Shown here one piece after another: positions 1 through 64,000 of a stretch of 64,000 nucleotides of DNA. The stretch lies in the IMG/VR virus record IMGVR_UViG_3300009081_000001, positions 1 to 64,000 of that record; one strand, written 5' to 3'. The stretch is from a virus. The translations under genes were made by a program, and so were the position numbers. The notes below the pieces were generated by a model, which did no database searches, was not told where the DNA came from, and was given only the letters and a program-made list of their open reading frames with translations. Each line of letters opens with the position of its first letter. Position 1 is the first letter of the stretch.

Positions 1-202
1 CACCCTCTGCCAGAAGATGACCGGGCCACCGTTGCAGCTCAAACCACAAAGAAAGGTAAGGGGGCGGGACCGGGCGCTTCATCTTCTCTATGTTCACACC
101 CTGGTATTCTGCCCGGTCCCTATCCACCTTCTGCTTGTAGAGGGCGTATTCCTTGCAGTACTGGGATACGTCCTCTATGAGCTGCACTTTTAGGCTTCCC
201 CC
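1..202 (-). CDS. C-terminal extension of tail assembly chaperone reached by -1 frameshift (partial, runs off the window)
   Basis: The -1 frame after GGGGGAA (202..196) stays open to position 1: GSLKVQLIEDVSQYCKEY...PPYLSLWFELQRWPGHLLAEG; position matches the G/GT arrangement. Confidence 0.65.
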
Positions 203-642
203 AGGCCGGGGTTTCTCCAGTTAAACGGGGGATGCCACTCTACCAGCTTCTCGATGATCTCTGTTGCAACATCATCGGGCAGGCTATGGAATGCCTTGTA
301 GAACTGCGTCTTGGTGTTGGGCTCCAACATCTTCTTGGTAGCACGACAACTCTTGCCGGGTACAAAAAGGGGTTCCCCATCCTCACCGCAAAGGTTAGAG
401 TCTACCAGGCAGAGGGCCACACGCTCACTGTCAAGCACGTCCTCGGGAACGATATCCCGCTGCCGCACGGTGCCCTGCACTTCCGTATCCCACTCCAACA
501 CACTCTTGGCGCGGATCTGTGCAATCTGTTCCCGTTCCCACCGTCTCGGGCGCTGGAACTGTACCCACGTCTCGCCCGTCTCATCCCACTTCGAGAGGGG
601 GATAGCTTCGCTGACTTCAATACTGGGCAGTCGCTTACTCAT
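190..642 (-). CDS. Tail assembly chaperone (gpG-like)
   Basis: Downstream of the tail tube gene; ends in slippery GGGGGAA just before TAA; start chosen at MSKRLP behind a purine-rich RBS. Confidence 0.65.
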   Translation of the reverse strand: MSKRLPSIEVSEAIPLSKWDETGETWVQFQRPRRWEREQIAQIRAKSVLEWDTEVQGTVRQRDIVPEDVLDSERVALCLVDSNLCGEDGEPLFVPGKSCRATKKMLEPNTKTQFYKAFHSLPDDVATEIIEKLVEWHPPFNWRNPGLGEA

Positions 643-712
643 CTTGTTCCGTTCCTTTCGTTGCTTCATTTGTGCGATGCGGGGGGTGATATCCAAGATA
701 CCACCCGCCCGC

Positions 713-895
713 TTACCGCACTTTTCCCTGGTTCTTGACACACAGGGCCACTAGACGTTCGGGGCTCACGACAAAGGTATGGTCCTGGTCCCACACTCGG
801 ATAGTCTCAAAGTCTTGAGCATACCGGGCTTCTGGTCCCAGGTCATACCGCTTATCTTCGCCTTGTTCCTTGATGATCAGAAAACTCTCACTCAC
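713..895 (-). CDS. Small hypothetical protein
   Basis: 60-aa ORF with AGGAG RBS directly after the tail tube stop. Confidence 0.55.
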   Translation of the reverse strand: MSESFLIIKEQGEDKRYDLGPEARYAQDFETIRVWDQDHTFVVSPERLVALCVKNQGKVR

Positions 896-907
896 TCTCG
901 TCTCCTT

Positions 908-1936
908 TTAGCTCGGCCAGGCGTAGGCGCTAGTCAGGTTGCGCAAGCGCATGTACCAGTCATAGCCCGACGTGGCCCGCGCCACAGAGCCAGTCACCGC
1001 CATGCCGATCAGCTCACCACCGGCCAGGCGGATAGGATCACAGGCCCAGTCAACATTGTTGCCCCACACCTTCAGCTCGAACGGGGTACTGGTGCCGGTC
1101 ATATCCCCGGTGCTCTCCACATACACGTCAAAGGACGTGCTGTAGACAGTCGGTTGCCATGCAGTCCCGTTCCAGTAGAAGAGGGAGTACAGCGTCTTCG
1201 TCTCGTGCAGGTGCTGGAAGGACAGGGTGATGTTGCGCCCCAACACTGGGAAGTCGTAGGGGTAGTAAGAGCCAACCGTCTGCACCCGGCGCATATCGGG
1301 CACGATGTTGACAAGCTCGATACTCACCGCCGTAGCGGTTTCGATATCGCTGCCGTCAGGGAACTCCAGGCCACCCTTACAGCTAATGGGGATACTCGCC
1401 TCATCCTTGGCGCTGTGCGTCCAACCGCTGCCGTCTGGTGCGCTGATGGTCCGACCAACCACGTCATAACGCATCGTGGCGTATTCCCCCGGCGTGATCG
1501 TCAAGAGGAGCCTGGTAGGAACCAAGTCCTCCATCTGCTCGTACATAGCCGCCGTACCGGGGATAACCCGCCGCGCCGTCAAGTACTTGCCCGGTGCAGA
1601 GCTGTCAGCACCCGAAGGAAAGTAGTGCTCATAGTAGCTTACACCATCGGTCAGGGTGTTGGACGTGACCGAACCGGCGAAGGCGTACAAGAGCCAGCCG
1701 AGATAGTCATCGAGCACAGGCGGCATGACCACGCCACCACCAGAGAAAGCAGCAGTCTTAATGCTGCCCCCTGGAAGGAAGGTGCCACCGACTTGCGGCC
1801 CGATATTCCGAAACATCTGACCGGGAGCCACGTCTACCAGATTGGCACGGAAAGCGTAGAACGTCTCTGCCGCCGTACCCTTGGCCGCCTGTGGACCCAA
1901 CCAGAATTTACCGAGAGAGCCAGATTGCAGGCTCAT
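908..1936 (-). CDS. Tail tube protein
   Basis: 342 aa, beta-rich, Gly/Thr/Ser-rich; lies between neck genes and chaperone; AGGAGG RBS and ATGA overlap with the upstream gene. Confidence 0.7.
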   Translation of the reverse strand: MSLQSGSLGKFWLGPQAAKGTAAETFYAFRANLVDVAPGQMFRNIGPQVGGTFLPGGSIKTAAFSGGGVVMPPVLDDYLGWLLYAFAGSVTSNTLTDGVSYYEHYFPSGADSSAPGKYLTARRVIPGTAAMYEQMEDLVPTRLLLTITPGEYATMRYDVVGRTISAPDGSGWTHSAKDEASIPISCKGGLEFPDGSDIETATAVSIELVNIVPDMRRVQTVGSYYPYDFPVLGRNITLSFQHLHETKTLYSLFYWNGTAWQPTVYSTSFDVYVESTGDMTGTSTPFELKVWGNNVDWACDPIRLAGGELIGMAVTGSVARATSGYDWYMRLRNLTSAYAWPS

Positions 1937-3192
1937 TTGTATTTCCTCCTAGTGAAAACCTCTTGATAACAGGACCACCATTGCTTCCAGGTGTTCTCGA
2001 TGGATCGATTCTGCTTGACCCATCGGTGCCCTGTGCGTTGGTAGTGCTCCCGTTTCTCTTTGTCCTTGATGAGTGTAGTGATGGCGCTGTACCAGGCGTC
2101 AGGCTCGTGGTCCACGATAATCCCGCGCTTGTTGCCCCATCCTACAACTCGACCATAGTAGTTGAGAGGGCTTGCCACAACCGCTGCCCCGCCCTCATTT
2201 CCGTCGGAAATGGCCCGACCCGCCGCTAGTCCCTCTGTTGCCTTGATTCCACTTTTGGCATGGTTGAACTTGTCGCCTGGATCTACGGGACAGAGAATGA
2301 TATCTGCTTGCCTGATGACACCTGGATACTCGGTATAGTCCCGAAAGTTCTTGTCGGCGTACAACTGTGCCGGGAACATCAGGGACAATTCCTCGAAGTA
2401 GTCAGGCACGAACCCCATGAGCAAGAGGCTCACGTTGCGGTTCTCGCGTAGCACTCGCGGTATCACGTCCTTGAGCACGATCCAGTCATGGTAGTGTGTG
2501 ACGCTGCCCGTAAGGGCGATAACCAAGCTCTCCCGGTCCCACCGCTTCCACCTGTCCCATCCCTGCCACTCGCTCCACTTGACGCAGTTGGGCAGTACGT
2601 AGACAGGCACGGTAGGGGCATACTGCTTTACAAGGTCGCGCATATAGGGTGTAGTGACCGTGATTGCGTCTCCCTGTGTAAGCAGCTTCTTGGCAAGGTC
2701 CACATGCTCCTTGTACCCAAGGTCGCGTGAGCCCCAGTGGTCGTCGTCGTACTCTAGGACAATGCCCACTTTCTGCCGTGCCATGCGTACCATGTCTAAC
2801 AGGTGAGCTTCACCCTCCAGGGCCACCCCCAACCGCTCCAGCCCGGCCTTGACGTTGGCCGGGATATCCTCGAACTTGGCCGTACCATCTGTACCGTAAG
2901 GAAGAGGGCGGTGCCTGGGCAGTACCCACAGGTCGTAGTCGGTTGGCATGGTCTTGTAGCCCTTGCCACCCGCCGCCCAACGCTGGACTCTGCCGATTGG
3001 TGCCCAGTCCAGCACGGAACCCGGCACCCTCTCCCGTATCTCTTGGAAAGGAATGCGGATCCTGTATGACTCGCACCCGCCCATGACCCCATCATCTCGT
3101 AGATGGATGGCTAGGACGGTGGGCGGCTTACCAGTCGGCTGTCGTCCAGGCTTGCGTTGTGGCGTAGTAAAGCCTGATGTACTTGCGTACAA
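1933..3192 (-). CDS. Glycosyltransferase (GT-B fold, family 4-like)
   Basis: Motifs GGCESYRIRIP, EYDDD, VLPNCV, GSVTHYHDW, ADIILCP...FNHAKSGIKATE; TTG start preceded by GGAGG. Confidence 0.8.
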   Translation of the reverse strand: MYASTSGFTTPQRKPGRQPTGKPPTVLAIHLRDDGVMGGCESYRIRIPFQEIRERVPGSVLDWAPIGRVQRWAAGGKGYKTMPTDYDLWVLPRHRPLPYGTDGTAKFEDIPANVKAGLERLGVALEGEAHLLDMVRMARQKVGIVLEYDDDHWGSRDLGYKEHVDLAKKLLTQGDAITVTTPYMRDLVKQYAPTVPVYVLPNCVKWSEWQGWDRWKRWDRESLVIALTGSVTHYHDWIVLKDVIPRVLRENRNVSLLLMGFVPDYFEELSLMFPAQLYADKNFRDYTEYPGVIRQADIILCPVDPGDKFNHAKSGIKATEGLAAGRAISDGNEGGAAVVASPLNYYGRVVGWGNKRGIIVDHEPDAWYSAITTLIKDKEKREHYQRTGHRWVKQNRSIENTWKQWWSCYQEVFTRRKYK

Positions 3193-3775
3193 TCAGCGCC
3201 TCCCCTTCTTCCTGGTCTGTCCAGGCATCTCCCCAAAACGGACCCATCTGCACCTGTTCGCCAAAGCTGTCCACAATGGCCGCTTCGGTGTCTATCTTTG
3301 CCCCCGCCTCACGGAGAGCCTTGATGGTACGATTCTCTACCAGAGAGGCAAGGTGCCCGGCGTCCCGCCTTTCAAGCGTCAGGCCGGGCACCTCATCTCC
3401 CCATACCTCTATCTCGATAGTGAAAGCCCGCGCCATGCGAGAGCCACCACCAACCATCTCATAGTGAGCAGTATGCCTGAGTTGCGCTGCTTCCGATTCC
3501 CCGAAGGATGATATACGCCCTGTCAGATTGCCGCCCGACTGTAGCTGTGGATAGCGCATAGGGTAGTGAGGCCACTCCCTGGCGTTCTCTGGATCGTTCT
3601 CATGGATGAGCACGACAACGGCGCTTGGGTCATCCTGGCGCGGCCCTACCTTGATGGTCGTCATGCGGCTGGCATCGTCGGCGTCTATCTCGGTCTGCAG
3701 CTTGAGGGTAAGCAGATCCACCACGGCATCCATGATGAGATCGCACACCCCCTGCTCGGTAGGCATAGTACTCAT
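3128..3775 (-). CDS. Putative tail terminator / neck protein
   Basis: 215 aa in the head-tail joining position; ATGA overlap with the adaptor gene. Confidence 0.5.
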   Translation of the reverse strand: MSTMPTEQGVCDLIMDAVVDLLTLKLQTEIDADDASRMTTIKVGPRQDDPSAVVVLIHENDPENAREWPHYPMRYPQLQSGGNLTGRISSFGESEAAQLRHTAHYEMVGGGSRMARAFTIEIEVWGDEVPGLTLERRDAGHLASLVENRTIKALREAGAKIDTEAAIVDSFGEQVQMGPFWGDAWTDQEEGEALIVRKYIRLYYATTQAWTTADW

Positions 3776-4443
3776 GTGCGGTCGAGCCTCACGAACTCAT
3801 AGACAACCGGCCCGGTGTACTGCTCTCTAAGCTCGATGTACCTGTCCATGTAGGCTTGTGCCTCTTCTGCAAGAGGGTTCTGCACGTTCAGGTCTTGCTT
3901 CCGTGCCCATTGTTCCAGCCTCGCCCTAGAGGCAGAGTAGGGCAGGAATGCCAAGTAAGCAGCGTAGTACAGTACAGCCAGCTCTCCCCACCTGTGCGTT
4001 CGCAAGTTGAGGGTATCCGTGTCCAATGCAAGCGGGCTGTGCGTGGCACCATAGTAAAGCGTGAAGCTAGTACCTCGCGGTTCCCTCGGGAGATAGAACT
4101 GCGTTTCCGTCGGAAATCCCACGACGTACCGCCTCGGCTCGTCGTTTAGTGCATACGCACCAGGCCGTATCTGCATCGGAGCAAGGTACTCTTGTGTAGA
4201 AGTGGACTCGAAGTAGCCGTACATATTGCGCACGTCTACCGCGTTCTCTGGCATATCGTACTCGTGTTGATCTGATACCACGGTGTAGCTGTTGCTCGAA
4301 GCAATGGGTACGTCCGTGGTCCACTGGGTTATAGCCAGATTGATGAACGTGTCCAGGTCAGTAGTAGTCCACTTCTTTGCAGCCGTATCCTTGAGGAACG
4401 TCTGCAGCTTGGAACGCAAGGTGGAGAGAGCTACCGTTGCCAT
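3772..4443 (-). CDS. Putative head-tail adaptor protein
   Basis: Immediately after the capsid gene; N-terminus LSTLRSKLQTFLKD...WTTTDLDTFINLAI is typical of adaptor proteins. Confidence 0.65.
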   Translation of the reverse strand: MATVALSTLRSKLQTFLKDTAAKKWTTTDLDTFINLAITQWTTDVPIASSNSYTVVSDQHEYDMPENAVDVRNMYGYFESTSTQEYLAPMQIRPGAYALNDEPRRYVVGFPTETQFYLPREPRGTSFTLYYGATHSPLALDTDTLNLRTHRWGELAVLYYAAYLAFLPYSASRARLEQWARKQDLNVQNPLAEEAQAYMDRYIELREQYTGPVVYEFVRLDRT

Positions 4444-7400
4444 TAGGTGTTGCCCAACTTCTTGTACCCGGCGCTGGAGACGTAGCCAGAGGAGAAGATG
4501 ATCGCGGCCATCTCGGGACGGAACAGGCCGTAGCCGTGAACGCTGTCCCAGGTGACGCGGTACATCGCTTCGCGGTCGTCAATCGCCGGGGGGAACATGA
4601 GCTTGGGCGGTTGCGCGAATCCACCGACCACAGCACCAGCACCGGCAGCCACGATACAAGCATGAATGTGCAACCCCTTGGTGACATAGGCGTAGTTGCC
4701 ATCATCGAGTGCCGTGCCATAGGCTTTCTGGATAGGCCGGTCAAACGTCAGGCGCTTATTGTCCTCGTCAATGCTCACGATGCGCCGGTTGGTGATCGTG
4801 CCGTCCGTCGCATAGGGCGCATTGACCACGGTGTAGGGCTGAGTGGCCCCATCGCTCCGCAGGGTGTGGATCGTCACCACGTCGCCAACGTTGAAGTCAC
4901 CGATAGCGCCAGAATACAGAGTGCCAAGCTGGATATAGCTCGTCACACCGCTATGCTGGCCCTGCTTGTAGGTATCCAGAACCTTGGTCGAGTACAGGCA
5001 CCCGTCGCCCTCATCAATGGCCGCACTGACACCGGCCTGCGCCGTGATCACGCCCATGTTGTACAAAGTACACTGGGGCACCTGGACGTAGCGCAAGCCC
5101 TTGTACTGGCCCATCTCATACCGCAAGAGGCTACGGGCACCGATCTCGCTGTACTGCGCGATTGCCTTATAGTCTGCGTCCTGCTGCGCGGTGTAGATTT
5201 GGCCGGGGGATGCGAACGCCACAGCGTTGACACCGTTGGGCGAGTTCGGATCCATGACTTGGTTGTACATGAACTCCAAAGAGATATCCATCGCCAAGTC
5301 TGGATCGAACACGTCACTCGCGCCGATGTCTCCGAAGCCGGTCCCGCCACCGACGATGTACCGCACCGGAAGACTCAGGAACGCATTGCGAACCTGCGTC
5401 TCCATGTGGTCCACGATAGCATCAGCCATCAGTTGACGGCACAGGGGAGCCAGCGAACCGGCCTGACCACCAGACGAAACAAAGAAAGTGATCAGGTTGT
5501 CGTCCAAGTTGTTACTCTATCAAACCTATAGTATAATGTTCACAAACATGAAAGGAGCTTCCAATGTCTTATACGGTCGTTACCTGTCCTACTTGCGGCG
5601 GTGAGATGAACAGCAGATCCAAGAAGTGTAAGCACTGCACTGGTAGTAAGACTGTAGCCAGTCGGCCAAGCCAGATTGATACTTGCCCCATCTGTGGTGG
5701 GCCGAAGAACAAGACGGCTAAGACCTGTAAGGGATGCCAGTACAAGGACCGCAAGCGCACCTGTCATCCTCGCCGTAGGGTTGACTATCCAGACCTGGCC
5801 CTCGTTCCTGATACTTGGTGGCTTGCCTTTATCGGCTTCTTCATGGGAGAGGGTTCTGTTCGTCTGTACAAGTGTGGTCACAGCTTGCCCCAAGTTGGCC
5901 TTAGTATGTCTCTTCGGGCCGATGATGCCGCCGTAATGGAAGACATTTGCACTCATATTGGCGGCATTCTCTACGATGAAGTCAAGCCCGGTCTTAATCC
6001 TATGGTCAAGTGGGCTGCCCACAGTGCTGGTCATACAGAAACCATTGTTCGTGTCATGCTGCGTCCAGAGTTCCGCATCCTACCAGCTAAGAAGTGGGCC
6101 GATCTTGAGCTTGTCCTTGAGTATATCGACTGGCGCAAGTCCAAGCCCTACCACTTATCACCAGATGACCGGGAGATTGCTCTTAGCTACCCCGACCGTT
6201 TGAAAGCTATTCATGTTTGTAAGGTTCGATAGGGGGTAGGTTCTTTATCCTACCCTCTTACGGTTTCCCGTAAGTGCAGACTATATCTTCATCCGGTCTG
6301 GATGCCGGGCACTCTTGGGCAGCTTATTGCCTGTGCTGGCTCACCGCCTAGTCGTTGAACCTTCCCCATACTGACTTGCACTTTCAGGGGCTTGGCTGCT
6401 GATTGCCCAATCCCTAGACTTTTTAAACCTTCGCGCTTGCCGTTTCCAGCTACGCTGTAGTGTCTAGGGCTCTCAGGGGTTTCCAGCATTTCACCCGGTA
6501 CTTTCTACCGCATATTCCTACGCGGCCAAGCTCGATTTGAACTTGTTGAGGGCGATCTTCCCACCGTAGCTGGCAAGCTCCAGCTCGGTTTGCCAACCGT
6601 CTGCAAACATGGTCGGGAGCCACAGTTTGTTACTAGCGATACTTTGTGCTATAATTCAGAACTATAGCATTGTGTTCACAAGCCTGATAACTTTCTCAAG
6701 GAGAATAGAATGACACCTAACCCAAGACCGTGTAGATTATCACTTGCCGAGATGGTGAGCCTTTACCACGATGGGCTGTCAACTGAGGCGATTGGTGTTC
6801 TTGCCGACCGCGACCAATCCGTTGTCTTTCGCCAGCTAAAGAAGGTTGGTGTAGAGATGCGTCCTGCTCACGGTCCTGCAATTTACTCTGTCAATCACAC
6901 CTTCTTCGATGAGATTGACACACCAGAGAAAGCCTACGTACTTGGTTTCTTTATCACCGATGGCTGCGTAGTAGACCATGCTGGTAAGCAGAGATTGCAG
7001 TTTCACTTGAAGTTGAGCGATGCTGCACACCTAGAACTAATAGCGGCAGCCATGTGTCTTACTGCTCCTGTACGACTGCGGCCCAAGTATGCAGAGCTTG
7101 TCTGGTATTCCCGCCCTCAAGTGGAGGCCCTTGCTCGGCTCGGTGTTATGCCCCGCAAGTCTTTTACCGTTGGGTATCCAGCCCTGCGCCCGGATCTCCA
7201 TAGAGACTTTATCCGTGGCCTGTTCGATGGTGATGGTTGTATCAGGCCAGAGCGATTCTGGCTCTGTGGTTCCTCACTCCATTTGTTATCCACCGCTAGG
7301 CAGATTGTCCTTGATTCTGTTCCTCTAGAGCGAACCCTGCCCCCCATTGGTTCTCAAGAACGCCTGCACCAGCCGATCTATCGCTGGAGTGGCTGCAAGA

Positions 7401-8024
7401 TTCAGGCCCCGGTATTGCGCTGGCTCTATAAAGATGCCTATATTGCCCTTGAAAGAAAGCTATCAGTTGTTAAAGAACACTGGTCCTAGTATCGCCGGGT
7501 AAGCTGTTTATGCTTACCTCTCTGCCTTTCGGTCAGAGTTCGGACTATATCATCACCTTACTATTGCGTAAGGGCCGGGCACTCTTGGGGAGATTATCGC
7601 CTGTTCTAGCTCACTCCCTAGTCTCTGAACCTTCTCCCTACTATCATCGAATCTTCGGGAGCTTGGCTGCTGATTTTCCAATCCCTGTCCTTTTTTAACC
7701 ATCACGCTCACCGTTTCCAGTCTCGTTGTGGTGTCCAGGGCTCTAAGGAAGTTCCAGCAATTCACCCGGTTTAAGCAGCTCTGGCTAGTTCCAAAGCTCG
7801 CGGGCTCCGATTGCCGAGATGTCGGGCTCCAAGCCCCACAAGCCGGTCCAGATCATTTTCTTGGTCTTCATGGCGCTGAAGTCTACCTTGACCGGCACCA
7901 ACTGCGAAAGAGAAACCGTCTGCCGAAAGGCCCGTTGGAGTTCAGGAACGTACCAATCACGCTGATTGATGTCCCATGCACTCCAGGGTTCCAGGCTGTA
8001 ATAGCCGTCGAATGTAGTAGTCAC
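4443..8024 (-). CDS. Major capsid protein, three exons: 8024-7794, 6622-6541, 5503-4443 (457 aa spliced)
   Basis: Exons of 231+82+1061 nt join in frame (ARELWLPTMFADG...KIALNKYDNLITFF); follows scaffold; capsid-like YEMGQYKGLRYV and C-terminal YRVTWDSVHGYGLFRPE. Confidence 0.85.
5504..6540 (-). ncRNA. Group I self-splicing intron 2 in the capsid gene
   Basis: Core elements AATGCTGGAAA (P), AATCAGCAGCC (Q), GTTCAACGACTA (R), AAGATATAGTCT (S); P1 CAAGTTC/GAGCTTG with U-G at the splice site; terminal G at 5504. Confidence 0.9.
5564..6232 (+). CDS. LAGLIDADG homing endonuclease with N-terminal Cys-rich zinc-binding repeats, antisense within intron 2
   Basis: WLAFIGFFMGEGSV single motif; CPTCGG..CKHC and CPICGG..CKGC; AAGGAG RBS; TATAAT at 5532-5537. 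Confidence 0.8.
   Translation: MSYTVVTCPTCGGEMNSRSKKCKHCTGSKTVASRPSQIDTCPICGGPKNKTAKTCKGCQYKDRKRTCHPRRRVDYPDLALVPDTWWLAFIGFFMGEGSVRLYKCGHSLPQVGLSMSLRADDAAVMEDICTHIGGILYDEVKPGLNPMVKWAAHSAGHTETIVRVMLRPEFRILPAKKWADLELVLEYIDWRKSKPYHLSPDDREIALSYPDRLKAIHVCKVR
6623..7793 (-). ncRNA. Group I self-splicing intron 1 in the capsid gene
   Basis: AATTGCTGGAA (P), AATCAGCAGCC (Q), GTTCAGAGACTA (R), GATATAGTCC (S); P1 AGCTTTGG/CCAGAGCT with U-G pair; P10 TGGCT/AGCCA; terminal G at 6623. Confidence 0.92.
6710..7489 (+). CDS. Double-motif LAGLIDADG homing endonuclease, antisense within intron 1
   Basis: KAYVLGFFITDGCV and DFIRGLFDGDGCI motifs; N-terminal HTH-like segment; AAGGAG RBS; upstream TATAAT. Confidence 0.9.
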   Translation: MTPNPRPCRLSLAEMVSLYHDGLSTEAIGVLADRDQSVVFRQLKKVGVEMRPAHGPAIYSVNHTFFDEIDTPEKAYVLGFFITDGCVVDHAGKQRLQFHLKLSDAAHLELIAAAMCLTAPVRLRPKYAELVWYSRPQVEALARLGVMPRKSFTVGYPALRPDLHRDFIRGLFDGDGCIRPERFWLCGSSLHLLSTARQIVLDSVPLERTLPPIGSQERLHQPIYRWSGCKIQAPVLRWLYKDAYIALERKLSVVKEHWS

Positions 8025-8056
8025 TTCTTATCTCCCTATGTTTGTGTGGGAGTCCT

Positions 8057-8941
8057 CTACTTGCGCTTTTGCAATTCAGCAATAGCGTTGCTATGGCCCT
8101 GGACCATCTTCAAAACGTCATCCATGCCAGCCCAAGGCTTGGTTCCGCTGCCCAGTTTCATCCAGTGTTTGTCGTAGAGCTGATAGAAGCGCCTGTCTGC
8201 CTCTTCCTGCTGGCGCTGTGGTAGTTGGTCAAACTCTGGACTGCCACGTAGATCCATGAGCTTGTGGTATTCTGCGACCTCATCCTGTTCCGTGACAGGC
8301 TGTGGGCCAGGAGCACTCCCCGGCGTCCAGCCCTGGACCATTGCCTGCTGCGTTTGCTGTGCGGCATTGCCCGTTACTCCCTGCAACTTCTTGATGAAAC
8401 GGTCAATCTCTGTGCGTTGCGCCTTGTCGTTGACCGCCCCATCGTCGCCAACAGAGGGGGCTAGGGCAGGAATGTTGTCTCGGAAGAGGAAGAGGCCGGG
8501 AACGTTGCCATATTGCTCAAGGATCAGGTTGTCCCGGTAGCGTTCCGCCTCTGCCTTTGCAAGTCGTTCGTAGAGAACACTGTCTGTTTTCTGTGGCGCT
8601 GGCTCATTTCCGTCGGAAACGTGCTTTGTCGGGGCCTTTGCCTGCGGCTCTGGTGCCGGGGCAGGTGCCTGCGACAAACGCGATTCGAGAGCAGTTAGTT
8701 TGTCGGCAAACTGCTTGAACTGACTGTCCCATGTGCTCCTATCTTCCTGATAGCGCCGATTGAGGCCGTTATACCTGGCCTCCCAATCCGTGGATTGCTG
8801 CCCCTGCTGCTGTTGAAAAGGTGCAGGGGGCATCCTCATGCTGTCCGGGCCAGCGTGGGTAATCACGTCTAGGTTCTGCGGCATACCGCCCATACCGGGA
8901 ACCAGAGGCGTCCCTGCTTGCTGCGGATCTTCCTGTGACAT
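8057..8941 (-). CDS. Putative capsid scaffolding protein
   Basis: Directly upstream of the capsid gene; Gln/Pro-rich with DWEARYNGL and coiled-coil segments. Confidence 0.7.
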   Translation of the reverse strand: MSQEDPQQAGTPLVPGMGGMPQNLDVITHAGPDSMRMPPAPFQQQQGQQSTDWEARYNGLNRRYQEDRSTWDSQFKQFADKLTALESRLSQAPAPAPEPQAKAPTKHVSDGNEPAPQKTDSVLYERLAKAEAERYRDNLILEQYGNVPGLFLFRDNIPALAPSVGDDGAVNDKAQRTEIDRFIKKLQGVTGNAAQQTQQAMVQGWTPGSAPGPQPVTEQDEVAEYHKLMDLRGSPEFDQLPQRQQEEADRRFYQLYDKHWMKLGSGTKPWAGMDDVLKMVQGHSNAIAELQKRK

Positions 8942-9027
8942 TGTTAGTTTCCTCCGTTCAGATTTGTGAACTTACTGCCTAAAAAAAGAGCGAAAATAGC
9001 CGATTGCGCCTATCGCAATTGCGCCTA

Positions 9028-10785
9028 TCACAGTATGGACTCAACAAAATCAGCCATTTTGGGATTGCCGGCAGTGTCGTTTGGGTGGAGGTGATCAATC
9101 AAGTCCTCGTCCAGCCAAACCGGCGGGTCGTAGGTATTCCAGCACGGCCACCCCAGGGCGGCAGCCGTCGCCGCAATGGTTGCACGCCGTATCAAGGCCG
9201 CACCCCCGTCCCGAGGCGGAACATTTAGGAAATGTAACGTCGCGCCCGGATGATCCGACGCGAATTGATTGGCCCCCGCCGTCATGGCGGCTGCAATCGC
9301 GTCCTGTGGCGCTCCCGACACATCGCTATCATTCGTGCCGAGCATGACCAACCCAACGTCGCACGGGTCACTGGCTGCCGCCACAACCTGATCCAGAAAA
9401 TCGTTTCCCGCTCCTGCTTGCGTAATAAATTTACTACCGCCCAACGCGCGATTATTGACTATCATCCGGCTGCCACCGTGGAATTGTGACCACAACATCG
9501 CGGGCCATGCCAGGCCGGTGCAGGCAAGGGAGTCACCAAACACGGAGACATACATACGTGTTCCAAAGGGTTGGGAGACAGCCAGGGTTTCGGCGGGCGT
9601 TAATTCCACATCCCACAACGCCACATGCTGCACCAATCCAGGCCAGCCCGCCTGGCCCAACCAGGCCACGCCCCCCACCCAACCATCCTGCCAGGCAGGG
9701 ATGGTGGAAACATCGGCTAGCAACAGGCCATTGATGCGGTTTCGCACCCGATTGTTACTAACCGACCACGACAACACCAGATTGTTCCAACCAAACATCC
9801 CATGTATTTGCCGGGACAGCGCATTGCCACGGCCTGAACCACTGACGATGCGAGTGGAGGTTATGGCATTATTGGCAGTGGTGCGGTAAACCTGTATAAG
9901 ATTGTTGCCATCTTGACCAATATTGATCAGATTTCTAGAGATTCCGTCTGTCCAAATGGCGTCGTCTGTGATGCGAAACCAAATGGACAGCGTGCCCTCG
10001 TCCCGATTGAGTATGTCCCGCCAATCGTGAGTGTTAATGCTACAGGCGCTGACCGACCCGTCATAGGCCGGACATATGTTTCCATCGAACCCCGCCTGAC
10101 CCAACGTCACGCTGGTATAAGCCCCATTGCGACCCGCCGCCGCGAGGACTTCTGTATCCGCCCGCTTGAATGTCACATCATCTAAATAGACCTCAGCACC
10201 GACAACGTTCGCCGGATACAGCCGAATGCCAACATTCGCACAACCGTCGGGGATCACTACCTGGGCAACTACCTCGGCCCAGTCTGTCCCGCTGATACCA
10301 GTGGAAACAATGGACCCGATGTTCGCCGTAGTCGTGGCATTGTAGAACGCATAGCGCCCGGCGTTGGTCCCATCGCCACGAGTCCAAAAACGCAACTCGT
10401 AGGTTTGCCCCACCGCGCAGGGCGCTATATTCCTATACAGGGTCGTTAGCCCACTGGCCCCTTGAACGATCTTGCACGAATGCGAGCCACTATGCACAAT
10501 GACGGTTTCATCAACAATGGAGCCGTTGGGTACATAGCTGGACCAATAGTAGAAAACGGGAGTGCCCGCCGTTTCAAAGCCGCCATTTTGTACCAGGTTG
10601 TTTCGGTTCCCCGTGTCCACGGCAACGATAGCCTCAGCCACTGCACCAGATGCTTCCCATAGCGGCAAAAAGCCGATCATGTGGCTCGGTTGAATTTCCA
10701 TCAAACGCTGATAGTATGCGGCAGGCTGCCCCTTGCTGCCACGTACATTATTGCGCCAGGCTCCGTGCATTCTCGAATGACCCAT
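9028..10785 (-). CDS. Multidomain protein: carbohydrate-binding module + LamG/concanavalin-like + SGNH esterase
   Basis: NLVQNGGFE...YLDDVTF (CBM4/9-like); GTLSIWF..WNNLVLSW (LamG-like); FGDSL, ALGG, LGTND, DHLHP (SGNH blocks). Confidence 0.75.
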   Translation of the reverse strand: MGHSRMHGAWRNNVRGSKGQPAAYYQRLMEIQPSHMIGFLPLWEASGAVAEAIVAVDTGNRNNLVQNGGFETAGTPVFYYWSSYVPNGSIVDETVIVHSGSHSCKIVQGASGLTTLYRNIAPCAVGQTYELRFWTRGDGTNAGRYAFYNATTTANIGSIVSTGISGTDWAEVVAQVVIPDGCANVGIRLYPANVVGAEVYLDDVTFKRADTEVLAAAGRNGAYTSVTLGQAGFDGNICPAYDGSVSACSINTHDWRDILNRDEGTLSIWFRITDDAIWTDGISRNLINIGQDGNNLIQVYRTTANNAITSTRIVSGSGRGNALSRQIHGMFGWNNLVLSWSVSNNRVRNRINGLLLADVSTIPAWQDGWVGGVAWLGQAGWPGLVQHVALWDVELTPAETLAVSQPFGTRMYVSVFGDSLACTGLAWPAMLWSQFHGGSRMIVNNRALGGSKFITQAGAGNDFLDQVVAAASDPCDVGLVMLGTNDSDVSGAPQDAIAAAMTAGANQFASDHPGATLHFLNVPPRDGGAALIRRATIAATAAALGWPCWNTYDPPVWLDEDLIDHLHPNDTAGNPKMADFVESIL

Positions 10786-10786
10786 A

Positions 10787-11257
10787 CTAGCCTCCGATGT
10801 AGGTCACACCTTCGCCGTTGGTGTCAACGTCGATGAACACGGTTGCCAGATTCGCCACTTCCACGAACACCTCTTCCCCGGCATCCAAGACAAAGCCGGT
10901 AAGAGACGTGACAGGGTTGGCCCCAACATAGACGTTGTTGGTGTTCGCTGCCAGCGCCTTGATGCGTACCCCGTAGGTCAGCACCGTCGATGCGCCAAGC
11001 GCCACTTCGGTTCCCGCTGCGGCAACTACCGTCTTGCCATGCACAATAGTCGCTGCTGGTGAGACAGTCACCACCCCCGCCAGTCGAGCCGCCCGGTCGG
11101 TCACGTCTACCTCTGTACTGGCAGCAAGCTCGATCTCATTATCTGCCAGAGACACCACCATAGCATGACCATCGCCCGTATCCTCATACTTCTGATAGGT
11201 GCCAGTCGAGCCCGCTGCCTCTTCTGTACCCGCAATCTTCTTGTATTCGTCAGCCAT
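10787..11257 (-). CDS. Putative virion structural/decoration protein
   Basis: Ala/Val/Thr-rich beta protein (VRIKALAANTNNVYVG) in the head module. Confidence 0.5.
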   Translation of the reverse strand: MADEYKKIAGTEEAAGSTGTYQKYEDTGDGHAMVVSLADNEIELAASTEVDVTDRAARLAGVVTVSPAATIVHGKTVVAAAGTEVALGASTVLTYGVRIKALAANTNNVYVGANPVTSLTGFVLDAGEEVFVEVANLATVFIDVDTNGEGVTYIGG

Positions 11258-11286
11258 CTCTTACTCCCTTATTTCCGACGGAAACG

Positions 11287-11589
11287 CTAGAACACTCCTA
11301 GCGCCTTGAGCGCAACGAGGATAACCGTCGTTACGCCCCCGATGATAGCCACGGTGCCACTATACTTCACTGCCAGCTCTCTCAGGTCCAAGCGCACATC
11401 TGGCACCTGTGAAAGCGTGGGCTGCACCTGGGTCTGCCGCCAGTCCTTGAGCACGGCGATGTCTGTGCAGTTGTCCCGAACAGTTCCATTGAGGCGCTTT
11501 AGCTGTTCCTTTACTTCCTTGATCTCTTCCTTGATCTGCTCCATTACCACCAATACTTTTGTCTGGAATTGTTCGGTTCCTGTTTCCAT
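11287..11589 (-). CDS. Coiled-coil protein with C-terminal transmembrane helix (holin-like candidate)
   Basis: KRLNGTVR coiled coil followed by hydrophobic VAIIGGVTTVILVALKALGVF. Confidence 0.5.
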   Translation of the reverse strand: METGTEQFQTKVLVVMEQIKEEIKEVKEQLKRLNGTVRDNCTDIAVLKDWRQTQVQPTLSQVPDVRLDLRELAVKYSGTVAIIGGVTTVILVALKALGVF

Positions 11590-11590
11590 G

Positions 11591-13366
11591 TTACCCCTTC
11601 GCTGCCGGTTTCTGTCCCTGTGGCTGCTTTGCGGGCTGCTTCATAACCGGCTCCTGGGGAACCCCTGCCACTTCGGGCATCCATCCTGCCGTACTGTCAG
11701 GGTTGGTATCCTCATGGATCTCTAGCTCACGGCCCGCCACTGCCGCCTCAAGCTGTCCGTACCTTACAAGCCACTCGCCTAGCTGTTTTAGCTCCAGGTC
11801 GATATCTTCAATGTCGCCAAGTCGTTTCAACCACTCTTGAGGGGATACTGCCTTGGCTGTAGCCAGCCTGGTCACTTCATCAATAATCTCAAGCCTGTCA
11901 CGCGGCACAACCGGGCGATACTCTACATGCTGCCGTAAGAGGGTAGCGCCTGTCTCTACCTTCGGTATGCCCTCAATCGCCCCCGCCTTGTTGGCCCAAA
12001 TGACAGCAAGGATCTCGTTAATGCCCCCCGACTTGGCAATGGCCGTGGTCCAGTGTGACCGCATCCAGTCAATCGTATTCGTCGTGGGCAGCATCTCCAG
12101 GGCCATAGCGAAACCAGACTTCGCCGCCTTGACCACACCCTTTGCAGCAGGGGTAAGACCGGCTCCCACTTCGGAGAGGGACAAGAGCCTGTCTGTAAAG
12201 GCATCGGTCTGCGTGGGCACTTCGGGTTGAGGGAATTGGTGTACCTTGGCTGGTTCACGTCCTGCAGGTGTCTTGCCCATGTTCAGGGCACCGGACTTGG
12301 GGATAGGGATGATGCCTTGCTTGTCGCCAGGACCGTTGTAGTCTGAAAGGCCAAATGCGGGGTGACTCCCCCTGGTAAGCGCGTCGCCAAAGTCTGCGAG
12401 AGTCTTGTTGACCTCGGACTGCATACCCTCTAGATCGTAGGCCAGGCTTGCGCCAAAGAAGCCGCCTACCCTGATACGGGGTACGTACACAAAGGGGATG
12501 ATGCCCACCCCGTAGACAGGATGGACGTAGGGGTTGGGGCCTCGCATCTCACCGATGACGGTGCCAAACTGGTCAAATATCCTTGCCGCAATGCCGGGAT
12601 CATCGGCGTTCTTCAGGCCCTTGCCAAGCGCCACATAGTATTGACGCCTATCCCAATGCTCCTCGACCGGGACTTTGTTGTTATCAGAAAGGCCCAGGCC
12701 GTCTACCTCTGCCTCGGTGAGCCCGTACACCTGCACCGCTACAGCTTTGGCAACGCTGAACTTTATACGAACAGCAATCAGCTCCTCGAAGTTGACCGGG
12801 TTCCAGATAGGATAGAAGTGCTCGGGCTGAATGGTCTGCAACTGGCATCCATAAGTGGAGAGAGGGCTACGGGCATCCCATGCTACCTTGAGGATACAGC
12901 CACCGGCCCATTGCTGGATCGTGCCATTGCTTCTAAGGGTATGGAAGTTAAAGCTCCACCAGTAGTCTAGCGCCTCTTTGAGTTGCCGCGCCTGTTCTGT
13001 CGCTTCCCGCCCCGGCCTCCCCGGCACCTTGCTGTCAATGCGAATGTCGAATAGGTCATCTGACTCTGCTCCTGTCTTGGCTCTACCCCACAACATACCG
13101 GCATACAAGAGACAGTAGGACTTGATGAGGTTGAACCGCACCGGCCAGCGGTAGGTATCCTGGTCTGTGTCAGAACCAGGGTTCTCCATCGTGGATAGGG
13201 ATTCTTCCAGGGCGCGACCGTCGAAAAGGGAACGCCAAGTATCGTAGCGTTCCATCATCCAGTCCAACTCCGGTTGTCGTTGGCGTTCTGGATCCCTCTT
13301 CTCGCCTTTTACGTCAGAGTATGCAGTTTGTGGAAGTCTGCGCAGCCCCAAAGACCATCTAGGCAT
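11591..13366 (-). CDS. Portal protein
   Basis: 591 aa between terminase and head genes; PFVYVPRIR..FFGASL..LEGMQSEVNKTLAD and SGFAMAL portal-like segments. Confidence 0.8.
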   Translation of the reverse strand: MPRWSLGLRRLPQTAYSDVKGEKRDPERQRQPELDWMMERYDTWRSLFDGRALEESLSTMENPGSDTDQDTYRWPVRFNLIKSYCLLYAGMLWGRAKTGAESDDLFDIRIDSKVPGRPGREATEQARQLKEALDYWWSFNFHTLRSNGTIQQWAGGCILKVAWDARSPLSTYGCQLQTIQPEHFYPIWNPVNFEELIAVRIKFSVAKAVAVQVYGLTEAEVDGLGLSDNNKVPVEEHWDRRQYYVALGKGLKNADDPGIAARIFDQFGTVIGEMRGPNPYVHPVYGVGIIPFVYVPRIRVGGFFGASLAYDLEGMQSEVNKTLADFGDALTRGSHPAFGLSDYNGPGDKQGIIPIPKSGALNMGKTPAGREPAKVHQFPQPEVPTQTDAFTDRLLSLSEVGAGLTPAAKGVVKAAKSGFAMALEMLPTTNTIDWMRSHWTTAIAKSGGINEILAVIWANKAGAIEGIPKVETGATLLRQHVEYRPVVPRDRLEIIDEVTRLATAKAVSPQEWLKRLGDIEDIDLELKQLGEWLVRYGQLEAAVAGRELEIHEDTNPDSTAGWMPEVAGVPQEPVMKQPAKQPQGQKPAAKG

Positions 13367-13419
13367 AGACTAGCTTTCCCCACCCCACCCCCGCTGCCCA
13401 AGGCAGCACCTACCCACTT

Positions 13420-13458
13420 AAATAGAAAGAGCCCTAGACCATGTAGGCTCTAGGGCTC
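13420..13458 (-). terminator. Intrinsic terminator-like hairpin upstream of portal
   Basis: AGAGCCCTAGA-loop-TCTAGGGCTCT followed by TTCTATTT on the minus strand. Confidence 0.6.
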
Positions 13459-13480
13459 TCGATCTCGGGCTATTCGTCTG

Positions 13481-13660
13481 TTAACGTTTCATCTTCTCGT
13501 GACAGGCCAGCAGGGTTTCAATGTCTATCGGTTCTTCCTGCATCGTGGCTTTACACCACACCCACACTTGCTTTCCGTCGAACCGGGCTACTACCTGTCT
13601 GCATCCACCCGTTACCAGGCGGAGATGGCCTGTCTCTTCTTCGAACACCGCTTTAGACAT
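13481..13660 (-). CDS. Small protein, possibly a degenerate Com-like zinc ribbon
   Basis: 59 aa with GGCRQVVAR...WCKAT upstream of portal. Confidence 0.35.
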   Translation of the reverse strand: MSKAVFEEETGHLRLVTGGCRQVVARFDGKQVWVWCKATMQEEPIDIETLLACHEKMKR

Positions 13661-13687
13661 TATACCCCACATCGTTCATAGTGTCAA
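13659..13687 (-). promoter_or_regulatory. Consensus sigma70-type promoter facing the head genes
   Basis: TTGACA-17 bp-TATAAT on the minus strand. Confidence 0.75.
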
Positions 13688-13726
13688 GCCGGTATACCAT
13701 GTATCTGAACCTATTTCCGACGGAAA

Positions 13727-14187
13727 TCAACGCTGGTCCCTTATCTCTCTCACTTCTACCCGGTATTCCCTGCCAGAATCGACCATCAGCCCCGCCTTTG
13801 CCTCAGAGAGAAGCAGTTGAATGTAGTCGTCGGGTAGGGCTCTGGCTTGTAGCTCTTGGATGCGCTCTGCTATAAATGAGGCCCATATCTCGTCCCTGTA
13901 GCCCTCGGGCAAGTGCTTGCGGCATTGCTCATAGGCCCATATCCAGAATCTCGCTAGACCCTTTTGCACTTTGGCATGGCCTCCACGATGGCATTATATG
14001 TCGCATCCCTGGCCTGTGCATCTGAATAGATAATCATCCGCTCCAGACCCTTATAGGTAACGATGATCCGGTATTCATTTTGGCGGCTGGATGCGGTATA
14101 TTGAACATCTGCCTTAGTAACCGTCCTAATGCCAGCAATCGCAATGACGGCATCGCTATCTGCTACATACAACACATTCTCGCTCAT
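13727..14187 (-). CDS. Two small hypothetical genes (14187-13954, 13969-13727)
   Basis: Overlapping start/stop coupling downstream of terminase. Confidence 0.55.
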
Positions 14188-15956
14188 CTTGTTCTTACCT
14201 CTCTCCTTCGATCTCGTACTTCCCTAAAGAAGTACTCCGGTTCTTCCCAGTACTCCTCTTCCTCTTTCGGCTCTGGCATCTGGAACATATCAGCCACATA
14301 GGGCCATACCACGTTCGTCAGCGCCAAGAGAGCCATGACCGTATCCTGTGGCAGCTTCTTGTCAAGTATCTGATACCCTGATAGCTCCTGCTCCAAGAGG
14401 CTGATAAGGGGGGAGACGAACAACCCCGACTGTAGCAAGAGCTGTGCCTGCATGATGAGCGTCGGCTTGATGACGTTCATGTTCAGCGGTACAATCTGCA
14501 AGTCCTCGGGCCACACCACTTCATGCACGTTCTTCTGTGTGCCGCCTGCTTCTGCCGCGAAATGGCCTTCTGGCATCGGGTATCTTTGTAAGATGTACTT
14601 GCAGTCTGCAATCCAGGGACGGATAGAACCTTGCCCTACCCTGCTCACATTCCCCACATGGAAGTACACGATCTCGAACGGGCGGGCGTCTATCCTTGCG
14701 ACGATATTGCACCACTTGTTCCGGTTAGGCACCCGCCCGGTGCCCGGATCGCCACCTACCGCATACGCTGCTCCCTGCTCTGGCGGCTTCTCATAATGGA
14801 CCAACCCATACTCTTCGTGTTTGATGAACTTCCAGCCCGGCGCTTCCTCTTCTACCGCTGCAACCGCTGTCTCGGTGAGCGAGTTGTCAAAGAGGTTATC
14901 AAGGTGGTCCTGAACGAACACATCACCGACAGCCCTTGGGCGCTCGGCATCCATCTCGACACGCAGCCCATCAGGATCGTCCAAGAACTGCTGGCGGAGT
15001 AGCCCCTTCTGGTCCTCGTCAAAGTAGGCATTCATGGCGCTGGTCCAGGTCATAGACCAACGCTTATCAGGGTTGTTCTTGCCCCACTTGTAGCGAATCC
15101 ACTCCCAGGCCCACGGTCCAGCGTTCCCGGTGAGCATCAGGACCGTGCGCTTGGTGACGTTCTTCTTGACTACCCAGGCATCGAGACTCTTCTGCAAAGC
15201 CCTGCGCCGTCTCGGGTTCGTCTCGGTCTGCATCTCGAAGACTCGCTCATCGTACTCTTGCTTGAGGGCAGGGTCAGAGTTGAGCGTATACCAGTTAGGC
15301 CCACGCGCAATCCCTGTCAGGATGCGCACAAAGTAATCGTCCATGTTGATGCGGAACGATTCATCACTGGTCACGTAGCCCGCCGTAAGGGACCGTAGCA
15401 GCTCCATCGGCTTGCCACCATGCCCGCCCTGTGACCGGAAGAAGAACTTTGTACCTGGGTCAAACTCATTCCAGGGACGCAACTCGATATCTGGTGCCGG
15501 TGCCACCCTGGTATGCTGTAGGAAGATACGGCTGAAGTTGGACGCTCCCCCCTTCTCCAAGATGATATCATAGGCATACTTGGACTGCTCGATAGAGGGT
15601 GCCGTGTGCAGCCAGTTATAGCCGGGGGTGAATGCTGTGCGCGTGGCAAAGACAATCGCCAATGCCTCTGACTTGCTGGCACCACGACCGCCGTGCAACA
15701 TGATATCTTGGATGGGGCAGTAGTACAATGGTGCCTGGAAGTCTTGGAGCTGCCAGCCAAAGAGGTACTGCAGCGCCACGTTGATGATGGGCTGGCCGTT
15801 CTCACTCCTGGGAATGTAGGCGGGCCAGTCCTCTCCGTACCGCAAGAAGCCATCCCGAATAAACCAGTCACCCGACCGGGCATACTCGAATAGCTCAATC
15901 TCCTCGGGTACAAGGATATCCTCAACAAATCTAGGTGCTTCTGTCTTGCGGGCCAT
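14184..15956 (-). CDS. terL: Terminase large subunit
   Basis: Walker A HGGRGASKS, Walker B YVTSDE, nuclease acidic motifs VGGDPG and PQDTVMAL. Confidence 0.88.
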   Translation of the reverse strand: MARKTEAPRFVEDILVPEEIELFEYARSGDWFIRDGFLRYGEDWPAYIPRSENGQPIINVALQYLFGWQLQDFQAPLYYCPIQDIMLHGGRGASKSEALAIVFATRTAFTPGYNWLHTAPSIEQSKYAYDIILEKGGASNFSRIFLQHTRVAPAPDIELRPWNEFDPGTKFFFRSQGGHGGKPMELLRSLTAGYVTSDESFRINMDDYFVRILTGIARGPNWYTLNSDPALKQEYDERVFEMQTETNPRRRRALQKSLDAWVVKKNVTKRTVLMLTGNAGPWAWEWIRYKWGKNNPDKRWSMTWTSAMNAYFDEDQKGLLRQQFLDDPDGLRVEMDAERPRAVGDVFVQDHLDNLFDNSLTETAVAAVEEEAPGWKFIKHEEYGLVHYEKPPEQGAAYAVGGDPGTGRVPNRNKWCNIVARIDARPFEIVYFHVGNVSRVGQGSIRPWIADCKYILQRYPMPEGHFAAEAGGTQKNVHEVVWPEDLQIVPLNMNVIKPTLIMQAQLLLQSGLFVSPLISLLEQELSGYQILDKKLPQDTVMALLALTNVVWPYVADMFQMPEPKEEEEYWEEPEYFFREVRDRRREVRTR

Positions 15957-16407
15957 GCTCTCTACTTTCAGAACATGGCTCTAAGGCTCTCGTTATTCTC
16001 TTAAGCATATCTACTAGCTCTGGCGATACACCGCCATCATATTCCCAAACAACGTGATCAATGTCGGAGTGCTGTAATCGCAGGCCCATATAGTGGATGG
16101 GATCGCGGGGAGTCTCTATTCTAATGTTCTTGTGGTCGAGTCCAAGAAGATCAGCCCACCCCCGTACCCTCTTCTGCAAGTCTCTGACATACCATTGTGT
16201 GTGTACCAGAAACAGGACTTGCCCAAACTGACTATGATACAGAGCTTCTACCAAGTCTCTGGTTGTGCGCCCGCTACCTCTCGGCCATGCCAGAATCCCA
16301 CCAGACTGTTCTTTAACCAGATGGTGGATCTCCTTCATATTCTGCGTGGTCGGGACAAGCAGCCCCAACCTCTCGTAAATCTCTTGTAGTGTCATCGTTT
16401 GGGCCAT
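15931..16407 (-). CDS. Hypothetical protein with P-loop-like PRGSGRTT
   Basis: 158-aa ORF in operon with degenerate Walker A. Confidence 0.5.
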   Translation of the reverse strand: MAQTMTLQEIYERLGLLVPTTQNMKEIHHLVKEQSGGILAWPRGSGRTTRDLVEALYHSQFGQVLFLVHTQWYVRDLQKRVRGWADLLGLDHKNIRIETPRDPIHYMGLRLQHSDIDHVVWEYDGGVSPELVDMLKRITRALEPCSESREHGPQDRST

Positions 16408-16876
16408 GTTCCGCGTATAATGTCCCCTGTTTTTCTAAGCTGCCCAAGTAGGTACTTGGGAATGTCCTCGAACCACATCCTAGCTAAGTAGGATTGCTTG
16501 GGTAGAGGCTCCCATAGTCCACAATCTACGCAGAAGTTATGATAGCCCTCGCAATCGAGTGCCCACGAATACCTATGGATACCCACCTTGCACAACAATC
16601 GCCTTAGTCGTTTTCTCATTCATTCCTCATTTCCGTCGGAAATCCCTGTACGCACTATGGCATCATTGATTGCGTCAACAATCTCGTCAATGGCTAAGTA
16701 CAACTCGCGAAGTTGATGTGCGCCAGAATAGGGGCCAGGATGTAGCGTAACGCTCTTGCTCTCCAGGCCATTGATCTCGATACGCTTGACCTCGCCATTT
16801 TCTACGCTGGCACAAATGCTGGTAGTGCCCACCTTGGATACCAACCACTCGCTCTTAGATCCCTGAATCTCTAGCA

Positions 16877-17626
16877 TTAACCTTTCCATCCTGTCACAAC
16901 ACCCTCTGCTGTAAGGGTATGCGTCGAATCCTTGAGGCCACATAACGGTGCAGCCACCCGCCTGTTGGTGTTGGCGTCAGGGTCATCCCAAGGCAACTGT
17001 GCATGGCTCTGATGTACAATGGTACAGCAGGGGGTGATATCCACTACCGGGATATCTCTGCGCCTCGCCATGCCAAGCAAGCCGTTGTCCCAGGTATACT
17101 TACCCAACACGTAGTCTGGTGGGCGTCTGTTCTGGTACACTTCCCCCTTCATGCCGAATAGGTCTATGGCACACTCGACCATCTTGCTGCCCTGTTGCTG
17201 AACTTTGTCCCACAAGGCTGCTTGCCAGTCAGGTTCAAAGGCAAGGTAGTCGAGTACCTGGACGTTCCACCTTCTTGCCACAAGCAAGGCGCTCTCGAAC
17301 TCTCCCGCTGCTCTCTCGATAGCGGGGAGTACATCATCGAACACGATGATATCGGCATTGACGTACACCGATACCTCTGCCATGTTCGCCGCCTGCTGGA
17401 ACAGGTCTGACACCAAAGGAACGCCACGCTCACTACGCTGACGGACAGGGACAATCTCAAAGCCAAGACTCTCGGCCAGGGAGATAGCTGCATCCCCCTC
17501 GTGTTCCCTATCCCCGAAGAGGGCGACGCGGGCACCGGCCTTTGCCCATGAAGTCATGGCGTTGAACTGGATGATGCTGTATAAGCCCTCGAAGGGCCTG
17601 GGTGTGCTAAAAAGGATGACCGACAT
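16877..17626 (-). CDS. Putative glycosyltransferase (GT-A-like)
   Basis: YVNADII DxD-like motif, ARRWN, WDN, VHQSH. Confidence 0.65.
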   Translation of the reverse strand: MSVILFSTPRPFEGLYSIIQFNAMTSWAKAGARVALFGDREHEGDAAISLAESLGFEIVPVRQRSERGVPLVSDLFQQAANMAEVSVYVNADIIVFDDVLPAIERAAGEFESALLVARRWNVQVLDYLAFEPDWQAALWDKVQQQGSKMVECAIDLFGMKGEVYQNRRPPDYVLGKYTWDNGLLGMARRRDIPVVDITPCCTIVHQSHAQLPWDDPDANTNRRVAAPLCGLKDSTHTLTAEGVVTGWKG

Positions 17627-18007
17627 TTATCCCCCACAACACAAGCAGAATTAGAAGCAAGAAGAGAACCCCATACCCGATCCACATTTGCAGCCTGCGG
17701 TCTTCTACTGGCGCATCGGTGATGGCGTTAATATTGAAGATAGCCGCTGGAGATACAGGACTCCAATTCCACGTAAAGCTATAGGGTACAGAAGTCTCAA
17801 CGGGCGGCGGAAACTCAATCTTTGGCAAATGTACTAGCTCTGGTTCGTTGAAGACCCAGGCTGTACCCTCTGGCACATAGGGCGAGACAATCACATCTAT
17901 ACCAAGGAATTGTGACCTAAGCGTATTGTCCATTGCTTTGAGCATTTCGTCAGCAGTAGACGAATAGCAAGCATCGCTGGCTAATGATGCCCAAGATGGA
18001 CTGGCTA

Positions 18008-18715
18008 CTATTCTTTGTCTTGAGGCCATTGGAACCACACTACCTTTGCACCCTTCTCCCAGTGCAGCCTTACCCTCTGCGATTTCACCCACTGCATCAG
18101 CTCGGGAACCTCTGTAAAGCCCCAAAAGCCACCCCTACCCATCTCGTAGTCACAGTAAGAGAGAGGCCAGATAGCCAGCGGTGCCGTATGGTCTACCTGG
18201 GGAGCCACCACCGTAAGGCGAAACTCCTCTTTCTCTTCTGGCGTCTTGAGGCTCTTGTCAGACCGCCACACATCGTCAAAGGCTACTACACTCCCATGAG
18301 GCAAATCAGGGATAGCCTTGAAGACGTGGCTATGGTCGGAGTGAACGTCTACATACAGCAGCACCCGGTCATCTGCAGCCCACAGATTTTGCAGCTTCAC
18401 GTCGCGTACCCAATTCTGGTGCAGGGTAAGCCGCGAGAAGTCTACGGGCAGGGCAGAGGCCGTACCCCGTAGTGGTGCAAAGCCAGCATCCACGCAATGA
18501 ATCTTTGCCTCTGGTGCAGCCTCAAGCCACAGGCGGGTGCTCAAACCGTGCGCCGTGCCAAGCTCGATAACCACGGTGGGCTTGTACATCTCGCACAGCT
18601 TTGCCAGCACGTCAAGACTCTCTGGCGTCTGGTCTGCAAAGTTGGGCCGCCCACCCTGAACGTCTGCCAGGGTGCGAATCCAGCCATGATACTTGTCCCT
18701 CGTTGCTTTGTTCAT
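18008..18715 (-). CDS. Class I SAM-dependent methyltransferase
   Basis: VIELGTAHGLST motif I; IHCVD; VAFDD. Confidence 0.8.
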   Translation of the reverse strand: MNKATRDKYHGWIRTLADVQGGRPNFADQTPESLDVLAKLCEMYKPTVVIELGTAHGLSTRLWLEAAPEAKIHCVDAGFAPLRGTASALPVDFSRLTLHQNWVRDVKLQNLWAADDRVLLYVDVHSDHSHVFKAIPDLPHGSVVAFDDVWRSDKSLKTPEEKEEFRLTVVAPQVDHTAPLAIWPLSYCDYEMGRGGFWGFTEVPELMQWVKSQRVRLHWEKGAKVVWFQWPQDKE

Positions 18716-19410
18716 GCTTCCTCCATAGTATAGTAGGCATAGTGCCCGATGGGTTGCTTGCTGTAGCCCTTGGCTGCAAGCCAGGCGTCTATCTCGCTTG
18801 GGTGATACCCGAATTGCTTACAGTGAGGCTCCCACCATTCCAAGAAGATGGCGGGGTGATGGCAGTCTATCAAGCCCTCTGCTCCCTTCAAGACGTGTAG
18901 CTCTGCTCCCTCTACGTCTATCTTGAGGAAGTCCAGCCGTCCTATCCCATAAGGAAGAGAGAGGCCGTCCAGGCTACGGGCCATAACCTCATAGCTGGCC
19001 GTCTCTCCCCCTGCTGGAAAGCGATACTGCACCCTGCTGTAACCGTGCGCCTCGTGGGCATGAAAGGTCAACATGCAATCCTTGTCCCAGGCAGCATAGG
19101 ACAGAATGACGGCAGGCAGGGCGTTCGCCTTACAGTTGTCCCGTAGCAGTTGGCAAATGTCCCGGTTGGGCTCCAGGGCAAAGACTCTCGCTTGGGGAAT
19201 GTGAGAGGCCAGCAGGGTAAAGGCCCCGGTGTTGGCACCCACGTCTATGAACCACGGCATAGAAACCTGAACCAGCTTGCCATAGAAAAAGCGCAGCAAG
19301 TCACGGTTGTAGGCGCTTGCATTTCCGTCGGAAATACGGAAGCTGCCACAGTCCTTTGCCGACTCCGGCACAATCTCTACATACTTGTCATCGAATAGTA
19401 GTGCTTTCAT
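18712..19410 (-). CDS. FkbM-family methyltransferase
   Basis: FIDVGANTG, ALEPN, FLKIDVEGAELHVLKGA. Confidence 0.9.
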   Translation of the reverse strand: MKALLFDDKYVEIVPESAKDCGSFRISDGNASAYNRDLLRFFYGKLVQVSMPWFIDVGANTGAFTLLASHIPQARVFALEPNRDICQLLRDNCKANALPAVILSYAAWDKDCMLTFHAHEAHGYSRVQYRFPAGGETASYEVMARSLDGLSLPYGIGRLDFLKIDVEGAELHVLKGAEGLIDCHHPAIFLEWWEPHCKQFGYHPSEIDAWLAAKGYSKQPIGHYAYYTMEEA

Positions 19411-20069
19411 TGCTTCCTTGGTAGTTTCTTGGTAAGGGTAGGGAGATCCAGCCTGTCTCTAGATGCTACAAAAACAGAGCGTGTCAGGTGAGTAGATGGG
19501 CCAGGCCAACTCCGGGGAAACTCTACGGAGTCGGGCTGTGTCCTGGTGCAGTAAACGTGCTCCAGGTGCTTGCCCAGTTCTCGCATAATCCAGTTGCGGG
19601 CCGGGACATAGGCTATTCCTGATGGTCCCTGGTCCAGTCCAGGCCATTGCGTGTAGCTGTGTAGCTCACCATCGTCCTTGTGATACACGCACGTCTCTAG
19701 TAGGAAGAGGTCACATAGAGGGGCCAGCTCTGCTATTGCTTGCGCGGGCCTTGCCAGGTGATAGAGGGTGCCATAGAGGAATACAATGTTGAAGCGCCCA
19801 CACCCCTTATGCTCCCCCCACTGGTCCAAGTCTGCAAGATAGACGCTACGGTGGGGGTGTCGGTCGAGATGCGTCTTGACGTTATTGAGACTCACGTCTG
19901 TACTGACTATCTCACACTTACGCTCTTCCCAAAAGTGGGTAAGGTGTCCCACTCCCGCGCCCGGCTCCAACACGCTCCTACATTCAAGGTCCAGGCCCAG
20001 GCTTGCCAGATGGTCTAACCTTGCCTTGTTCAGTTGTGTCGCGCCCAGTGAATCAAAGGTCTGCTTCAA
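19407..20069 (-). CDS. Class I SAM-dependent methyltransferase
   Basis: VLEPGAGVG; FLYGTLYHL. Confidence 0.8.
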   Translation of the reverse strand: MKQTFDSLGATQLNKARLDHLASLGLDLECRSVLEPGAGVGHLTHFWEERKCEIVSTDVSLNNVKTHLDRHPHRSVYLADLDQWGEHKGCGRFNIVFLYGTLYHLARPAQAIAELAPLCDLFLLETCVYHKDDGELHSYTQWPGLDQGPSGIAYVPARNWIMRELGKHLEHVYCTRTQPDSVEFPRSWPGPSTHLTRSVFVASRDRLDLPTLTKKLPRKQ

Positions 20070-20952
20070 GTTTCCTCGCTACAATGAGTAGGTGCCAGCC
20101 TACATGCTTCTCCAGCCAGCGAAACAGGCGATAGGGGCAGACGTTCCAGGGGAACCCGCGCCTATAGATGTACTTCTTATACGCTCCGACATTGTATGGA
20201 AAGATGTGCTCTACTTCCATCTTCTCAATCTGAAACCCGCAACTTTCCAGCAATTCCTTTGCGGTTTTCTTGGTATAGGTGTACGTCACCGGGCAACCGG
20301 ATTGCGCCTCACTCTCCAGGGCTACGATCTGGTCCACCGATTTCCGTCGGAAACAGAGATCGCCCAAGTGTCGCATAAGGATGCGTAGAACCTTTGTGCT
20401 CTTGCGGTGATAGAGCATCAAGCGGAACTCGCCGCCGGGCTTGAGGGAGCTATAGGCGTTCTGTACTGCCCGCCAGGGATGGGGAGTATGGTGGATGACG
20501 CCAAAGGAATATACCAAGTCGAAGCTGGTCCACCACTTGATTGCATTCTCAGAAGAACCGAAGTGTTCAAAGTTGTTCGCAACATCTGGCCCACAGAACG
20601 ATTCTTCTATATTTGCCACAACCCAAATAAGGTTCGACAGATCCATTCCCTCTGCGCTTGCCCTTCTGGCAGCAACCCCAATAGACTCCTTGCTGATATC
20701 CACCGCTGCTACCTCTGCACCGGCCTTGGCAAAAGTAAGAGTATCCGTGCCTATCCCACACCCCATCTCAAGTACCCGTTTGCCAGCCCATCTCCACCAC
20801 TTAGAGAACCACATGGTATGAGGCTCGACAAACCGCTTACGCCACGTCACCCCCTGGCTGTAGCCAAGAGGATCCACGTCAATATCGAGAGGGCTGTGCT
20901 TGACGTTGCAGGGCCGCGATGACCAATATCTCTCTACGTCCTCGATAGTCAT
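20053..20952 (-). CDS. Class I SAM-dependent methyltransferase
   Basis: VLEMGCGIGTD, FDLVYSFGVIHHTP, LKPGG. Confidence 0.88.
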   Translation of the reverse strand: MTIEDVERYWSSRPCNVKHSPLDIDVDPLGYSQGVTWRKRFVEPHTMWFSKWWRWAGKRVLEMGCGIGTDTLTFAKAGAEVAAVDISKESIGVAARRASAEGMDLSNLIWVVANIEESFCGPDVANNFEHFGSSENAIKWWTSFDLVYSFGVIHHTPHPWRAVQNAYSSLKPGGEFRLMLYHRKSTKVLRILMRHLGDLCFRRKSVDQIVALESEAQSGCPVTYTYTKKTAKELLESCGFQIEKMEVEHIFPYNVGAYKKYIYRRGFPWNVCPYRLFRWLEKHVGWHLLIVARKLEADL

Positions 20953-21209
20953 AGAAGAACCTTCCAAGTCACCCAGGTTACTACGACATTCCCTATCCAC
21001 ATTAGAACGAATATCATAAGCACTTGCCACCCAGGACCAAACCATTGAAGGGCAAACAAGACCGGGATAAGGCCAAGAGCAAAGCCAAGCAACATACTGA
21101 TCCAGATGTTAATGTCCACCCTGAAAAGGAATCCAAGGACTCCCCATAACAGTGGTGGAGCAACCATCAAGACAATTAGCCCCTGTATACTGGTTAGCCA
21201 TTCCCACAT
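20949..21209 (-). CDS. Small multi-pass membrane protein
   Basis: Three hydrophobic stretches in 86 aa. Confidence 0.6.
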   Translation of the reverse strand: MWEWLTSIQGLIVLMVAPPLLWGVLGFLFRVDINIWISMLLGFALGLIPVLFALQWFGPGWQVLMIFVLMWIGNVVVTWVTWKVLL

Positions 21210-21634
21210 AGTATTCCCTCCAAGATTCGTCTGGTGTGAGGATGCAAGATCATCTCTTCACCAAAGCGTTCGTAGAACTCTCTCGGTCCCTTGTGGCCCG
21301 GTAGGGTGCCCGTAGCAACCCAGTCGGCTACCATCTCCCTGATGTACTTCTCTGGCATGGGCAAGGGCACAACGTCTCCATTTCCGTCGGAAATCAACCA
21401 CGCCTGCCAGTGATGCTTGTTGCGCCTCTGGTGCCTGTACTGCGATTCCCAAAACCCATCCTCATCCCTTTGCTGCCCGTAGTGGTGTTCTGCATAGGGC
21501 AAGAACTCGTCAGGCAGCAGCTTGCTCCAGTCGTGGATGATACCCAACAGGGTTTCACCAAGACGGTGAGCTGCTTTGAACACATGCCATTTGTGATACA
21601 CGAAATACCTCAGGGTCAGGTAGTATTTTCTCAT
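21194..21634 (-). CDS. HD-like metal-binding protein (DUF5662-like)
   Basis: HKWHV, HDWSK, HQRRNKHHW, EMVADW. Confidence 0.7.
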   Translation of the reverse strand: MRKYYLTLRYFVYHKWHVFKAAHRLGETLLGIIHDWSKLLPDEFLPYAEHHYGQQRDEDGFWESQYRHQRRNKHHWQAWLISDGNGDVVPLPMPEKYIREMVADWVATGTLPGHKGPREFYERFGEEMILHPHTRRILEGILCGNG

Positions 21635-21651
21635 TCATTCGTTCCCTTCGT

Positions 21652-22608
21652 TCAGTTGACTTGAGACTCAATCCAGGGATATATCCTGGCGATTGCCTCC
21701 TCTAATGATATACGCGGTTCGCCAAGCCACTGTTTCATCATGGTCAGGTCGGCGTTCCTGCCCCTCACTCCCTGCGTTCCCGGCACATGCTTCTTGACGA
21801 TATCGATGCCAGCAGCCCCGGCTACAATGTCGGCCAGCTCGTCAATGCTCACAAGTCTATCTGTGCCAATGTTGATAGGCTCCCTGCAGCCGCTTTCCAT
21901 GAGACGATGCAACAGGAAGACACAATCATCCACGTAGCAGAATGAACGGGTTTGCTGGCCGTCGCCCCATATCTCTACCTCGGGATTGCCTGTCTTCTTG
22001 GCAACAGCGACTTTGCGGCAGAGGGCAGCGGGCGCTTTCTCTTTACCCCCATCGTAGGTGCCGAATGGTCCCATAATGTTGTGGAACCGCGCTACCCTCG
22101 TCTCCATGCCATAGTCCTCATAGTAGTGCTGGCACGTTCTCTCTGTGACCAACTTCTCCCACCCATAGGCGTCCTCTGGCATGGCGGGGTAGGCGTCACT
22201 CTCCTTCAAGGGGGTCACGTCTGGACTCTCTTGTAGATAGAGAGGATAGATGCAGGCGCTGGAAGAGAAGAGGAACCTCCCCACGTCGTTGATCCTCGAT
22301 GCCTCAAGGGTGTGATTGCTAATCACGCTGTTCTCGAATGCGATCTTGGCATGGTACGCATGAATGAAGCCAATACCGCCCATCGTCGCCGCCAGGGAGT
22401 ATACCTGATCTACTGCCCTGGTAGCAAGTATGCAGTTGTCCCATCGTCGCAGATCCAGAAGCGCAAACTCGTCGGGCTCCTTGCCCGGCCAGCCCCACTC
22501 TGGTCCCTTGATGTCTACTGCCCTTACCCAATGGCCTAACTCCTTGAGATAGCCAACTAGATGGCTCCCGATGAAGCCCCCGCCGCCCGTGACACAGATT
22601 CTAGCCAT
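21652..22608 (-). CDS. NAD-dependent sugar epimerase (GDP-mannose 3,5-epimerase-like)
   Basis: TGGGGFIG, LAATMGGIGFI, SSSACIYP, YGWEK, EKAPAALCRK, QGVRGRN. Confidence 0.9.
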   Translation of the reverse strand: MARICVTGGGGFIGSHLVGYLKELGHWVRAVDIKGPEWGWPGKEPDEFALLDLRRWDNCILATRAVDQVYSLAATMGGIGFIHAYHAKIAFENSVISNHTLEASRINDVGRFLFSSSACIYPLYLQESPDVTPLKESDAYPAMPEDAYGWEKLVTERTCQHYYEDYGMETRVARFHNIMGPFGTYDGGKEKAPAALCRKVAVAKKTGNPEVEIWGDGQQTRSFCYVDDCVFLLHRLMESGCREPINIGTDRLVSIDELADIVAGAAGIDIVKKHVPGTQGVRGRNADLTMMKQWLGEPRISLEEAIARIYPWIESQVN

Positions 22609-23006
22609 GATGCTCCTCGTGTTGTGAGATGTTCTTTCAGCATCATTCCCACTTCTCGCAGGGCACCGGGGTCCAGATGGCTAGGGTTTGGGATATCGGC
22701 ATCGCCAAGTCGCTCCACCTTATAGCTTACCTGAAAAGTCTGCTCAAGGTAGTCATACTGCTGCTGCTCGAATACCAGAATCAGATCCGCCCAGTCTACT
22801 TCTTCCCTGGTCACTAGATGGGCAGCATACGGCTCTGGCTTGGCTCCCAACTCCTCGATGGTTTTCAGCACGTTCTCGCCCGGCAGCATACCGTTGCCCC
22901 AGTCGGTGATACCCGCTGCCTTGGCGGTCACTCCCCAGGAACGCAACAGGGCCGCAGTCATCTGCGAACGGCTGTATCCCCCAGTACACACGCACAGAAC
23001 ATTCAT
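22557..23006 (-). CDS. Low-molecular-weight phosphatase family protein
   Basis: VLCVCTGGYSRS (C-X5-R loop), WADLILVF, DIPNP. Confidence 0.8.
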   Translation of the reverse strand: MNVLCVCTGGYSRSQMTAALLRSWGVTAKAAGITDWGNGMLPGENVLKTIEELGAKPEPYAAHLVTREEVDWADLILVFEQQQYDYLEQTFQVSYKVERLGDADIPNPSHLDPGALREVGMMLKEHLTTRGASWLESVSRAAGASSGAI

Positions 23007-24268
23007 GGTTCGTTCTTTCCCATCCTGATATGAACGCATCCCTCTGGCACCTTCTCTACACACCGCCAGGGGTCGAGTACCATCTTTGCTTTCGATGCAC
23101 TCAAGTCCGTCCACTCTGGCAGCATGACCACAAGGACTGTAGCCTGGCCCAACACTTCCTCATAGGTATGGCTGCATGGGGCCAGCTTATCATAGGTGAT
23201 GGCACCTGTTATCTCTGCCAGCCTTTGCCCCTGTGATTCCTCTGTGACCGGCGTTCCAACCTTATACGCCAGTCCCAGGATACCTACCGTGTCCCTTGGC
23301 GTACACCACTTCTCTACCGTGTGCAGTAAGCGCATGAGTACGTCCCGATTCGTGCGGGTAGTGGCATGAACCAGATAGGGCCAGTCCTCACTTCCAAGGG
23401 CAGAGATAAGAGCCCGTCCATCCCTCGGAAAGCATGGCCCCCCGTAGCCCACCCCCGACTTGAGATACTTCTTGCCAATGCGTGAGTCATGGCCGATGGC
23501 TTGTAGGATGGTATCGCTATTAGCACCTGGCACGATACCCGCAAGCTCCCCTACCATGTTAGCATAGCTGATCTTCATGGTAACGTAGCAGTTCAGTGAC
23601 AGCTTGGCAATCTCGGCGTTGACAAAGCTCATGCGGCGGATAGGTGGGGGAATGTACACTCGGGGGTTGTCGTCAATGTAGAAGCCTCCGTAGACTGCAT
23701 GATAGAACATCTCCAGCATCTCCCCTGCCCTATCGTCACTCTCTCCAATGAGGATAAAGTCAGGGTTCTCCATATCTCTCAGCACGGAGCCAAGGGCAAC
23801 AAACTCTGGAGAGTAGCAGAGGCCGAAGTCAGAGCCACACTTCTTCTTGCTCAACCTCTCCATCAGGTCTGCTATCTGCTGCGTATGCCCTGGCATGACC
23901 GTAGAGACGATGACTACAAGGTGATAGGCGTCCTTGTCTCTAAGAGCAATGGCGATGTTCTCACAGGCGGCTCGAACGTAGTCCAGGGAGAACGCCCCGC
24001 TGTCATCCGATGGCGTAGGGACAAGGATAAAGGTGATCTCCGATTCCTTGACCGCTTTCTGTAGGTTCGTGGTCATGTGAAAGGGGTACTGTGCTACAAG
24101 CTCATTCACACCGGGCTCTGCTACATTTCCGTCGGAAATAGCCTTGATAGCTTGTGGATTTACGTCAACTCCGATGACACTATGGCCCTTGCTCGATATC
24201 CAGGCTGCAAGCGCAGCGCCGAGCTTCCCTAGTCCAACTACGGATACATTCACTTGTTCCTCCTGCAA
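23003..24268 (-). CDS. UDP-glucose/GDP-mannose 6-dehydrogenase family
   Basis: VVGLGKLG, VPTP, STVMPG, YSPEF, GYGGPCFPRD, LGLAYK. Confidence 0.92.
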   Translation of the reverse strand: MQEEQVNVSVVGLGKLGAALAAWISSKGHSVIGVDVNPQAIKAISDGNVAEPGVNELVAQYPFHMTTNLQKAVKESEITFILVPTPSDDSGAFSLDYVRAACENIAIALRDKDAYHLVVIVSTVMPGHTQQIADLMERLSKKKCGSDFGLCYSPEFVALGSVLRDMENPDFILIGESDDRAGEMLEMFYHAVYGGFYIDDNPRVYIPPPIRRMSFVNAEIAKLSLNCYVTMKISYANMVGELAGIVPGANSDTILQAIGHDSRIGKKYLKSGVGYGGPCFPRDGRALISALGSEDWPYLVHATTRTNRDVLMRLLHTVEKWCTPRDTVGILGLAYKVGTPVTEESQGQRLAEITGAITYDKLAPCSHTYEEVLGQATVLVVMLPEWTDLSASKAKMVLDPWRCVEKVPEGCVHIRMGKNEP

Positions 24269-24486
24269 ACTAGCCCGGCCATTCGATTGCCCTCAGTCAT
24301 CCATATGTTTTGCGTACAGGTGAAGCCGGGCGGCACGGTGATCGCAATGCTGAACTCTGTTAGCTCCCTGGTATCCTGCTGTCTCAGCCAACGGTTGCCA
24401 CAAATGCCACCCACGACGATGGCGATAACAAGCACAGCGGTCACACAGACGATGATGGCTACTTTTACTTCATTCCCCTTCATTCG

Positions 24487-25092
24487 TTACCTCCAATGCC
24501 TCAAGCTCTTGTCTACAAAGTCAACAGCCTCTTGTGTTACTTCTACACCAAGGTACTCCGCTATCTCTCGTACTGCCAACTCTGGACACTCTACAAGGTC
24601 ATTGTAGTATACCCAATGGGCATCATCGGGCACGTTCTGCATCATGGCCTTGAGATACCGCAAAGAGATAGCTCTAGCCTCTTCCAGTGTGTGACCACCC
24701 CGGCGAAAGAGGCTATTGGCACACTGGTATGGGTCACGAAACACGGCGATAACCTTGATGCTTCTACAATGAGTCTTCAACTCTGGCAAGAGAAAGCAAA
24801 AGCGCGGGTCTTTCATGGCCCATCGGGGATGCTTCTCAAACTCACGGATAAGACGAATGTAGCCAAGCGGATCTCGATTCCAGAACAGGTGATCGAGGTC
24901 GGGATTCTTCCAGTCTCCCCCCATCATGGCCGTGTGCAGCTCTGTGATACGCTTATCCTCGAAATAGCCCTTGGGGTTGTGGATAGAAGGGGGCCATAGG
25001 TCATCCCCCATGAAGAAGCCTAGATGATGGAGCACCCCTGCCACCGCACTTGTGCCGCCCCTGTTTAGCCCGACTACTGCTACACCTGTCAT
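24487..25092 (-). CDS. Sulfotransferase-family protein
   Basis: VVGLNRGGTS PAPS loop, NPKGYFED, KDPR, FRDP..ANSL. Confidence 0.8.
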   Translation of the reverse strand: MTGVAVVGLNRGGTSAVAGVLHHLGFFMGDDLWPPSIHNPKGYFEDKRITELHTAMMGGDWKNPDLDHLFWNRDPLGYIRLIREFEKHPRWAMKDPRFCFLLPELKTHCRSIKVIAVFRDPYQCANSLFRRGGHTLEEARAISLRYLKAMMQNVPDDAHWVYYNDLVECPELAVREIAEYLGVEVTQEAVDFVDKSLRHWR

Positions 25093-25197
25093 GTTCCTGC
25101 CAGATAGAGAGTCAGTGCGAAGAGGGCTACAAGGGCTAGGGCAAATATCACCACTATAGACGCCAGGCCGCATACCACACAGGCAAGTATTACCATT

Positions 25198-26010
25198 CTA
25201 GAATCCTCCGTCGTAAAACACAGGGCGCTTGCCTTTAATGTACTCCTGCTTGATGCGCTCAAAGTCGGCAACCGGGTCGCGTACAACGTCCATCTTCCAC
25301 TGCGTATAGGCTGTGTTCCCTGGATCAATGTGGTCTATCTCAAAGCCGTGCAGAAAGACACTCTCATAGCCCAGGACGTTCATACGAACAGCGGCATAAC
25401 TATCATCTAATCCGTAGCAGCCCATTTGCCACAAATAGCCAAACCGCCCATTGTCACCTATCAGGCTTCCACGGTACGCTTGGACCGTGCCCATGATGTG
25501 ATTGCAGCTTTCGACAACAATCCACCGCTGTCCTTTCTCGTGGGGCAGGAACCGCAACTTGCTCCTATACCACTGGTTAGTATGGTCGGGCCTTTCTTCC
25601 AGGTCTTTCCTCTTGAGGCCACAGATACCGATAGAGGGATCTCGCTCGAATACCTCTACCATTCTATCTGCCCATCCCGACTCGTGCCACTCCACATCGT
25701 TGTCTATCTTGCACACCGCCTTGTACATAGGCTGATAGTACCGCCACAACTTATTGAGGGCATTGGCCGTCCCAATATTCGAGCCGTTGTATGAGACGTG
25801 ACTGATTATGTCGCTATACTCGTCGTATAAAGCATGGGTAGCAGCACAGGAGCCATTGTCCGATACCATGAGGGTATGCTTGGTAAAGTCAACAGTCCTA
25901 CGCATAGAGGCCAGCGTTCGCCGGGTAAGGGGGTGCCTGTTGTTATCCTCTAGATCGTGCGTGACCATAGTGAGTAAAATGATGCACCCCCTATCAAACC
26001 GAGATAGCAA
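25198..26010 (-). CDS. Glycosyltransferase family 2
   Basis: VSDNGS, NIGTANALN, KIDND, YGLDD. Confidence 0.85.
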   Translation of the reverse strand: MLSRFDRGCIILLTMVTHDLEDNNRHPLTRRTLASMRRTVDFTKHTLMVSDNGSCAATHALYDEYSDIISHVSYNGSNIGTANALNKLWRYYQPMYKAVCKIDNDVEWHESGWADRMVEVFERDPSIGICGLKRKDLEERPDHTNQWYRSKLRFLPHEKGQRWIVVESCNHIMGTVQAYRGSLIGDNGRFGYLWQMGCYGLDDSYAAVRMNVLGYESVFLHGFEIDHIDPGNTAYTQWKMDVVRDPVADFERIKQEYIKGKRPVFYDGGF

Positions 26011-26593
26011 GGAATATGTCGTAGCCCCACATTTCCGTGATTAAGGCTAAGTCCTCGACCTCAAGTTCACTGTGCATACCATGACCGTCTACAAGAACCT
26101 CCATATCCCCATGCGTTTCCTCTACGTCTTTCAGCCGTTCAATCAACTCGGATAGCTTCACTTCTTGCCTCCTATGCTATTCGCTCAAGGCCGTCGGTAT
26201 TGGTCTTGATGTGCCAGAGCCAACCAGGACCACCGGGAACGGGATCGCCACAGTACTCTTGCAACGGCCCCGAAACATAGTCATCGCCGTGCATCCACAA
26301 TTCAACGTGGCCCCTAAGGGTACGAACACAGAGCGCATCGCCTTCAGGAATAAGGTTGCCGTTCTTCGTTTGGGGAAATATCTCAACCTCCCCCTTTCCA
26401 GTATCGGCCACCCGACAGTTGGCAAGCCAATGACCATTGAACCTCACATGACACCGCGAAGCCAATGGACTTCCACCCTCTACCCTCAAGGCGGGATAGA
26501 CTACGCTCCTAGATTTGATAAGGCCCACTACCGGCACACAGGCAGCAGCGGCCCATGCAAGGCATCCACCAAGAAACCCTCTCCTACTTACAC

Positions 26594-26824
26594 TCACTTC
26601 TTGCCCCCCACCCAGTTCACTCCATGATACCCCTTGCGCGTCTCTTCGATGAAACCGCCATGAGCTGCTGCAGCCGTGCCCCAGTTCCAGTGTGCTGTAG
26701 TGAAACAGGGCTTGCACTCACCCCCACACTCTGGACACTCAAGGGGCTCATCCTGCCGCTCTATGCGTCTCAGCGCCTCTACCCTCTCCCCGCATCCCTG
26801 GCACTCATAGACGTATATCGGCAT
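26594..26824 (-). CDS. FmdB-type zinc ribbon protein
   Basis: MPIYVYECQGCG...CPECGG. Confidence 0.85.
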   Translation of the reverse strand: MPIYVYECQGCGERVEALRRIERQDEPLECPECGGECKPCFTTAHWNWGTAAAAHGGFIEETRKGYHGVNWVGGKK

Positions 26825-27276
26825 CAGTCATCCTCCCCATCGGAAAGCCCCAACTCCCGACGCACTTCCTCATAGGGCCTCACACCCTCGTTGACTAGGG
26901 CAGCAACGCCGTCATTTCCGTCGGAAATAAGCCACACCTTCACGCCATGCAGGGGGATCCTTGGCGATGGAAGATACTTGAGGGCCAGCTCGTAGCTCAA
27001 ATCAATGGCAAAGTTGATCTTGTCTAACCACGCCTGGTCCTTCCCCGCCCCACAATCCGCAACAAGAAAAGGGCCTACCAGTTCCCCGGTAGGCAGCTCC
27101 ATTAGCACACTCTTGCCTATGTAGTTCCCCTGCAAGGCTACAAAGCCTAGCGCCCCATCTACTTGCTCCTGCTTTAGATGACGCCACTTGAGACGGTTTG
27201 CTACTACCCTATCCATTATCTCGGGATTGTAGGCTGTAGCCTTGCCCTCGTCTACCAGGGTGAGTATCTTGTTCAA
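26824..27276 (-). CDS. Double-psi beta-barrel (RlpA/3D-like) protein
   Basis: GKATAY...LVADCG...AIDLS pattern. Confidence 0.5.
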   Translation of the reverse strand: MNKILTLVDEGKATAYNPEIMDRVVANRLKWRHLKQEQVDGALGFVALQGNYIGKSVLMELPTGELVGPFLVADCGAGKDQAWLDKINFAIDLSYELALKYLPSPRIPLHGVKVWLISDGNDGVAALVNEGVRPYEEVRRELGLSDGEDD

Positions 27277-28212
27277 TCCTCTTCCTCCTTATACCCCAAC
27301 GTCTCGGGCATAAAGTCACACGACCGAACATCATCAGCAAGCAAGTACAGCATGTACCTCTCCTTCCAGTCAGGATGCCTGATGATCGCCCGAATCATGT
27401 CCAACTCCTCACGCCCCAGTTGCAGATTCACCACCAGATCCGTCAACAGCCTCTCCATCATCTTTTCCTCCCTTATTTGTTCGTTCAGTCCAAAGGTAAT
27501 CCCACCACTGGTAAAACGAAGCACCGGGGTATCATCATATATAGAGATACCGTCAGTATTCCCCGTCCAAGTACACCCATCCATTCACTTACCCTCCGTC
27601 GGAAATCTTACCGCACGTCTTCTTGTGTTCCGCAACCGTTCCTCAATCTGCCCCGCAAGCTCTACGGACCATAGCGTACCAGAACAGGCCCACAAGACCG
27701 CAAGCATCTCGTCTGGTCGCATGAAGATCGTGGTTGGTTCCTCTCTCTCGAAACGGAGATAGACTGTATCTGGTTCAATGCCCTCCGCTATACCAGCACT
27801 AATTGTACAGTTCTCATAGGGCTGCTCCAGAATAGGGACGCACTTGGCAACACGCCCATCTCCAAAATCAATCTCCATGTCACTCCCTATTTCCGTCGGA
27901 AATGTAAGCCTGATACGCTGCCTCTAACTCTTCTGGAAAACAGTCCACTTCCCAGGATTCACCCATCAGCCTCAACCAATTCCCGCTAGAACTACGCTCA
28001 TACGTGGGCCACTCTTCCCTATCCGTCTCCACAACCCAACTCACATACGGACCATCTACACTAAGAACCTTCATTCCCTTCCCCTCCTTCTCTATTAGGG
28101 GATGAGGCCAGGCCGTACATCTGGCTCGCACCGCACTCCCAAGGCAGCACCCGGCGGTGTCTATGGTCATCAGTGTCTCGGACTCCCCACACCTCTCATC
28201 CCCATGAACACC

Positions 28213-28241
28213 ATTATACTACCATGAACACCTACTGTCAA
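28213..28241 (-). promoter_or_regulatory. Consensus promoter for the leftward arm, with direct repeat CCATGAACACC flanking the -10
   Basis: TTGACA-17-TATAAT on minus; 11-bp repeat at 28202 and 28222. Confidence 0.8.
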
Positions 28242-28835
28242 GATTCTCACTACGGTACATATTTGCCGCTCATCCTATGAATAGATATAGGGAGATAGGG
28301 GGATGGATGCTAGTGGGTATACCCCCCCCTACCCTATCGTAGACAGAGCATGAGCCCCCTAGCTACAGGAGGCGCTAAGAGAAAGGGTTAAAAGCCTGTA
28401 GCGGCAGTAATGGGGAACCCCTCTGCACTGGCGAGTGTGGAGCTGTAGCATGGAGCGTGCTACAGGTCGATAGGCGGAGATACCTACTCAAAAGGTAGGA
28501 GGGCATAGCAGCACATGCCTACTCTCATGCTCTGTACTGGTACTGGTGCAGGTGCCACCACTGCACCTTCTTCATGGGCAGGATCAGGTGATGCAAGATG
28601 ATAGCCTTGCTACAGTTCGAGTCTGTACTTGCCTGCATAGCCTATACCTATAAGGGGGTGCTATGTCTCTTTTCCGTCGGAAACGCAAGCCTGACCCCAG
28701 GCAGGAGCTACTTACTACCTATGCACACCAGGAGTATGTAGCCAGGGTGAGCGTGTGTGCGCATGGTAACTGTGAGACGTGCTCCTATAAGGCGTCTTGC
28801 ACAAGGTATCACTCCAAGAAAGGAAGGGTTGTATA

Positions 28836-28881
28836 GCACAACAGTTCGAGGATTGACAACCGTTCAGCAGTATGGTACGAT
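28836..28881 (+). promoter_or_regulatory. Rightward promoter with degenerate SOS-like box
   Basis: GCAC-AACA-GTTC, 5 bp, TTGACA-17-TACGAT. Confidence 0.65.
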
Positions 28882-28927
28882 AGTCTATGAAGGTGAACCC
28901 TACCTTAGTGGGAGAAAGGTTCTAGAG

Positions 28928-29221
28928 ATGGATTTCTCTCAACCCAGTGGCAAGTTTGGCTACGGTCGGATGGTGGTGGACTATACCCGCTTTGGCAAGT
29001 GCGTCAATGCGATTGTGAGGGTGGGGGAGCTGTCCCAACACCTGTTTGGTGTTGATGACGTGGTTATAGGCGGCATCTACGAGCTAGACCACTTCCTCAC
29101 TCTTGGAGAGCCCGCCGAGCTGCTTGGCTTCAAGCCCAAGTTCGCTGATATGTACGAGATGGCCGTGTGGGATGAGTCCCATCGAGTGACCACCGTACAG
29201 TATGATAGCCTGCGAGACTAA
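28928..29221 (+). CDS. Hypothetical protein
   Basis: ATG at 28928 downstream of the promoter; followed by palindrome and terminator. Confidence 0.55.
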   Translation: MDFSQPSGKFGYGRMVVDYTRFGKCVNAIVRVGELSQHLFGVDDVVIGGIYELDHFLTLGEPAELLGFKPKFADMYEMAVWDESHRVTTVQYDSLRD

Positions 29222-29272
29222 ATTGAAAGAGTGATGGGAGAGGCCCATCACTAACCGTTTCCGTCGGAAATA

Positions 29273-29302
29273 GAGCCCCTATCTCTAGGGGCTCTTTCTT
29301 TT
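29273..29302 (+). terminator. Intrinsic terminator
   Basis: AGAGCCCCT-loop-AGGGGCTCT followed by TTCTTTT. Confidence 0.75.
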
Positions 29303-29428
29303 CCCCTACAACTAAATAACCCATAGCCCTGATGCGCCTTAATCGTGCATCAGGGCTATGGGTTGTGAAGGTTGTGCCCTGCCAAGGGCGTTGCCTACCT
29401 CTTTAGGTAGGTATCTCTGAAAGGAGAT

Positions 29429-30406
29429 ATGAACATGGCGAAGAAGGTACAGCAGAGCACGGTCGAGCTGGTCTATGAGGCGCTTGTCCTCAAGGGCTGG
29501 CACGTTGACGACGTTGAGTTGGACCGTGGCGCGATCACGGTTACTGCAATGTCGCCTGATGGGGAGCAGTTGATTGACACGTTCAAGGCAACTGGCACCC
29601 GCAAGTGGCTGGATGGGGTAATGGACGTGAACCCCGTTGTGGCAGAGCCCGAGCTGTCGGAAGAGGAGTGGGAAGCCCTGTATGGCAACGTGACCGATAA
29701 CGATGTTTGCCTTGCGTTCCTTGACGAAATCCCCGCCCTGGTCACAAGCAAGGAAGTCGCAGAGGCCGTGGTGCGGGTGCTGGATGAGATATTGGAACCC
29801 GCCGCCGTGGAAGCGGCACCTGAAACCCCGAAGGGAGAGGATGAGATGAAAGTGTACGCCTGTGAGAAGTGCGGTGAGATCCTGCCCGAGCCTGCCCGGT
29901 TCTGTGAGCCCCACGGTCGCATGGAGCTGGCCCGCCAGGAAGAGGAAGTCAAGGCGTTCATCGAACACGAGGAATCGCTGCTTACGTCCTACCTGAACGT
30001 GCGCGAGGACTATATCGAGGAACACCCGTTCCTTGGTGTGGTCTTTGAGTCGATGACCTTCCGCCGGTTCCTGTGCATCCGGTACGAGACGCCACAGAGC
30101 GATGGTAGCACTGTCACCCGCGACCGCAAGCTGCTGGTGTCCCACGTCTACCAGGCCAAGAGCACGGATGGGATCTGTGTGGTAGGGTATGATACCTACC
30201 GCGAGGAAGTGCGCACGTTCCGCATCGACCGCATGAGGGGTGCCTACTTGGGTGAGTGTGCGCCCGAGCCCACGCATGGCAAGCCTGTGCTCTATCCTGC
30301 GTCCTACGATCTCCGCAAGGCAGTGCCCCAGGTGATGCGCAACCCCGAGAAGTACATCGGTAAGGGGTGGTCAACGAAGCCCCTGCCTGTGGTCTTGATG
30401 CAGTAG
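29429..30406 (+). CDS. Protein with acidic N-terminus, zinc finger and C-terminal WYL domain
   Basis: CEKC..CEPH; VGYDTYREEVRTFRIDRM matches the WYL RxFRxDRI signature. Confidence 0.7.
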   Translation: MNMAKKVQQSTVELVYEALVLKGWHVDDVELDRGAITVTAMSPDGEQLIDTFKATGTRKWLDGVMDVNPVVAEPELSEEEWEALYGNVTDNDVCLAFLDEIPALVTSKEVAEAVVRVLDEILEPAAVEAAPETPKGEDEMKVYACEKCGEILPEPARFCEPHGRMELARQEEEVKAFIEHEESLLTSYLNVREDYIEEHPFLGVVFESMTFRRFLCIRYETPQSDGSTVTRDRKLLVSHVYQAKSTDGICVVGYDTYREEVRTFRIDRMRGAYLGECAPEPTHGKPVLYPASYDLRKAVPQVMRNPEKYIGKGWSTKPLPVVLMQ

Positions 30407-30479
30407 CGTTTCCGTCGGAAATAGCCCCTTGCTCTCCTTGTGGGCAAGGGGCATTGTAATATCTATAAGGAGAGGAACG

Positions 30480-30794
30480 ATGACCGTCAAGAGTGTCGTG
30501 TTCGCGTTGGTTCTGCTGGCCGTGCTGTTCGCGCTCGTGCCCACGTTTGCCGTGGCCGAGCCCGCCATCGAGGCTCCTGCATCCGAAGCCCCAGTTCTCG
30601 CCAGGACGGTGTTCTTCACGCCGTACCTGTCCATCTACCACAACCGCTACAATGCCAATGGGGCGTACATCGGCAAGGCGTTGGGTGGTGGACTGTGCAC
30701 TCCTACTCGTGGTAGCTGGTGCAAGGCCACGAACGCCTACGGTAAGGTGTTCTTTGTGAAGTGGTGCAACTATGCCAGGTGTGTGCGCTGGTGA
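30480..30794 (+). CDS. Small secreted protein
   Basis: Signal-peptide-like MTVKSVVFALVLLAVLFALVPTFA; four Cys in the mature part. Confidence 0.6.
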   Translation: MTVKSVVFALVLLAVLFALVPTFAVAEPAIEAPASEAPVLARTVFFTPYLSIYHNRYNANGAYIGKALGGGLCTPTRGSWCKATNAYGKVFFVKWCNYARCVRW

Positions 30795-30816
30795 TTGAGA
30801 GTCAAGCCCCATTCTA

Positions 30817-30862
30817 GAACATCAGTTTGGGGCTTGACAAGTGTTCAGGAGTATGATACAAT
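30817..30862 (+). promoter_or_regulatory. Promoter with SOS-like box
   Basis: GAAC-ATCA-GTTT, 5 bp, TTGACA-17-TACAAT. Confidence 0.75.
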
Positions 30863-31692
30863 GGACCGTAGTTCAGAACGATAGGGAGGATGAACATGAA
30901 GAACCAGGATCGGATCTTTCAGTGCAAGAACTGTGGACAGGCGGTGCAGGGATGGCATACTGCACACGAGCAGTTTGACTGTGGCTGTGGGAACTACCAG
31001 CCGTGTGAACTGACAGAGGCAGAGTATCGGTATGTCTACGGTGATGCCCGGTACGAGCAGATGCAGGAGGACTAGCATGGATGAGACGATGTACGAGAAG
31101 GCCAGTGACGCACCGTGGAACCAGACGAGCGACGGGACCCCCTACTACCGGGGTAACGAGCCGTCGGCCAGCCAGATCGAATGGGAGTATCAGCAGGTGA
31201 TGCGTGGTGGCCTGCCCTGCTACCGCCTGTGCCACCCTGGTGATCACTGTGAGGGCTGCATGTGGGATGACGCCCGATGTGAGGATCTGAACGATGAGCC
31301 CGGCTATGAGGACTGCGACCTCTTCCCACCTATGAGCTGCCGGGGCTAGATTTCCGACGGAAATGGCTACGGCCAGGTGGCTCTCAACTTGGTATTGAGC
31401 TTCTGGATAGTCACCCGGCCGTTACTGTACCGCACCGTGTAACCGTTAATGCCTGCTTCCTTAAGGAGTGAGGGGAGTGCAGCAACAAAGCGTTCGAGAT
31501 CATCAGACTGGACGACTACCGGAACCTCAACCTGCTTGGGCTCACGCAATGCCCGGTAGTAACATGCTGTACACACACCCTTGCTCTTGTGAGGATGCGC
31601 TGTACTCCCACACTCTGTACACTGCTCATGCAGCCTTGACCACATATGGTTGCACCATCTTTCCCCGACTTGTTGCAACAAGTCTATGCCCT

Positions 31693-32217
31693 TTAGGGCT
31701 CCATGTCAACTACATTTCCGTCGGAAATGGCGTCGTCAGGCTCGATCTCAACCTCTTCCGTGACGGTTGTACGCCGAAACGTCGCCTTTCGCGCCGATTC
31801 CAACAGGGCTCGCGCTGGATGGCTCTTGTTAGCAGGCCCCTCAAGCAGCTTGCTATCCTCTTGCAGCCCCTTCTCCAGCTCTACAAGCAACCGCGCAGCC
31901 TGTACAGCCTCTTTGGAATCGTTAGAAGCCGCCAGATTGCTCATGTTTATGAGCATCGGTGCCCACGCTCGCTCAAGCACCTGGTGCAGCACCTGCTTAC
32001 GGGCCGCCAGCTCTTGAGCCAACATGCCCTGCACATAGGGAGAGTGCAGGGCATCATAGTACAGAGAGTGCGTTATGCCTGCCCGCTGACACGCCAACCG
32101 CGTCGTGGCGCAGTCCTTTCCAAACTGTTCCCTCACCTTCTGTACGATTTCCCACATTTTCACGTCCTGTGGGGATACAGCTTGAATGGCAGTATGGGGT
32201 GCGATCAGGTTGGTCAT
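31693..32217 (-). CDS. Putative terminase small subunit (HTH protein)
   Basis: ACQRAGITHSLYY helix-turn-helix followed by helical AVQAARLL region typical of TerS-like proteins. Confidence 0.5.
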   Translation of the reverse strand: MTNLIAPHTAIQAVSPQDVKMWEIVQKVREQFGKDCATTRLACQRAGITHSLYYDALHSPYVQGMLAQELAARKQVLHQVLERAWAPMLINMSNLAASNDSKEAVQAARLLVELEKGLQEDSKLLEGPANKSHPARALLESARKATFRRTTVTEEVEIEPDDAISDGNVVDMEP

Positions 32218-32279
32218 GGCATATAAAGCCTCATTGTCGTCATGTGTAGAAGTATATCACACTTAGGGAGGAAAGACAA

Positions 32280-35200
32280 GATGGATCTGAATGAGTTTGG
32301 GGAGCCTATCTACAAGATGGACCGTAAGACGAGAAGGCGGGTTGGGGCATTAAAGAGGATACTGGCAGAGAGGGATAGGTGGAGCGTCGGTTGCGAGATG
32401 CGCAGGAGCATTATAGAAAGGCAATTTGGACTGTGCCCGCGTTTTGGCAAGGAGCATGATATTGCAGTACTGCGTTCTAGGATCCCCGCTGATGTGTTGG
32501 AGCGGGAAGGATTGCTTTAGGGGAGAATGACAAGATGGAGTTCAATCTGTTCGGCTACAAGGTGACGGTTGTAAGGTTAGACAAGAGCAAGCCGGTGAAT
32601 TGGAGCGAGGACAAGCTACGTAGTCTGGCTCACAAGATTGATTCGCGGATTGGCCGACCCTCTAGAATGATGCGCGTCAAGATACTGCGCACGTATATGC
32701 CAACCAAGGCAGAGCCGGGGAGCGATGAGTCTATTGCCAATCTCAGGGAGGCGATGGCTCTCTGTGAGCGAATGTGGCTTGACGGGGGCTATGGTGACGT
32801 GGCCTAGCCATTTCCGACGGAAATAGAAAGGGATGACAAGATGGATAAGAAGCAGTTAGAGAGCCTGGGATGGAAGTTGCGGAGCACGAAGTCTGTGCGT
32901 CTGACGGATAGCAAGTTGGAGATTCGGACGCTCGATGGGAGTACTATCACGATTGAGGCTGTTCACAACTACGTTCAGGAGTACACCGCCCTGGAGATTG
33001 AGGTTGTGGACGACGATAGTGACGAGTGGGTAGAACTCGACTAAGAGGGGGAGGGTGACAAGATGCGTAGACTGGCTTATAGGGTTGTACTGAATATGGA
33101 GTGGTTCTTTCGCCATCAGTGGATAGAGACTAATATGGATCCTCACTACCGCTATTCTGAGCGAGAGAGGGTGCTGTGGTCTATCTACACCTTTTGGAAA
33201 CGTGCCCGCATTCGACTGGGGTAGCGGCATTTCCGACGGAAATACACTTTAAGGGAGAGATGAGATGGATGAGCTTGCAATGAGTCTGCATTTCAGTACT
33301 CACTACAATGGGCTGCAGGCCCTCGATAGGATCAATGAGCAGCGGCTTATGTGGCTGGTTGCCGATGAGCTGGATATGGACTGCAACCGCTACTATGATG
33401 GTGGGTGCATGGACTGTCGGAACTATCACAAGTGCAGGGCTGCGTATCTGCACATGATTTCCGACGGAAATACAGAAGGGGAGGACCAACATGGACAGTG
33501 ATACAATCTTGAACCGTGCTGAGGATGCTATTGCCCGTATGTTGAGGGCAGAGCGACGGGGGGAGCGGCTGGAGGGACTGCTGCGCAAACTAGTAGAAGA
33601 TGAGCGCAATTTTACCACTGGCTATTGGGTTGCCGTGGATTGCTCGTTGACTTACTGCAACTTCTGCCATCAGAGCCACGCTGACAGATATGCAATCGAG
33701 CACACGGCTGACTGCCCGGTGCTACTGGCGCGGGCTGCTATTTCCGACGGAAATGAGGACGGCCATGCTGTGTCCTAACTGTGGTAAGCCTATCCGGTTG
33801 ACGTATCGAGCATTGGGGATCATAAGGCATATCTGCCACCGTTGTGGGTGGCGAGAAGGTTGCTAAGAGGAGGATAGCAGAATGGATAAGATGCGGTGTG
33901 AGGGTTGGAGACGCAAGGGTGGCGCTTTTTCATTCGGGCCTGTGAAGTGGTCACAATGCGAGAATGACGCTATCGTTGTACTCAAGGTCAAACAGGATGA
34001 CAAAGTAGCCGACTTCCCGGCCTGTATCGAGTGCTGGAATGAGGCGAACGAACGCGGTATCAGGGTTCTGGAAGCAAAGCCAATCGTGGAATAGCAACGT
34101 TGGCTGAAACTGTTGCGGAATAGCCACGTCCCTGTGGTATAATAGGCTCGAAAGGAGAGAGCGAACGATGGGAAGGGAAATCAAGCGTGTTCCACTGGAC
34201 TTTGATTGGCCGCTCAACAAGGTGTGGCAGGGTTATCTCAATCCGTTCGCCAAGGCGCGGCACGAGTGTCTAGAGTGTGATGGCACCGGCTACAACCCCG
34301 AGACGAAACAGATTGCCGATGACTGGTACGATCACGATGGGTTTGGCAATCGCTGGATGTACGTCTATGGTACAGCACCGGATGGCACTCCAGCAAAGCG
34401 CCCACCCTGGAAGATCGTCGGTGATTGTCACCGATGGGACAATAAGCTAGAGGCGGGCGAGGTCGAGGCCCTGATGGAGCATGGCCGCCTGTCCGATCTG
34501 ACTTATCCCCTGTGGTATCGCAAAGATGGTGATCAGTGGCTCGTGCTGGATGAGCGTGATCGTGATAAGGGTTGGGTGCCATGTGATCCGCCTACCATGC
34601 CTACTCCTGAACAGGTGAACTACTGGAGCCAACATTCGTTTGGTCACGATGCAATCAACCGCTGGATTTGCATCGAGGCCAGGGCCACGCGCCTGGGTGT
34701 GTGGGGCCAGTGTGAGGTTTGTGATGGAACCGGGGAGCATTGGTCTTCACCCGAAGCCAAGGAGCAGTATGATACCTGGGAGAAGATCGAGCCGCCTGCA
34801 GGTGAGGGTTGGCAAGTGTGGGAGACAGTTAGCGAGGGTTCCCCTGTTTCACCCGTTTTTGATTCACCAGATGCCCTGATTGCTCATTTGGTGACTGACG
34901 GCTATAGCCTGGAAGCAGCGTCAAACTTTGTCAACAGCAGCGGTTGGGCACCAAGCATGATGGCCGTCGATGGTGTGATGTACTCTGACATAGAGGCTTG
35001 TGGTATCGACTAGCATCCATTTCCGTCGGAAACGTAGAGCCCCGGTGAATAGCCGGGGCTCTTTCTATTTCCCCCTAAAGGAGAGAGCATGTACTACATT
35101 TACAGCAAGGAAGAATCAGAGAGGGAAGGAGAGCCTATGTTTTGGTCTAATCAGTTTGGCTGGACAACGTTCGAGAGTGCCACCGACTTCAAAGAGGAAG

Positions 35201-36134
35201 AGGCCAAGCTGTATAGGTTGCCCATCGGTGGTGCGTGGGTATCGTTTCGAGAGGCTATGTACCTGTTCAAGTAAGAAGGAGTGAAGCCATGAAGACCTGT
35301 GACTACTGTATGCTACCCGTTGGCGACGATGGCCTTGAGATTGACGGCCAGGTGTACCACCCTCTCTGTCACAAGATGATGGTGGAAGAGGCTTGCTGTT
35401 TCTGCATGTACTACGATGAGACAGGCGAGTGTGCGCCCGATTGTACCCTGCAGGCTTATGCGGAGAAGTATCTTGAAGAGGAGGCCGAAGATGCCATTGC
35501 TGAATGAAACGTATGTGGACCAGGACGGCTACTTTTGCCCTAACTGTGGGGAGGATCCTGGCCTTGGCTACGATGATCCCATTGAAGAATCAGCAACAGT
35601 TGTCACACGGAAAGCTGAGTGTCTTCACTGTGGTGCCTCTTGGGTTGAGGTCTACAATCTGATGAGCTATGACAGCCTCACGCTGGCCGATGGAACAGAA
35701 GTACAAACCAAGTTCATGGAGGAGGAAAGCAATGACTAACTTTCGTGAGATTGATGGACTGGATTGCCCTTACTGTGGCGCTGATCTGATGAACCTGGCT
35801 GATGACCTGATTGGAGAGGAATCGGGTGACTGCTCTAGCCGGGAGGAATGCCCTGGCTGTGGGGTACAGGTTGATATTGACGTGGAAGTAATCTACAAGA
35901 TCAAAGTCTCTGTAGAGATAAAGGAGGAAGACTATGGATCCTAAGTTTATCCTTATCAAGCTGCCTACCAACATGAGTAGGGCAGAGCTGGAAGAGGAAG
36001 TGGCCCGGTTCATGGGCCACTTTTACTTTCCCGATGCGGAACAGCCCCTTGTGCTCACCGACGAGCATTTCATTGAGGTATGGCACATGGATAGCATGTT
36101 TGGTCCCGGTGCCCATCCCCTGGTGAGCGCGTAG
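32280..36134 (+). CDS. Cluster of small hypothetical early genes, several with CxxC zinc fingers; includes 34168-35013 (281 aa, CxxCxGxG repeats)
   Basis: Tightly packed ORFs with GGAG/AGGAG RBSs. Confidence 0.6.
35036..35070 (+). terminator. Intrinsic terminator
   Basis: AGAGCCCCGG-loop-CCGGGGCTCT followed by TTCTATTT. Confidence 0.75.
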
Positions 36135-36388
36135 TATTTCCGTCGGAAATGCGTGAGGGCCGGGACTCCTGGCAAATCCCGGCCCTCTAGAGAAAGGAGG
36201 ATGGACACCTAGAGTATATCACTCCACCGTTCAGAAGTCAAGTACACGGTTCATATAAATGGAAAGGGCCGGTATCACTTCCCTCGCAAGAATAAGAAGC
36301 ACCGGCCCTCTCCTATTCAGTTGTAGAACATACGCTCACCAGTGCTGCTAGTATAGCAGACTACAATTCAGAAGTCAAGGAGAGAGAT

Positions 36389-36748
36389 ATGAACTATCAG
36401 AAAACAACCATCGTTGGCAACCTGGGTGCAAAGCCCGAGCTGCGCTACACGACAGAGGGTAAACCCGTCTGCAAGTTCTCCGTTGCCGTCAACCAGAAGT
36501 CCGGCGAGCAGAAGTTTACCACTTGGTATAAGGTGGTGACGTGGAACGGCTTGGCCGAAGACTGTGCCAAGTACCTTGAGAAAGGCCAGAACGTCCTTGT
36601 CGAAGGCCGCGTACAGGTTGAAGTATGGGCAGATAAGGTGTCCCAAGAGCCAAGGGGGAGCCTGGTTCTTACGAGCAACAATGTCGAGTTTGGTGAGAAG
36701 TCGAAGGGTGGTGTGGCAGGAACAGAGCCAGAAGAGATGCCTTTCTAG
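36389..36748 (+). CDS. ssb: Single-stranded DNA-binding protein
   Basis: IVGNLGAKPELRYT, FSVAVN, YLEKGQNVLVEGR, acidic EEMPF tail. Confidence 0.95.
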   Translation: MNYQKTTIVGNLGAKPELRYTTEGKPVCKFSVAVNQKSGEQKFTTWYKVVTWNGLAEDCAKYLEKGQNVLVEGRVQVEVWADKVSQEPRGSLVLTSNNVEFGEKSKGGVAGTEPEEMPF

Positions 36749-37053
36749 TGGTCGATGGGAACCGGGATGGGAACAGCCAACACCTGTTTGATCTCATCTA
36801 CCAGGGTGGGATCAGAGACAAACAGCGGGCTCTTTCCATCCCAAGCCATCAGCCCCGCAAAGCACCGTTGCAGCAGAGAAAGGGGGTCTGTCCGTCGATG
36901 CTGCAACATATCCAGAATGTAACGTGCTGTGCGGGGGCTATCGCACAATGCCGACAATGCGATAATACAGTCTTCCATGCAATCTCCACTACGAGTAAGA
37001 TGGATGACATTATACCACACAACCTTATGACATGCAAGTCAGAACAAATGTGC

Positions 37054-37446
37054 CTACGCCTCAATCTCCTCTTCAACCGTGATCTCGCTCACGAACGCGG
37101 TAAGGGAGCGGATAGCCATAAGGTACTGCTTGCGAGCAGCCGGTGTCATCTTCGCTAGTATCCGTTCTGCCTCATTCAGCGTGGCAATAGTGGCGGGGTC
37201 TGCGTTTCTCACATCAACGTGGGGAGGCAGCAGACCGGCCAACTGGTAGACGTAGAAGACAGAGACTTCAAAGAAGTCGGCTATCCTCTGTAACGTCTCA
37301 TGCTGCGGAACGTGGCCCTTGGTCATAATGTATGACACATTGGCCTTGGGTATGTTAGCCTCTTTGCTGAACTCTGCTTGGGACATTTCGCGGCGGTCCA
37401 ACTGCTGCGAAATCCACTCTGACAGTGGTGTGCTGTACGTCGCCAT
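37054..37446 (-). CDS. XRE-family HTH repressor (CI-like, no protease domain)
   Basis: MSQAEFSKEANIPKANVSYI..P..ETLQRIADFF; transcribed against the flow of neighbours. Confidence 0.85.
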   Translation of the reverse strand: MATYSTPLSEWISQQLDRREMSQAEFSKEANIPKANVSYIMTKGHVPQHETLQRIADFFEVSVFYVYQLAGLLPPHVDVRNADPATIATLNEAERILAKMTPAARKQYLMAIRSLTAFVSEITVEEEIEA

Positions 37447-37478
37447 TCTCTCTTTCCCCCGGTCATTCGATTGCTCAC

Positions 37479-37547
37479 AGTATATCACGTCAGTGTACAA
37501 ATGTCAAGAAACTGGGTATTGACATCTGAACGATTGTATGGTAAACT
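37479..37547. promoter_or_regulatory. Back-to-back divergent promoters (immunity switch)
   Basis: Minus TTGACA(37507-37502)-17-TATACT; plus TTGACA(37519)-17-TAAACT; inverted repeat GCGTTCAG-TGGT-CTGAACGC just downstream. Confidence 0.8.
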
Positions 37548-37587
37548 AGCGTTCAGTGGTCTGAACGCGGAAAGGTGGTTCAGAACC

Positions 37588-37728
37588 ATGAGTAAGAGAC
37601 TCTATGCTGATGTGGATGAGGCCCTACACAGGGCGGTGAAGTCCAAGGCTGCAAGTGAGGGCAAGACAATCTCCGAAGTGGTGGAACAGAAGATGCGTGA
37701 GTATCTACAAGAGAAGAAGGAGAGCTAG
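37588..37728 (+). CDS. Ribbon-helix-helix DNA-binding protein in the Cro position
   Basis: MSKRLYADVDEALHRAVKSKAASEGKTISEVVE is a CopG/Arc-type pattern. Confidence 0.8.
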   Translation: MSKRLYADVDEALHRAVKSKAASEGKTISEVVEQKMREYLQEKKES

Positions 37729-38064
37729 GATGAAGACTCACAAGACAAACCCGCGTCTAGAGATTTGGTCAAAGGGAGGTTGGTTCAGCACCGTAGACAG
37801 GCAAATGGAGCAGGCCATGCTCGACCTGAAAGAGCTAGAACGGCACCTAAACGAACATGCAATGCTCGTAGGTTTCGAGTCACAGGTGCAGTGCGACTAT
37901 GAGTACGAGTGTGAGATTTGTGGCTACACACATACTGAGAGGGAGCGCATTCGCAAGTGTGCCTGCGGTGCCGATGTTTGCAACAACTGCGGGTATCTCT
38001 CCGAGGATGATACCCAGTGGCTTTGCGAGAAGTGCTTTAAGGCTCAGTACAAGGAGGACTAAGC

Positions 38065-39705
38065 ATGGACAAGGCAACACTGTACGCCCTGGATAACAAC
38101 TGGACCATCGATATGCTGAACGCCATGAACGGCGACCTGTTTGCCAGCCTGGGTATCAACCCCTGGTATCCAGAAGACTGGGCAGAGAACCCGGTCAACC
38201 ATATCCTCAAGAATGACAACCTTTGGGAGCGCCTGTCTAGTATGGAGGGTGTGTCTGGTGTGTCCCTGGTTCGTGCCCAAGTCATCTGCCAGCAGCTTAT
38301 GTGGAACTTTGGGCGGTTCGGTAAGGGACCAGAAGGGGATGGACTGCCCAAGACGCTGCGCAAGCTGTGGTATGCGGGGCACAAGGAAGCCCTGCAGTAC
38401 ATTAGCAAGCTGCTTGACGTGTGGCGGAACAAAGAGAGCGGGCAGATGAATGACGTGAGTGCCAATGCCTGCATGTCCACCGTCTACGGTGAGTTTGTGG
38501 ATACCCGCCTTGTCACCTACCTGGATATGTTCGTCAAGGATGGGAGCCGCCAGTTTGAAGTGTTCTCCGTCTACAACCGCTTGCCCAACCCTCTCTCTAA
38601 TATCGTCTTCTGCATCGAGAAGGATGCGGCCTATGAGGACTGCGTGAGGATTGCCAAGGCGTTAGGGGCAGCTTGTGCCCTCTCCGGTGGTGGTAAGATG
38701 GGCAAGGCTGGCACCGAGAACATGGTACGCCAAGCCCTATCCAGTTGGTACAAGACCGAGACGCCCGGTGATCTGGTTACGGAAGAGAATCCCTGCTATG
38801 TCCTGGTGATCAGCGATTGGGACTATGATGGGGAGAGCGTTATTGCCCCTACCTTTGTCGAGCAGATGCGCCGGTACATTCCCGACGACAAGATGAACTG
38901 GTGCCGCGTCGGTATCAAGCCTGAACAGGTAGAAAGACTAGGCCACGACCTGTTGAGCAAGGCATATCAGGTGAAGTACCACGTCAACAGCGCCTATACC
39001 CGGTGGTGCCAGGCCAACGCCATCTTTGACATCAGCGGCGAGGCATACCAGGGAGAAGAGGAGTTTGACCGGGTTGTGGACCAGGCCAAGTATCTCTCCC
39101 CTACACTGGGCTATGCTCTACGGGACAACGGCCATGTGCTCAAGCACGATACCCTCAAGACCATCTTTGAGCTGTGCCCGCCCCTTGGCTATGAGCTGGA
39201 TGCCCTCAAGCGTGTTGAGTACGCCGAGCTGATTGTTGAGGGCTTGCTGACCATGATTTCCTGGGATGACCTGATTGATGCCCTCTCTCGCAAGGCATGG
39301 AGCAATCCAAGCGAAGTGACCGAGAGCTTGGTTCAGGCCGTGCTTGCAGACAACGAGGACTATCAATCCCTGGACCAGCACATTACCGAGCTACGGGCAC
39401 AGTTTGAGGCGCTGATTGCAGACCTGGAAGGGAAGAAGGGAGACTTTGAGAGCACAGTACGCGCCGAGATCGAGCCCCTGGTGAATATCTGGAAGGACGA
39501 TGAGCGCATTGCAGAGAAGGATCCGGTGCCCTCACAAGACGCTATGGCTGCTCATCTACGCCAAGTGAGCGCCTGGGACCACTGGCAACCATTCAATCAC
39601 TGGGACCGCAACGGTGCCCACGGTGAAGTGGTCGAAGATGAAGAGGAAGAGACGCTAACCGACCTGCGAAACCGGCCTCTCTACTTTGACCGGGTGACGT
39701 TCTAG
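38065..39705 (+). CDS. TOPRIM protein of Topo VI-A/Spo11/JetD-like type
   Basis: TLRKLWY, FCIEKDA, VISDWDYDG (DxD), YELDAL. Confidence 0.65.
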   Translation: MDKATLYALDNNWTIDMLNAMNGDLFASLGINPWYPEDWAENPVNHILKNDNLWERLSSMEGVSGVSLVRAQVICQQLMWNFGRFGKGPEGDGLPKTLRKLWYAGHKEALQYISKLLDVWRNKESGQMNDVSANACMSTVYGEFVDTRLVTYLDMFVKDGSRQFEVFSVYNRLPNPLSNIVFCIEKDAAYEDCVRIAKALGAACALSGGGKMGKAGTENMVRQALSSWYKTETPGDLVTEENPCYVLVISDWDYDGESVIAPTFVEQMRRYIPDDKMNWCRVGIKPEQVERLGHDLLSKAYQVKYHVNSAYTRWCQANAIFDISGEAYQGEEEFDRVVDQAKYLSPTLGYALRDNGHVLKHDTLKTIFELCPPLGYELDALKRVEYAELIVEGLLTMISWDDLIDALSRKAWSNPSEVTESLVQAVLADNEDYQSLDQHITELRAQFEALIADLEGKKGDFESTVRAEIEPLVNIWKDDERIAEKDPVPSQDAMAAHLRQVSAWDHWQPFNHWDRNGAHGEVVEDEEEETLTDLRNRPLYFDRVTF

Positions 39706-40146
39706 GTAAGTGGGGGAGAGTGCCCCTGACTCTCCCCCACATTTCCGACGGAAATAGGAGGGAGGGACAGAATGAACCAGATGATTTGGAAATTGCGTGA
39801 GATGTTAGTACGGAACACGCAGGAACCCTGGTTGGTGGCAGATACCATGAAGTACATGGCCGAAGTGAAAGAGGCCAACCTTGACGATCTCGCTTGGCTG
39901 CTGGCATCGAATGAGTATGGCTGTCACTACAATGACGTGAAGGGGCTGATTGATCTTCTTTCCAAGTACTTGAGCAAGAAGGAGGAAGGATAGGATGGAC
40001 AAAAAAGAAGAACACTTGCACGAATGGGAAACCGTGCCCGGTTGGGGCGTCGTCGTTGGCGTGAGCAAGTGCAAAACCTGTGGCAAGGTGAGCAGGACCA
40101 GCGACTTTCCTACGGTTGAGAAGAAACAGCGCAAGGAGGACTAGCC

Positions 40147-41436
40147 ATGCAGTGGATCTACTTTCTTGACCGTGATTGGACGTGGGCCAAGTTTGATGAC
40201 AAGCCGCCAGAAGAGATCCGCAACACCATGAAGGAGCGTTGGGAAGCACGGTGGGGCCGTAAGAAGGAAGCATGGTATATCCAGAAAGAAGTCTCCCCCG
40301 TAGAGATGACCGAGGTTCTTGGACAGCCGCTTGGCGTGGTTGAGGGCCGTGCCCCTACGTCTACCTGGAGGTATTGCATGGAGATCGTTCAGCTTGGCTT
40401 GCCGATGATCGAGGTTCCCGTTTCAGAGATTGTGCCGCCCGTTGTCACCCCCAAGTCTATTTCCGTCGGAAATGGGAATGGACACCTGATTGAGAAGCTG
40501 CGCGTCATGGCCGATAGGATGCAGAAGGAGATTGACGACAAGAACCGGCCCATGACACAGAACCCTACTCCCAAGCGCATGAGGGAGCTTGCCAGTCGTC
40601 GCCACGATGGGGCTAACCTTATGAGAGGACAGGCAGCTATGAGGGCTATGGCCGATGCCCTGGAGATGGGTACTCTGCCTGATATCCTCAAGGACGTGGC
40701 AAAGGGCACCAAGGGCAACATTCTCTCCCTGGTGCACACATTGTGGCGGAGTGATGGCTACTATGAAGGGGGTGATTCTGGAGAGTACGCTGATACCAGT
40801 CCCGAGGGCCAGGCGTTGCAGGCTCTCATCAATGGCACTGGCCCAAGCAAGGAAGCACTTGAGCTTGAGCGCCTGGAGCAGAAGGCAAAGCTGATGGTAG
40901 GGCAGGTGCCGGGATTCTACCCTACACCGAGGGCCATTGTAGAACGACTGATTGAATCCGCCTACCTCTATCCTGATGGACTGACCGTTATCGAGCCCTC
41001 TGCAGGCAGTGGTGCTATTGCTGACGTGATCCGTGAGTTGCATCCTGGGTGCAAGCTGGACGTGTGCGAGTGGAACTCTACGCTATGCAATCTCTTGGAG
41101 AAGAAAGGCCATAGTGTTGTAGGGCAGGATTGTATGGTGCTTGATGGGGTGTGGGACCGGGTTTTGATGAATCCCCCGTTTGAGAATAAGCAGGATCTCA
41201 AACACGTCAAACGCCTCTATGAGAACAATCTTGTACAAGGTGGTGCGTTGGTATCGGTGATGGCTTATAGTGGGCATGATGACATTGCGGAGTGCTTTGA
41301 GTGGATGGAGAAGCGGTTCAGCGGTTGGCTGGATGACAAGGACTGGGATGCCCTACTGTTTCCCCGCGATGCCTTTAAGGAAAGCGGGACTGGTGTTGCT
41401 ACCTGTGGCCTGATTCTACGCAAGAGGGAGGAATGA
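40147..41436 (+). CDS. N6-adenine-type DNA methyltransferase with long N-terminal extension
   Basis: FYPTP, IEPSAGSG, MNPPF, FKESGT. Confidence 0.85.
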   Translation: MQWIYFLDRDWTWAKFDDKPPEEIRNTMKERWEARWGRKKEAWYIQKEVSPVEMTEVLGQPLGVVEGRAPTSTWRYCMEIVQLGLPMIEVPVSEIVPPVVTPKSISVGNGNGHLIEKLRVMADRMQKEIDDKNRPMTQNPTPKRMRELASRRHDGANLMRGQAAMRAMADALEMGTLPDILKDVAKGTKGNILSLVHTLWRSDGYYEGGDSGEYADTSPEGQALQALINGTGPSKEALELERLEQKAKLMVGQVPGFYPTPRAIVERLIESAYLYPDGLTVIEPSAGSGAIADVIRELHPGCKLDVCEWNSTLCNLLEKKGHSVVGQDCMVLDGVWDRVLMNPPFENKQDLKHVKRLYENNLVQGGALVSVMAYSGHDDIAECFEWMEKRFSGWLDDKDWDALLFPRDAFKESGTGVATCGLILRKREE

Positions 41437-44400
41437 TGACCTTTGACGAGTACGAGAGCGAGGATATTGACTATCTCTGTGACTTGGAGGCAGAGGCCGA
41501 AGTATACGAGCTGTACCGGGACTATCTTGGAGAAGTGAGGAAGAACAATCCCGGTGAAAGCAACGAAGTATGGGAAGAGATGGCACGAGAGATGGCAAGA
41601 GAGGCTTATGCTGATAGCCTCTCACCAGAGTGGAAAGTGAGGTACTAACCATGCCCGCATTTGTTACGGTTCACCAGTTGTTGTCGAGCCCGCACGAAAA
41701 GGCATTTCTCAATGTCGAGTCGCCCTTTGGCGGCATTGGAGTATGGGGCTCTACGTACATGAAGCCCACGATTCTGCTCAAGTCTGCGGAGGACAAGGAC
41801 AGCCTCTACTTCATGTTAATGCAGTTCGAGAATGAGGGCTACATGGCGGAGTGGCTTGAGAGTAATAAGAAGCTCTACACCGTGGTTGCCAACGTCGAGA
41901 ATCTCATTTCCGACAAGGAGGACTAACCATGAAGTGTATCATGTGCAACCAGAGAGAAGCAAGGCGGGATAGTACCCTGTGTGACGTGTGCTTTAAGAGG
42001 CCATGGATGGAGCAGATTCATGCTCTGCTGGCCGTTCTGAATGCACAAGCCAAGGTGGCCTGGAAGGAGAAGGGCAATGGGTAGGATGAAGGAGTTGTAC
42101 ATCGAGGTAGAAGAGTTGGCGTCCAAGCTCTTGATGGACCTGGGCATGGAGCCGGGCACTGTGGCCTATGATGCCTGCTATCCTGGTGTAGTGGAGAGGC
42201 TTACCCGGTGGGTGGACCATACGTTTCTTGCTGCTGGATTTCCGACGGAAACAGTAGGAGCTTTTACCTATTCGGTGGAAGTCTAGGCCATTAGGTGGAG
42301 TGGGTGGAGTGGGGAAAGGAAGGATAGAATGGCACGGCTGATTGACTATGAGGGCAAGCTGGCCGTTGATCACGGCTGGCTCACCCGCCAGAATGAACCC
42401 GTCGAGGATAGGTGGTTGTCGGTGTCTAACATCGAGGCCAGCCGCTACCCCGTTGTGGTGGATCGCATTATCGAGTTCACTGGGAACATGGGTCGGGTTT
42501 ACAATCCCAACACAAGCCAGTTCATCTACGTGGATACTACCAACTGGGAGAGCGTTGTGGTCGAGCGGCCCATCAAGAAGCCCCGCAAGGGAAAGGATTA
42601 TGATTGGGTGTGGTCTGTGGGCAAATGGCGAAAGGAGTGGAAATGAGCGAGACACTTGCAGTCTTTCAGACAAAGGTTGGTTCCTGGTTCTACGAACGGT
42701 GTGAGGGCTCTCTTGTCCTAACAGGAGATACAGAGTTTCGCCTTGCTGGAGTCCTGGTATCCATCGTGACAGTCACGAAGAAGCGTATCCTTTGCCAGAA
42801 TAGCAGGGGGTACTATGCCTGGTTCGATAAGGAGGAGATTGCATGAGCGAGGTAATTTGCACTTACTGTATCTACCGCACGGATCCCCTGTACTGCTACA
42901 AATACCTTGAGCCTTTGTATCCTACGGCCAGGGAGCTTTGTGCCAAGTTTGCCCCTGCCCCCCGCTGTCCTGTATGCGGGAAAGTGGCAACAGAGCACCC
43001 CGGTCGGCATCGTGACTGGTGTGAGGCCAGGGTATGCAAGAATTGCTATCGCATCCTTGGCTGTAAGAGATGTGCCAACTCAAGCCTCAAATGCCTGTTC
43101 TGTGGAGGTAAAGAATGAACCAAGCCCAACGGATAGCGAATGAGATATACCGTGAGGCCATGCGCTTTACCATCTGTGCCCTGTGTGGCAGGATATGCCT
43201 GTATACCGTGACCATCAACAATAAGATGGTCTGTGAGTGGTGTGCTGATGCAGCATGGCAAGAAGTGGCAGAGGACAGGCGTGAGCTTGAGGATCAGCGC
43301 CGGGCAGCGCAGAGGGGGATACTGTGAAGATTCACGAGCTTGTGGAGTGCAGTATCACGGAGGATGAGCTACTTCGTGCTGCACTAGCAGACCTTGATGA
43401 ATCTACCAAGGGGTGGAAGACAAGGAAGTACAGAGAAGAACACCCCGAGGAAGTGGCGCTAGATGCAGTCTTCCGTGGGTGGTGTGCGGTGCGTGATACC
43501 TACCTGGAAGAGTTGACGTTTGCCCTTTGGGAGCACTATGAGGATAGGGACAGACTCGCCCGCCATGCAGAAGCTATCTTTACTACTGCTGCCAAGCGGT
43601 ATGATGCTGCACCCCTAATCGGTTCAGAGGGCGTGTACTGCAACTTTGACTGTAAGCACTGCCCCCAGGAAGATAGCTGTGATCGAGAGTATGTGAGGGA
43701 TGATCTAGCGTGGACCGCCGCTGGTACGATTGCTATGGTGCTGTTCCTATGGCAAGAGGCGAAAGGAATCCTGCCTTTTCCAGATGAGCCAAGCGACGAG
43801 ACAGTATTGACCTATTACCGCCTGCACCCCAACCTGCAATCAGTGGGGGATATGTACGTGGCACAACCGTCACTCTTTTGAGGTTTTAGACTATGGCACA
43901 AATTTTGCAAGTCGATTTCCGACGGAAATAGGAGGACAGAATGAAACCGAAAGAGGCACACAAGCTACTGAATGAGTACTTTGCAGACCAGACGGCGTAT
44001 GATCCAGAGATTGGCGAGGCACTTGATACGCTTTACCGCGCTGCCCTGGTGGTGAAACTGTTGGACAAGTGGATGGAGCATGGAGAAGATATTGCCCTAT
44101 CCAAAGACGCCGAGGGGTATTGGGGCCAGATATGGCATGGTGGTATCGAGATGGGCGTAGAGTTTGCCAGTGGGGCTGCAAGTAGCCTTGAGGGTATCAT
44201 GGCGCTGCTGGATGATATGGCTACTCGCTATCTACGGCATGAATGGAAGCCGCCCAAAGAGGATAGCCACCTTGAGTCTGCCTATGAAGACCGGACCTAC
44301 TTTGAAGACTAGTCAGCCACGCCTAGATAGAGGGGTAACGTACTGGCAAGCTTGGGACTCATTCTACAGGATGCTAGGCGAGGCAGAAAACCCCGCCTAT

Positions 44401-46183
44401 GTGCTGCAGGGAGGCCCAGGCTTTGGCATTAGGGCTGCTGTGTTTGCCAGTAGGTTTGTCAAACCAGCAGAGGACCAGGGGCTTTATACCGCTATCTACA
44501 ACATCGTGTACAACTTCTTCACTGATGGACCAAGCAAGAGGGAGGGATGAATGGATCTATCCAAGCTGTTCATCGTGCGTCACTCTGTTACAGAGTATGT
44601 GTACACCGAGGAGCGTAAGCTGTTCGATGCACAGGGCAAGGGAGAGGGCTATCTACGTGAGTTCTCCTATCCCGTAACAGCGAGGTCGGGCAAGGAGTCT
44701 CAAGATTTGCTGGTGCGTGGCGTGGCAACCTGCACCGCCAGCTTTGGGTTCAATACCTGGATTGACTGGGGGGAATGATGTATACCTACAAGGACTTTGC
44801 AACCGGGAAGATGCGGCGTACTAGGGGCGAGTTTGAGCAGTGGTCCGAACCCACTGGGCCACTCAAGGTCAGATACGCCATTTTCAAGAACCCCAAGGGC
44901 CGTGTCTGTGTTCCATCTTACTGCCTAACACCAGAAACTAAGGCAGCAATTCCGTCAGTACCTAGGTAGAACCTATGTTTGGGTATTGACAACCGTTCAA
45001 AGGTATGATACAATGGGCTGTAGTTCAGAACGAGAGAAGGGAGAGCAAGATGAAGTACTTGAGGGTAACAGTCAGGTTCGCAGACAATCCAGAGGCCAAC
45101 TACAGTGAGGTACTGCCTGTGAGTGAGTTGGCCGAGAAGTACCCCGAAGCGTCGTCCATCTTCTGCAATCCCGAGTTCGTTTCCATGCGCTACACTTTGG
45201 ACCTGATGATCGTGGACATTCGGGAGGACTAGCATGGAAGGGTACAGGTGCCAAGCCCCTAACCAGGAAGTGGAGCAGATTGACGCCGAGATCGTAGCAA
45301 AGATGAAGTGTCGGCGCTGCAAGTCTCAAATGAGATACGAGCCGTGGACCAGGCCGGGTAGTTACGTGGCCTTGGCTGTTTGCCCTAACTGTGGGCGAGA
45401 AGTGGAGTTCTAATGAAACCCCTGCAGAACATCATCTTTGGTGATACCCTGAGTCGCATCGTCGGCCCACTGTACATCAAGTGGAACAGCGCCTCATATC
45501 GGTACTACAGCCCCTTTCGCACGGAAAGCGGGAGGCATGGCAGCTTGCAAGTGTGGCGCATTCAGGTATTTTGGTAGCAGCATCGGGGCCGGGAGTCACC
45601 TTGAGATTTCCGGCCCTGGTACAAATTTTGGGACGGGATTTCAATAGGGGGATGATGGTATGACATGGGAAGAGGCTACAAAATTGGCGGTGCATTGTCC
45701 TGACGCACTCCCGGCGACGTTGACTGTTGAATCAACGTCTGTACCCCGGCCTGACTTGGAATCAGTTTTGATGTGCAAAATCAAAGTGAGGCAGGGAAAA
45801 GAGCCAGATGGTTGTGACCAGGACCACTGCCCCCATTGGCACTAAGCAACGTTTGTACTTAGAGAGGAAAAGAGACTATGAAGCAAATGTGCGTGGCTAG
45901 GTTCGAGTTTGGCAGTCCATCGCTCACGCTTGTCGAGGTAGTCAAAGAGACGGAGAAGACTATCGTTGTCGGCAAGACAGAGAAGGTGATAGGCTATCTC
46001 TATGTCGGAAGGCGGCTGCTCAAGGATCAATCCGTCTTTGAAACAGAGGTAGAGGCGTTAGCCTGGCTTGTAGATCGGGCTGATGCCCACCGCTTACAGA
46101 GAGAGAAGGATTATAAGGCGGCTGCACAGCAATACCTAGACCTGCGGTTTCTGTTGGCTACCAAAAGAGAGGAACAGGCATGA
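41433..46183 (+). CDS. Cluster of small hypothetical genes
   Basis: Translationally coupled short ORFs with RBSs; no recognisable family. Confidence 0.55.
44969..45014 (+). promoter_or_regulatory. Promoter with SOS-like box
   Basis: GAAC-CTAT-GTTT, 5 bp, TTGACA-17-TACAAT. Confidence 0.75.
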
Positions 46184-46473
46184 ATACTATCGTTAGGCTG
46201 GAAGATGTTGACTTGTTGTGGGCGTTGGCTGACTATCGTGTGACGGTCAACGATAAGCATGGCCCTCTGTCACTGGATGCGTTCAGCGCATTCATCGCGG
46301 AGCAGCATGAGCTTGAGGTAGGACCGTCCAAGGCTACTCTCTCTAACAGGCTGAATGGCCTCATCAAAGAGGGATACCTGTCGGCGCTGCGAGATGAGGG
46401 CAATGGGCTCTTGACCTTTACGCTGGACCTTACCGATGAGGGTAGAAAGGTGCTGGAGAATGGCAGCGATTGA
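46180..46473 (+). CDS. Winged-helix DNA-binding protein
   Basis: SKATLSNRLNGLIKEGYL...LTDEGRKVL. Confidence 0.7.
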   Translation: MNTIVRLEDVDLLWALADYRVTVNDKHGPLSLDAFSAFIAEQHELEVGPSKATLSNRLNGLIKEGYLSALRDEGNGLLTFTLDLTDEGRKVLENGSD

Positions 46474-47167
46474 CCTGTTTAGTCCACCAGACCTTGAAGA
46501 ACTGGAAGCCCTGCATGGTCCCTTGCATCTGGTGCAGAGTCGGCAGCTTACCGAACAGGAGCAAGAGCAAGCCAGAACAAGGGAACCAAAGCGCAAGCAC
46601 CTGGAAACCAAGCGCAAGAGCGAGGCCATTGTCAAGAGGCAGTGGGCCAGATGGGGAGCAAATCTTGCCAAGGCGCGGGACGACCTTATCACCCTCAAGA
46701 CCGGGCAGCAGGTGCGTGTCTCAAAGGACGTGGATTTCGTGGGTGATATCCCCCTGCGTCTGAATGGGCACGTCTCGACCTATCCCTTGAAGGTGGAGAG
46801 CAAGGGTATCACCCTTGACGCCAAAGGCAGGGGCTCTTTCCCCCTGTCTAACCTGTCTGACAAGGAGCGTCGGTATCTAAGTAACCATCGTGCAGGGGGT
46901 GGGCTGGCCGTGGTGCATCTGTGCTGGTGGCAAGCAGGGGAGTGTGTAGCCTGTCACGTTGTCAACTGGAAGCAGTGGGAGCGGTTGGAGGCGGGGCTAT
47001 CGGCCCTGAGTGATGGGAAGTTTGGGGGTAAGAGCCTGCGGTATCACGCTGACTTGATGTTGCTGGTAGGGTGTGCCGTGGTGAAGGTGCATAGCCGGTG
47101 GGAGTTGGAAGCTGACCATTGGCTGCGTCCCATGCTTGCTAACGGGCAAGCGCCGATGCTGTTTTGA
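46460..47167 (+). CDS. PD-(D/E)XK nuclease, RecU-like Holliday junction resolvase candidate
   Basis: VDFVG...KVESK catalytic pattern; L..HRAGGGLAVV. Confidence 0.6.
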   Translation: MAAIDLFSPPDLEELEALHGPLHLVQSRQLTEQEQEQARTREPKRKHLETKRKSEAIVKRQWARWGANLAKARDDLITLKTGQQVRVSKDVDFVGDIPLRLNGHVSTYPLKVESKGITLDAKGRGSFPLSNLSDKERRYLSNHRAGGGLAVVHLCWWQAGECVACHVVNWKQWERLEAGLSALSDGKFGGKSLRYHADLMLLVGCAVVKVHSRWELEADHWLRPMLANGQAPMLF

Positions 47168-47932
47168 TTTCCGTCGGAAATAGAGAGGGCTAGACATGGA
47201 CTATTACATTCGGTTTCTCAAGTCAACCTTTGGCAACGTGCAAGGTGACATCGTGCAACTGGATACCGTAGACGGACAGGATAACGTGTACTACTACGAT
47301 TCCTTTGACCGCTACTGCTACCTTACACCCGAGGAAGAAGGTACGGTATGGGAATGGGCAACAGAGGAAGACTATCGTGCCCAGGAAGAGGAATAGGGAG
47401 GGCTAGATGTTCTGTGACAAGTGCGACAACAAGGCGACTGTTCACCTATGCGAAGGGTGCGCGGCAGAGCTTGAAGAGACTCTAGAAAGTGACGAGCAGA
47501 CCATTGATGAGTTAGGGAAAGAACTGGAACAGCTACGAGCTACGTTGAAGAGTATCCGCAAGCTGTCAGGTGAAATCTACCAGTGGGTGAAGAGTGGAGA
47601 GGCAGTTAAGACCGATGTTCGTCTCCTGATTCAGACGAACGCGAGGATCATCAATGAGGATGCCCACCAGGCCCTTATAGGGGAGGACTAATGGATCCTG
47701 AACGAATGGCGATTGTAGCAGCAACATTGTCAATCCGTAGACTCACCGATGAGGAGTTGGCGGCTATGAATATTGCCGTGCAACTTGATATGGACCCCCG
47801 CGAAGTCACTGGCTATGACAAGGTATCGGGCTGCTTTACTTGTCTTACTACTAAGGGCTATAGCCCTGCACACGATCTGGTGAAGCAAGCCTTTGCCGAG
47901 GAAGCGGGGCGGCGTTTCTATAAGGAGGGAGC

Positions 47933-49099
47933 ATGACACCAAGGGAAGAACTGCAAGCCCTGGCAGTTGTAGATGATGGCCTTGATAGCCTACTGGTTCC
48001 CGATCCAGAGGTAGGGCTACCCGCTACAGCAGACAGGGCCGCGCTTACCGTGGACTGGATAGGATTCAGGGACTTGTGTACACAGAGCCCAGGTATCCTT
48101 GACGGTTTGCCCAAGCCCAAGGAACACGAGCTTGCACACGTCTACATCAAGCGCATCTGGCCCTTGCTTGAGGCAGACGAACGGGGTACTGCCCTGGAGA
48201 TGGGGCTGCAGAAGATGGTCACGATGGGCCGCATAAGTGAGGTTGGGGTACAGCTACGCATCTGGCGGGCCTACGTCTCCGGTGACTGGCAGGGGAGCCC
48301 CGAGTGCTGTGATACGTTCCGAGAGTGGGTGCATCACGTCTTGACTGACACCCTGGAGGCCAGCACCACTGAGGCTACTCACCTGGCTAACGTGGTCGAG
48401 GCTGTGGCGTGGCTGGCCAAGAATGACTACTCCTGGTTGCCGAAAGACGATGAGGATAACCCTGCACTTGAGCAATGCTTTACCCGTCCTCTCTATCGTC
48501 GCTATCGTGCCGTAGCAGCAAAGATTCTGGACAGAGCCAAGATTTTGGGAGAGGTTGAGGCTCGCCTGATAGAGAAGCAGAGGGAGAAGCAAGAGGTTGA
48601 GGTCAAAGACCTACAGGCAGCGGTGAATGACATCGAGCAAGAGATCACGGAGCTTGTTGAACATGCCTCTGATATTGAGGGGTACAACACCACCGACCTG
48701 GATAGAGAGGGTAGGACCAGACCGTTAAGGTTGCCCCCTATCGAGGCACGGAAGGACAAAAGGGATCCTATCACCGGGCGCACGACAATCACGATGGAGG
48801 TTAGCCTGGCACAGGAGATTGTGTTACAGCAAAAGGGACGGGGCTGGCTGGACCTACTGCTTGAGGGAGAACAGTATGATAGAGCCAAGTGGGACTATGT
48901 AGAATACCGCAAGATAGGTACTGACGGTTGGGAGCGACGCATCTTGCCAGAAGATAAGATTTGGTGCGATGACGATTGGGAACCGTGGGCCGGGAGTCCC
49001 GTCGGAGCACTTGACACGTTGGCATATATCACCAAAGAGATGACCGTGTTGCACTACTATGTGCAGAAGGAGGACAAGGATGCTGGACAGGTGGAATGA
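47933..49099 (+). CDS. Hypothetical protein with coiled coil
   Basis: 388-aa ORF with AGGAGG RBS. Confidence 0.6.
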   Translation: MTPREELQALAVVDDGLDSLLVPDPEVGLPATADRAALTVDWIGFRDLCTQSPGILDGLPKPKEHELAHVYIKRIWPLLEADERGTALEMGLQKMVTMGRISEVGVQLRIWRAYVSGDWQGSPECCDTFREWVHHVLTDTLEASTTEATHLANVVEAVAWLAKNDYSWLPKDDEDNPALEQCFTRPLYRRYRAVAAKILDRAKILGEVEARLIEKQREKQEVEVKDLQAAVNDIEQEITELVEHASDIEGYNTTDLDREGRTRPLRLPPIEARKDKRDPITGRTTITMEVSLAQEIVLQQKGRGWLDLLLEGEQYDRAKWDYVEYRKIGTDGWERRILPEDKIWCDDDWEPWAGSPVGALDTLAYITKEMTVLHYYVQKEDKDAGQVE

Positions 49100-49411
49100 C
49101 CTGATAGACAGGGCCAAGCCCCTTGTGCTGGAGAGCCCGCGTCTCTTCGACAACCTTGCCGATGCTGCCCAAGACCTACACGACTATCCCTTTCACCACA
49201 AGCGTATCCTTGACGACCTGGAGCGTGTCATTCAGTCCTATGAGGAGGATGGGCCAGATGAAGAAGAAGATTAGGGACAGGATTCTCGACGCCTGGGTGT
49301 GGGACCAGTGTGGCAAGTGTGGCCGTGCGTTCCCGGCCAGTGAGAAGAGGCTGGATAACAGGGGCTTGTGTCCCGACTGTGCGCGTATTGAGCGTTCAGG
49401 TTTGTGAGCAC

Positions 49412-49440
49412 TTGACACGTATCCTGATCTATGGTATGAT
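49412..49440 (+). promoter_or_regulatory. Sigma70-type promoter
   Basis: TTGACA-17-TATGAT. Confidence 0.75.
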
Positions 49441-49540
49441 GTGCTCTGACGATGAACGTCTAGACAACTGATAATCGGCAGGCATCAAGCTCTGGCGGGG
49501 GTAAGATGCAAGAGAAAGCCGCTATCGAAGTACACACACA

Positions 49541-49626
49541 GGCCCACTATTTCGGGTCTTTCTGGTTATTCCCTCGTGTACTGGGGAGCCGCCAAAAAGA
49601 CCAAGAAAGATCCGAAATAGTGGGTC
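49541..49626 (+). ncRNA. Structured RNA leader or small RNA (23-bp stem)
   Basis: 49541-49563 pairs with 49604-49626, including two G-U pairs. Confidence 0.55.
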
Positions 49627-49649
49627 ATTGTATTATAAGGAGGAAGCGA

Positions 49650-49742
49650 ATGTATAAGTGGTGGTGGTACAAGCCTTTCATTATCTTTCTGGTGCTGGCC
49701 CTGGCCGTAGCGGTAGGGCTGTGCATTGGGGGGTACTGGTAG
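49650..49742 (+). CDS. 30-aa hydrophobic peptide
   Basis: TAAGGAGG RBS; MYKWWWYKPFIIFLVLALAVAVGLCIGGYW. Confidence 0.65.
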   Translation: MYKWWWYKPFIIFLVLALAVAVGLCIGGYW

Positions 49743-50894
49743 GAGGAGGGGAGCATGAAGAAACTAGGCAAGAGAGTAAAGCTAAGTGAGGCACAGGTAA
49801 GGGCGCTCACATACCTTTCCAAGCACGAGGGCTGGACATACGGTACGCCCGTTACACAACGGTGCCTGAATGCCCTGCATATTCGTGGCCTGGTTGGAGT
49901 GGCCTTCGATAAGGAAACAGGATGGGTTGAGAGGATAACAGACGCTGGCAGGGAGGCGCTAGCACACTGGCAGGAGAAGAGGGAATGATAGTCACACGAC
50001 TGATAAGGCAACTGTTGGCTGCGGTCTATGCGACATCAGCTCTCCTAACTGTAGGCTCTGCCATCTTTTGGGGAGGGCTCGACGGTGTATCATCAGACCG
50101 CTTGATAATGGGCGGGGTAGTGCTTGCACTTCTGGCAGTAGCACAGGAGATCGCTTGCATTTCCGACGGAAATAGGGGAGGGTGAGCATGAGAACAGAGG
50201 GAGAGATCAGGAAAGAGTTGATGGAGATAGACTATCTGCTGCAATTCTACACCAAGCACAAGCCGGAGATAGTCACAAGCATAGATGCCAGCATAACCAT
50301 CGGCACTACTGCTGCACTGGCAATCCAGAAAGCTACCATGCAGTGGGTGCTTGGCATGGACAAGGAGGAGGGGGCATGAAACCGATTGTCTGTATCGGAA
50401 CGGCAGACGGTATCGAAGTCAACGCCTTTTTCTCTACCATGTATCGAGACGGAGAAAGGGTTGAGCGGCCCTGTGTTGAGATTCGCGGGGCAAACGGGAT
50501 CCAGATGCACCTATCGAAAGTCGAAGGACTGATTGACCTGCTGCAAGAGGCGGTTGCATACTGGAAAGATGAAGGCTACTAGATTTCCGACGGAAATAGG
50601 AGGGAGTCGAGCATGAGTAACCTTTACTGGGCGATGGATGAAGACGCCGACGATGGGGTAACAGTTGAGTGGGAAGAGACGTTAGCCGATCCTGTATTCT
50701 ACAAGTGGATCGAGTGGGTATGCCCTGTCTGTGGTGAAAAGAACATCGACAGTCCAGACCTTACAGCGGTGCCCATCTGCGGTGACTGTGAGCGAGTGTC
50801 GGACTGGGAAGAGTTTGTTGGACTATTCGATTGAGGCATCGCTTTGTGAGCCTTAGAGCCGTAAGGATGTCTCCCATGAAAGGGAGAGAGTAAC

Positions 50895-52379
50895 ATGAGT
50901 AACGGCATCAAGGAACCGGGAACAGAATATGTGGTAGATGAGGACAAGCTACTCAAGATTAGCCACTATGACGAGCGCGACCTTGCGGCATTGCAAGCTA
51001 TCGGCAACTATGATTCTTTTCAGATCCTCGAAGCAGTCAATGAAGACTCCATTGCTTTCCGTAAGTGGTTTGTGGATATCACTGGCGACCTGGCAGCGGG
51101 CGTTATGCTCTCGCAGATCCACTACTGGCATGGCATCAGCAAACGGGATGGCAAGCCAAGGCTAAAGGTTGAGAAGGAAGGACACCTATGGCTATGCAAG
51201 TCAGACAATGAGTGGTGGAAAGAAGCAAGGTTGACTGAGAAGCAAGCCCGCCGGGCGCGAGAGATTCTAGAGAAGCAAGGGCTCATCATCTGCAAGCTGT
51301 GGCGATTCAGTAATGTCCCACGTATCCACATGAGAATCAACAAGCCAGTGTTTATGTCGGCGCTGAACGCTGCAATGTGTGAGAAATCCCGATTTGCCCT
51401 ACAGGGCAAATCAGACTTGCCGCAGGGGGCAAATCAGACTTGCCCTACAGGGCAAAACATTAACAGAGACTACTTAACAGAGACTACCATAGAAGATCCC
51501 CCCACGCCTGACGGCGATGGGGTACCCTTAAAGGAGGGACAGAATGGACAATCTGATCGGGTTTATGGAATCACAGCTAGAACTCAACTTGCAACTAGTC
51601 GAGGGAATGGCCGGCCTGAGTCGTCGCTTGCGTTCCCTGGAGAAGCAGATGGCGAAGAAGGAGGCAGAGAACCTACGATTGGCCCTCAAGCTGGTGGACC
51701 TGGAGAAGATGGTGAAGCTGCTGACAGAAGCGGGGGGCAGCATGGCGGTGGAGCTGGTAGTACTGGAGAGCAAGATAGACCAGGCGCGGAAGGCGGCGGA
51801 GGCATACTACGACGACGTGCTGAATATCACGGCGAACCTGGGAGTAGACCTGGCAACGGCGGAGCTGCAACTAGGCAGGCTAATGCTCAAGGTAGCAGAC
51901 CACCTGCAGGACAAGTAGGGGGCAACTCCGTAATCCACAATCTGCTTAGTGGCACACGAACAGAGGGAGACGACGAAGCCCGCCCCAAGTGGCAGATACC
52001 AGAGTCACCGGAGCAAGAGGCATTTCTGTCTGTGTGTAGTGCCAAGTGGTTCAAGCCTAAGCAGAAGAGTAACATCAAGGGGATACTCGCCGCCTTACGA
52101 GCCGGGGACATGGCCGGGGATGACGTGTACCAGAAGTGTGCCGAGGCTATAGCAGACAAGGGGAAACTGGAGAGTCCTTTGCCCCCCTTGCCCCGGTCCT
52201 GGTACGAGTGGCGAGAGGGACACGCCAAGGGCCACAGGTGGAGCGTGGATGGATTCGTTAATGCTCTGCTGGATAGGGACCGGCTGATGGAGCATTGCCA
52301 GTATCACTTAAAGACGAAGGGAGTAGTAACAAACGACTATGGCGCTGATCCTTGGTTAGAGAACCTACCGGGAGGATAG
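50895..52379 (+). CDS. Replication initiator (replisome organiser type)
   Basis: N-terminal winged helix (AGVMLSQIHYW...LTEKQARRAREILEKQGLI); internal iterons; directly upstream of DnaB. Confidence 0.75.
   Translation: MSNGIKEPGTEYVVDEDKLLKISHYDERDLAALQAIGNYDSFQILEAVNEDSIAFRKWFVDITGDLAAGVMLSQIHYWHGISKRDGKPRLKVEKEGHLWLCKSDNEWWKEARLTEKQARRAREILEKQGLIICKLWRFSNVPRIHMRINKPVFMSALNAAMCEKSRFALQGKSDLPQGANQTCPTGQNINRDYLTETTIEDPPTPDGDGVPLKEGQNGQSDRVYGITARTQLATSRGNGRPESSLAFPGEADGEEGGREPTIGPQAGGPGEDGEAADRSGGQHGGGAGSTGEQDRPGAEGGGGILRRRAEYHGEPGSRPGNGGAATRQANAQGSRPPAGQVGGNSVIHNLLSGTRTEGDDEARPKWQIPESPEQEAFLSVCSAKWFKPKQKSNIKGILAALRAGDMAGDDVYQKCAEAIADKGKLESPLPPLPRSWYEWREGHAKGHRWSVDGFVNALLDRDRLMEHCQYHLKTKGVVTNDYGADPWLENLPGG
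51391..51456. repeat. Three 23-bp-period palindromic iterons, probable replication origin
   Basis: TTGCCCTACAGGGCAAA / TTGCCGCAGGGGGCAAA / TTGCCCTACAGGGCAAA separated by TCAGAC. Confidence 0.75.
51544..51918 (+). CDS. Coiled-coil protein nested in another frame of the initiator gene
   Basis: AAGGAGGG RBS + ATG; natural amphipathic helical composition while the host frame is Gly-rich here. Confidence 0.65.
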   Translation: MDNLIGFMESQLELNLQLVEGMAGLSRRLRSLEKQMAKKEAENLRLALKLVDLEKMVKLLTEAGGSMAVELVVLESKIDQARKAAEAYYDDVLNITANLGVDLATAELQLGRLMLKVADHLQDK

Positions 52380-52383
52380 ACGT

Positions 52384-53853
52384 ATGACCAACGAAGTACT
52401 AATCAACTGCGAGGCCGAAGAGAGCGTGCTTGGGGCAATCCTGATTGACCGCGATGCAATCACCATCATTGCCACCATTCTGGAACCGTCAGACTTTGGG
52501 AAGAAGGAACATGGGATCATCTACGCGGCTATGCTCGACCTCTACAAGAGCAACACCGCGATTGATGTTGTGACCCTGGACGATGCGCTTGAGGGTAAGA
52601 ACCTCAAGCCGGTGGCGCGGTTCATCGACAGTGTGCCCACCTCTCTTCATGCAGAACATCATGCAAACATCGTCAAGCGTATGTCGGTAAGGCGTAGCCT
52701 GCACGATGCAGCACAGAAGATTGCGATGCTGGCACACAATGACAGCGAAGAGGATACCCACGGCCTACTCGCCAATGCCGAGAAGATCATCACCGAAGTA
52801 AGCCAGAAGACACCTACCCTTGTTACCACGGTCAAGAGCGAGACGGCACGGATATTTGACGGCATCTTTGACCCCAAGGAGATAGTGGGGGATCGTGTCT
52901 TTACCGGACTGCCCGGCCTGGACAGTGCTACCATCGGCATAGAGAACAGCCGCTTTTGGGTAGGGGCAGCGATTCCAGGCACCGGCAAGAGCGCAATGAC
53001 TGTCAACATCGTGCGTGGTGTAGCCAAGGTGAACAGGGACGTGGTGATCCTGTACTTCCATCCCGAGCAGAGCGCCGGGGAGATCACGAGTCTTCTACTC
53101 TCTTGTGGGACACCCAAGCCGGAGACGCCGAATCAGTACATTCCCCCGTTCCGTATCAAGGCATTGCAGATGAGTCAGGATCAGAAGGATGAGTACCTGA
53201 ACGCTGCAGCGTTCTTGCAGACCTCTACCGTGGGGCGCTATGCCAACGGCAAGGCAGAAGAGATGGCAAAGCGCAAGGAAGGGTATCTGAGCCAGGGATT
53301 GCAAGACTGGGAGATTGCAACACTCTCTGCAAGCCGCGCCGAGATAGAAGATAAGACCATCATCCTCAACGACCCGTCGGGCGAGACGATCCACAAGATC
53401 CGTGCCACCGTGCGCCGTGTCCGTGCCAGGATGCACCCTGATACGTTTCTGCTTGTCATCTTCGATGGGATGCACCTGATCCCCGGCAACGGAGAGGGCA
53501 GCAGACTGGCGGAGCTAATGACTGTCACCAGGACGTTCAAGCAGATGGCACAAAAGGACGTTAGCCCCGGCGCAGTCATGGTCAACCACCAGTTGGTCAA
53601 AGCGTTCTTCAACGAGAAGCAGAACAGGGTGTACCACAATGGTCTCTTGAGGGACAGTGGCACCATTGCCCAGGACGCCGATGTGATCTACTTCTTGGAC
53701 AGGCCCAGTGTATGGGAGAATGGCAAGACGGTAGGGACGTGGGATAACATGGATATGATCTGCACCAAGAATAGGCAGACCAGCACCGAGTTCCGTTCAT
53801 TCTTCCGTATGCACACGTCCACTATGAGGGTGGAAGGAAGGGACGTGATCTAA
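52384..53853 (+). CDS. dnaB: Replicative DNA helicase, DnaB-like
   Basis: EAEESVLGAILID N-domain; Walker A AIPGTGKS; LRDSGTIAQDADVI; KNRQ. Confidence 0.9.
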   Translation: MTNEVLINCEAEESVLGAILIDRDAITIIATILEPSDFGKKEHGIIYAAMLDLYKSNTAIDVVTLDDALEGKNLKPVARFIDSVPTSLHAEHHANIVKRMSVRRSLHDAAQKIAMLAHNDSEEDTHGLLANAEKIITEVSQKTPTLVTTVKSETARIFDGIFDPKEIVGDRVFTGLPGLDSATIGIENSRFWVGAAIPGTGKSAMTVNIVRGVAKVNRDVVILYFHPEQSAGEITSLLLSCGTPKPETPNQYIPPFRIKALQMSQDQKDEYLNAAAFLQTSTVGRYANGKAEEMAKRKEGYLSQGLQDWEIATLSASRAEIEDKTIILNDPSGETIHKIRATVRRVRARMHPDTFLLVIFDGMHLIPGNGEGSRLAELMTVTRTFKQMAQKDVSPGAVMVNHQLVKAFFNEKQNRVYHNGLLRDSGTIAQDADVIYFLDRPSVWENGKTVGTWDNMDMICTKNRQTSTEFRSFFRMHTSTMRVEGRDVI

Positions 53854-54406
53854 ATGGATATGGCAGAGCACTACCGCAGACTGTCAGAGGAAGCGAAACG
53901 GATAGGCAACATGAGGCTGTATATCAAGTACCGCAAGATGATGCTGGCAGAGCAGTACAAGCATCGTATTTCCGACGGAAATGGAGGGGAATGATGGGTG
54001 AGTGGAAGTGCGACAAGCACGGTTGGGTTAGCGGAGAGCAGTGCCCTGAATGTGAGACAGAAGAGTGGGAGCCAGCCCTTGCGTTTGCGAGGAAAGAGGA
54101 ACGGGAAAAGTGTGCCAAGGAGCTTGATGCCTTTGCTGCGGAACTGATGAAGCGGGCAGGCCGCACCGAGGATGAAAGGTGGCAGAATATGTTGAAAGTG
54201 ATAGCTACTACCTTTGAATGGGCAGCGCGAAAGATTAGGGGAGGGGAATGATGGACGCCATGAAGCATGAAGACAGAGCAAGAAGGGAAGCCCTGCAGCA
54301 TAGGGCCGATGTGTTGGAGGAAGAGTTGAAGCGCAAGAAGAAGGAAGCGAAGCAGCTCAAGGAAGTGATTGATGGGCTGCGCCAGAGAGCGAAGGGAGAA
54401 TAGAAC

Positions 54407-55309
54407 ATGGATCCGTTGACCAAAGCCTGCTCCGAATATGACGCCTACCTTAGAGAAGGTGGAGAGCCCGTTGATTTGAAAGCACTGGGCTTTAACACCG
54501 TGAGTCAGAGGACCAAGACGCGCAAGCTGCATCCCTCATCCTTGGGGCCTGGGTTGTGTGACAGGAAGGCTTGCTACAATGTCGCGTGTGACGTGGGAGA
54601 CATAGAGCGCGACATTCCTGAGACACCGGAAGACAACCTAGGGCATCGCATCGGGTTCATCTTCCAAGACTATGTAGCACAGACGTTGGCGTTCAAGGGT
54701 GCCCTCATCGACATGGAGATCCCCTTGGAAGACGAGTACTGGACGGGTAGGGCAGACCTGTTGGTGGATCCCTGTAAGCTGGACGTTACAGACTCTCGCC
54801 CTACAACCAAAGCACCTTGGTTGGTAGACGTGAAGACCGTGAAAGGCTACACGGTTGATGATAGGTATCCGAAGACCTATCACATTGCACAGCTTGAGCG
54901 GTATCGTTCCATGATGACACAGCCCACGGTGCCCATCCTCTTCTACGTGACGCGCATCGACTTCCAGACAGCCATGTTCTCATAGAAGTTTGACGGATAC
55001 GATTGTACCCTCTTGAGCGATGGCAAGCCTAGCAAGATATTCGACAACCTGAACTACGACATTGACGCCAGCGCAATGATGCAGGAGCGATGGTTGGTTG
55101 ACGGCACACTTCCTGATCGCTGCGCTGGCACACCCGACGGTCATTTCATGTGCGCCAGCTACCAGAAAGGTGGGCCAGACCGGGGCAAGTACAAGGTCAA
55201 CTGCCCGTTCTTTGCCAGGTGTTGGGAGCTGCCCTTGCCCGAGGGCCTGGTGTTCGACAAGGGTGCGTTCAGTAAAGATGACGACGACAACCAGTATCTT
55301 CCCTTTTAA
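54407..55309 (+). pseudogene. Cas4-like PD-(D/E)XK exonuclease interrupted by one in-frame TAG (54983-54985)
   Basis: LHPSSLG..LCDRK, GRAD, VDVKT, QLERY; the frame continues after TAG into a Cys cluster (C..C..CPFFARC). Confidence 0.65.
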
Positions 55310-56157
55310 GGAGGACGAATGACAGACATTGCCAAGCAGAAAGAATGGGTGGTACGGACAATCAAAGATGGCCAGGTGCAAATCTATGGCGAAATCTATG
55401 TACCAAGTCGCAAACACCAGGAGTATGATGGTCGTCTCGATGGAATGCGCTACGCCTTTGCAAGATACCGCAGTCCAAGGGAAAGGGTCACTATTTGGGA
55501 GCCCTTTATTGCACTATGGGGTACAGAAAAGAGATACCGCGCTTTGGGCAAGGAAGAAATCGAGTACGGTCCAGAGTGCGTTGACGGTTTCTTTCCGTGG
55601 GAATGGTGGTATCGGCTGGACATAGCACATTCCAAAAAGGAGGCTCTACCATGAATAACCTTGTGCTCAATCAGGTGCAGGCGTTGCATACCCTTATCGA
55701 GCAGAACTACCGCAATGACTCATGGTGTGTGCTACCCTGTAAGGGAGAGAAAGCCATGATGAAGCTGCAAATCCACCTGTCAGACGTGTTCCCTAGCACC
55801 AAGGCCGGTAGGGAGAACCGGCTGGATACACTGGTTGCAATCCTGCCTCTCTTGAATCCAGGTAAGAAGCCCATCGACCTGGATAGCACCAATCGTCTGT
55901 GGATCGCAGAGATTTACGCCATGCTTACGTGGCTCGATGCGAATGGCAAGGCCAAGGAGGTACTACGCATCGTGAGCCTGGACCCGCAGGGGTATGCCGT
56001 GCAGTTAAGGAAGCTGTTGGGTTACATTGAAAGACCGGGAGGTAACTACTATGTGCCCGAGACGGAACCGGCGTATGTGGGAGATGGATGGTGGGCCTCG
56101 CAAGAGGGGGCACACGAACGGGAACGGCAAGAGAGTTATCTACCGCCCTTCTAAGAA

Positions 56158-56556
56158 GTGTATTGCAGGGCTGGAAAGGTGGGAACAGTGGGCAAGACGG
56201 ACATTCGTGCAGCAAGGTACTCGCTCAAGATAAAGCAAGCCCGCTGCCCTATCCCTGGCTGTTGGCGGGTGCCTACGGATGCACACCATACCCTTATCCG
56301 TAGGCATCCCGACCATCCTAGACTGTGGTGTAGGGAGAACATCACATTGGTCTGTCACTACCACCACGTACCAGAGTGTGAAGACCTGGGATACTGGTGT
56401 GTGAGGTACAAACTTGAAGTAGAGGCAATGGAGCCCCGCGACATAGAAGTATGGGTAGAGAGCCTGGGGGAGCTATTCAAGGTTCCCCCGACTCTCCCCC
56501 CATTCTATCACCGGGCTGTTGCCGATGTATTTCCGTCGGAAATGGAGGATGAATGA
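56158..56556 (+). CDS. HNH endonuclease-like protein
   Basis: CPIPGC..DAHH..ENITLVCHYHH; true start may be downstream. Confidence 0.65.
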   Translation: MYCRAGKVGTVGKTDIRAARYSLKIKQARCPIPGCWRVPTDAHHTLIRRHPDHPRLWCRENITLVCHYHHVPECEDLGYWCVRYKLEVEAMEPRDIEVWVESLGELFKVPPTLPPFYHRAVADVFPSEMEDE

Positions 56557-57564
56557 AGAAGCAAACCAAGGACACCATCAGGCAGAAGTTGGATGACGCT
56601 GCCCGCTATGCCAAGCAAGCCAAGATGGCAGTGCAACGGGTAGACCGTGCGTCATTCCAGGCATCCTTGAGGGGTGCAAGGTTCATGCTGGATGCAGCAG
56701 AGTACTACTTTAAGGAGGGAATGGAGGAGTAAATGGAAGTCAGGTGGGTATGGGACGGCTATCACTGGACAGCGATATTCTTTGAGGAAGGCAAGATCCA
56801 CACTCCAAGCCTTGTCCTACGAGAGCATGAACTTGTTGATGCTCTAAGGCAACTACAATACGATAAGGTATACTTCGAGAAACCTAGGAGCAAGAACGAT
56901 GAATGAACTAGTGCTTGAGGCAGAGAAGGGCTACCTTGGACCGGCAGTATCACCTAACCCTATGGTCAAGATACATGGACCGGGGCCAGAAGGGGCAACG
57001 TGTGGTGGGTGTGTATACCTGTTCCGCAAGAGGTACACCAGTCGTACCTATCTCAAGTGTAGTATGCGGGGTGGGCTCACCAGTGGAGCAGCGACAGACC
57101 AGCTTGCAGGATGGATGGCCTGTGGATTGTGGGAGGAAACAGACGATGAAGAACAAGATCAAGGATAGGTTGGAGGAACCGTGGGCAAAGAAACAGGTGG
57201 GACACACATTGGGGAATGTGCTATACTGGGTGCAGAACGGCTACCAGTTCACACAGGAGGACCGGACTTTGATAGAGCAGCTACATGGCTACTTGCAGGA
57301 GCCCTCTTGTTCAGCCTAATGGTCACTCTTGGCTACTTACTGCAACAGGAAGGGGAAAGCCTGTGGGTAACAACGCGGAGGGAGTAGCATTGCCAACAGT
57401 ACGCCAGTTGCCAGAGGAGGGGATAGCAGTCATCCGGTGGCAGGAGTGTAACAGACAGACTAGGATGGCGCTTAACTGGATGCAAGCATGTGCTCTTTTT
57501 GAGGGCACAACGGTCTACGAGTGGATAGATAGGAAGGGACACCTATGAATCACGAATCTGAAAC

Positions 57565-57593
57565 TTGACAAGGATTCTGAACTATAGTATACT
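57565..57593 (+). promoter_or_regulatory. Dedicated promoter of the RAMP-like operon
   Basis: TTGACA-17-TATACT, then AGGAGG RBS before 57628. Confidence 0.8.
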
Positions 57594-57627
57594 GTTCACG
57601 TTCGCAATATAATAGGAGGGAACGAAA

Positions 57628-58248
57628 ATGGTACAAAAGAAATCGGAAGTTGTGGAAGTACCGGCACTCAGAATTGAGTTACTGTCAGTTACCTTGGTAG
57701 GGGATTCCCCGCTCATCTGTCACCGCTTCTCCAAGAAGGCGAAAAACCAAATCCTTGCCAGTCAGGGTAAGCGCGTGAAGACACGCGAGGCAAGGGATCC
57801 AGAGGGGGAAGGTATGGACGCTGCCTATACTCTGCCCGTCCCTGGAGCCTATGGGTTCCCCGCATCTGCTTTCAAGCAGGCTGCTGTCAGGGCGGCAAAG
57901 CAAGTGCCCGGCATGACAATGGTGGATACACAGGGATACTTCTTTATCAAGGCGGCAACGCCCGATGATGCAGAGCAGCTTGTCGGCCCCCTGCGCTACA
58001 GCGAAATGCAGATCAACGAGGATGCAGTTCGTCTCGCTGGCCCTGGTAGGCCGGTAGACCTGCGCTTTCGCCCCTACTTCCTTAACTGGGAAGTTGACCT
58101 TGAGATCGAGTACAATGCCAGCCTTGTCAGCCCAGAGCAGATCGTCTTTCTTCTGGACTCGGCAGGGTTTGGCGTGGGTGTGGGTGAGTGGAGGCCAGAG
58201 AAGGGCGGCAACTATGGTCGCTTCCACGTAAAGAAAGGGAATGAATAA
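57628..58248 (+). CDS. RAMP-fold (Cas7/Cas5/Cas6-superfamily-like) RNA-binding protein, stand-alone
   Basis: N-terminal strand VTLVGDSPLICH, YGFPASAFKQA (cf. RAMP IPGSSLKG), C-terminal Gly-rich loop AGFGVGVGEWRPEKGGNYGRF. Confidence 0.75.
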   Translation: MVQKKSEVVEVPALRIELLSVTLVGDSPLICHRFSKKAKNQILASQGKRVKTREARDPEGEGMDAAYTLPVPGAYGFPASAFKQAAVRAAKQVPGMTMVDTQGYFFIKAATPDDAEQLVGPLRYSEMQINEDAVRLAGPGRPVDLRFRPYFLNWEVDLEIEYNASLVSPEQIVFLLDSAGFGVGVGEWRPEKGGNYGRFHVKKGNE

Positions 58249-58250
58249 CT

Positions 58251-58808
58251 ATGTGGATGCCCGTCGAAGAGAGTGGTCGCTGTATCTACAGGTGCAAACC
58301 TGGCAGTCCTGTACCAGATGCACGAGCGCAAGAGATTGGAGAGTACATTGCTGACCTGGAAGAGAACAGCGGCATTACTCCTCATATCTTGCTCCAGGAT
58401 GCTACTAACCCCGAGTCCAAGCTACACGAGTTCTTTGAGTGGGACGATAAGAAGGCTGGCTACCACTGGCGTCTGCAGCAGGCGCGGCAGATCATCAATC
58501 ACTTTGAGATCGTCGTGGTCAATACCCGCGAGGAAGAAGAGACAAGGGTACGCGCCTGGCACAGTATCAACATCCGGGTTCAACCCCCCAAAGGACAGGA
58601 GTTTCACACGGAGACTGACAACGGGGAGCCCGAAATGCAACGGGTGTACGTCAACGCTATTCAGGCCCTCTCAGTAGAAGACACACGCAAGCAGGTTGTA
58701 GCCAACGCCCTCAGAGAATTGAACGGCTGGCGTCATCGCTATCAGACATACGACGAGTTCAATCCTATCTTCACCGGGATTGAGCAGCTTAGTCTTGCCG
58801 AGGCATAG
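58251..58808 (+). CDS. Accessory protein coupled to the RAMP-like gene
   Basis: Starts 2 nt after the RAMP stop; helical ITP..LL..A..PESKLHEFFEWDD..A...RLQQARQII. Confidence 0.7.
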   Translation: MWMPVEESGRCIYRCKPGSPVPDARAQEIGEYIADLEENSGITPHILLQDATNPESKLHEFFEWDDKKAGYHWRLQQARQIINHFEIVVVNTREEEETRVRAWHSINIRVQPPKGQEFHTETDNGEPEMQRVYVNAIQALSVEDTRKQVVANALRELNGWRHRYQTYDEFNPIFTGIEQLSLAEA

Positions 58809-59179
58809 GCAGGCAAGGCGAGGCGTAGCGGGGCTTGTTGAGGCTTGGTGGGGTTAGGCACGGCGCGGTGTGGCAAGGCAGTCTCGGCTAGGCGTGGCGT
58901 GGCCTGGCCCGGCCCGGCGCGGTGTGGCAGGCAAGGTATGGCAAGGCGGTGCAGGGTGTGACAAGGCCAGGCGAGGCTAGGCAGGCGAGGACCGGCGGGG
59001 CTTGTCACGGTGGGGCACGGCACGGCGGGGCAGGCAAGGTATGTCATGGCGGGGCAGGCGTGGCGATGTGTGGCGAGGCGAGGCGAGGCGCGGCGCGGCT
59101 GGGCGAGGTTCGGCGGGCGCGGCCTGGATTGGCGAGGCGGGGCACGTTCTGGCTAGGCTTGGTGGGGCAGGCAAGGTTT
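58808..59179 (+). ncRNA. GGY-NN pentamer array (68 pentamers, 8 GGCR tetramer punctuators), candidate guide RNA precursor
   Basis: 57 of 68 pentamers start with GGC/GGT and the other 11 differ by one base; the last two bases vary freely; begins at the stop codon of the accessory gene. Confidence 0.85.
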
Positions 59180-59221
59180 CATTTCCGTCGGAAATAGAAA
59201 ACTACAAGAAGGAGAAAGAGA

Positions 59222-59791
59222 ATGCCTAAGCAGTATACGGTTTACTGGACCAATTACTGGACCAACGAGTACATGATACCTCTCAGCTTTGCTGCAGAGT
59301 CAATGAGATACGACCCCGAGCAAAAAGCCTACGAGTTCAAGACAGATGTTGGGGGGTTCCTCATCCCCAAGCAGCAAGTCCTCTATGTAGAGTGCGGCAA
59401 GCACGTCGGCCCGGCGCAAGCCTTGATAGAAGCAGGAAAGAGGGCCGCTCAGAAGAGGGGCAAGAACATAGCCATGACAGAGATTGATATAGACGAACTG
59501 CTGTCTACCCTGCCACCGGGTGAGGATGATGAATGGGACGTAGCGTTCACGGAGGATGATATAAACGAGGCCAAGCGTAACAGGCTCTTTGGCCCTACAA
59601 CAACTCAGAAGAGAGAGCTGGTAATGGCGGCACTCGCGATCCGAGATGCAATCGAGGAATGGGGCTGTGTAAAAGCTCTTGCTTGCGATGACGATGAAAG
59701 CACATGGCGAGACTCCCTACCGGAAACCATAATGGCTGCCTATGATAAACTAGACGCTGCACTCTCTCCACTCTATGGCGACCCACTGTAG
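59222..59791 (+). CDS. Hypothetical protein
   Basis: AAGGAG RBS; 189 aa; flanked on both sides by the 15-bp palindrome. Confidence 0.6.
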   Translation: MPKQYTVYWTNYWTNEYMIPLSFAAESMRYDPEQKAYEFKTDVGGFLIPKQQVLYVECGKHVGPAQALIEAGKRAAQKRGKNIAMTEIDIDELLSTLPPGEDDEWDVAFTEDDINEAKRNRLFGPTTTQKRELVMAALAIRDAIEEWGCVKALACDDDESTWRDSLPETIMAAYDKLDAALSPLYGDPL

Positions 59792-59818
59792 TCTATTTCC
59801 GTCGGAAATGAGGACTGA

Positions 59819-61237
59819 ATGAGAGCGGGAATCATGGCGAGGGTGAGCACCGAGGAGCAGCTTGCGGGCTATTCTATCGGCGCTCAGGTAGATGCAATGC
59901 TCAAGTTCTGCGAGGAACAGGGCTGGCAGGTCATGGAAAGGTACATCGAAGAGGGTGTATCTGGCACAACGTCTAACCGGCCCGAGCTACAGAGAGCTTT
60001 GCGCGATGCAGAAGCGGGGAAACTAGATGTGCTGCTTACCCACCAGCTTGACCGCTTTTACCGAAACCTGCGCCTACAGATCGAGACGCTTGGTAAGCTA
60101 GGAGAGATGGGAGTTGGGTATCTATCTATCACCGAGAGGATTGACTACTCAACTCCCACCGGTATGCTATTCATGCAGATGTTGGGCGCGTTCAACGAGT
60201 ACTATTCCAGCAATCTGGCACGCGAGGTTAGGAAGGGCAAGCAGGGTAGAGCAGAGAGTGGTTTGACCAATGCAACGTTCTTGCCCCACGGTTACAAGAG
60301 GGTAGAGAAGGAAGCCGTCATAGAACCAGTAAGGGCAGAGACAATCCATTACATCTTCAAGCTATATGCAACAGGGCTTTACTCCTATCGGGCAATTGCA
60401 GATAGGCTCAATGCAGAAGGACACCCCGCAAGCAGTAGGAGTAAGGGAAAGTGGATCTGGCAAGCAGTGAGGGGTATCATTGAGAATCCCTACTACATCG
60501 GTCTTATCAGGCACAACGAAAAGATGTATCAGGGCAAGCACGAACCTATCATCGAGCGCAAGTTGTGGGATATGGCGCAACGAGTGAGGGAACAACGTGC
60601 AACATCGTACACTCATTCGAGGACAAAGGAAACTTTCATCTTGCGCGGCACCGGCCACTGTCTTGCCTGTGGTAGTAGGCTGTATGCAGAGAGTCATGGG
60701 AAGAATAGGTACTACCGTTGCAGTGGAAACCAAAAGGGGGTAAGTTGCACAGTTCCATTTGCAAGGGTGGAAAAGGTAGATGCAAGTTTGGCAGAGCTTG
60801 TATCTCACGCGCAACTACCAGGAAACTGGCGTGAAGAGATTGCAAGAGCTATGCAAGGGCCAGTTTCCAACGATGGCAACAAGCGCAAGTACTTGCAAGA
60901 GAAGTTGCGCCGGTTGCGTGAGCTGTACCTTGAGGATGACTTTACCAAGGAGGAGTACAATCAAAGGAAACGTGAATTGGAAAGTGAGATTGCAAGGCTA
61001 CAACCACCAGGGAAACCAGACGACATTGACGCCGAGTTGATTGCAAACCTGAGTAAACTGTGGGAGGGAGCTGAGTTGCAGCAACGCACCGACCTTGCAA
61101 ACATCCTCTTTCGTAGTGTAGAGGTAGATATGCAAGAGGAAAGGGTAGTTTCCTTTGAGTCGTACCCCGAACATGCAATGTTGTTCCGGCTTATCTTTGA
61201 GGAAAGGGAAGGGAAGTTCTACAATGGACAGGCATAA
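59819..61237 (+). CDS. Large serine recombinase (integrase)
   Basis: ARVST catalytic Ser, DRFYR, recombinase domain, zinc ribbon CLACG..YYRC..C, coiled coil. Confidence 0.95.
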   Translation: MRAGIMARVSTEEQLAGYSIGAQVDAMLKFCEEQGWQVMERYIEEGVSGTTSNRPELQRALRDAEAGKLDVLLTHQLDRFYRNLRLQIETLGKLGEMGVGYLSITERIDYSTPTGMLFMQMLGAFNEYYSSNLAREVRKGKQGRAESGLTNATFLPHGYKRVEKEAVIEPVRAETIHYIFKLYATGLYSYRAIADRLNAEGHPASSRSKGKWIWQAVRGIIENPYYIGLIRHNEKMYQGKHEPIIERKLWDMAQRVREQRATSYTHSRTKETFILRGTGHCLACGSRLYAESHGKNRYYRCSGNQKGVSCTVPFARVEKVDASLAELVSHAQLPGNWREEIARAMQGPVSNDGNKRKYLQEKLRRLRELYLEDDFTKEEYNQRKRELESEIARLQPPGKPDDIDAELIANLSKLWEGAELQQRTDLANILFRSVEVDMQEERVVSFESYPEHAMLFRLIFEEREGKFYNGQA

Positions 61238-61345
61238 GATGTTGATTGAGAAACTTGCAGAGATTGCACGAGACATTCAACGGCGGAAGAAACAGCTTTC
61301 GGAAAGCAAAAGGTAGAGTGAAATAAGGGTTTCCCCTTACGAAAA

Positions 61346-61391
61346 GAACAAAGGTTCAGGTATTGACATTGGAAACAAGGTGTGATAGAAT
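61346..61391 (+). promoter_or_regulatory. Promoter with perfect SOS-like box
   Basis: GAAC-AAAG-GTTC, 5 bp, TTGACA-17-TAGAAT. Confidence 0.8.
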
Positions 61392-62215
61392 GAGCGTGTT
61401 GGGTGAATCCAACACAGGGAGGGAATGAAAATGACTTGGGCAGAAGAGTTCCGCAAGAAGCTCCACGACGAAGAGGAAGCCAAGATTGCCAGGGTAACGG
61501 CGGCTGGCTTTCGAATCACCAGGGTCACAGAGGAAGAGTTTGAGGATGGTATCGGCGCTTGCGTCGGTGTCAATGCCCAAAAGGGCTATGTATTCTACAC
61601 CCTGAATCAAGCCCTGCAAGAGATTGGCGAGTAGTATTTCCGTCGGAAATGGAGGAGGGAGAAGTGAGCGGAGCAAAGGGTATCCAGATTTGTGAGCGAT
61701 GTGGGAAAGAGATCCGATCCGGTCGGGAAGTGTGGCTTGAGTACAACAACGGGAACGATACCTACCACAAGCCCGGCGACGTACCAGAGGAAAAGAGCTT
61801 GGGCATCTACGTGTTCGGTGCCGACTGTGCCAGGGCCATCTTGAGAAACGGCGGCAGGAAATGAAAATCGCGCAAGTAGAGGTTTGGGTCGTGTCGGTCG
61901 TTTGCCCGGAGTGCGGTGAAGAGGTTTCTGATCCGAAGTGTGGATCTCTCCAGTGGGTTGTGTATGAAATCGAGGGGCGTGTTCAGGTGTGCAACGTTTG
62001 TGGTAAGGAATTTAAGTTGCCCCTCTCAGTCAAGGGAGTTCTTGCGCGGAGCAACCCATGAATCCAGTCAAGGTAGGCCAGTACGTTGAGGTAACGACAG
62101 GGGCACGGCAAGGGGAGAGGGGCACCGTGGTAGGTGTGACCAAGCTCTTTGCCAGGGTGTACATCAACGGCAAGCGGGCCATTGTAGGACTCAAGGACTT
62201 GAAGGTTATCAAGTA

Positions 62216-62401
62216 ATGGACCGTCCCTTAACGGCAGGCGAAGCAGCGAAGAAGCTAGGCTACCACGTCGAGCACCTATACCGTCTCTTGAAGAAGGGCA
62301 AGGTACTCGGTGAGAAGGTAGGGCGGCAGTGGTTCATAGCACCCGAAGAGGTTCAGAGGGTGCTGTTAGAGAAGGAGATGTGGGGAGGGAAGTTGCCATG
62401 A
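62216..62401 (+). CDS. Excisionase-like HTH DNA-binding protein
   Basis: LTAGEAAKKLGYHVEHLYRLLKKGKV.G.KVGRQWFI. Confidence 0.8.
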   Translation: MDRPLTAGEAAKKLGYHVEHLYRLLKKGKVLGEKVGRQWFIAPEEVQRVLLEKEMWGGKLP

Positions 62402-62979
62402 GTTTTGCGGGGCTGTTACTTGCTCTAGCAGGGAGCATTATCACATTCTTTGGCCTGTTGTTAATCCCGATTTCTGCTGCCAGTTTTGCAGAATCAGGAT
62501 GGGGCGGTATAGCAGTAGGCGTGGGCCTCTCTGTCTGCGGTGTCGTCTGTCTATTGTTCGGAATTGGCCTGTTGAACATGACACAGGAAGGGTAGGGCTC
62601 TTTTTTATGGCTATCAGGGTTGGTTCAAGCCAACATAATGTAGTCACTGTAGAGCAGGGCACCTATGAGGGACTAGACTACCTTATCCGCTTGGGGATGC
62701 AGTTTGACTGGATCTCCCCGACGCTGGCAATCATGCAGGACGTGGCAAATGGTGGCAGTAGGACATTCCTGATTCCGCTCAACTGTGGGTGGACGGGTAG
62801 GGAGATAGACAGGCTGTTGAAGAGGCACGGCATCAAGACGTGGGGGCTCATGGCAATCAGCGACGTGTTTCTCATCAGCGTCCACAAGACGCAGGGCAAA
62901 CAAGCCCTACGGGTGTTGATTCGGGCAGGATTGGGCTAGTCAGGAAGTGGATCGCTTATCAAGATGAAGGGTACACACT

Positions 62980-63675
62980 ATGACTGAACGGTATACCAAA
63001 GTAGGCGCGTGGTTGCACGAGCAAGTCACTCCCTTTCGGGTGTTGTACTTCTCCGTGGCTCTTTACACTCTAAGGCATAGCGCCATAGGCTTTGCAACGA
63101 TAGAGCAGAGAGAGGGTGTAGACCTATGGGCCTGGCTTGCAGCCCTCATCCTCGACATCGGCATGTTGCTGGCAGCGGAGAGGCTGAGGACCACGCGATC
63201 CAACTGGCTCATCCTGGGCCTTGCCCTATCTGCCCTGGGTAGTGCATACACGCAACTCCTATTCGGTGTGACGAACGCTAAGAGTGTAGTGATTGCACCG
63301 GGCGCAACATGGGCAACTACCTTTGCAACATGGATTATCGAGAAGAGAGTAGTGATCCTGCCTGTGCTTATGCCTGTGCTAGTAGTGGTGTATGCCTTTG
63401 CAAGCAAGGCGCGGGCTATCATTTCCGTCGGAAATGAAGAGGGTGAGGAATATACCTGGGTATACATCAAGAAGGAAACTCCTGCACTTTCCGACGGAAA
63501 TGAGGAAACACCGATGTTGCCCGAGGAAACACCCGTACTTTCCAATGGGCACAGCAAGAAGAAACTTGTACAGACACTAAGGAACATGCACCCTACATGG
63601 ACACATAAGCAGCTTGCAGAGAAAGCGGGATGCAGTGTAGGTACAGTGAGCAAGGCAGTAAAGGAGATGGAATGA
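62980..63675 (+). CDS. Multi-pass membrane protein with C-terminal HTH
   Basis: About four hydrophobic segments then WTHKQLAEKAGCSVGTVSKA. Confidence 0.7.
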   Translation: MTERYTKVGAWLHEQVTPFRVLYFSVALYTLRHSAIGFATIEQREGVDLWAWLAALILDIGMLLAAERLRTTRSNWLILGLALSALGSAYTQLLFGVTNAKSVVIAPGATWATTFATWIIEKRVVILPVLMPVLVVVYAFASKARAIISVGNEEGEEYTWVYIKKETPALSDGNEETPMLPEETPVLSNGHSKKKLVQTLRNMHPTWTHKQLAEKAGCSVGTVSKAVKEME

Positions 63676-64000
63676 GTGAGATAGTGATATCCTGGCTGCG
63701 GCAGGACCAACCCGAGGCGCTAGCGATAGTATATGAGTTCGGAAGGCTCTCCACACCGATAGCCATTCTCAAGGAGTCTACCTTGAGAGAAGCACTTGAG
63801 CGGCTGGACCGAGAACGCAAGAATGCCGACCTGGAAGCCTGACCCTGATCCAGATAGGATCTTCAAGTACATCGCAATCGCAATCCCTGTGGTTGCGGTG
63901 CTGGTGGCAGCGATACTGAGGTTGTTACTGCTATGGCAACAATAAAGGTTATCCAAGACGCACCCGAGGACTTGAACAAAGACGGGAAGATCACGCTAGG

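Follow-up and report, generated by a model that had tools for sequence, protein, structure and literature searches.

Dispersed palindromes of the kind analysed here have already been seen in other phages and have never been explained. Judged by resemblance, the nearest parallel is a 17-bp dyad repeat found in the Cluster O mycobacteriophages (Corndog and its relatives), TGTTCGG-NNN-CCGAACA, in which invariant inverted arms of 7 bp flank an A/T-rich centre. A siphovirus genome of ~70 kb holds more than 30 copies, with sites in short intergenic gaps and inside genes, mostly off promoters, and positions kept in close relatives with occasional loss, the motif being absent from other phages (PMC4351075). 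Cluster A stoperators (L5 gp71 type) comprise dozens of near-identical short sites spread across a temperate genome, many of them in the short gaps between genes; they block elongation away from promoters (PMC9283540). On plasmid RK2, the KorB operator OB is a 13-bp 6-1-6 palindrome (core TTTAGC-G-GCTAAA) dispersed over a mobile genome, and KorB acts up to 1.5 kb away (PMC11790492). Cluster K phages carry start-associated sequences (SAS/ESAS), repeated 13-bp units directly upstream of many non-structural gene starts, with ATG preferred, to which no function has been assigned (PMC3203893).

The phage studied here is temperate and uncultured, with a genome of 87,059 bp and a 103-bp direct terminal repeat; the window is the 64,000-nt stretch that was analysed. 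Its repeat unit is a 15-bp palindrome of 7-1-7 architecture, ATTTCCG-W-CGGAAAT, which shares with the Cluster O repeat the invariant 7-bp arms, the A/T centre, the copy number, the placement and the retention in relatives, and neither repeat has an assigned binder or function (PMC4351075). Sugar-modifying genes lie among the structural genes in both phage types, and by our own count Corndog has 34 exact copies at a mean spacing of 2.0 kb. The two differ in that the spacer is 3 bp in Cluster O and 1 bp here, that Corndog has 3 one-mismatch copies against 0 and clustered spacing (CV 1.06) against even spacing (CV 0.69), and that Corndog encodes the ParB-like gp90 whereas our phage has no ParB-like protein; the phage studied has a larger in-CDS share with one dominant frame, and no detectable homology to Cluster O.

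The other systems stand further off. Stoperators lack symmetry, follow the direction of transcription and bind a monomer, and their sequence doubles as the operator of the early lytic promoter (PMC9283540), whereas our unit is perfectly palindromic and other motifs are found at the promoters. The reach of KorB is similar to the 1.9-kb spacing here, but the centre of the OB oligo is G (PMC11790492) and ours is strictly A/T; sites per kb are far more numerous than in the KorB, ParB and Noc systems. As the earlier note had stated, our unit and the Bacillus Noc site ATTTCCCGGGAAAT have their outer 6 bp (ATTTCC) in common (Noc papers), but the spacing of the Noc site is even (14/16 bp) and that of our unit odd (15 bp). 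Cluster K sequences are asymmetric, include the Shine-Dalgarno (SD) core and are found in one orientation and only in the non-structural half (PMC3203893), whereas our unit is palindromic, lies 5' of the SD, and occurs on both arms and mostly within genes.

Copy number, exactness and spacing

The 13-bp core TTTCCGNCGGAAA, TTTCCG(A/T)CGGAAA, was found in 37 exact copies in the window, the number that the earlier note had given as a minimum, and in 46 in the whole genome; a window search at one mismatch returned no further copy, and the full 15-mer ATTTCCGWCGGAAAT occurred 27 times in the window. The previous chance figure of 0.002 for 64 kb differs slightly from the ~0.005 copies of the core computed here for 87 kb. 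With dinucleotide-preserving shuffles as the null for window counts, the exact 15-mer was matched 0.00 times and the 13-mer, allowing up to one mismatch, 0.09 times. Genome-wide, near-misses numbered 0 at one mismatch, 3 at two (3.0 by chance) and 12 at three (30 by chance). The centre was A or T in 46 of 46 copies, among which neither covariation nor stem extension past 15 bp was found. Gene context was taken from ORF-based gene calls made in the analysis; the window sites, listed without strand, are as follows (minus-strand genes are marked (-)).

Site 1, 2198..2210: inside glycosyltransferase-like gene 1933-3192(-), frame AISDGNE; kept in relative L024
Site 2, 4104..4116: inside 3772-4443(-), frame FPTET; kept in relatives L024/L021
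Site 3, 8607..8619: inside 8057-8941(-), VSDGN in a P/A/Q-rich linker; kept in L021, absent from the 72%-identical protein P0024
Site 4, 11272..11284: intergenic, 2 nt past a stop, 14 nt ahead of the ATG of 10787-11257(-)
Site 5, 13714..13726: intergenic, abuts the stop of 13727-13969(-)
Site 6, 16630..16642: C-terminal tail of 16620-16889(-), ISDGN; SD and ATG 10 nt downstream on the minus strand
Site 7, 19322..19334: inside 18712-19410(-), RISDGNA at aa 25
Site 8, 20341..20353: inside methyltransferase gene 20053-21045(-), FRRK frame
Site 9, 21381..21393: inside 21194-21634(-), LISDGNG
Site 10, 24126..24138: inside UDP-glucose dehydrogenase gene 23003-24253(-), AISDGNV in place of family I-N-x-G-K
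Site 11, 26915..26927: inside 26824-27276(-), LISDGND
Site 12, 27890..27902: tail of first gene behind left-arm promoter, 11 nt ahead of the ATG of 27585-27878(-)
Site 13, 28671..28683: divergent control region; codons 3-7 of a possible 58-aa Cys-rich ORF (28663-28839)
Site 14, 29258..29270: between two facing terminator-like hairpins
Site 15, 30409..30421: 2 nt past the stop of WYL-domain gene 29429-30406
Site 16, 31351..31363: between two convergent stop codons
Site 17, 31715..31727: tail of 31693-32217(-), 4 nt upstream of a predicted -35 on the minus strand; with site 16 brackets a weak HNH-like ORF
Site 18, 32811..32823: order stop-site-SD, ATG 17 nt downstream
Site 19, 33230..33242: order stop-site-SD, ATG 22 nt downstream
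Site 20, 33458..33470: tail of 33265-33501, ATG 20 nt downstream
Site 21, 33741..33753: tail of 33491-33778, AISDGNE
Site 22, 35020..35032: 6 nt past a stop, 3 nt ahead of a strong terminator hairpin
Site 23, 36137..36149: 2 nt past a stop, 239 nt ahead of the SSB gene
Site 24, 39742..39754: intergenic, ATG 17 nt downstream
Site 25, 40460..40472: inside DNA methyltransferase gene 40147-41436, SISVGNG
Site 26, 42239..42251: inside 42077-42286, FPTET
Site 27, 43916..43928: intergenic, ATG 12 nt downstream
Site 28, 47168..47180: abuts a TGA stop, ATG 15 nt downstream
Site 29, 50160..50172: tail of 49985-50185, ATG 15 nt downstream
Site 30, 50584..50596: 1 nt past a stop, ATG 16 nt downstream
Site 31, 53969..53981: tail of 53854-53994, ATG 9 nt downstream
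Site 32, 56530..56542: tail of 56158-56556, FPSE; ATG 10 nt downstream
Site 33, 59182..59194: ATG of 59222-59791 27 nt downstream
Site 34, 59796..59808: 4 nt past a stop, 10 nt ahead of the serine-integrase ATG
Site 35, 61637..61649: 2 nt past the stop of the first gene behind promoter 61363-61391
Site 36, 63422..63434: linker of membrane-anchored HTH gene 62980-63675, IISVGNE
Site 37, 63488..63500: inside 62980-63675 like site 36, ALSDGNE

The recount places 21 window sites within CDSs and 16 between genes, in agreement with the about 20 and about 17 given before. Mean coverage is about one site every 1.9 kb. Both group I introns (Rfam) fall in the largest in-window gap, 4,503 bp long (4104 to 8607), and no other gap there exceeds 3,605 bp, which agrees with the 4.5 kb and ~3.6 kb read off originally. 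What had been called fairly even spacing is more regular than random, with a gap CV of 0.69 in the circularised genome, where randomly placed sites give 0.97 (p=0.0055). Across that genome the widest gap, 6.1 kb, takes in the ends and the part of the tape-measure gene that encodes RNA polymerase, and the closest pair in the genome is sites 36 and 37, 66 bp apart. Site 22 is identical in a low-depth variant contig, though the hairpin there differs. The sole sequencing run in which the phage sequence was found is of DNA.

Level of selection, origin and conservation

Genome-wide, the motif-encoded peptides are (I/V/L/F)SDGN (17), FPTE/FPSE (5), xSVG(N/K) (4) and FRRK (2). All 17 SDGN peptides of the proteome are motif-encoded, against 0.21 expected from composition, and the codon string behind SDGN has a usage probability of 0.0015, bearing out the earlier claim of a cis-site imposed on unrelated proteins. 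Selection acts at the level of nucleic acid (DNA or RNA), not on the peptide. The frame-1 bias of GAC over GTC (17:4) could be caused by orientation rather than amino-acid tolerance.

In the UDP-glucose dehydrogenase, ISDGN stands where the family has I-N-x-G-(K/R) by homologue comparison, and both sites of a 1,111-aa tail protein replace unrelated residues, the second without length change and the first in a loop older than the motif. The motif peptide is derived in both proteins and, as judged from such alignments, sites arose in place by substitution, not insertion. The motif is also conserved in close relatives: 3 of 3 testable sites are kept in L021/L024 (72-74% nucleotide identity), site 3 standing in L021 as a 16-nt identity island within a 66%-identical linker stretch with indels, and the 75%-identical tail protein P0146 retains both motif peptides. 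No 13-bp core was found anywhere in L158 and L164, which carry homologues of the site-7 gene (55% and 42% identical), and no site in 24 kb of relatives at ~52% TerL identity; conservation extends to relatives ~72-75% identical, with the motif absent at ≤~58%. A TerL search against 50,697 phage records gave no match.

Gene starts, promoters and a possible RNA-level signal

An annotated start follows 15 of the 46 sites within 30 nt (at 9-27 nt), versus 2.2 ± 1.4 at random positions; the starts behind them are nearly all ATG, and the SD begins 1-3 nt past the unit. Such positions would suit a signal in RNA, a 6-bp stem with a 3-nt loop 5' of the SD serving as a translational operator, coupling device, or processing/stability site, for which the Cluster K sequences are a precedent as start-linked repeats (PMC3203893), and a predicted fold of 50570-50620 allows pairing of the 5' arm UUUCC with the SD GGAGG. 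We consider this unlikely for the sites as a whole, though the start-linked subset may have an RNA-level role. In long intergenic gaps the site adjoins the stop codon in 5-6 cases and the start in 2, and the adjacency to starts and SD looks like a result of the site filling the short stop-to-SD gap in tightly packed genes; the earlier description of copies beside a stop, RBS or terminator holds for position, RBS adjacency largely reflecting the filling of that gap. Against an RNA signal, moreover, 28 of the 46 sites lie wholly within CDSs, many deep in long genes and conserved in relatives, and others have no downstream gene (convergent stop codons enclose two of them and facing terminators one, and another immediately precedes a terminator). 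The predicted RNA hairpin is weak (-3.5 kcal/mol), with no G-U or compensatory variants, and the mRNA-sense centre of unconstrained intergenic sites is mixed (11 U : 6 A), whereas discrimination of A from U would be expected of a protein that reads an RNA loop.

The strong sigma-70-like promoters carry other operator-like motifs, namely GTTCAGAAC after the -10, GTTCAG-N4-CTGAAC at 37551 and GAAC-N4-GTTY ahead of the -35; the palindrome is therefore not a promoter operator.

A proposed docking site for a symmetric protein

We favour, with a probability of roughly 0.55, the reading that a symmetric protein docks at the sites on double-stranded DNA and acts away from promoters, as a roadblock or silencing lattice or an organising one. 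Recognition as duplex DNA, the symmetry of the binder and its function are all inferred. The central A:T equals T:A under two-fold rotation on the duplex, so that the site is effectively invariant, and symmetry with an interchangeable A/T centre is as expected for a dimer on duplex DNA. Palindromes of 7-1-7 or 6-1-6 form are established sites of dimeric proteins, such as Fur-family boxes; the 6-1-6 KorB operator OB (oligo sequence, PMC11790492) is likewise one. Promoter avoidance and even ~1.9-kb coverage suggest that the protein, once bound, works away from promoters. A sequence-specific protein of two-fold symmetry (dimer or tetramer) would dock on the 15-bp unit, and the phage lineage would have built sites by point substitution wherever sequence tolerated it (stop-to-SD bases, the C-terminal ends of small proteins, and turns on the surface of larger ones, which read I-S-D-G-N), with purifying selection holding them exact. 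The lattice might silence read-through transcription in this integrase-bearing phage, much like stoperators, or the bound protein might organise or tether the chromosome. The earlier proposal of a dimeric protein that coats the chromosome, for silencing, segregation/compaction or self-marking, has partial support, in the selection, symmetry, retention and spacing of the sites; the coating and the three roles stay conjectural. Complete invariance at all 13 positions is tighter than operator sets usually show and counts against the docking-site reading.

The binder could instead be a hijacked host protein, Noc/ParB-like or another global regulator with an ATTTCC half-site, for which the unit would be a docking or loading site. 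A six-frame domain search of the phage found neither ParB_N nor HTH_ParB, which sets it apart from ParB-type systems and matches the earlier observation that no ParB/Noc gene was visible, so a ParB-type mechanism would need a host factor; the outer 6 bp match the Noc site, and the GAAC-N4-GTT boxes at the promoters, which we take to be like a Gram-positive-type SOS box, suggest a host with such a box. This is nonetheless improbable, with half-sites separated by one base pair more than those of Noc (odd versus even), a resemblance spotted after the fact, no site in the 24 kb of relatives at ~52% TerL identity, and Noc confined to Firmicutes (PMC7383237), to which the phage host may or may not belong. 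Several small early genes and the weak HNH-like ORF are each bracketed by two copies, as if the repeat were a by-product or tool of recombination or molecular drive, either linking module joints or belonging to a host-wide uptake-sequence or REP-type repeat. Uptake sequences are likewise evenly spaced with preferred reading frames, and inter-repeat recombination in Cluster O has given indels (PMC4351075). We hold such an origin to be improbable: between the window and L021/L024 no indel is flanked by sites (gaps in the 9 kb compared fall at intron sites only), no Y1 transposase is encoded, the matches listed from species-representative genomes are each singletons at a rate close to chance, and in-place substitution in conserved proteins with purifying selection calls for a benefit at each site.

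Least probable of all is that the phage's RNA polymerase, which is fused to the tape measure, uses the unit as a promoter or hairpin signal, by analogy with the N4 virion or P23-45 polymerases. A 6-bp stem with a 3-nt loop resembles the N4 early promoters, which are hairpins, and a start just past the unit would yield leaders beginning at the SD. The short conserved motifs that serve the P23-45 polymerases lie just upstream of start sites, but they comprise one AT-rich and one GC-rich motif and occur upstream of transcription start sites only (PMC10770324). A palindrome has no direction, and among our sites one stands immediately ahead of a terminator (35020), one is enclosed by facing terminators (29258), and others separate convergent stops or lie deep in genes on both arms.

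For the docking-site reading the binder is probably phage-encoded. The genes considered were:

62980..63675, plus strand: candidate binder with ~3-4 hydrophobic segments (hydropathy), an acidic linker and a C-terminal HTH
37471..37728, plus strand: candidate binder, ribbon-helix-helix protein resembling omega/ParG/Arc; start codon uncertain
62216..62401, plus strand: candidate binder, HTH_17 (MerR/excisionase-type) protein
29429..30406, plus strand: weak candidate, WYL-domain protein flanked by sites 14 and 15
37054..37446, minus strand: XRE/CI-like repressor gene (domain match)

The XRE/CI-like repressor is unlikely as binder, its own control region having GTTCAG-type operators and no palindrome. 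In the WYL-domain protein no clear HTH was found by domain search and hydropathy. All candidates are tentative and rest on weak domain matches; the product of 62980-63675 matches Pfam HTH_11 at E=1.4e-4, below the curated cut-off, and HTH_3 weakly.

Exact palindromic sites and their placement

The IMG/VR record comprises 87,059 bp with a 103-bp direct terminal repeat, the window being its first 64 kb, and it carries a lattice of exact palindromic sites that is real, selected and lineage-specific. The 13-bp core TTTCCGNCGGAAA was counted 37 times in the window, in agreement with the minimum of 37 reported in the earlier note, and 46 times in the whole genome, against 0.09 in shuffles; the 15-mer ATTTCCGWCGGAAAT is present in 27 copies in the window. 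Genome-wide, 46 matches were exact, none had one mismatch, three had two (chance 3.0) and 12 had three (chance 30), and no halo of decaying copies surrounded the exact ones. Arms were exact and the centre was A or T (W) in 46/46 sites, with A at position -1 in 39 and T at position +13 in 36. Pairing of the flanks beyond 15 bp was not above expectation and at the next position fell below it (8 vs 16.3 expected), which limits the unit to exactly 15 bp and argues against a longer stem around it; a test for flank covariation was negative. Isolated half-sites were the rarest among 60 hexamers of the same composition (18 vs a mean of 55), to which little weight was given because CpG-containing permutations are low in general.

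The following features were identified:

59819-61237, serine integrase
37054-37446, opposite strand, XRE repressor-like gene, beside a ribbon-helix-helix (RHH) gene
6257-6558 and 7520-7819, minus strand, two group I introns (Rfam)
DnaB helicase and DnaD/O-like loader, found in the window genome
SSB, gene found in the window genome
Terminase and portal genes, weakly recognisable

The window yielded no tRNA gene. The sole sequencing run containing the sequence was a DNA run from a freshwater sediment metagenome, possibly the source sample, whose contigs yielded pieces of this same genome and two 151-nt variant contigs and nothing else; no RNA run with the window sequence was listed.

Copies are present on all arms of the genome, at a mean density of one site per 1.9 kb, and are densest in the early region at 28.2-37.5 kb (1.18 per kb vs 0.4-0.5 elsewhere). 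Spacing, previously described as fairly even, was indeed more even than random (CV 0.69 vs 0.97, p=0.0055), and long genes contain internal sites. The two largest gaps correspond to the intron/homing-endonuclease stretch and to part of the tape-measure gene plus the genome ends; the copy-free tape-measure part lies past the window (83166-87059 of the genome) and, with the genome ends, forms the largest gap, 6.1 kb.

An annotated start codon lies 30 nt or less downstream of 15/46 sites, compared with 2.2 +/- 1.4 for random positions; at these start-proximal sites the Shine-Dalgarno sequence follows the unit by 1-3 nt and the previous stop precedes it by 0-6 nt. In long intergenic gaps, five or six sites stand beside the stop and two beside the start, and nine further sites fall within the final few codons of small genes. 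We read the start association mostly as sites fitted into the sole free space of a tightly packed genome. No downstream gene follows sites 31351 and 68048 (between convergent stops), 29258 (between facing terminators) or 35020 (3 nt before a strong terminator).

Some small early genes are bracketed by palindromes. Two copies (31351-31727) exactly enclose a weak HNH-like ORF (31367-31681, minus strand; PHROG E=1.3e-3), and the genes at 33265-33501, 33491-33778 and 59222-59791 are bracketed likewise, in a cassette-like manner. Between the divergent main promoters lies a possible Cys-rich ORF of 58 aa (28663-28839), which has a good Shine-Dalgarno sequence and of which codons 3-7 are the palindrome.

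Selection on the nucleic acid and conservation in relatives

By ORF-based gene calls, 28/46 sites lie wholly inside CDSs, and 21 of these 28 use the frame ATT-TCC-GWC-GGA-AAT, 17 reading D and four reading V. Each of the 17 SDGN peptides of the predicted proteome was motif-encoded, where 0.21 were predicted from amino-acid composition, and the exact codon string for ISDGN has a probability of 0.0015 under genome codon usage. Selection targets the nucleic acid, with the peptide carried along as a passenger. The residues S, D, G and N strongly favour turns, which accounts for the tolerance of proteins for the ISDGN frame, with D rather than V.

The earlier note had raised the question of whether ISDGN is derived, and alignment of homologous proteins answered it affirmatively for UDP-glucose dehydrogenase and for a 1,111-aa tail protein. 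In the dehydrogenase, ISDGN stands where the family conserves I-N-x-G-(K/R) before P-(V/I)-x-E-P-G; x-S-D-G-(N/K) was shared by the three nearest homologues (54-60% identity) and by no other among the 120 best. The tail protein P0146 (75% identical) carries FSDGN and ISDGN at the two corresponding positions, and relatives of 58% identity or less have unrelated residues at both; the second site is of equal length in relatives, and the first occupies a pre-existing loop (FQDGSG, FEDDDG). On these two alignments, the sites were made by in-place substitution rather than by a mobile 15-mer having been inserted. Relatives' proteins P0002, P0003, P0027, P0029, P0030 and P0146 were compared as peptides only.

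Two IMG/VR contigs, L021 and L024, are 99.7% identical in their overlap and were therefore taken as one relative. Nucleotide identity was 66-74% along their alignment with window 3-8955, and 83% over 150 bp at the genome's other end. All three sites within the aligned span (2198, 4104 and 8607) are intact, the last as a 16-nt identity island within a diverged, indel-bearing linker; the related protein P0024, 72% identical to the protein at 8057-8941, is without site 8607, reflecting one loss or non-gain. With all three sites retained in L021/L024 and both peptides in P0146, the failure of conservation that the earlier note had named as part of a refuting outcome was not seen. Metagenome contigs of relatives with 47-60% TerL identity (about 31 kb, the four largest being L158-L161 with 24 kb and 51-55% TerL identity) were free of the motif and of any other repeated palindrome, and homologues of site-bearing genes are present on two of these site-free contigs. 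A 1,957-bp contig with 78% TerL identity is also without a site, and spans no site position. Being kept in the close relative and absent from those of 47-60% TerL identity, the system is the property of a shallow clade. The isolated-phage collection (50,697 records) gave no DNA match to window 30000-50000 and no TerL match by tblastn, and searches of IMG/VR and species-representative genomes with TerL (single sequence and alignment) or with tail-protein alignments returned no relatives.

Capsid-gene introns, by BLAST coordinates (window 5465-7808, L024 6068-6203, L021 1426-2458), number two in the window phage, one in L021 and none in L024, and near relatives thus vary.

Mode of recognition, promoters and candidate binders

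Where coding imposes nothing, the mRNA-sense centre base is U in 11 cases and A in six, and never G or C. Such a W-only centre is explained by duplex DNA, because a central A:T and a central T:A are one site seen from either side. Together with the conserved sites deep inside genes and the sites with no downstream gene, it favours recognition as duplex DNA by a symmetric protein. For the Shine-Dalgarno-adjacent subset there may be a role at the RNA level, as one predicted fold pairs the 5' arm of the unit with the Shine-Dalgarno sequence; recognition as RNA in general is opposed by the weak RNA hairpin of the unit (-3.5 kcal/mol), by the lack of G-U or compensatory variants among the copies, by the mixed A/U centre and by the conserved deep intragenic sites. 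The unit was rejected as an intrinsic terminator, having a stem of that same -3.5 kcal/mol and no T run and never being listed by the terminator scan.

About ten near-consensus promoters (TTGACA-17-TAnnnT) were predicted, none of which overlaps a site; a single site, 31715, adjoins a predicted -35, which is a weaker one and has the site 4 nt upstream. Strong promoters have GTTCAGAAC a few bases past the -10 (30871-30879, 37578-37586 and 45023-45031), a perfect GTTCAG-N4-CTGAAC lies at 37551-37566 beside the XRE/RHH switch, and GAAC-N4-GTTY boxes stand just upstream of several -35 hexamers. These motifs are probably classical operators and a host SOS-type box, and since it is they that accompany the strong promoters, classical promoter control seems to belong to another protein. 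The XRE repressor, put forward in the earlier note as a candidate, is an unlikely binder of the palindrome, as its promoters carry GTTCAG-type motifs and the nearest 1.3 kb around the XRE/divergent promoter pair is palindrome-free.

The absence of a ParB/Noc gene, noted previously from the sequence alone, held in profile searches: ParB_N (PF02195) and the ParB-type HTH (PF17762) were absent in six frames at E<=1, with positive controls detected. Candidate binders were:

62980-63675, membrane-anchored HTH protein; the closest site pair, 66 bp apart, lies in its gene
37471-37728, RHH protein, omega/ParG/Arc-like
62216-62401, HTH_17 protein
29429-30406, WYL protein, with one site on each side

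Most early proteins had no recognisable family in Pfam, PHROGs, PDB sequence searches or the Atlas, and for a 546-aa early protein the single-sequence AlphaFold model (mean pLDDT 37) was unusable for fold search. The protein at 62980-63675 combines about three to four hydrophobic segments with an acidic linker and an HTH at its C-terminus; x-S-x-G-(N/H) occurs three times in the linker, two being exact palindrome copies and the third (VLSNGH) not. One palindrome copy also lies in the gene at 40147-41436, encoding a 429-aa SAM-dependent phage-type DNA methyltransferase of the N6-adenine class by PHROGs and the ESM Atlas, with no match in Pfam or among PDB sequences.

Judged from sequence, the most likely reading (probability roughly 0.55) is that the palindromes are docking sites for a symmetric DNA-binding protein acting away from promoters. 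It is considerably more doubtful that a non-ParB protein on the approximately 46 even, exact sites tethers, coats or partitions the whole chromosome, with codons rewritten for the lattice. Such a protein would fill a Noc- or KorB-like role with another kind of fold, and one candidate would be the membrane-anchored HTH protein, with the closest site pair in its own gene. For the docking protein of the more general reading, the shortness and exactness of the motif and the small number of DNA-binding candidates mean that the binder could be found without phage culture.

Comparison with known dispersed sites

Among published systems the closest is the 17-bp repeat of Cluster O mycobacteriophages, described in 2015. 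It has invariant 7-bp arms and an A/T-rich 3-bp centre, numbers 34 in Corndog, and occupies intergenic as well as intragenic positions, for the most part not at promoters, with its function unexplained (PMC4351075). A literature search found no later functional study of it. Our recount in Corndog (AY129335) gave 34 exact and three one-mismatch copies, clustered (CV 1.06) at a mean spacing of 2.0 kb, with a TTT or AAA centre in 29/34. Corndog encodes a ParB-like protein (gp90), and its repeat, starting TGTT and ending AACA, resembles the outer bases of the parS consensus. The two systems share invariant inverted arms around an A/T-rich centre (here 46/46 exact, W centre), more than 30 copies both intergenic and intragenic and mostly off promoters (here 46, 28 in CDSs), and positions kept in close relatives with occasional loss (here P0024, without one site). 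Common descent was rejected, the motif sequence being different and TerL having no tblastn match in the phage collection, and the present system is an analogue, not a homologue, of the Cluster O repeat.

Other dispersed sites resemble the palindrome less closely. Stoperators are asymmetric, as the earlier note had said, and share sequence with the promoter operator (PMC9283540); a Cluster A stoperator was rejected on the perfect palindrome, the mixed intergenic centre base and the lack of a copy at the XRE/divergent promoters. The OB operator of KorB, a 6-1-6 palindrome, acts over 1.5 kb and requires a ParB-family clamp (PMC11790492); its layout is common to the palindrome, but the sequences differ. 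The half-sites have the outer ATTTCC of the Noc site, but with a 2-bp centre and even spacing there compared with a 3-bp centre here; Noc is confined to Firmicutes (PMC7383237). Cluster K SAS are asymmetric, contain a Shine-Dalgarno core, lie 3-7 bp from the start and occur at non-structural genes only, and were rejected because the present unit is palindromic, is 5' of the Shine-Dalgarno sequence, is near starts in 15/46 cases and occurs on all arms. For a REP/RAYT- or uptake-type repeat of the host, at least 120 matches were obtained in species-representative genomes, all of the matches listed being singletons, and no Y1 transposase (Y1_Tnp) was found in six frames.

We file the lattice as one more case of a known, unexplained kind of dispersed phage palindrome. 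This genome offers a dense and clean case, with codon-level proof that nucleic acid and not peptide is under selection, and it shows the origin of sites by in-place substitution and their separateness from promoter operators. If the class is general, it would amount to a design rule of phage genomes, one that places constraints on protein sequences.

Left-arm, structural-side genes include UDP-glucose dehydrogenase, a nucleotide-sugar epimerase and a methyltransferase (18008-27276), and likewise a glycosyltransferase (1933-3192), a sugar-modifying block that recalls the virion-glycosylation genes known from Cluster O phages.

What the first reader, a model, noticed from the sequence alone, without database searches (positions are those of the whole stretch)
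57565..59179. Candidate non-CRISPR RNA-guided system: stand-alone RAMP-like protein + accessory gene + GGY-NN repeat RNA
Seen: a consensus promoter (57565-57593) precedes a 206-aa ORF, a coupled 185-aa ORF, and, starting at its stop codon, a 372-nt array of pentamers with a fixed GGY and a free NN. Established: the first ORF shows the RAMP hallmarks (N-terminal strand plus P-L, a P-x-S-x-x-K helix, terminal Gly-rich loop ending YGRF). Cas7-type RAMPs polymerise on guide RNA with a fixed nucleotide period. No cas1/cas2, cas3, cas10 or CRISPR repeat is visible in the window. Inference: one subunit binds each pentamer, clamping GGY and displaying NN, giving a programmable nucleic-acid-binding filament, probably aimed at competing mobile elements. 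With no nuclease in the operon it may act by repression. From memory this resembles recently reported phage VIPR systems; that link needs verifying and may reduce novelty.
Basis: partly seen in the sequence, partly recalled or inferred. Interest (0 to 1): 0.95.

Follow-up and report, generated by a model that had tools for sequence, protein, structure and literature searches.

The report
Phage VIPR RNA-guided silencing locus
This is a genuine example of a VIPR system, a CRISPR-related viral RNA-guided DNA silencer first described in 2026 preprints, carried by an uncultured 87-kb temperate phage, so it is real but not new.

Summary
A near-consensus promoter (57565-57593) precedes a 206-aa gene, a coupled 185-aa gene and a 378-nt GGY-NN pentamer array that starts at the second gene's stop codon.

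This is a VIPR system (Vipr RAMP protein + vap accessory gene + vrRNA array), published in four 2026 bioRxiv preprints.

- **Relatives:** In 160 related loci, 136 carry a same-strand GGY-NN array (1 on the opposite strand) and 136 carry an ORF2 homologue downstream.
- **Array type:** It is the tail-less "staggered" kind. Seven in-phase runs of 5-14 pentamers are separated by 4-nt GGCA steps (one run by an equivalent 9-nt spacing), a punctuation shared by 133 of 160 relatives.
- **Targets:** No target reached the published 80% threshold. The core of one guide spells the catalytic strand of rival phages' large-terminase nuclease domain, which is only a lead.
- **Not tested:** Expression and binding could not be tested.

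The scan has already noted VIPR-like loci in more than 300 other genomes. Verdict: new member of a known kind, low interest.

The parts
57565..57593 (+). sigma-70-type promoter of the vipr-vap-array operon (TTGACA, 17 nt, TATACT)
   Evidence: 11 of 12 consensus matches, the best site in 57000-59900. It lies in the 80-nt gap after the upstream ORF, which ends at 57548. Its function is not tested.
57628..58248 (+). vipr: a 206-aa single-RRM RAMP protein (Vipr family)
58251..58808 (+). vap: a 185-aa accessory protein, conserved partner of this Vipr clade
58802..59179 (+). vrRNA array: GGY-NN pentamers of the tail-less staggered type
   Evidence: 67 GGY sites, 46 spaced exactly 5 nt, against 3.1 in shuffles. 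The 5-nt phase steps by -1 at seven boundaries. No Rfam family and no hammerhead.
58812..58881 (+). in-phase segment S1, 14 pentamers (candidate guide)
   Evidence: Phase analysis and unit listing. Its 8-unit core spells the first strand of the Terminase_3C nuclease domain.
58881..58930 (+). in-phase segment S2, 10 pentamers (candidate guide)
58930..58984 (+). in-phase segment S3, 11 pentamers (candidate guide)
58984..59033 (+). in-phase segment S4, 10 pentamers (candidate guide; decodes with Gly at every third codon)
59033..59057 (+). in-phase segment S5, 5 pentamers (a short unit, possibly not a guide of its own)
59057..59116 (+). in-phase segment S6, 12 pentamers (candidate guide)
59116..59170 (+). 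in-phase segment S7, 11 pentamers (candidate guide)
59182..59194 (.). 13-bp palindrome TTTCCGTCGGAAA, starting two bases after the last pentamer; possible 3' boundary of the transcript
   Evidence: One of 37 copies in the window, with 0 expected by chance. No T-run terminator was found in 57000-59900. Its role is unknown.

Best explanation
The locus is a VIPR (Viral Interference Programmable Repeat) system of a complete 87-kb temperate phage from a freshwater-sediment metagenome.

**Shown here**
- ORF1 is a Vipr-family RAMP protein.
- ORF2 is the accessory (vap) gene conserved with this Vipr clade.
- The 378-nt tract is a vrRNA array of the tail-less staggered kind.

**Inferred by homology with the experimentally studied SUSP1 system**
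- The promoter at 57565 drives one transcript covering vipr, vap and the array.
- Vipr protomers polymerise on the RNA, one per pentamer. Each clamps G1 and G2, while the neighbouring protomer holds Y3. The conserved contacts here are H32, R148, E187, W188 and R189.
- The exposed NN dinucleotides read double-stranded DNA by the NNx (one-base-skip) code.
- The bound filament blocks transcription of a competing phage or other mobile element. Vap, possibly a winged-helix DNA binder, assists.

**My own inference**
- The seven in-phase runs, delimited by 4-nt GGCA steps, correspond to about six or seven separate guides of 10-14 repeats.
- The position beside the excisionase-like gene and the serine integrase, together with a host-type promoter, suggests expression from the prophage.
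For: - **Sequence homology to solved Vipr:**
- **Contact residues:** the residues named in the cryo-EM preprint (H17, K33, R138, D177, W178, R179) align to H32, K48, R148, E187, W188 and R189. All six are invariant or at least 90% conserved in 38 relatives except E187, which is E or D.
- **RAMP fold:** all top Foldseek matches are Cas7-type RAMPs (Csm3, type VII Cas7, Cas7-11).
- **Array statistics:**
- **Co-occurrence and strand:** 136 of 160 loci carry a same-strand array and 1 an opposite-strand array. In 129 the array lies downstream of vipr, and 136 have a vap homologue downstream.
- **Variable NN, conserved GG:** among close relatives the mismatch rates are G1 3.4%, G2 4.1%, Y3 12.6%, N4 24.5% and N5 24.8%.
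- **Conserved punctuation:** phase shifts between runs are -1 in 251 of 319 cases. There are 854 four-nt units, 70% of them GGCA, in 133 of 160 loci, and the break-to-break distance peaks at 10-12 pentamers.
- **Phage context:** a portal gene, a DnaB-like helicase, a DnaD/O-like replication initiator and a large serine integrase; direct terminal repeats; CheckV 100% complete.
- **No self-target:** none above the shuffled-guide level, as the preprint reports for its own systems.
Against: - Nothing here shows that the array is transcribed, processed or bound by the protein. No RNA run holds the sequence.
- No target met the published threshold of at least 80% NN match.
- Identity to the only experimentally studied clade is just 21%. 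The vap gene is unrelated to SUSP2's, and there is no 3' tail or pseudoknot. The processing and the vap-dependent steps may therefore differ.
- The preprint's text states small-RNA-sequencing confirmation only for the ribozyme-interspersed and single-vrRNA architectures, not for staggered arrays.
Confidence: 0.92

Rival explanations
1. The locus is a decayed or domesticated remnant. The protein and repeats descend from a VIPR system but no longer guide anything, or the repeats serve another RNA or DNA role.
For: No target was found in the phage's own genome, in the 160 related loci and other fetched stretches (about 1.1 Mb), or, as exact core matches, in IMG/VR and, for the S1 core, the JGI metagenomes. 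About 10 of the 73 pentamers are degenerate, for example AGCGG, GTTGA and TGTGT.
Against: Both ORFs are intact and the RNA-contact residues are conserved. The promoter is near-consensus. Internal degeneracy is reported as frequent in working vrRNAs. Missing targets are expected for an uncultured sediment phage whose rivals are not in the databases.
Confidence: 0.05
2. The G-rich pentamer tract is a DNA-level element, such as an attachment or recombination site for the adjacent serine integrase or a G-quadruplex-forming region, and ORF1 and ORF2 are unrelated neighbours.
For: The tract lies about 640 nt upstream of a large serine integrase gene (59819-61237, phrog_95, E 5.7e-106). It is 50% G.
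Against: The array follows vipr on the same strand in 136 of 160 loci from many phyla and is on the opposite strand in only 1. A DNA-level site would not be so strand-bound to one gene. GG is conserved while NN varies, which fits a protein-gripped RNA scaffold.
Confidence: 0.02
3. The pentamer tract encodes a Gly/Ala/Arg-rich protein, for instance the 91-aa frame at 58922-59197.
For: Several open frames of 48-101 aa cross the tract on both strands.
Against: A 5-nt period with -1 phase steps cannot keep a reading frame. The frames overlap each other in all phases, which is what any G-rich repeat gives. The constraint falls on GG of every pentamer, not on codon positions.
Confidence: 0.01

Closest known systems
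VIPR systems with staggered vrRNA arrays (bioRxiv 10.64898/2026.04.26.720920, legend of fig. S18)
   Same: A lone Vipr RAMP, one vap gene, no cas genes and a phage setting. The GGY/NN array is continuous, and adjacent guides meet at a 1-nt overlap. That overlap is what the 4-nt GGCA|GGC steps amount to here.
   Different: The text held here does not say which of the seven types has staggered arrays, so I cannot assign a type. Its wording names small-RNA sequencing only for the ribozyme-interspersed and single-vrRNA kinds.
Type II VIPR of Escherichia phage SUSP1 / SUSP2 and the Pseudomonas fulva prophage (the experimentally and structurally studied systems; PDB 36pp)
   Same: Homologous Vipr protein with conserved GGY-contact residues. 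The GGY/NN pentamer code, a two-gene operon and a phage origin.
   Different: Only 21% protein identity. The vap genes are unrelated. SUSP2 vrRNAs are discrete units made of a leader, 11-12 repeats and a hairpin tail, and they lie both upstream and downstream of the genes. The array here is continuous, tail-less, GGCA-punctuated and only downstream.
Unannotated homologous loci in cultured actinobacteriophages (Gordonia phages ODay and UmaThurman; Mycobacterium phages Florinda, Clifton, Saal and others)
   Same: Vipr homologues at 36-41% identity over at least 90% of the length. ODay has the same continuous, GGCA-punctuated array directly after the gene.
   Different: In ODay the array sits between vipr and the next gene rather than after vap. 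The genes are annotated only as hypothetical proteins. The hosts are different, whereas the host here is unknown.
Cas7 / Csm3 backbone subunits of class 1 CRISPR-Cas effector complexes
   Different: No CRISPR repeats, Cas1 or other cas genes. A period of 5 nt with 2 read and 3 clamped, instead of 6 nt with 5 read. The target is double-stranded DNA read with a one-base skip.

Membership tests
VIPR system | Sequence homology to established Vipr proteins, with the GGY-contact residues conserved | tested here: met
   PDB 36pp_D 'SUSP1 Vipr protein': E 1.1e-6 with the single sequence and 2.5e-10 with the profile, where it is the only PDB hit. H17/K33/R138/D177/W178/R179 align to H32/K48/R148/E187/W188/R189.
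VIPR system | Adjacent vrRNA locus: tandem GGY-NN (YNNGG) pentamers, at least 4 units, on the strand of vipr | tested here: met
   67 GGY sites with 46 exact 5-nt spacings, against 3.1 in shuffles, on the + strand. The same holds in 136 of 160 relatives.
VIPR system | Minimal locus: vipr plus one accessory (vap) gene, with no CRISPR array and no other cas genes | tested here: met
   A two-gene operon. No Cas1, no Pfam RAMPs hit and no CRISPR-like repeat in the genome.
VIPR system | Viral or proviral setting (typical but not obligatory) | tested here: met
   An IMG/VR virus record of 87,059 bp with direct terminal repeats and CheckV 100% completeness. It carries portal, DnaB-like and serine integrase genes.
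VIPR system | GGY conserved and NN hypervariable among related arrays | tested here: met
   Mismatch rates of 3.4% and 4.1% (GG), 12.6% (Y) and 24.5% and 24.8% (NN) in 12 pairs of close relatives. Caveat: the alignments are anchored on GG and the pairs are not independent.
VIPR system | vrRNAs are expressed and co-purify with Vipr | not testable with these tools
   No RNA run holds the sequence.
VIPR system | Guides match natural targets by the one-base-skip (NNx) rule at >=80% of NN positions | tested here: inconclusive
   No hit in the phage's own genome or in the fetched loci rose above the shuffled-guide level; the only higher score, the metagenome match (22 of 28), had flanks at chance. 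Exact core scans gave 0 hits for S1, S2, S3 and S7, or a number about equal to chance for S4 and for the S1 core in the metagenomes. The collections allow exact matching only.
VIPR type II (SUSP1 / P. fulva clade) | vap1 accessory gene, and discrete vrRNAs each ending in a conserved 3' tail or pseudoknot | tested here: not met
   ORF2 is not similar to the SUSP2 gene in the vap1 position (E 0.054). The array is continuous with no tail, unlike SUSP2. Vipr identity is 21%.
CRISPR-Cas class 1 effector (Cas7 as part of a cas operon) | CRISPR repeat-spacer array and further cas genes (Cas5, the large subunit, and Cas1/Cas2 or Cas6) | tested here: not met
   Searches of the phage's own genome with Cas1 and the Pfam RAMPs family found nothing, while the control genomes were detected. 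No tandem repeat of CRISPR period was found.

The most novel reading that the evidence does not exclude
In this tail-less, ribozyme-less clade the 4-nt GGCA step may itself be the punctuation. A one-base loss of register would stop each Vipr filament, or mark a cleavage site, every 10-14 repeats, so that one transcript yields about seven guide complexes without a handle. In addition, at least one guide (S1) may be aimed at the catalytic first strand of the large-terminase nuclease domain of rival phages, so that the phage blocks its competitors' DNA packaging.
Probability: 0.25. Interest if true: 0.5.

Novelty: new member of a known kind. Interest (0 to 1): 0.25.

Why it matters
It adds one well-documented natural example, in a complete genome, of the least-studied VIPR array architecture: staggered, with no tail and no ribozyme.

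Across 160 relatives it shows that the punctuation is a specific GGCA 4-nt unit recurring every 10-12 pentamers. That gives a concrete hypothesis for how guides are delimited.

It also points to cultured Gordonia and Mycobacterium phages in which the same architecture could be tested at the bench.

It does not change the picture of what VIPR is.

Tried and rejected
- **The look-up of encoding contigs:** The closest Vipr homologues (53-62% identity, on short metagenome contigs) therefore could not be fetched.
- **Expression:** no RNA holder was listed for the stretch. The single DNA holder, a freshwater sediment metagenome, is probably the source sample.
- **Target search with the NNx rule:**
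  - The phage's own genome gave nothing above the shuffled-guide level.
  - About 1.1 Mb of fetched loci (the 160 related loci and a few others) gave nothing above it either, apart from the metagenome match described below.
  - Exact 9-10-unit cores of S1, S7, S3 and S2 in IMG/VR gave 0 hits.
  - The S1 core in the JGI metagenomes gave 2 hits in one gene, with the flanks matching at chance level (22 of 28). I rejected it.
  - The S4 core (18 bases) in IMG/VR gave 3 hits from 2 independent sequences, one of them a collagen-like Gly-X-Y repeat. That is about the number expected by chance.
  - A peptide search with the decoded S1 motif matched 29 stretches, but none could be confirmed.
- **ParM/actin-like reading of S1** (a lead from another first-stage note): 39 of 48 exact 16-base matches lie instead in terminase large-subunit genes, 38 of them at the conserved start of the nuclease domain (VGLDFGYTNDPTA; Pfam Terminase_3C confirmed in the four sampled). 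Their flanks match at chance, the best total being 21 of 28. This stays a lead, and I had no scans left for a shuffled-guide control.
- **Protein and RNA family libraries:** Pfam, NCBIfam and Rfam have no family for either protein or for the array.
- **Host:** relatives span many phyla, and relatives cannot be drawn for a virus record.
- **VIPR type (I-VII):** it could not be assigned, because the figures and tables that define the types are not in the held text.

Full report
**What is there**

- A TTGACA-17 nt-TATACT promoter lies at 57565-57593. It scores 11 of 12 and is the best such site in the 2.9 kb scanned.
- An AGGAGG ribosome-binding site precedes a 206-aa ORF at 57628-58248.
- A 185-aa ORF at 58251-58808 starts two bases after the first one's stop.
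- From its last codons onward, a G-rich tract runs from 58802 to 59179 and holds 67 GGY sites. Of their spacings, 46 are exactly 5 nt and 9 are 10 nt.
- Shuffling the same 378 bases 2,000 times gave 3.1 ± 1.8 five-nt spacings, and never more than 9.
- The 87-kb genome holds no other such array on either strand.

**The setting**

The window is the first 64 kb of an 87,059-bp IMG/VR virus record with a 104-bp direct terminal repeat, rated 100% complete by CheckV.
- It encodes an SPP1-like portal, a DnaB-like helicase, a DnaD/O-like replication initiator and a large serine integrase at 59819-61237. The integrase lies just downstream of the locus, after a small ORF with a weak excisionase match.
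- It is therefore a temperate phage.
- The only sequencing run that holds the stretch is a freshwater sediment metagenome.
- The genome has no Cas1, no Pfam RAMPs-family match, no CRISPR-period repeat and only one vipr-like gene.

**ORF1 is a Vipr protein**

- Pfam and NCBIfam are silent. PHROGs places it in phrog_4652, a family of unknown function.
- Against the sequences of all PDB chains the single sequence hits one meaningful entry, 36pp chain D, "SUSP1 Vipr protein" (E 1.1e-6).
- A profile of 38 homologues hits only that entry, at E 2.5e-10.
- BLASTP against the corresponding gene of phage SUSP2 aligns 198 residues at 21% identity, E 1e-13.
- The cryo-EM preprint names the residues that hold the RNA. 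H17 and D177 hold G1, and R138 and W178 hold G2. R179 holds Y3, and K33 contacts the target backbone.
- In the alignments these fall on H32, E187, R148, W188, R189 and K48. R148 and R189 are invariant, and H32, K48 and W188 are at least 90% conserved in the 38-sequence alignment.
- The AlphaFold model (pLDDT 85.5, pTM 0.81) has a single RRM core, a long beta-hairpin at 126-152 carrying R148, and a glycine-rich loop at 180-197 before the last strand.
- All top Foldseek matches in the PDB are Cas7-type RAMPs (type VII Cas7, Csm3, Cas7-11), at probability 1.00.

**The association with the array is a family property**

- The word-based search found 1,458 homologues.
- I fetched 80 loci from IMG/VR and 80 from GTDB genomes of many phyla.
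- Of these 160, 136 carry a GGY-NN array on the strand of vipr and only 1 on the other strand. In 129 the array lies downstream of vipr.
- 136 have a homologue of ORF2 downstream of vipr. The median distance from the end of vipr to the array is 514 nt, the length of that gene.
- In 12 pairs of loci whose vipr genes are 87-99% identical, the mismatch rates were 3.4% and 4.1% at the two G, 12.6% at Y, and 24.5% and 24.8% at the two N. This count leans on alignments anchored by GG, and the pairs are not independent, so it is supporting evidence only.

**What is known**

Four 2026 bioRxiv preprints cover this system.
- The first defines VIPR as a Vipr RAMP, a vap gene and vrRNAs of 9-16 GGY/NN repeats. 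It shows co-purification of RNA and protein, the one-base-skip (NNx) reading of double-stranded DNA, and reprogrammable repression. The natural targets lie in satellites and rival prophages. It defines seven types and several array architectures: tailed, staggered with 1-nt overlap, hammerhead-interspersed and single.
- The second gives the filament structures.
- The third shows the phage-satellite contest in E. coli.
- The fourth recovers VIPR arrays with a genomic language model.

Its remembered name for the system was also right.

**How this member differs from the studied type II systems**

- ORF2 is not similar to the SUSP2 gene in the vap1 position downstream of vipr (E 0.054).
- ORF2 belongs to a large family of its own, with 7,596 cluster representatives at E<=1e-3 and a confident model (pLDDT 93.4).
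- SUSP2 vrRNAs are discrete units: a leader, 11-12 repeats and a hairpin tail.
- The array here, and that of Gordonia phage ODay, are continuous and tail-less. Rfam finds no ribozyme.

**The grammar of the array**

- The 5-nt phase of the GGY sites falls by one at each of seven points. This splits the tract into in-phase runs of 14, 10, 11, 10, 5, 12 and 11 pentamers, followed by a 2-unit stub.
- Six runs end in GGCAG and one in GGCGG. The final G is also the first G of the next run, which is the "1-nt overlap" of the preprint's staggered arrays.
- This was checked in the relatives.
  - Among 319 transitions between robust in-phase runs, 251 are -1 shifts.
  - There are 854 four-nt units against 218 six-nt units.
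  - 70% of the four-nt units read GGCA, although only 25% of regular units begin that way.
  - 133 of 160 loci have at least one.
  - The distance between successive steps peaks at 10-12 pentamers.
- The step is thus a conserved, sequence-specific punctuation at guide-length intervals.
- It is not known whether it stops the filament by loss of register or marks a cleavage site. The preprint's text names small-RNA sequencing only for two other architectures.

**Targets**

- Using the published NNx scan, none of the seven guides matches the phage's own genome above the level of shuffled guides. This is what the authors report for their own systems.
- None matches anything in about 1.1 Mb of fetched loci above that level, apart from the metagenome match described below.
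- The public collections can only be scanned for exact patterns.
  - Cores of 9-10 units of S1, S2, S3 and S7 gave no hit in IMG/VR.
  - The S4 core gave two independent hits, about what chance predicts.
  - The S1 core gave one gene in the metagenomes, with flanks matching at chance level.
- Read as codons, S1 spells [KN][DE]VG[FL][DE][FL]GYTAV[KN][RS].
- An 8-unit core of S1 (16 fixed bases) has 48 exact matches in IMG/VR.
  - 39 lie in terminase large-subunit genes. 38 of these sit in the motif VGLDFGYTNDPTA, which opens the RNase H-like nuclease domain; Pfam Terminase_3C begins there in the four sampled contigs.
  - The six flanking units match at chance in all of them. The best total is 21 of 28, below the 80% rule.
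- The phage's own candidate terminase has VGGDPGTG at that place.
- This is a lead towards rival phages' packaging genes, not a finding.

**Verdict**

- The locus is a new member of a known kind.
- The scan has already recorded VIPR-like loci in more than 300 genomes, so the interest is low.
- What remains open is the processing of staggered arrays and the identity of the targets.

Noticed in passing
window, 37 sites from 2198 to 63500, including 59182-59194 and 59796-59808: The 13-bp palindrome TTTCCGWCGGAAA occurs 37 times in 64 kb, with 0 expected in shuffles. One copy starts two bases after the vrRNA array and another lies just before the integrase gene. Its role is unknown; it could be a protein-binding site, an RNA hairpin or a terminator.
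   Followed up: partly
window 51394-51456: A 23-nt unit repeated 2.7 times inside the DnaD/O-like replication initiator gene (50895-52379). It looks like iterons of an origin embedded in the initiator gene, as in lambda.
   Followed up: no
window 14184-15956 (-): A 590-aa ORF next to the portal gene, probably the large terminase. It has no Pfam or PHROG match, and its nuclease-strand motif reads VGGDPGTG.
   Followed up: partly
L082 (Gordonia phage ODay, MW534375.1: vipr homologue at locus 2480-3109, record 10343-10972; array at about locus 3110-3320, record about 10973-11183), plus Mycobacterium phages Florinda, Clifton, Saal, Mattes and others: Cultured actinobacteriophages carry Vipr homologues (36-41% identity) annotated as hypothetical proteins. 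ODay has the same GGCA-punctuated, tail-less array. They are tractable models for this architecture.
   Followed up: partly
window 58984-59033 (segment S4); L167 5247-5272, L169 4079-4104: Guide S4 decodes with Gly at every third codon ([DE]PG[FL]TGTTG). Its 18-base core matches a collagen-like Gly-X-Y repeat in two IMG/VR contigs that are identical around the match. The number of hits is about what chance predicts.
   Followed up: partly
L083 6042-18788 and L084 2-3880 (genome 70042-86880, beyond the window): Four very large ORFs (about 1,100-1,400 aa) with no confident Pfam match. One has only a sub-threshold HHH_3 hit, 24.2 bits against a 27-bit cut-off. Another note of this scan reads part of this region as a tape-measure protein fused to an RNA polymerase. 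I did not test that.
   Followed up: no

What the first reader, a model, noticed from the sequence alone, without database searches (positions are those of the whole stretch)
58808..59179. Array is punctuated into guide-sized units by 4-nt GGCA phase shifts
Seen: tetramers at 58808, 58877, 58926, 58980, 59029, 59053, 59112 (GGCG) and 59166 break the 5-nt phase into blocks of 13, 9, 10, 9, 4, 11, 10 and 2 pentamers. GGCAGGCAAGG recurs four times and both opens and closes the array. A slippage microsatellite would homogenise its units, whereas here positions 4-5 are diverse and 1-3 are conserved. Inference: the tetramers mark processing sites or filament boundaries, giving about six or seven guides carrying 18-26 informative bases, similar to a CRISPR spacer. 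How new units are written is unexplained.
Basis: partly seen in the sequence, partly recalled or inferred. Interest (0 to 1): 0.8.

Follow-up and report, generated by a model that had tools for sequence, protein, structure and literature searches.

The report
Staggered VIPR guide-RNA array junctions
The five-base repeat tract is the guide-RNA array of a phage VIPR system, a CRISPR-related RNA-guided DNA silencer first described in 2026, and its four-base GGCA steps are the conserved junctions that split it into separate guides, so it is a new example of a known kind.

Summary
An independent parser finds the same 4-nt steps, no 6-nt steps, 68 pentamers with G-G-Y fixed and NN variable, and spacing more regular than random placement (p about 0.001-0.007).

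The tract belongs to a promoter-vipr-vap-array cassette (57565-59179). The 206-aa protein is a Cas7-like RAMP homologous to the solved SUSP1 Vipr protein. VIPR was published as 2026 bioRxiv preprints, and the GGCA step matches their "staggered vrRNA array" (Fig. S18), which they did not confirm by small-RNA sequencing.

- In 159 loci chosen by the protein alone, 106 carry an array. These hold about 700 4-nt steps (about 75% GGCA) against 13 6-nt steps, with blocks peaking at 9-11 pentamers.
- Cluster F mycobacteriophages differ by whole blocks bounded by GGCA.
- Block-sized guides from related arrays match phage genes under the published 1-nt-skip rule: 119/130 bases inside blocks, 21/86 (chance level) across the steps.

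No target was found for this window's own guides, and no RNA data exist. Whether the steps are cleavage sites or only filament breaks is open.

The scan has already reported staggered VIPR arrays on other DNA (e.g. e1-6000340).

The parts
57565..57593 (+). Sigma-70-like promoter (TTGACA, 17-nt spacer, TATACT) upstream of vipr; likely start of the vipr-vap-array transcript
   Evidence: Consensus scan scores it 11 of 12. No terminator-like site lies between it and the end of the array. Function is inferred.
57628..58248 (+). vipr: 206-aa Cas7-like RAMP protein that binds one GGY/NN repeat per protomer
   Evidence: A family profile hits PDB 36pp 'SUSP1 Vipr protein' at E = 3e-11 over the thumb and G-loop region. 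The AF2 model has pLDDT 90.6. The best Foldseek hits are Csm3 and type VII Cas7. It matches phrog_4652. A homologue lies next to 27 of 35 arrays that were found by DNA pattern alone.
58251..58808 (+). vap-like accessory gene (185 aa, phrog_15946); its TAG stop overlaps the first GGCA of the array
   Evidence: It co-occurs with vipr and an array in 18 of 35 loci, in varying gene order. The AF2 model has pLDDT 91.5. There is no clear PDB fold match; residues 22-141 give only weak winged-helix-like hits at Z 5-6.
58808..59179 (+). Staggered vrRNA array: 68 GGYNN pentamers plus eight 4-nt GGCA/GGCG junctions; G-rich strand is co-directional with vipr
   Evidence: Base composition is 50% G. No Rfam family, including hammerhead, matches the region.
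58812..58876 (+). Guide block 1, 13 pentamers (26 informative bases), preceded by GGCA at 58808
58881..58925 (+). Guide block 2, 9 pentamers, preceded by GGCA at 58877
58930..58979 (+). Guide block 3, 10 pentamers, preceded by GGCA at 58926
58984..59028 (+). Guide block 4, 9 pentamers, preceded by GGCA at 58980
59033..59052 (+). Short block 5, 4 pentamers, preceded by GGCA at 59029; looks like a truncated copy of the start of block 3 and is probably not a working guide
   Evidence: TRF reports a 24-nt period across 59024-59090.
59057..59111 (+). Guide block 6, 11 pentamers, preceded by GGCA at 59053
59116..59165 (+). Guide block 7, 10 pentamers, preceded by GGCG at 59112
59166..59179 (+). Terminal GGCA plus two pentamers: array-closing remnant. 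Cluster F arrays likewise end in a short conserved terminal block.

Best explanation
The tract is the vrRNA array of a VIPR (Viral Interference Programmable Repeat) system of the 'staggered' architecture. It is probably transcribed from the promoter at 57565 as one vipr-vap-array RNA. Vipr protomers bind one GGY each and expose the two following bases. A run of 9-13 such units is one guide, which reads double-stranded DNA two bases at a time and skips every third target base. At each GGC-A-GGC junction only one base separates two GGY motifs, so the 5-nt register that neighbouring protomers need is broken. The filament therefore ends there and the next guide begins. This yields six full-size guides of 18-26 informative bases, plus a 4-unit block and a 2-unit remnant. 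By analogy with studied VIPRs, the guides silence genes of competing phages or other mobile elements.

Shown here: the anatomy, the homology of the protein to Vipr, family-wide conservation of the junction and of block length, whole-block turnover between relatives, and block-limited complementarity to phage genes in related arrays.

Inferred: transcription, the physical break or cleavage at the junction, and the targets of this particular phage.
For: 1. Identity of the system. The Vipr family profile hits the solved SUSP1 Vipr chain (36pp) at E = 3e-11. The residues that read G2 and Y3 in SUSP1 (R138, W178, R179) align to R148, W188 and R189, which are invariant or nearly so; D177 aligns to E187. 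The fold is Cas7/Csm3-like.

2. [quoted passage not shown]

3. Family-wide conservation in samples chosen by the protein, not by the repeat.
- 48 of 79 genome loci carry an array, with 148 GGCA among about 215 4-nt steps, 3 6-nt steps, and blocks peaking at 9-10 units.
- 58 of 80 viral loci carry an array: 67 arrays lie on the vipr strand against 1 opposite, with 378 GGCA among 480 4-nt steps, 10 6-nt steps, and a block mode of 9-11 units.
- The junction logo is GGC-A-GGC-R, with C at 90% against 75% in ordinary units.
- GGCA also precedes the first block in 25 parsed arrays.

4. Whole-block turnover in Cluster F mycobacteriophages.
- SwagPigglett equals ByChance plus one block of 59 nt.
- Donkeykong equals Pippy plus two blocks, 113 nt in all.
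- Quico carries different internal blocks between the same leader and the same terminal block.

5. Guides stop at the steps. I scanned 558 distinct 9-16-unit blocks against 4.4 Mb of fetched loci under the 1-nt-skip rule.
- Three hits were stronger than any hit in the reversed and shuffled controls or under the skip-0 and skip-2 rules; the swapped-NN control gave one weaker hit below E = 0.001. They were 24/26 in a ParB-like gene, 26/30 in the catalytic region of the Donkeykong integrase, and 18/18 in a major tail protein.
- A second, unrelated array hits the same tail-protein site, shifted by one codon.
- Over six hits, 119/130 bases match inside the blocks but 21/86 do in the units beyond the 4-nt steps.
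- The skipped base is the third codon position.

6. No self-targets. The window's blocks match its own genome no better than 4 mismatches in 20.
Against: - No RNA data exist for this phage. The only run that holds it is the DNA source metagenome.
- None of the window's six full blocks found a target. Exact scans of viral and metagenome contigs gave nothing, and the mismatch-tolerant local scan gave nothing.
- Whole-block indels could arise simply from recombination between identical junction sequences, whatever the RNA does.
- Only three target hits are significant after correcting for 558 guides, and the database searched consisted of loci that themselves carry VIPR.
- One junction is GGCG, and two blocks (4 and 2 units) are too short to be guides.
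- The preprint itself did not confirm staggered arrays by small-RNA sequencing.
Confidence: 0.8

Rival explanations
1. The array is a VIPR RNA, but it is not cut into units. One long RNA carries a string of Vipr filaments, and the 4-nt steps are only register breaks or flexible hinges. Adjacent blocks then act together on one particle.
For: No nuclease, ribozyme or tail lies between the blocks. The structure preprint notes natural vrRNAs of up to 30 repeats. Some related arrays have blocks of 20-40 or more units.
Against: The Fig. S18 legend speaks of 'individual processed vrRNAs'. Neighbouring blocks match unrelated places, since the extension across steps is at chance level, 21/86. Blocks are gained and lost singly. 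None of these points excludes a beads-on-a-string RNA.
Confidence: 0.13
2. The steps are neutral scars of replication slippage or 1-nt deletions in a pentanucleotide microsatellite, with no role in unit definition.
For: Single-pentamer indels do occur inside blocks between close relatives, for example Saal against SwagPigglett, and Philus.
Against: The spacing is regular (p about 0.001). About 75-79% of the steps have the same sequence, GGCA. 4-nt steps outnumber 6-nt steps by about 50 to 1 across hundreds of independent arrays. The NN positions are not homogenised.
Confidence: 0.03
3. The tract acts as DNA, for example as iterons or a protein-binding or R-loop-forming site near the integrase, or it codes for a Gly/Ala-rich peptide. 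On this reading it is not a guide RNA.
For: The strand asymmetry is strong, with 50% G. Several GenBank records of Cluster F phages annotate a CDS across the equivalent array.
Against: No ORF spans the array in the window. A 5-nt period with 4-nt steps cannot hold a reading frame. The array always travels with vipr on the same strand, whatever the neighbouring genes are. Blocks read as gapped copies of phage genes.
Confidence: 0.03

Closest known systems
VIPR systems with 'staggered vrRNA arrays' (bioRxiv 10.64898/2026.04.26.720920, Fig. S18)
   Same: A lone Cas7-like Vipr gene, a small vap gene, and a co-directional array of GGY/NN pentamers. Consecutive guides abut with a 1-nt overlap, which is the 4-nt GGCA step. 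Guide length falls within the published 9-16 repeats.
   Different: Nothing essential differs. This is another locus, in an uncultured 87-kb freshwater-sediment phage. The preprint gives the architecture only as a supplementary diagram and did not confirm it by small-RNA sequencing. The statistics, the whole-block turnover and the block-limited targets shown here are additions. The VIPR type (I-VII) could not be assigned, because the figures and data tables are not held.
Type II VIPR of Escherichia phage SUSP1 (structures 36pp/36pk; bioRxiv 10.64898/2026.04.26.720927)
   Same: The Vipr proteins are homologous, with conserved residues in the thumb and the G-loop. The GGY/NN code is the same, and in this clade the 1-nt-skip rule is supported. 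One protomer binds one repeat.
   Different: Each SUSP1 vrRNA is a separate RNA of about 100 nt, with an invariable 3' tail of about 40 nt that folds into a pseudoknot and caps the filament. Here no tail, pseudoknot or spacer lies between guides; a single missing base is the only delimiter. The Vipr proteins align only over their C-terminal halves.
CRISPR arrays and Class 1 Cas7 filaments
   Same: A RAMP protein polymerises on a guide RNA, with thumb-induced periodic base flipping. The array is made of modular units that are gained and lost whole. The targets are mobile elements.
   Different: There is no repeat-spacer alternation. The conserved GGY 'repeat' is interleaved with the guide every 5 nt. 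No cas1/cas2 or other adaptation gene is present. Units are delimited by a 1-nt register shift rather than by a repeat of about 30 nt. The system is carried by a phage.
Hammerhead-ribozyme-interspersed VIPR arrays (same preprint, Fig. S19)
   Same: Several pentamer-coded guides sit in one transcript.
   Different: In those arrays guides are released by self-cleaving ribozymes lying between them. No Rfam family, hammerhead included, matches this region.

Membership tests
VIPR system | A Vipr protein: a minimal single-RRM RAMP with a G-loop and a thumb, homologous to SUSP1 Vipr | tested here: met
   The family profile hits PDB 36pp_D 'SUSP1 Vipr protein' at E = 3e-11. The AF2 model (pLDDT 90.6) matches Csm3 and type VII Cas7 chains by Foldseek at E about 1e-5.
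VIPR system | Residues that read the GGY motif (SUSP1 R138, D177, W178, R179) | tested here: met
   In the HMM alignment, numbered against the preprint, these align to window R148, E187, W188 and R189. R148 and R189 are invariant, W188 is at least 90% conserved, and position 187 is E or D across the family. H17 and K33 lie outside the aligned stretch and were not placed.
VIPR system | An adjacent non-coding array of alternating GGY/NN pentamers on the vipr strand | tested here: met
   68 pentamers lie at 58808-59179 on the + strand, directly after vap. Among relatives, 67 arrays lie on the vipr strand against 1 opposite.
VIPR system | A vipr-accessory (vap) gene in the locus | tested here: inconclusive
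   The 185-aa gene at 58251-58808 co-occurs with vipr and an array in 18 of 35 loci. Its equivalence to one of the published vap1-6 genes could not be checked. Its fold gives only weak winged-helix-like matches at Z 5-6.
VIPR system | vrRNAs are expressed and co-purify with Vipr | not testable with these tools
   No RNA run holds the locus.
VIPR system | Guides match targets by the 1-nt-skip (NNx) rule | tested here: inconclusive
   For this window no target was found. For sister arrays of the same Vipr clade the rule is met: three hits fall below E = 0.001 with skip 1, and none with skip 0 or 2 or with the reversed and shuffled controls. The swapped-NN control gave one weaker hit.
Staggered vrRNA array (sub-architecture) | Consecutive guides abut at positions that overlap by 1 nt, with no tail or ribozyme between them | tested here: met
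   There are eight GGCA/GGCG steps, and GGCAG and GGCNN share one G. Nothing else is conserved at the junction. There is no Rfam match.
Staggered vrRNA array (sub-architecture) | RNA ends coincide with the junctions | not testable with these tools
   No RNA data exist. The preprint also lacks small-RNA sequencing for this architecture.
CRISPR-Cas | A repeat-spacer array together with cas1/cas2 adaptation genes | tested here: not met
   There is no repeat-spacer structure. The neighbouring genes give no Cas family hit in Pfam, NCBIfam or PADLOC. The locus works like a Class 1 filament but is not a CRISPR locus.

The most novel reading that the evidence does not exclude
In this tail-less VIPR clade the single-base register shift GGC-A-GGC may be the whole delimiter. 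On this reading it nucleates or caps Vipr filaments, and it sets guide length at about two helical turns (9-12 protomers). It would also expose the only unprotected phosphodiesters, so that host RNases or Vipr/Vap can cut there. That would be a ruler-and-footprint route to guide maturation needing no repeat hairpin, pseudoknot or ribozyme. The identical junctions would in addition act as recombination points through which phages swap or acquire whole guides, which would be the missing 'writing' mechanism.
Probability: 0.4. Interest if true: 0.55.

Novelty: new member of a known kind. Interest (0 to 1): 0.3.

Why it matters
VIPR is a very recent discovery: an RNA-guided DNA-binding system that uses a gapped code and is proposed as an ancestor of CRISPR effectors. 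The staggered architecture seen here appears to be the commonest form in environmental phages and prophages, occurring in 106 of 159 protein-selected loci across many phyla. It is nevertheless the form that the preprints left without RNA evidence. Together these give a rule for calling individual guides in such arrays, and hence for predicting targets and reprogramming them. They also point to an open question, namely how a guide is delimited by one missing base. For this particular window the result is mainly a correct annotation of a cassette that databases call hypothetical.

Tried and rejected
**Target searches for the window's own guides (exact scans, 1-nt-skip pattern)**
- Blocks 7 and 3, and the 3' ten units of block 1, against viral contigs: 0 hits.
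- Block 1 in full, and its central 11 units, against metagenome contigs: 0 hits.

**Target searches for guides of other arrays**
- The conserved Cluster F block, scanned against viral contigs, gave one hit in an AT-rich tail-fibre-like gene. About 0.3-0.5 hits were expected by chance and the 11th unit fails, so I judge it a chance match.
- Two guides from gut MAG arrays (L187, L191) gave 0 hits.
- One Rhizobium prophage guide, searched with up to 3 mismatches in 401 genomes of its family, gave 2 hits against 7 for the control, so there is no signal.
- A first local scan of 1.1 Mb gave no signal. Only the enlarged 4.4-Mb set did.

- Sequencing runs: no RNA holder is listed. The only holder is the probable source DNA run, a freshwater sediment metagenome.
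- The host could not be inferred. Vipr relatives at 47% identity or less are spread over many phyla.

**Other checks**
- Flanking proteins of the Cluster F arrays at first looked unrelated when compared position by position with BLASTP. Clustering showed that the gene order differs, array-vipr-vap instead of vipr-vap-array.
- Vap fold: no Foldseek match at E < 0.001. VIA-align gives Z of 6.4 or less, with weak helical-hairpin and winged-helix-like rows. No fold is claimed.
- A coding reading is rejected: no ORF spans the array.
- A helical-phasing idea for duplex DNA is rejected: the mean period is 4.9 bp, which drifts away from 10.5 bp per turn rather than correcting towards it.
- An early TRAP-like or sponge-RNA idea, and an R-loop or origin idea, were dropped once the Vipr homology was found.

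Full report
**1. The observation**

- Positions 1-3 are G (65/68), G (62/68) and C or T (52 and 14 of 68). Positions 4-5 use all four bases.
- I also parsed the region with a dynamic-programming chain that scores GGC or GGT at each unit start and allows 4-, 5- or 6-nt steps at a penalty. It returned the same six internal 4-nt steps (58877, 58926, 58980, 59029, 59053, 59112) and no 6-nt step.
- GGCAGGCAAGG occurs four times in the window, all inside the array and including both ends.
- The array is unique in the 87-kb genome, an IMG/VR record with terminal repeats.
- Random placement of the dividers seldom gives spacing this even (p = 0.0007 to 0.007).

**2. What it belongs to**

A pattern scan of IMG/VR for seven consecutive GGCNN units found more than 120 contigs. 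I clustered the ORFs within 3.5 kb of the 35 arrays that have 4-nt steps.
- One protein family lies next to 27 of them, always on the G-rich strand. The window's 206-aa ORF (57628-58248, phrog_4652) is a member.
- A second family lies next to 18 of them. The 185-aa ORF (58251-58808, phrog_15946) is a member.
- The gene order varies. It is vipr-vap-array here and array-vipr-vap in Cluster F mycobacteriophages, whose arrays had already surfaced by blastn.

The 206-aa family has more than 1,400 members, all unnamed.
- Its profile hits one solved structure, chain 36pp_D 'SUSP1 Vipr protein', at E = 3e-11.
- The AlphaFold model (pLDDT 90.6) matches Csm3 and type VII Cas7 subunits.

**3. What is published**

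VIPR (Viral Interference Programmable Repeat) systems were described in three 2026 bioRxiv preprints.
- The first reports a lone ancestral RAMP (Vipr), an accessory gene (vap), and vrRNAs made of 9-16 YNNGG repeats. The NN bases alone read double-stranded DNA, skipping one target base per repeat. The targets are competing phages and satellites (10.64898/2026.04.26.720920).
- The structure paper shows one protomer per repeat, and two neighbouring protomers jointly holding each GGY. Residues R138, D177, W178 and R179 read the bases. A 3' pseudoknot caps the SUSP1 filament (10.64898/2026.04.26.720927).
- Counting along the HMM alignment, those residues fall on window R148, E187, W188 and R189, which are invariant or nearly so in the family.
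- The first preprint also lists 'staggered arrays with overlapping vrRNAs'. The Fig. S18 legend says that individual vrRNAs derive from '1 nt overlapping positions', so that the end of one marks the start of the next. The text adds that only the ribozyme and single-vrRNA architectures were confirmed by small-RNA sequencing.

So the finding re-derives a published but unvalidated architecture.

**4. Is the step a family trait?**

To avoid circularity I drew two samples by the protein alone.
- 79 genome loci from many phyla: 48 carry an array, all on the vipr strand. They hold about 215 4-nt steps, 148 of them GGCA, against 3 6-nt steps. Inner blocks peak at 9-10 units.
- 80 viral loci: 58 carry arrays, 67 on the vipr strand and 1 opposite. 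They hold 480 4-nt steps, 378 of them GGCA, against 10 6-nt steps. The block mode is 9-11 units.
- The junction logo is GGC-A-GGC-R. C stands at 90% in the two junction triplets, against about 75% elsewhere, and nothing further is conserved.
- GGCA also stands immediately before the first block of many arrays, as it does here.

Each unit is therefore best written as GGCA followed by n pentamers.

**5.

Ten Cluster F mycobacteriophages share the module at 92-100% identity in the flanks. Parsed side by side, their arrays share a leader and a terminal block.
- SwagPigglett has one extra 11-unit block plus GGCA (59 nt) compared with ByChance.
- Donkeykong has two extra blocks (113 nt) compared with Pippy.
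- Quico has different internal blocks.
- All these differences begin and end at GGCA.
- Smaller changes also occur: NN substitutions, and loss or gain of a single pentamer where two neighbouring units are identical.

This fits modular units. It could also be produced by recombination between identical junctions, so it is supporting evidence rather than decisive evidence.

**6. A functional test by sequence**

I used the NNx rule and allowed 15% mismatches.

Three hits have per-guide expectations of 3e-6 to 6e-5. The best hits of the reversed and shuffled controls and of the skip-0 and skip-2 rules lie at 4e-3 or weaker, and the swapped-NN control gave one hit at 9e-4.
- L233 block 1 (13 units) matches a ParB-like gene at 24/26.
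- L280 block 1 (15 units) matches the catalytic C-terminal region of the integrase of mycobacteriophage Donkeykong at 26/30.
- L277 block 1 (9 units) matches a major tail protein gene at 18/18. A block from an unrelated Mesorhizobium-MAG array hits the same site, shifted by one codon, at 16/18.

Two further hits, in a tail sheath gene and a neck protein gene, are individually not significant.

Over the six hits, 119 of 130 guide bases match inside the blocks. Only 21 of 86 match when the neighbouring blocks are extended in register across the 4-nt steps, which is the 25% expected by chance. The skipped base is the third codon position in every case.

This is direct sequence evidence that, in this clade, a GGCA-bounded block is one guide.

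**7. This window's own guides**

No target was found for the window's own guides.
- The five exact scans were empty.
- The local scan gave no hit.
- The best matches in the phage's own genome have at least 20% mismatched bases, so there is no self-targeting.
The source is a freshwater sediment metagenome with no RNA run.

The failure therefore says little.

**8. Context in the window**

A near-consensus promoter lies at 57565-57593. No terminator-like site lies before the end of the array. The vap stop codon overlaps the first GGCA. All of this suggests a single transcript. No Rfam family matches the region. Vap folds confidently but has no clear structural relative. Downstream lie a 189-aa ORF without relatives and a large serine recombinase.

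**9. Verdict**

The thing itself is a new member of a kind published in 2026. The same scan has already reported several staggered VIPR arrays on other DNA.

Two questions remain open and worth an experiment. How does a single missing base delimit a guide: by cleavage or only by a break in the filament? And how are new blocks acquired?

Noticed in passing
L001 3952-4338 (Donkeykong gp48); L210 713-901 (Pippy gp47); L212 713-901 (Zizzle gp53); L215 508-672 (Gorge gp53); L217 455-613 (ByChance gp39): GenBank records of Cluster F mycobacteriophages annotate 'hypothetical protein' CDSs across the pentamer array, while Quico leaves it unannotated. These CDSs are probably artefacts of a G-rich non-coding vrRNA array. 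The vipr and vap genes are annotated as hypothetical proteins throughout.
   Followed up: partly
L215 709-1926 (Gorge gp54): In phage Gorge, vipr and vap are annotated as one 1,218-bp CDS. In sister phages they are two genes of 747 and 456 bp. This may be a real fusion, a frameshift or an annotation choice.
   Followed up: no
window 59033-59052 compared with 58930-58949: The 4-unit block 5 (GGCAA GGTAT GTCAT GGCGG) is nearly the same as the first four units of block 3 (GGCAA GGTAT GGCAA GGCGG). It looks like a truncated duplicate made by recombination at a junction.
   Followed up: partly
window 59181-59195: A small hairpin (ATTTCC, loop GTC, GGAAAT) follows the last pentamer directly. Cluster F arrays end in a GGCTGG-GCAA-CCAGCC hairpin with a GNRA loop (L002 about 4228-4243). 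These may be 3'-end structures of the primary transcript.
   Followed up: no
window 59222-59791 and 59819-61237: A 189-aa ORF with no hit in Pfam, PHROGs, PADLOC or NCBIfam starts with an exact 12-nt tandem duplication (59242-59265). A large serine recombinase (Resolvase, Recombinase and Zn-ribbon domains) follows it. The VIPR cassette therefore sits beside the integration module.
   Followed up: partly
L280 4225-4323 (array) and L001 196-240 (target): A 15-unit guide on an IMG/VR prophage-type contig spells 26 of 30 bases of the conserved C-terminal catalytic region (QLGHESIQITVDTYT) of the tyrosine integrase of mycobacteriophage Donkeykong. This is a candidate case of one actinobacterial element aiming at Cluster F phages.
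   Followed up: partly
L277 block 1 and L151 block 1, both targeting L268 1318-1346: Two unrelated arrays, one on a viral contig and one in a Mesorhizobium MAG, carry guides to the same site in a major tail protein gene, offset by exactly one codon. This suggests convergent or shared targeting of a conserved motif.
   Followed up: partly
window array and L131-L300 arrays: Units with T at position 2 (GTC-NN, GTT-NN) are the commonest departure from GGY. The window has GTTGA, GTCTC, GTCAC, GTCAT and GTTCT. In this clade the motif is therefore closer to G-K-Y than to strict GGY.
   Followed up: no
L019, L055, L095, L097, L101, L117: Some IMG/VR tracts matching GGCNN run for 70-300 units with no 4-nt step, or with 6-nt steps. 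They may be a different VIPR architecture or something unrelated, and they were not examined.
   Followed up: no

Follow-up and report, generated by a model that had tools for sequence, protein, structure and literature searches.

The closest described relatives of the locus investigated here are the VIPR (Viral Interference Programmable Repeat) systems, which were introduced in three bioRxiv preprints of 2026 (10.64898/2026.04.26.720920, 10.64898/2026.04.26.720927, 10.64898/2026.10.15.759431). As laid out in two of them (10.64898/2026.04.26.720920, 10.64898/2026.04.26.720927), VIPR is a CRISPR-like silencer of DNA that is built from Vipr, a minimal RAMP protein mostly encoded by phages, and from a guide termed vrRNA, which consists of 9–16 YNNGG repeats with a conserved GGY and a hypervariable NN. 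Each repeat is bound by one Vipr protomer, which conceals the GGY and exposes the NN, and the exposed pairs interact with DNA by a '1-nt skip rule', in which every third base is skipped. A pangenome search, competitive binding, repression of GFP and cryo-EM provided the evidence for this rule, which was demonstrated both in vitro and in vivo. The guides target the coding sequences of rival elements in frame, with the skipped base placed on the wobble position, which the authors argue defeats escape by synonymous mutation (10.64898/2026.04.26.720920, 10.64898/2026.04.26.720927). The variable positions are described as free of protein constraint and fully reprogrammable and working vrRNAs as often internally degenerate, and the published target search used a cut-off of at least 80% match. 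In the protein of Escherichia phage SUSP1, the GGY anchor is read by H17, R138, D177, W178 and R179 (PDB 36pp; 10.64898/2026.04.26.720920, 10.64898/2026.04.26.720927). The preprints also describe accessory genes (vap1-6) and system types I-VII, and fig. S18 of 10.64898/2026.04.26.720920 introduces 'staggered vrRNA arrays', where vrRNAs arise from 1-nt overlapping positions.

Anatomy and register of the array

In the window, by which we denote the whole stretch of 64,000 nucleotides analysed in this study, a direct reading of positions 58808..59179 on the plus strand finds pentamers that combine a conserved GGC, sometimes GGT, with two variable bases. We conclude with high confidence that this region (58808-59179) is a staggered vrRNA array of a phage-encoded VIPR system. 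The first base of the array is also the third base of the stop codon that ends a 185-aa accessory gene, and on its other side the array is bounded by the start of a 189-aa gene. Its parts are as follows:

58808..59179, plus strand: the array, very probably a staggered vrRNA array, composed of seven guide segments (S1-S7) and two trailing units, about 68 GGY-NN pentamers in total
58812-58876, plus strand: guide segment S1, 13 NN units
58881-58925, plus strand: guide segment S2, 9 NN units
58930-58979, plus strand: guide segment S3, 10 NN units
58984-59028, plus strand: guide segment S4, 9 NN units
59033-59052, plus strand: guide segment S5, 4 NN units
59057-59111, plus strand: guide segment S6, 11 NN units
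59116-59165, plus strand: guide segment S7, 10 NN units

The segments are divided by 4-nt steps, with GGCA occurring five times from S1 to S6, followed by GGCG at 59112, and each of these steps moves the 5-nt register by one base. Additional GGCA units are found ahead of S1 (58808) and past S7 (59166). Among the distances between successive GGC triplets (n=52), 30 measure 5 nt, 11 measure 10 nt, three measure 15 nt and six are 4-nt steps. About 77% of the anchors conform to GGY (44 GGC and 7 GGT), and the rest of the array contains the degenerate versions AGC, GTT, TGC, GAC, GGA, GTC and TGT. Since about one quarter of the anchors deviates in this way, some of the units may be decayed. Two segments differ in further respects: S5 with its four units is below the published range of 9–16 repeats per guide, and S6 holds tandem copies of GGCGA (three) and GGCGC (two).

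The seven strings of variable pairs listed in the initial annotation were reproduced letter for letter by direct reading and parsing. The same holds for the 32 pairs that start with G, whereas the listed pairs amount to 66 instead of the 68 stated, a total that had included the two trailing units. In the register used in that annotation CG is absent among the pairs, as had been claimed; an automatic parser, which sets some of the steps one unit off, yields a single CG at one boundary. A search of the window and of the complete virus genome (87,059 bp, an IMG/VR record that carries direct terminal repeats) found no second 5-nt periodic trinucleotide array, and Rfam holds no family that matches the array region. 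A sub-threshold Rfam match to the archaeal C/D-box sRNA sR14 is located inside the accessory gene (58709-58778, minus strand; 19.8 bits against a gathering threshold of 38, E=0.027), and we take this snoRNA-like match as chance. Several other readings of the array were considered and dropped, namely G-quadruplex-forming DNA, a binding site for a TRAP-like ring protein, and iterons or a centromere; a coding reading was rejected as the ORFs that run across the array are stop-poor artefacts of the GGC-rich repeat.

The described architecture resembles the staggered arrays described in 10.64898/2026.04.26.720920 (fig. S18), where tail-less guides abut with a one-base register shift, as provided here by the GGCA and GGCG steps. 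We infer that the array in the window corresponds to those of fig. S18, including the location of the processing sites. In contrast, the guides of SUSP1 carry a conserved, roughly pseudoknot-like tail in place of the 4-nt steps. Judged by its homology with the system of SUSP1, the array would be transcribed and subsequently cut at the 4-nt GGCA steps into guides of about 20–65 nt. Each pentamer would then be bound by one Vipr protomer, burying its GGY anchor and presenting the two variable bases for base-pairing with double-stranded DNA, with every third base skipped, and the resulting filament is predicted to silence transcription of a competing mobile element. Expression of the array and its processing at the steps are thus proposed by analogy, and the pairing rule and the silencing mechanism would apply to this locus as described in the VIPR literature.

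The vipr gene, its accessory gene and their neighbourhood

The array is the last element in a gene order that proceeds from a promoter to vipr, an accessory gene and the array. This part of the genome contains the following features:

50895-53853, plus strand: replication module, in which a DnaD/O-like initiator (494 aa) precedes a DnaB-type helicase (489 aa)
57565..57593, plus strand: putative sigma-70-type promoter ahead of vipr, near consensus (TTGACA-17-TATACT, 11/12 in a consensus scan)
57628..58248, plus strand: vipr gene, assigned by homology, 206-aa Vipr protein (PHROG 4652, 'unknown function'), two genes upstream of the array
58251..58808, plus strand: accessory gene in the vap position, 185 aa (PHROG 15946, 'unknown function')
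59222-59791, plus strand: 189-aa gene directly 3' of the array, no family match in Pfam, PHROGs or PADLOC
59819-61237, plus strand: 472-aa large serine recombinase with Resolvase, Recombinase and Zn_ribbon_recom domains

The relationship of the 206-aa protein to SUSP1 Vipr is already apparent from its single sequence, which matches PDB entry 36pp_D ('SUSP1 Vipr protein') in a phmmer search with E=1.1e-6, although this pairwise alignment is confined to ~60 residues at the C-terminus. When 47 array-linked homologs were combined into a profile, the match extended to full length (E=3.5e-35), with profile positions 18-201 aligning with residues 1-188 of the 36pp_D chain. The proteins are thus homologous throughout but distant, and it required the family profile to reveal the full-length match. 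The G-loop motif AGxxxGxGxxRP...GRF is kept across the alignment of the Vipr family, as are, in the alignment to SUSP1 Vipr, the contacts of the thumb and the beta-sheet, where H32 stands for H17, R148 for R138 and E187-W188-R189 for D177-W178-R179, with a change from Asp to Glu at the first position of this triplet. An AF2 model of the protein shows high confidence (pLDDT 92.3, pTM 0.87), and its best Foldseek matches are Csm3/Cas7 chains of type III CRISPR systems (E ~3e-6, probability 1.0). As judged from its sequence, the gene at 57628-58248 encodes a Vipr protein of the minimal RAMP/Cas7-like kind, which by analogy is predicted to bind the GGY anchors of the guide RNA.

The similarity to the Cas7/Csm3 proteins of class 1 CRISPR systems comprises the RAMP fold, the binding of one protomer per guide repeat unit and a thumb that periodically interrupts base-pairing. 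However, the guide period of VIPR is 5 nt, with two bases paired and three buried, compared to 6 nt in Cas7/Csm3, with five bases paired and one flipped, and the system in the window contains neither a CRISPR repeat-spacer array nor other cas genes nor a second RRM domain. With SUSP1, whose VIPR system is of type II, the locus shares pentameric GGY-NN guides on the strand of vipr, a small accessory gene in the operon, its residence in a phage and variable pairs that resemble codon positions 1-2. Homologs of Vipr were identified in 153 phage records, which include the Felixounavirus group of SUSP1.

The accessory protein carries a conserved SPLHxxFEWDDxxAAxxxRLxQAR motif and was modelled by AF2 with a pLDDT of 88.9. 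No convincing fold relative emerged from searches with Foldseek (E>0.3) and VIA-align (Z<=6.3), where weak winged-helix-like rows were the sole hints, and a search of viral contigs found no close relatives of this protein. Pfam and PADLOC searches of the three small proteins of the locus did not return any match. Homologs of the accessory protein adjoin Vipr genes in phages of Mycobacterium and Gordonia and they are absent from SUSP1-like phages; as judged from this distribution, the locus is probably not of type II, which is the experimentally studied one.

A search for an intrinsic terminator 3' of the array found none, and a short hairpin at 59178-59197 scores no better than shuffled sequences. 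The presence of the serine recombinase near the array suggests that the phage is probably temperate. A megablast search with 24 kb against cultured phages returned no match. The DNA of the virus is present in one DNA run of a freshwater sediment metagenome, which probably is its source, and no RNA run holding it is listed. The locus thereby adds a further example from an uncultivated phage of freshwater sediment to a family that was published in 2026, and it combines a tail-less staggered array with an accessory gene from outside the experimentally studied SUSP1 clade.

Related arrays in viral contigs and cultured phages

A scan of viral contigs with a pure DNA pattern of seven consecutive GGCNN units recovers at least 120 contigs with such arrays. 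Among the matches listed, the arrays are 50-870 bp long and they share a grammar of runs of about 8–13 pentamers with short, locus-specific punctuation in between. For an account of the gene content, ORFs within 3.5 kb of the arrays were clustered blind, without prior assumption, at 121 loci, comprising 120 contigs among the matches listed and the window. This clustering returned a family of ~210 aa, corresponding to Vipr, in 80 of the 121 loci, in 78 cases on the strand of the array, and a second family of ~175 aa located between vipr and array in 26 of the 121 loci, always on the same strand (both among the matches listed). The Vipr-family gene usually ends 0–30 nt 5' of the array unless the second family intervenes (among the matches listed). 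The genes at 57628-58248 and 58251-58808 of the window are members of the ~210-aa and the ~175-aa family, respectively.

In the other 41 of the 121 loci, among the matches listed, no Vipr-family ORF was found within 3.5 kb of the array. Some of these are contig ends and others could be 'solo' vrRNA arrays (compare 10.64898/2026.10.15.759431).

The punctuation between segments varies. TCAG is inserted after a pentamer in L014:1985-2363, CGCA in L044:5688-6012 and CCTCAG, with a register shift of +1, in L116:458-967, whereas L058 and L079 contain a bare 4-nt GGCA unit and the same architecture as found in the window. Most of the punctuations in the five loci compared (L014, L044, L116, L079 and L058) shift the 5-nt register by +4, which is equivalent to -1. 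The longest arrays, with 690–870 bp or about 140–170 pentamers, are found in L013:6321-7015, L109:8579-9266, L111:590-1458 and L054.

Arrays of GGY-NN units with GGCAGGC steps also occur in cultured phages, downstream of gene 19 in Gordonia phage ODay (MW534375.1) and upstream of gp45 in Mycobacterium phage Brocalys (NC_031262.1, gp45-gp46). The respective genes (ODay gene 19, Brocalys gp45 and gp46) are annotated as hypothetical proteins and the records contain no RNA feature. The Vipr proteins of both phages are 36–41% identical to that of the window. In Brocalys the same accessory family adjoins vipr, but the array is located upstream of vipr, whereas it is found downstream in the window. 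The hosts of ODay and Brocalys are high-GC actinobacteria, in contrast to the phage of the window, which has a GC content of 54% and originates from a freshwater sediment metagenome. With the same architecture, the cultured phages of Gordonia and Mycobacterium would offer convenient laboratory models.

Composition of the variable pairs and candidate targets

The variable pairs were compared with composition models obtained from the dinucleotides at six codon phases and strands in 53 long ORFs of the phage. The 66 pairs are best described by sense codon positions 1-2, with a gain of +13.1 bits over the genomic background, followed by a model with +4.1 bits, whereas the others are negative, which, as evidence from composition, supports the earlier claim that the pairs look like codon starts. 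This behavior extends to 87 other array loci (3998 NN units, among the matches listed), where the sense codon 1-2 model is best in 56 and an antisense codon model in 21 cases, the latter being expected if either strand can be targeted. A skipped base that usually falls on the codon wobble position would let successive NN pairs spell positions one and two of consecutive codons. The initial annotation had proposed gapped guides whose free base on codon position 3 confers resistance to synonymous escape. This central idea is correct and it coincides with the published VIPR mechanism (10.64898/2026.04.26.720920, 10.64898/2026.04.26.720927, 10.64898/2026.10.15.759431); being already in print it is not new and opens no new question.

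The more specific proposals concerning individual guides, the ParM/StbA and RuvC readings, are not supported. For their evaluation, segments were converted into NNxNNx... patterns and both strands of large sequence collections were scanned for exact matches, with no mismatch allowed. S1, which decodes to x-[DE]-V-G-[LF]-[DE]-[LF]-G-Y-T-A-V-[KN], had been assigned to the phosphate-1 motif of ParM/StbA ATPases. Its full pattern has no exact match in viral contigs, its units 2-12 have none in 596 Gb of prokaryote genomes and in metagenome contigs, and its units 4-13, encoding the core G-[LF]-[DE]-[LF]-G-Y-T-A-V-[KN], have none in the same 596 Gb of prokaryote genomes. Compared to the archetypal parM of R100, 14 of 26 bases match, and the common residues are V, D, G, T and K in the spacing of the R100 ParM N-terminus MLVFIDDGSTNIK. 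The spacing V..D.G.T..K is generic for actin-fold (ASKHA) ATPases, including FtsA, PilM, MreB, Hsp70 and sugar kinases. Since this motif occurs throughout the ASKHA superfamily, S1 does not specify ParM, and the putative ParM/StbA target is a resemblance at the level of the decoded sequence. A search for StbA_N or ALP_N domains in the phage's own genome found no match.

S4 decodes to [DE]-P-G-[LF]-T-G-T-T-G and had been likened to a RuvC-like DPG motif. Its full pattern has three exact matches in viral contigs, none of which resides in a RuvC-like gene. Two of them represent one and the same sequence, GDPGLTGTTGPAG, from a collagen-repeat protein (PF01391) that is found in two contigs, and the third is located inside a Mu-F-like head protein. 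The matches in the collagen-repeat protein suggest that S4 represents a collagen-like Gly-X-Y pattern, which fits better than the RuvC signature. S7 decodes to A-L-[LF]-[DE]-G-T-L-Y-[LF]-G, a blade motif of PQQ/BamB-type beta-propellers, and the three exact matches of its full pattern in metagenome contigs all fall within beta-propeller proteins of the PQQ_2/BamB type, at their blade motif APAL[LF]DGTLYFG. The full patterns of S2, S3, S6 and S7 have no exact match in viral contigs. Of the six guides searched, five thus yielded no target (S1, S2, S3 and S6, and S7 within viral contigs).

The six exact matches of S4 and S7 under the 1-nt skip all lie on the sense strand, start on codon position 1 and place the gap on position 3. 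This codon phase agrees with the published mechanism. The six matches, obtained with the unshuffled 1-nt-skip patterns, represent four independent sequences in abundant repeat motifs. With 18–20 specified bases and the given size of the collections, a few chance matches are expected, and those of S4 and S7 are few enough that they could be chance encounters with common repeat motifs. In a mismatch-tolerant test with gaps of 0–3, the other guides reach only the level of shuffled strings in the 117-kb phage that contains an S4 match, and the guides thus do not converge on one element. The same test, with shuffles, applied to 1 Mb of viral loci and to the phage's own genome returned scores at shuffle level only. 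Within the phage's own genome, the best match of the guides under the 1-nt rule covers 18 of 26 bases and is at shuffle level.

The decoding of S1 may nevertheless reflect a guide against the ParM/StbA-type phosphate-1 region of a competing plasmid or plasmid-prophage that is absent from the collections or slightly mismatched in them. The spacing shared with the N-terminus of R100 ParM, the in-frame targeting of rival coding sequences by published VIPR guides and the circumstance that S4 and S7 likewise decode to recognizable protein motifs point in this direction. We regard it as distinctly unlikely in light of the lack of exact matches in viral contigs, prokaryote genomes and metagenome contigs, the agreement with parM at 14 of 26 guide bases, where the published cut-off is at least 80%, the occurrence of the spacing throughout the actin-fold ATPase superfamily and the post hoc nature of a match selected among seven segments, two strands and many possible motifs. 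The array could instead be partly decayed or orphaned, with segments that are slippage products or guides whose targets have vanished, which would render their decoding uninformative. This reading is unlikely. The deviation of ~23% of the anchors from GGY would agree with it, but internal degeneracy is reported to be frequent in working vrRNAs (10.64898/2026.04.26.720920, 10.64898/2026.04.26.720927). The tandem units of S6, which are typical of slippage, and the shortness of S5 are offset by an intact vipr gene with preserved key residues, a strong predicted promoter and a pair composition that remains codon-like, and the lack of viral matches for five of six patterns was seen in an exact-only search, which misses targets with one mismatch.

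The codon-like appearance of the pairs, with its G-rich first and G-poor second base, might also be imposed by the RNA-protein filament or by the composition of the strand rather than by coding targets. The entire plus strand of the window shows positive GC and AT skew, and position N4 is a purine in 67% of the 3998 NN units among the matches listed, which could reflect stacking preferences. The description of the pairs as hypervariable and reprogrammable (10.64898/2026.04.26.720920, 10.64898/2026.04.26.720927), the preference for the antisense codon model in 21 of 87 loci among the matches listed, and exact matches that are in frame make this explanation improbable. Finally, it is exceedingly improbable that the repeats act as DNA, serving as binding sites for a protein in the manner of iterons, a centromere or a packaging site, instead of guide RNA. 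An intergenic location near the replication module and the serine recombinase, and a strict periodicity that could phase a DNA-binding protein, would be compatible with such a role; however, the tight association with a Vipr homolog, which is strand-specific and seen at 80 of 121 loci (among the matches listed), the full-length homology to a protein whose structure was solved in complex with such RNA and a grammar of conserved anchor and variable pair identical to that of published vrRNAs all argue for a staggered vrRNA array.

Within a vrRNA array, guides of the clade represented in the window might be directed against short conserved protein motifs rather than against one particular rival. 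Such motifs may include the ASKHA phosphate-1 loop, the Gly-X-Y repeat of collagen and the blade of beta-propellers. We consider this proposal as improbable as a compositional origin of the codon-like pairs. If it was true, a single guide that skips the wobble base could silence all members of a gene family, even in competitors or hosts that have diverged from one another.

A separate observation concerns the collagen-repeat protein itself. In L125:4005-9866 and in L127, two viral contigs that measure 78 kb and 117 kb, respectively, a phage protein of at least 1954 aa is for the most part composed of Gly-X-Y repeats of the collagen type, nine stretches of which match PF01391, and it is identical in both contigs, which originate from different samples.
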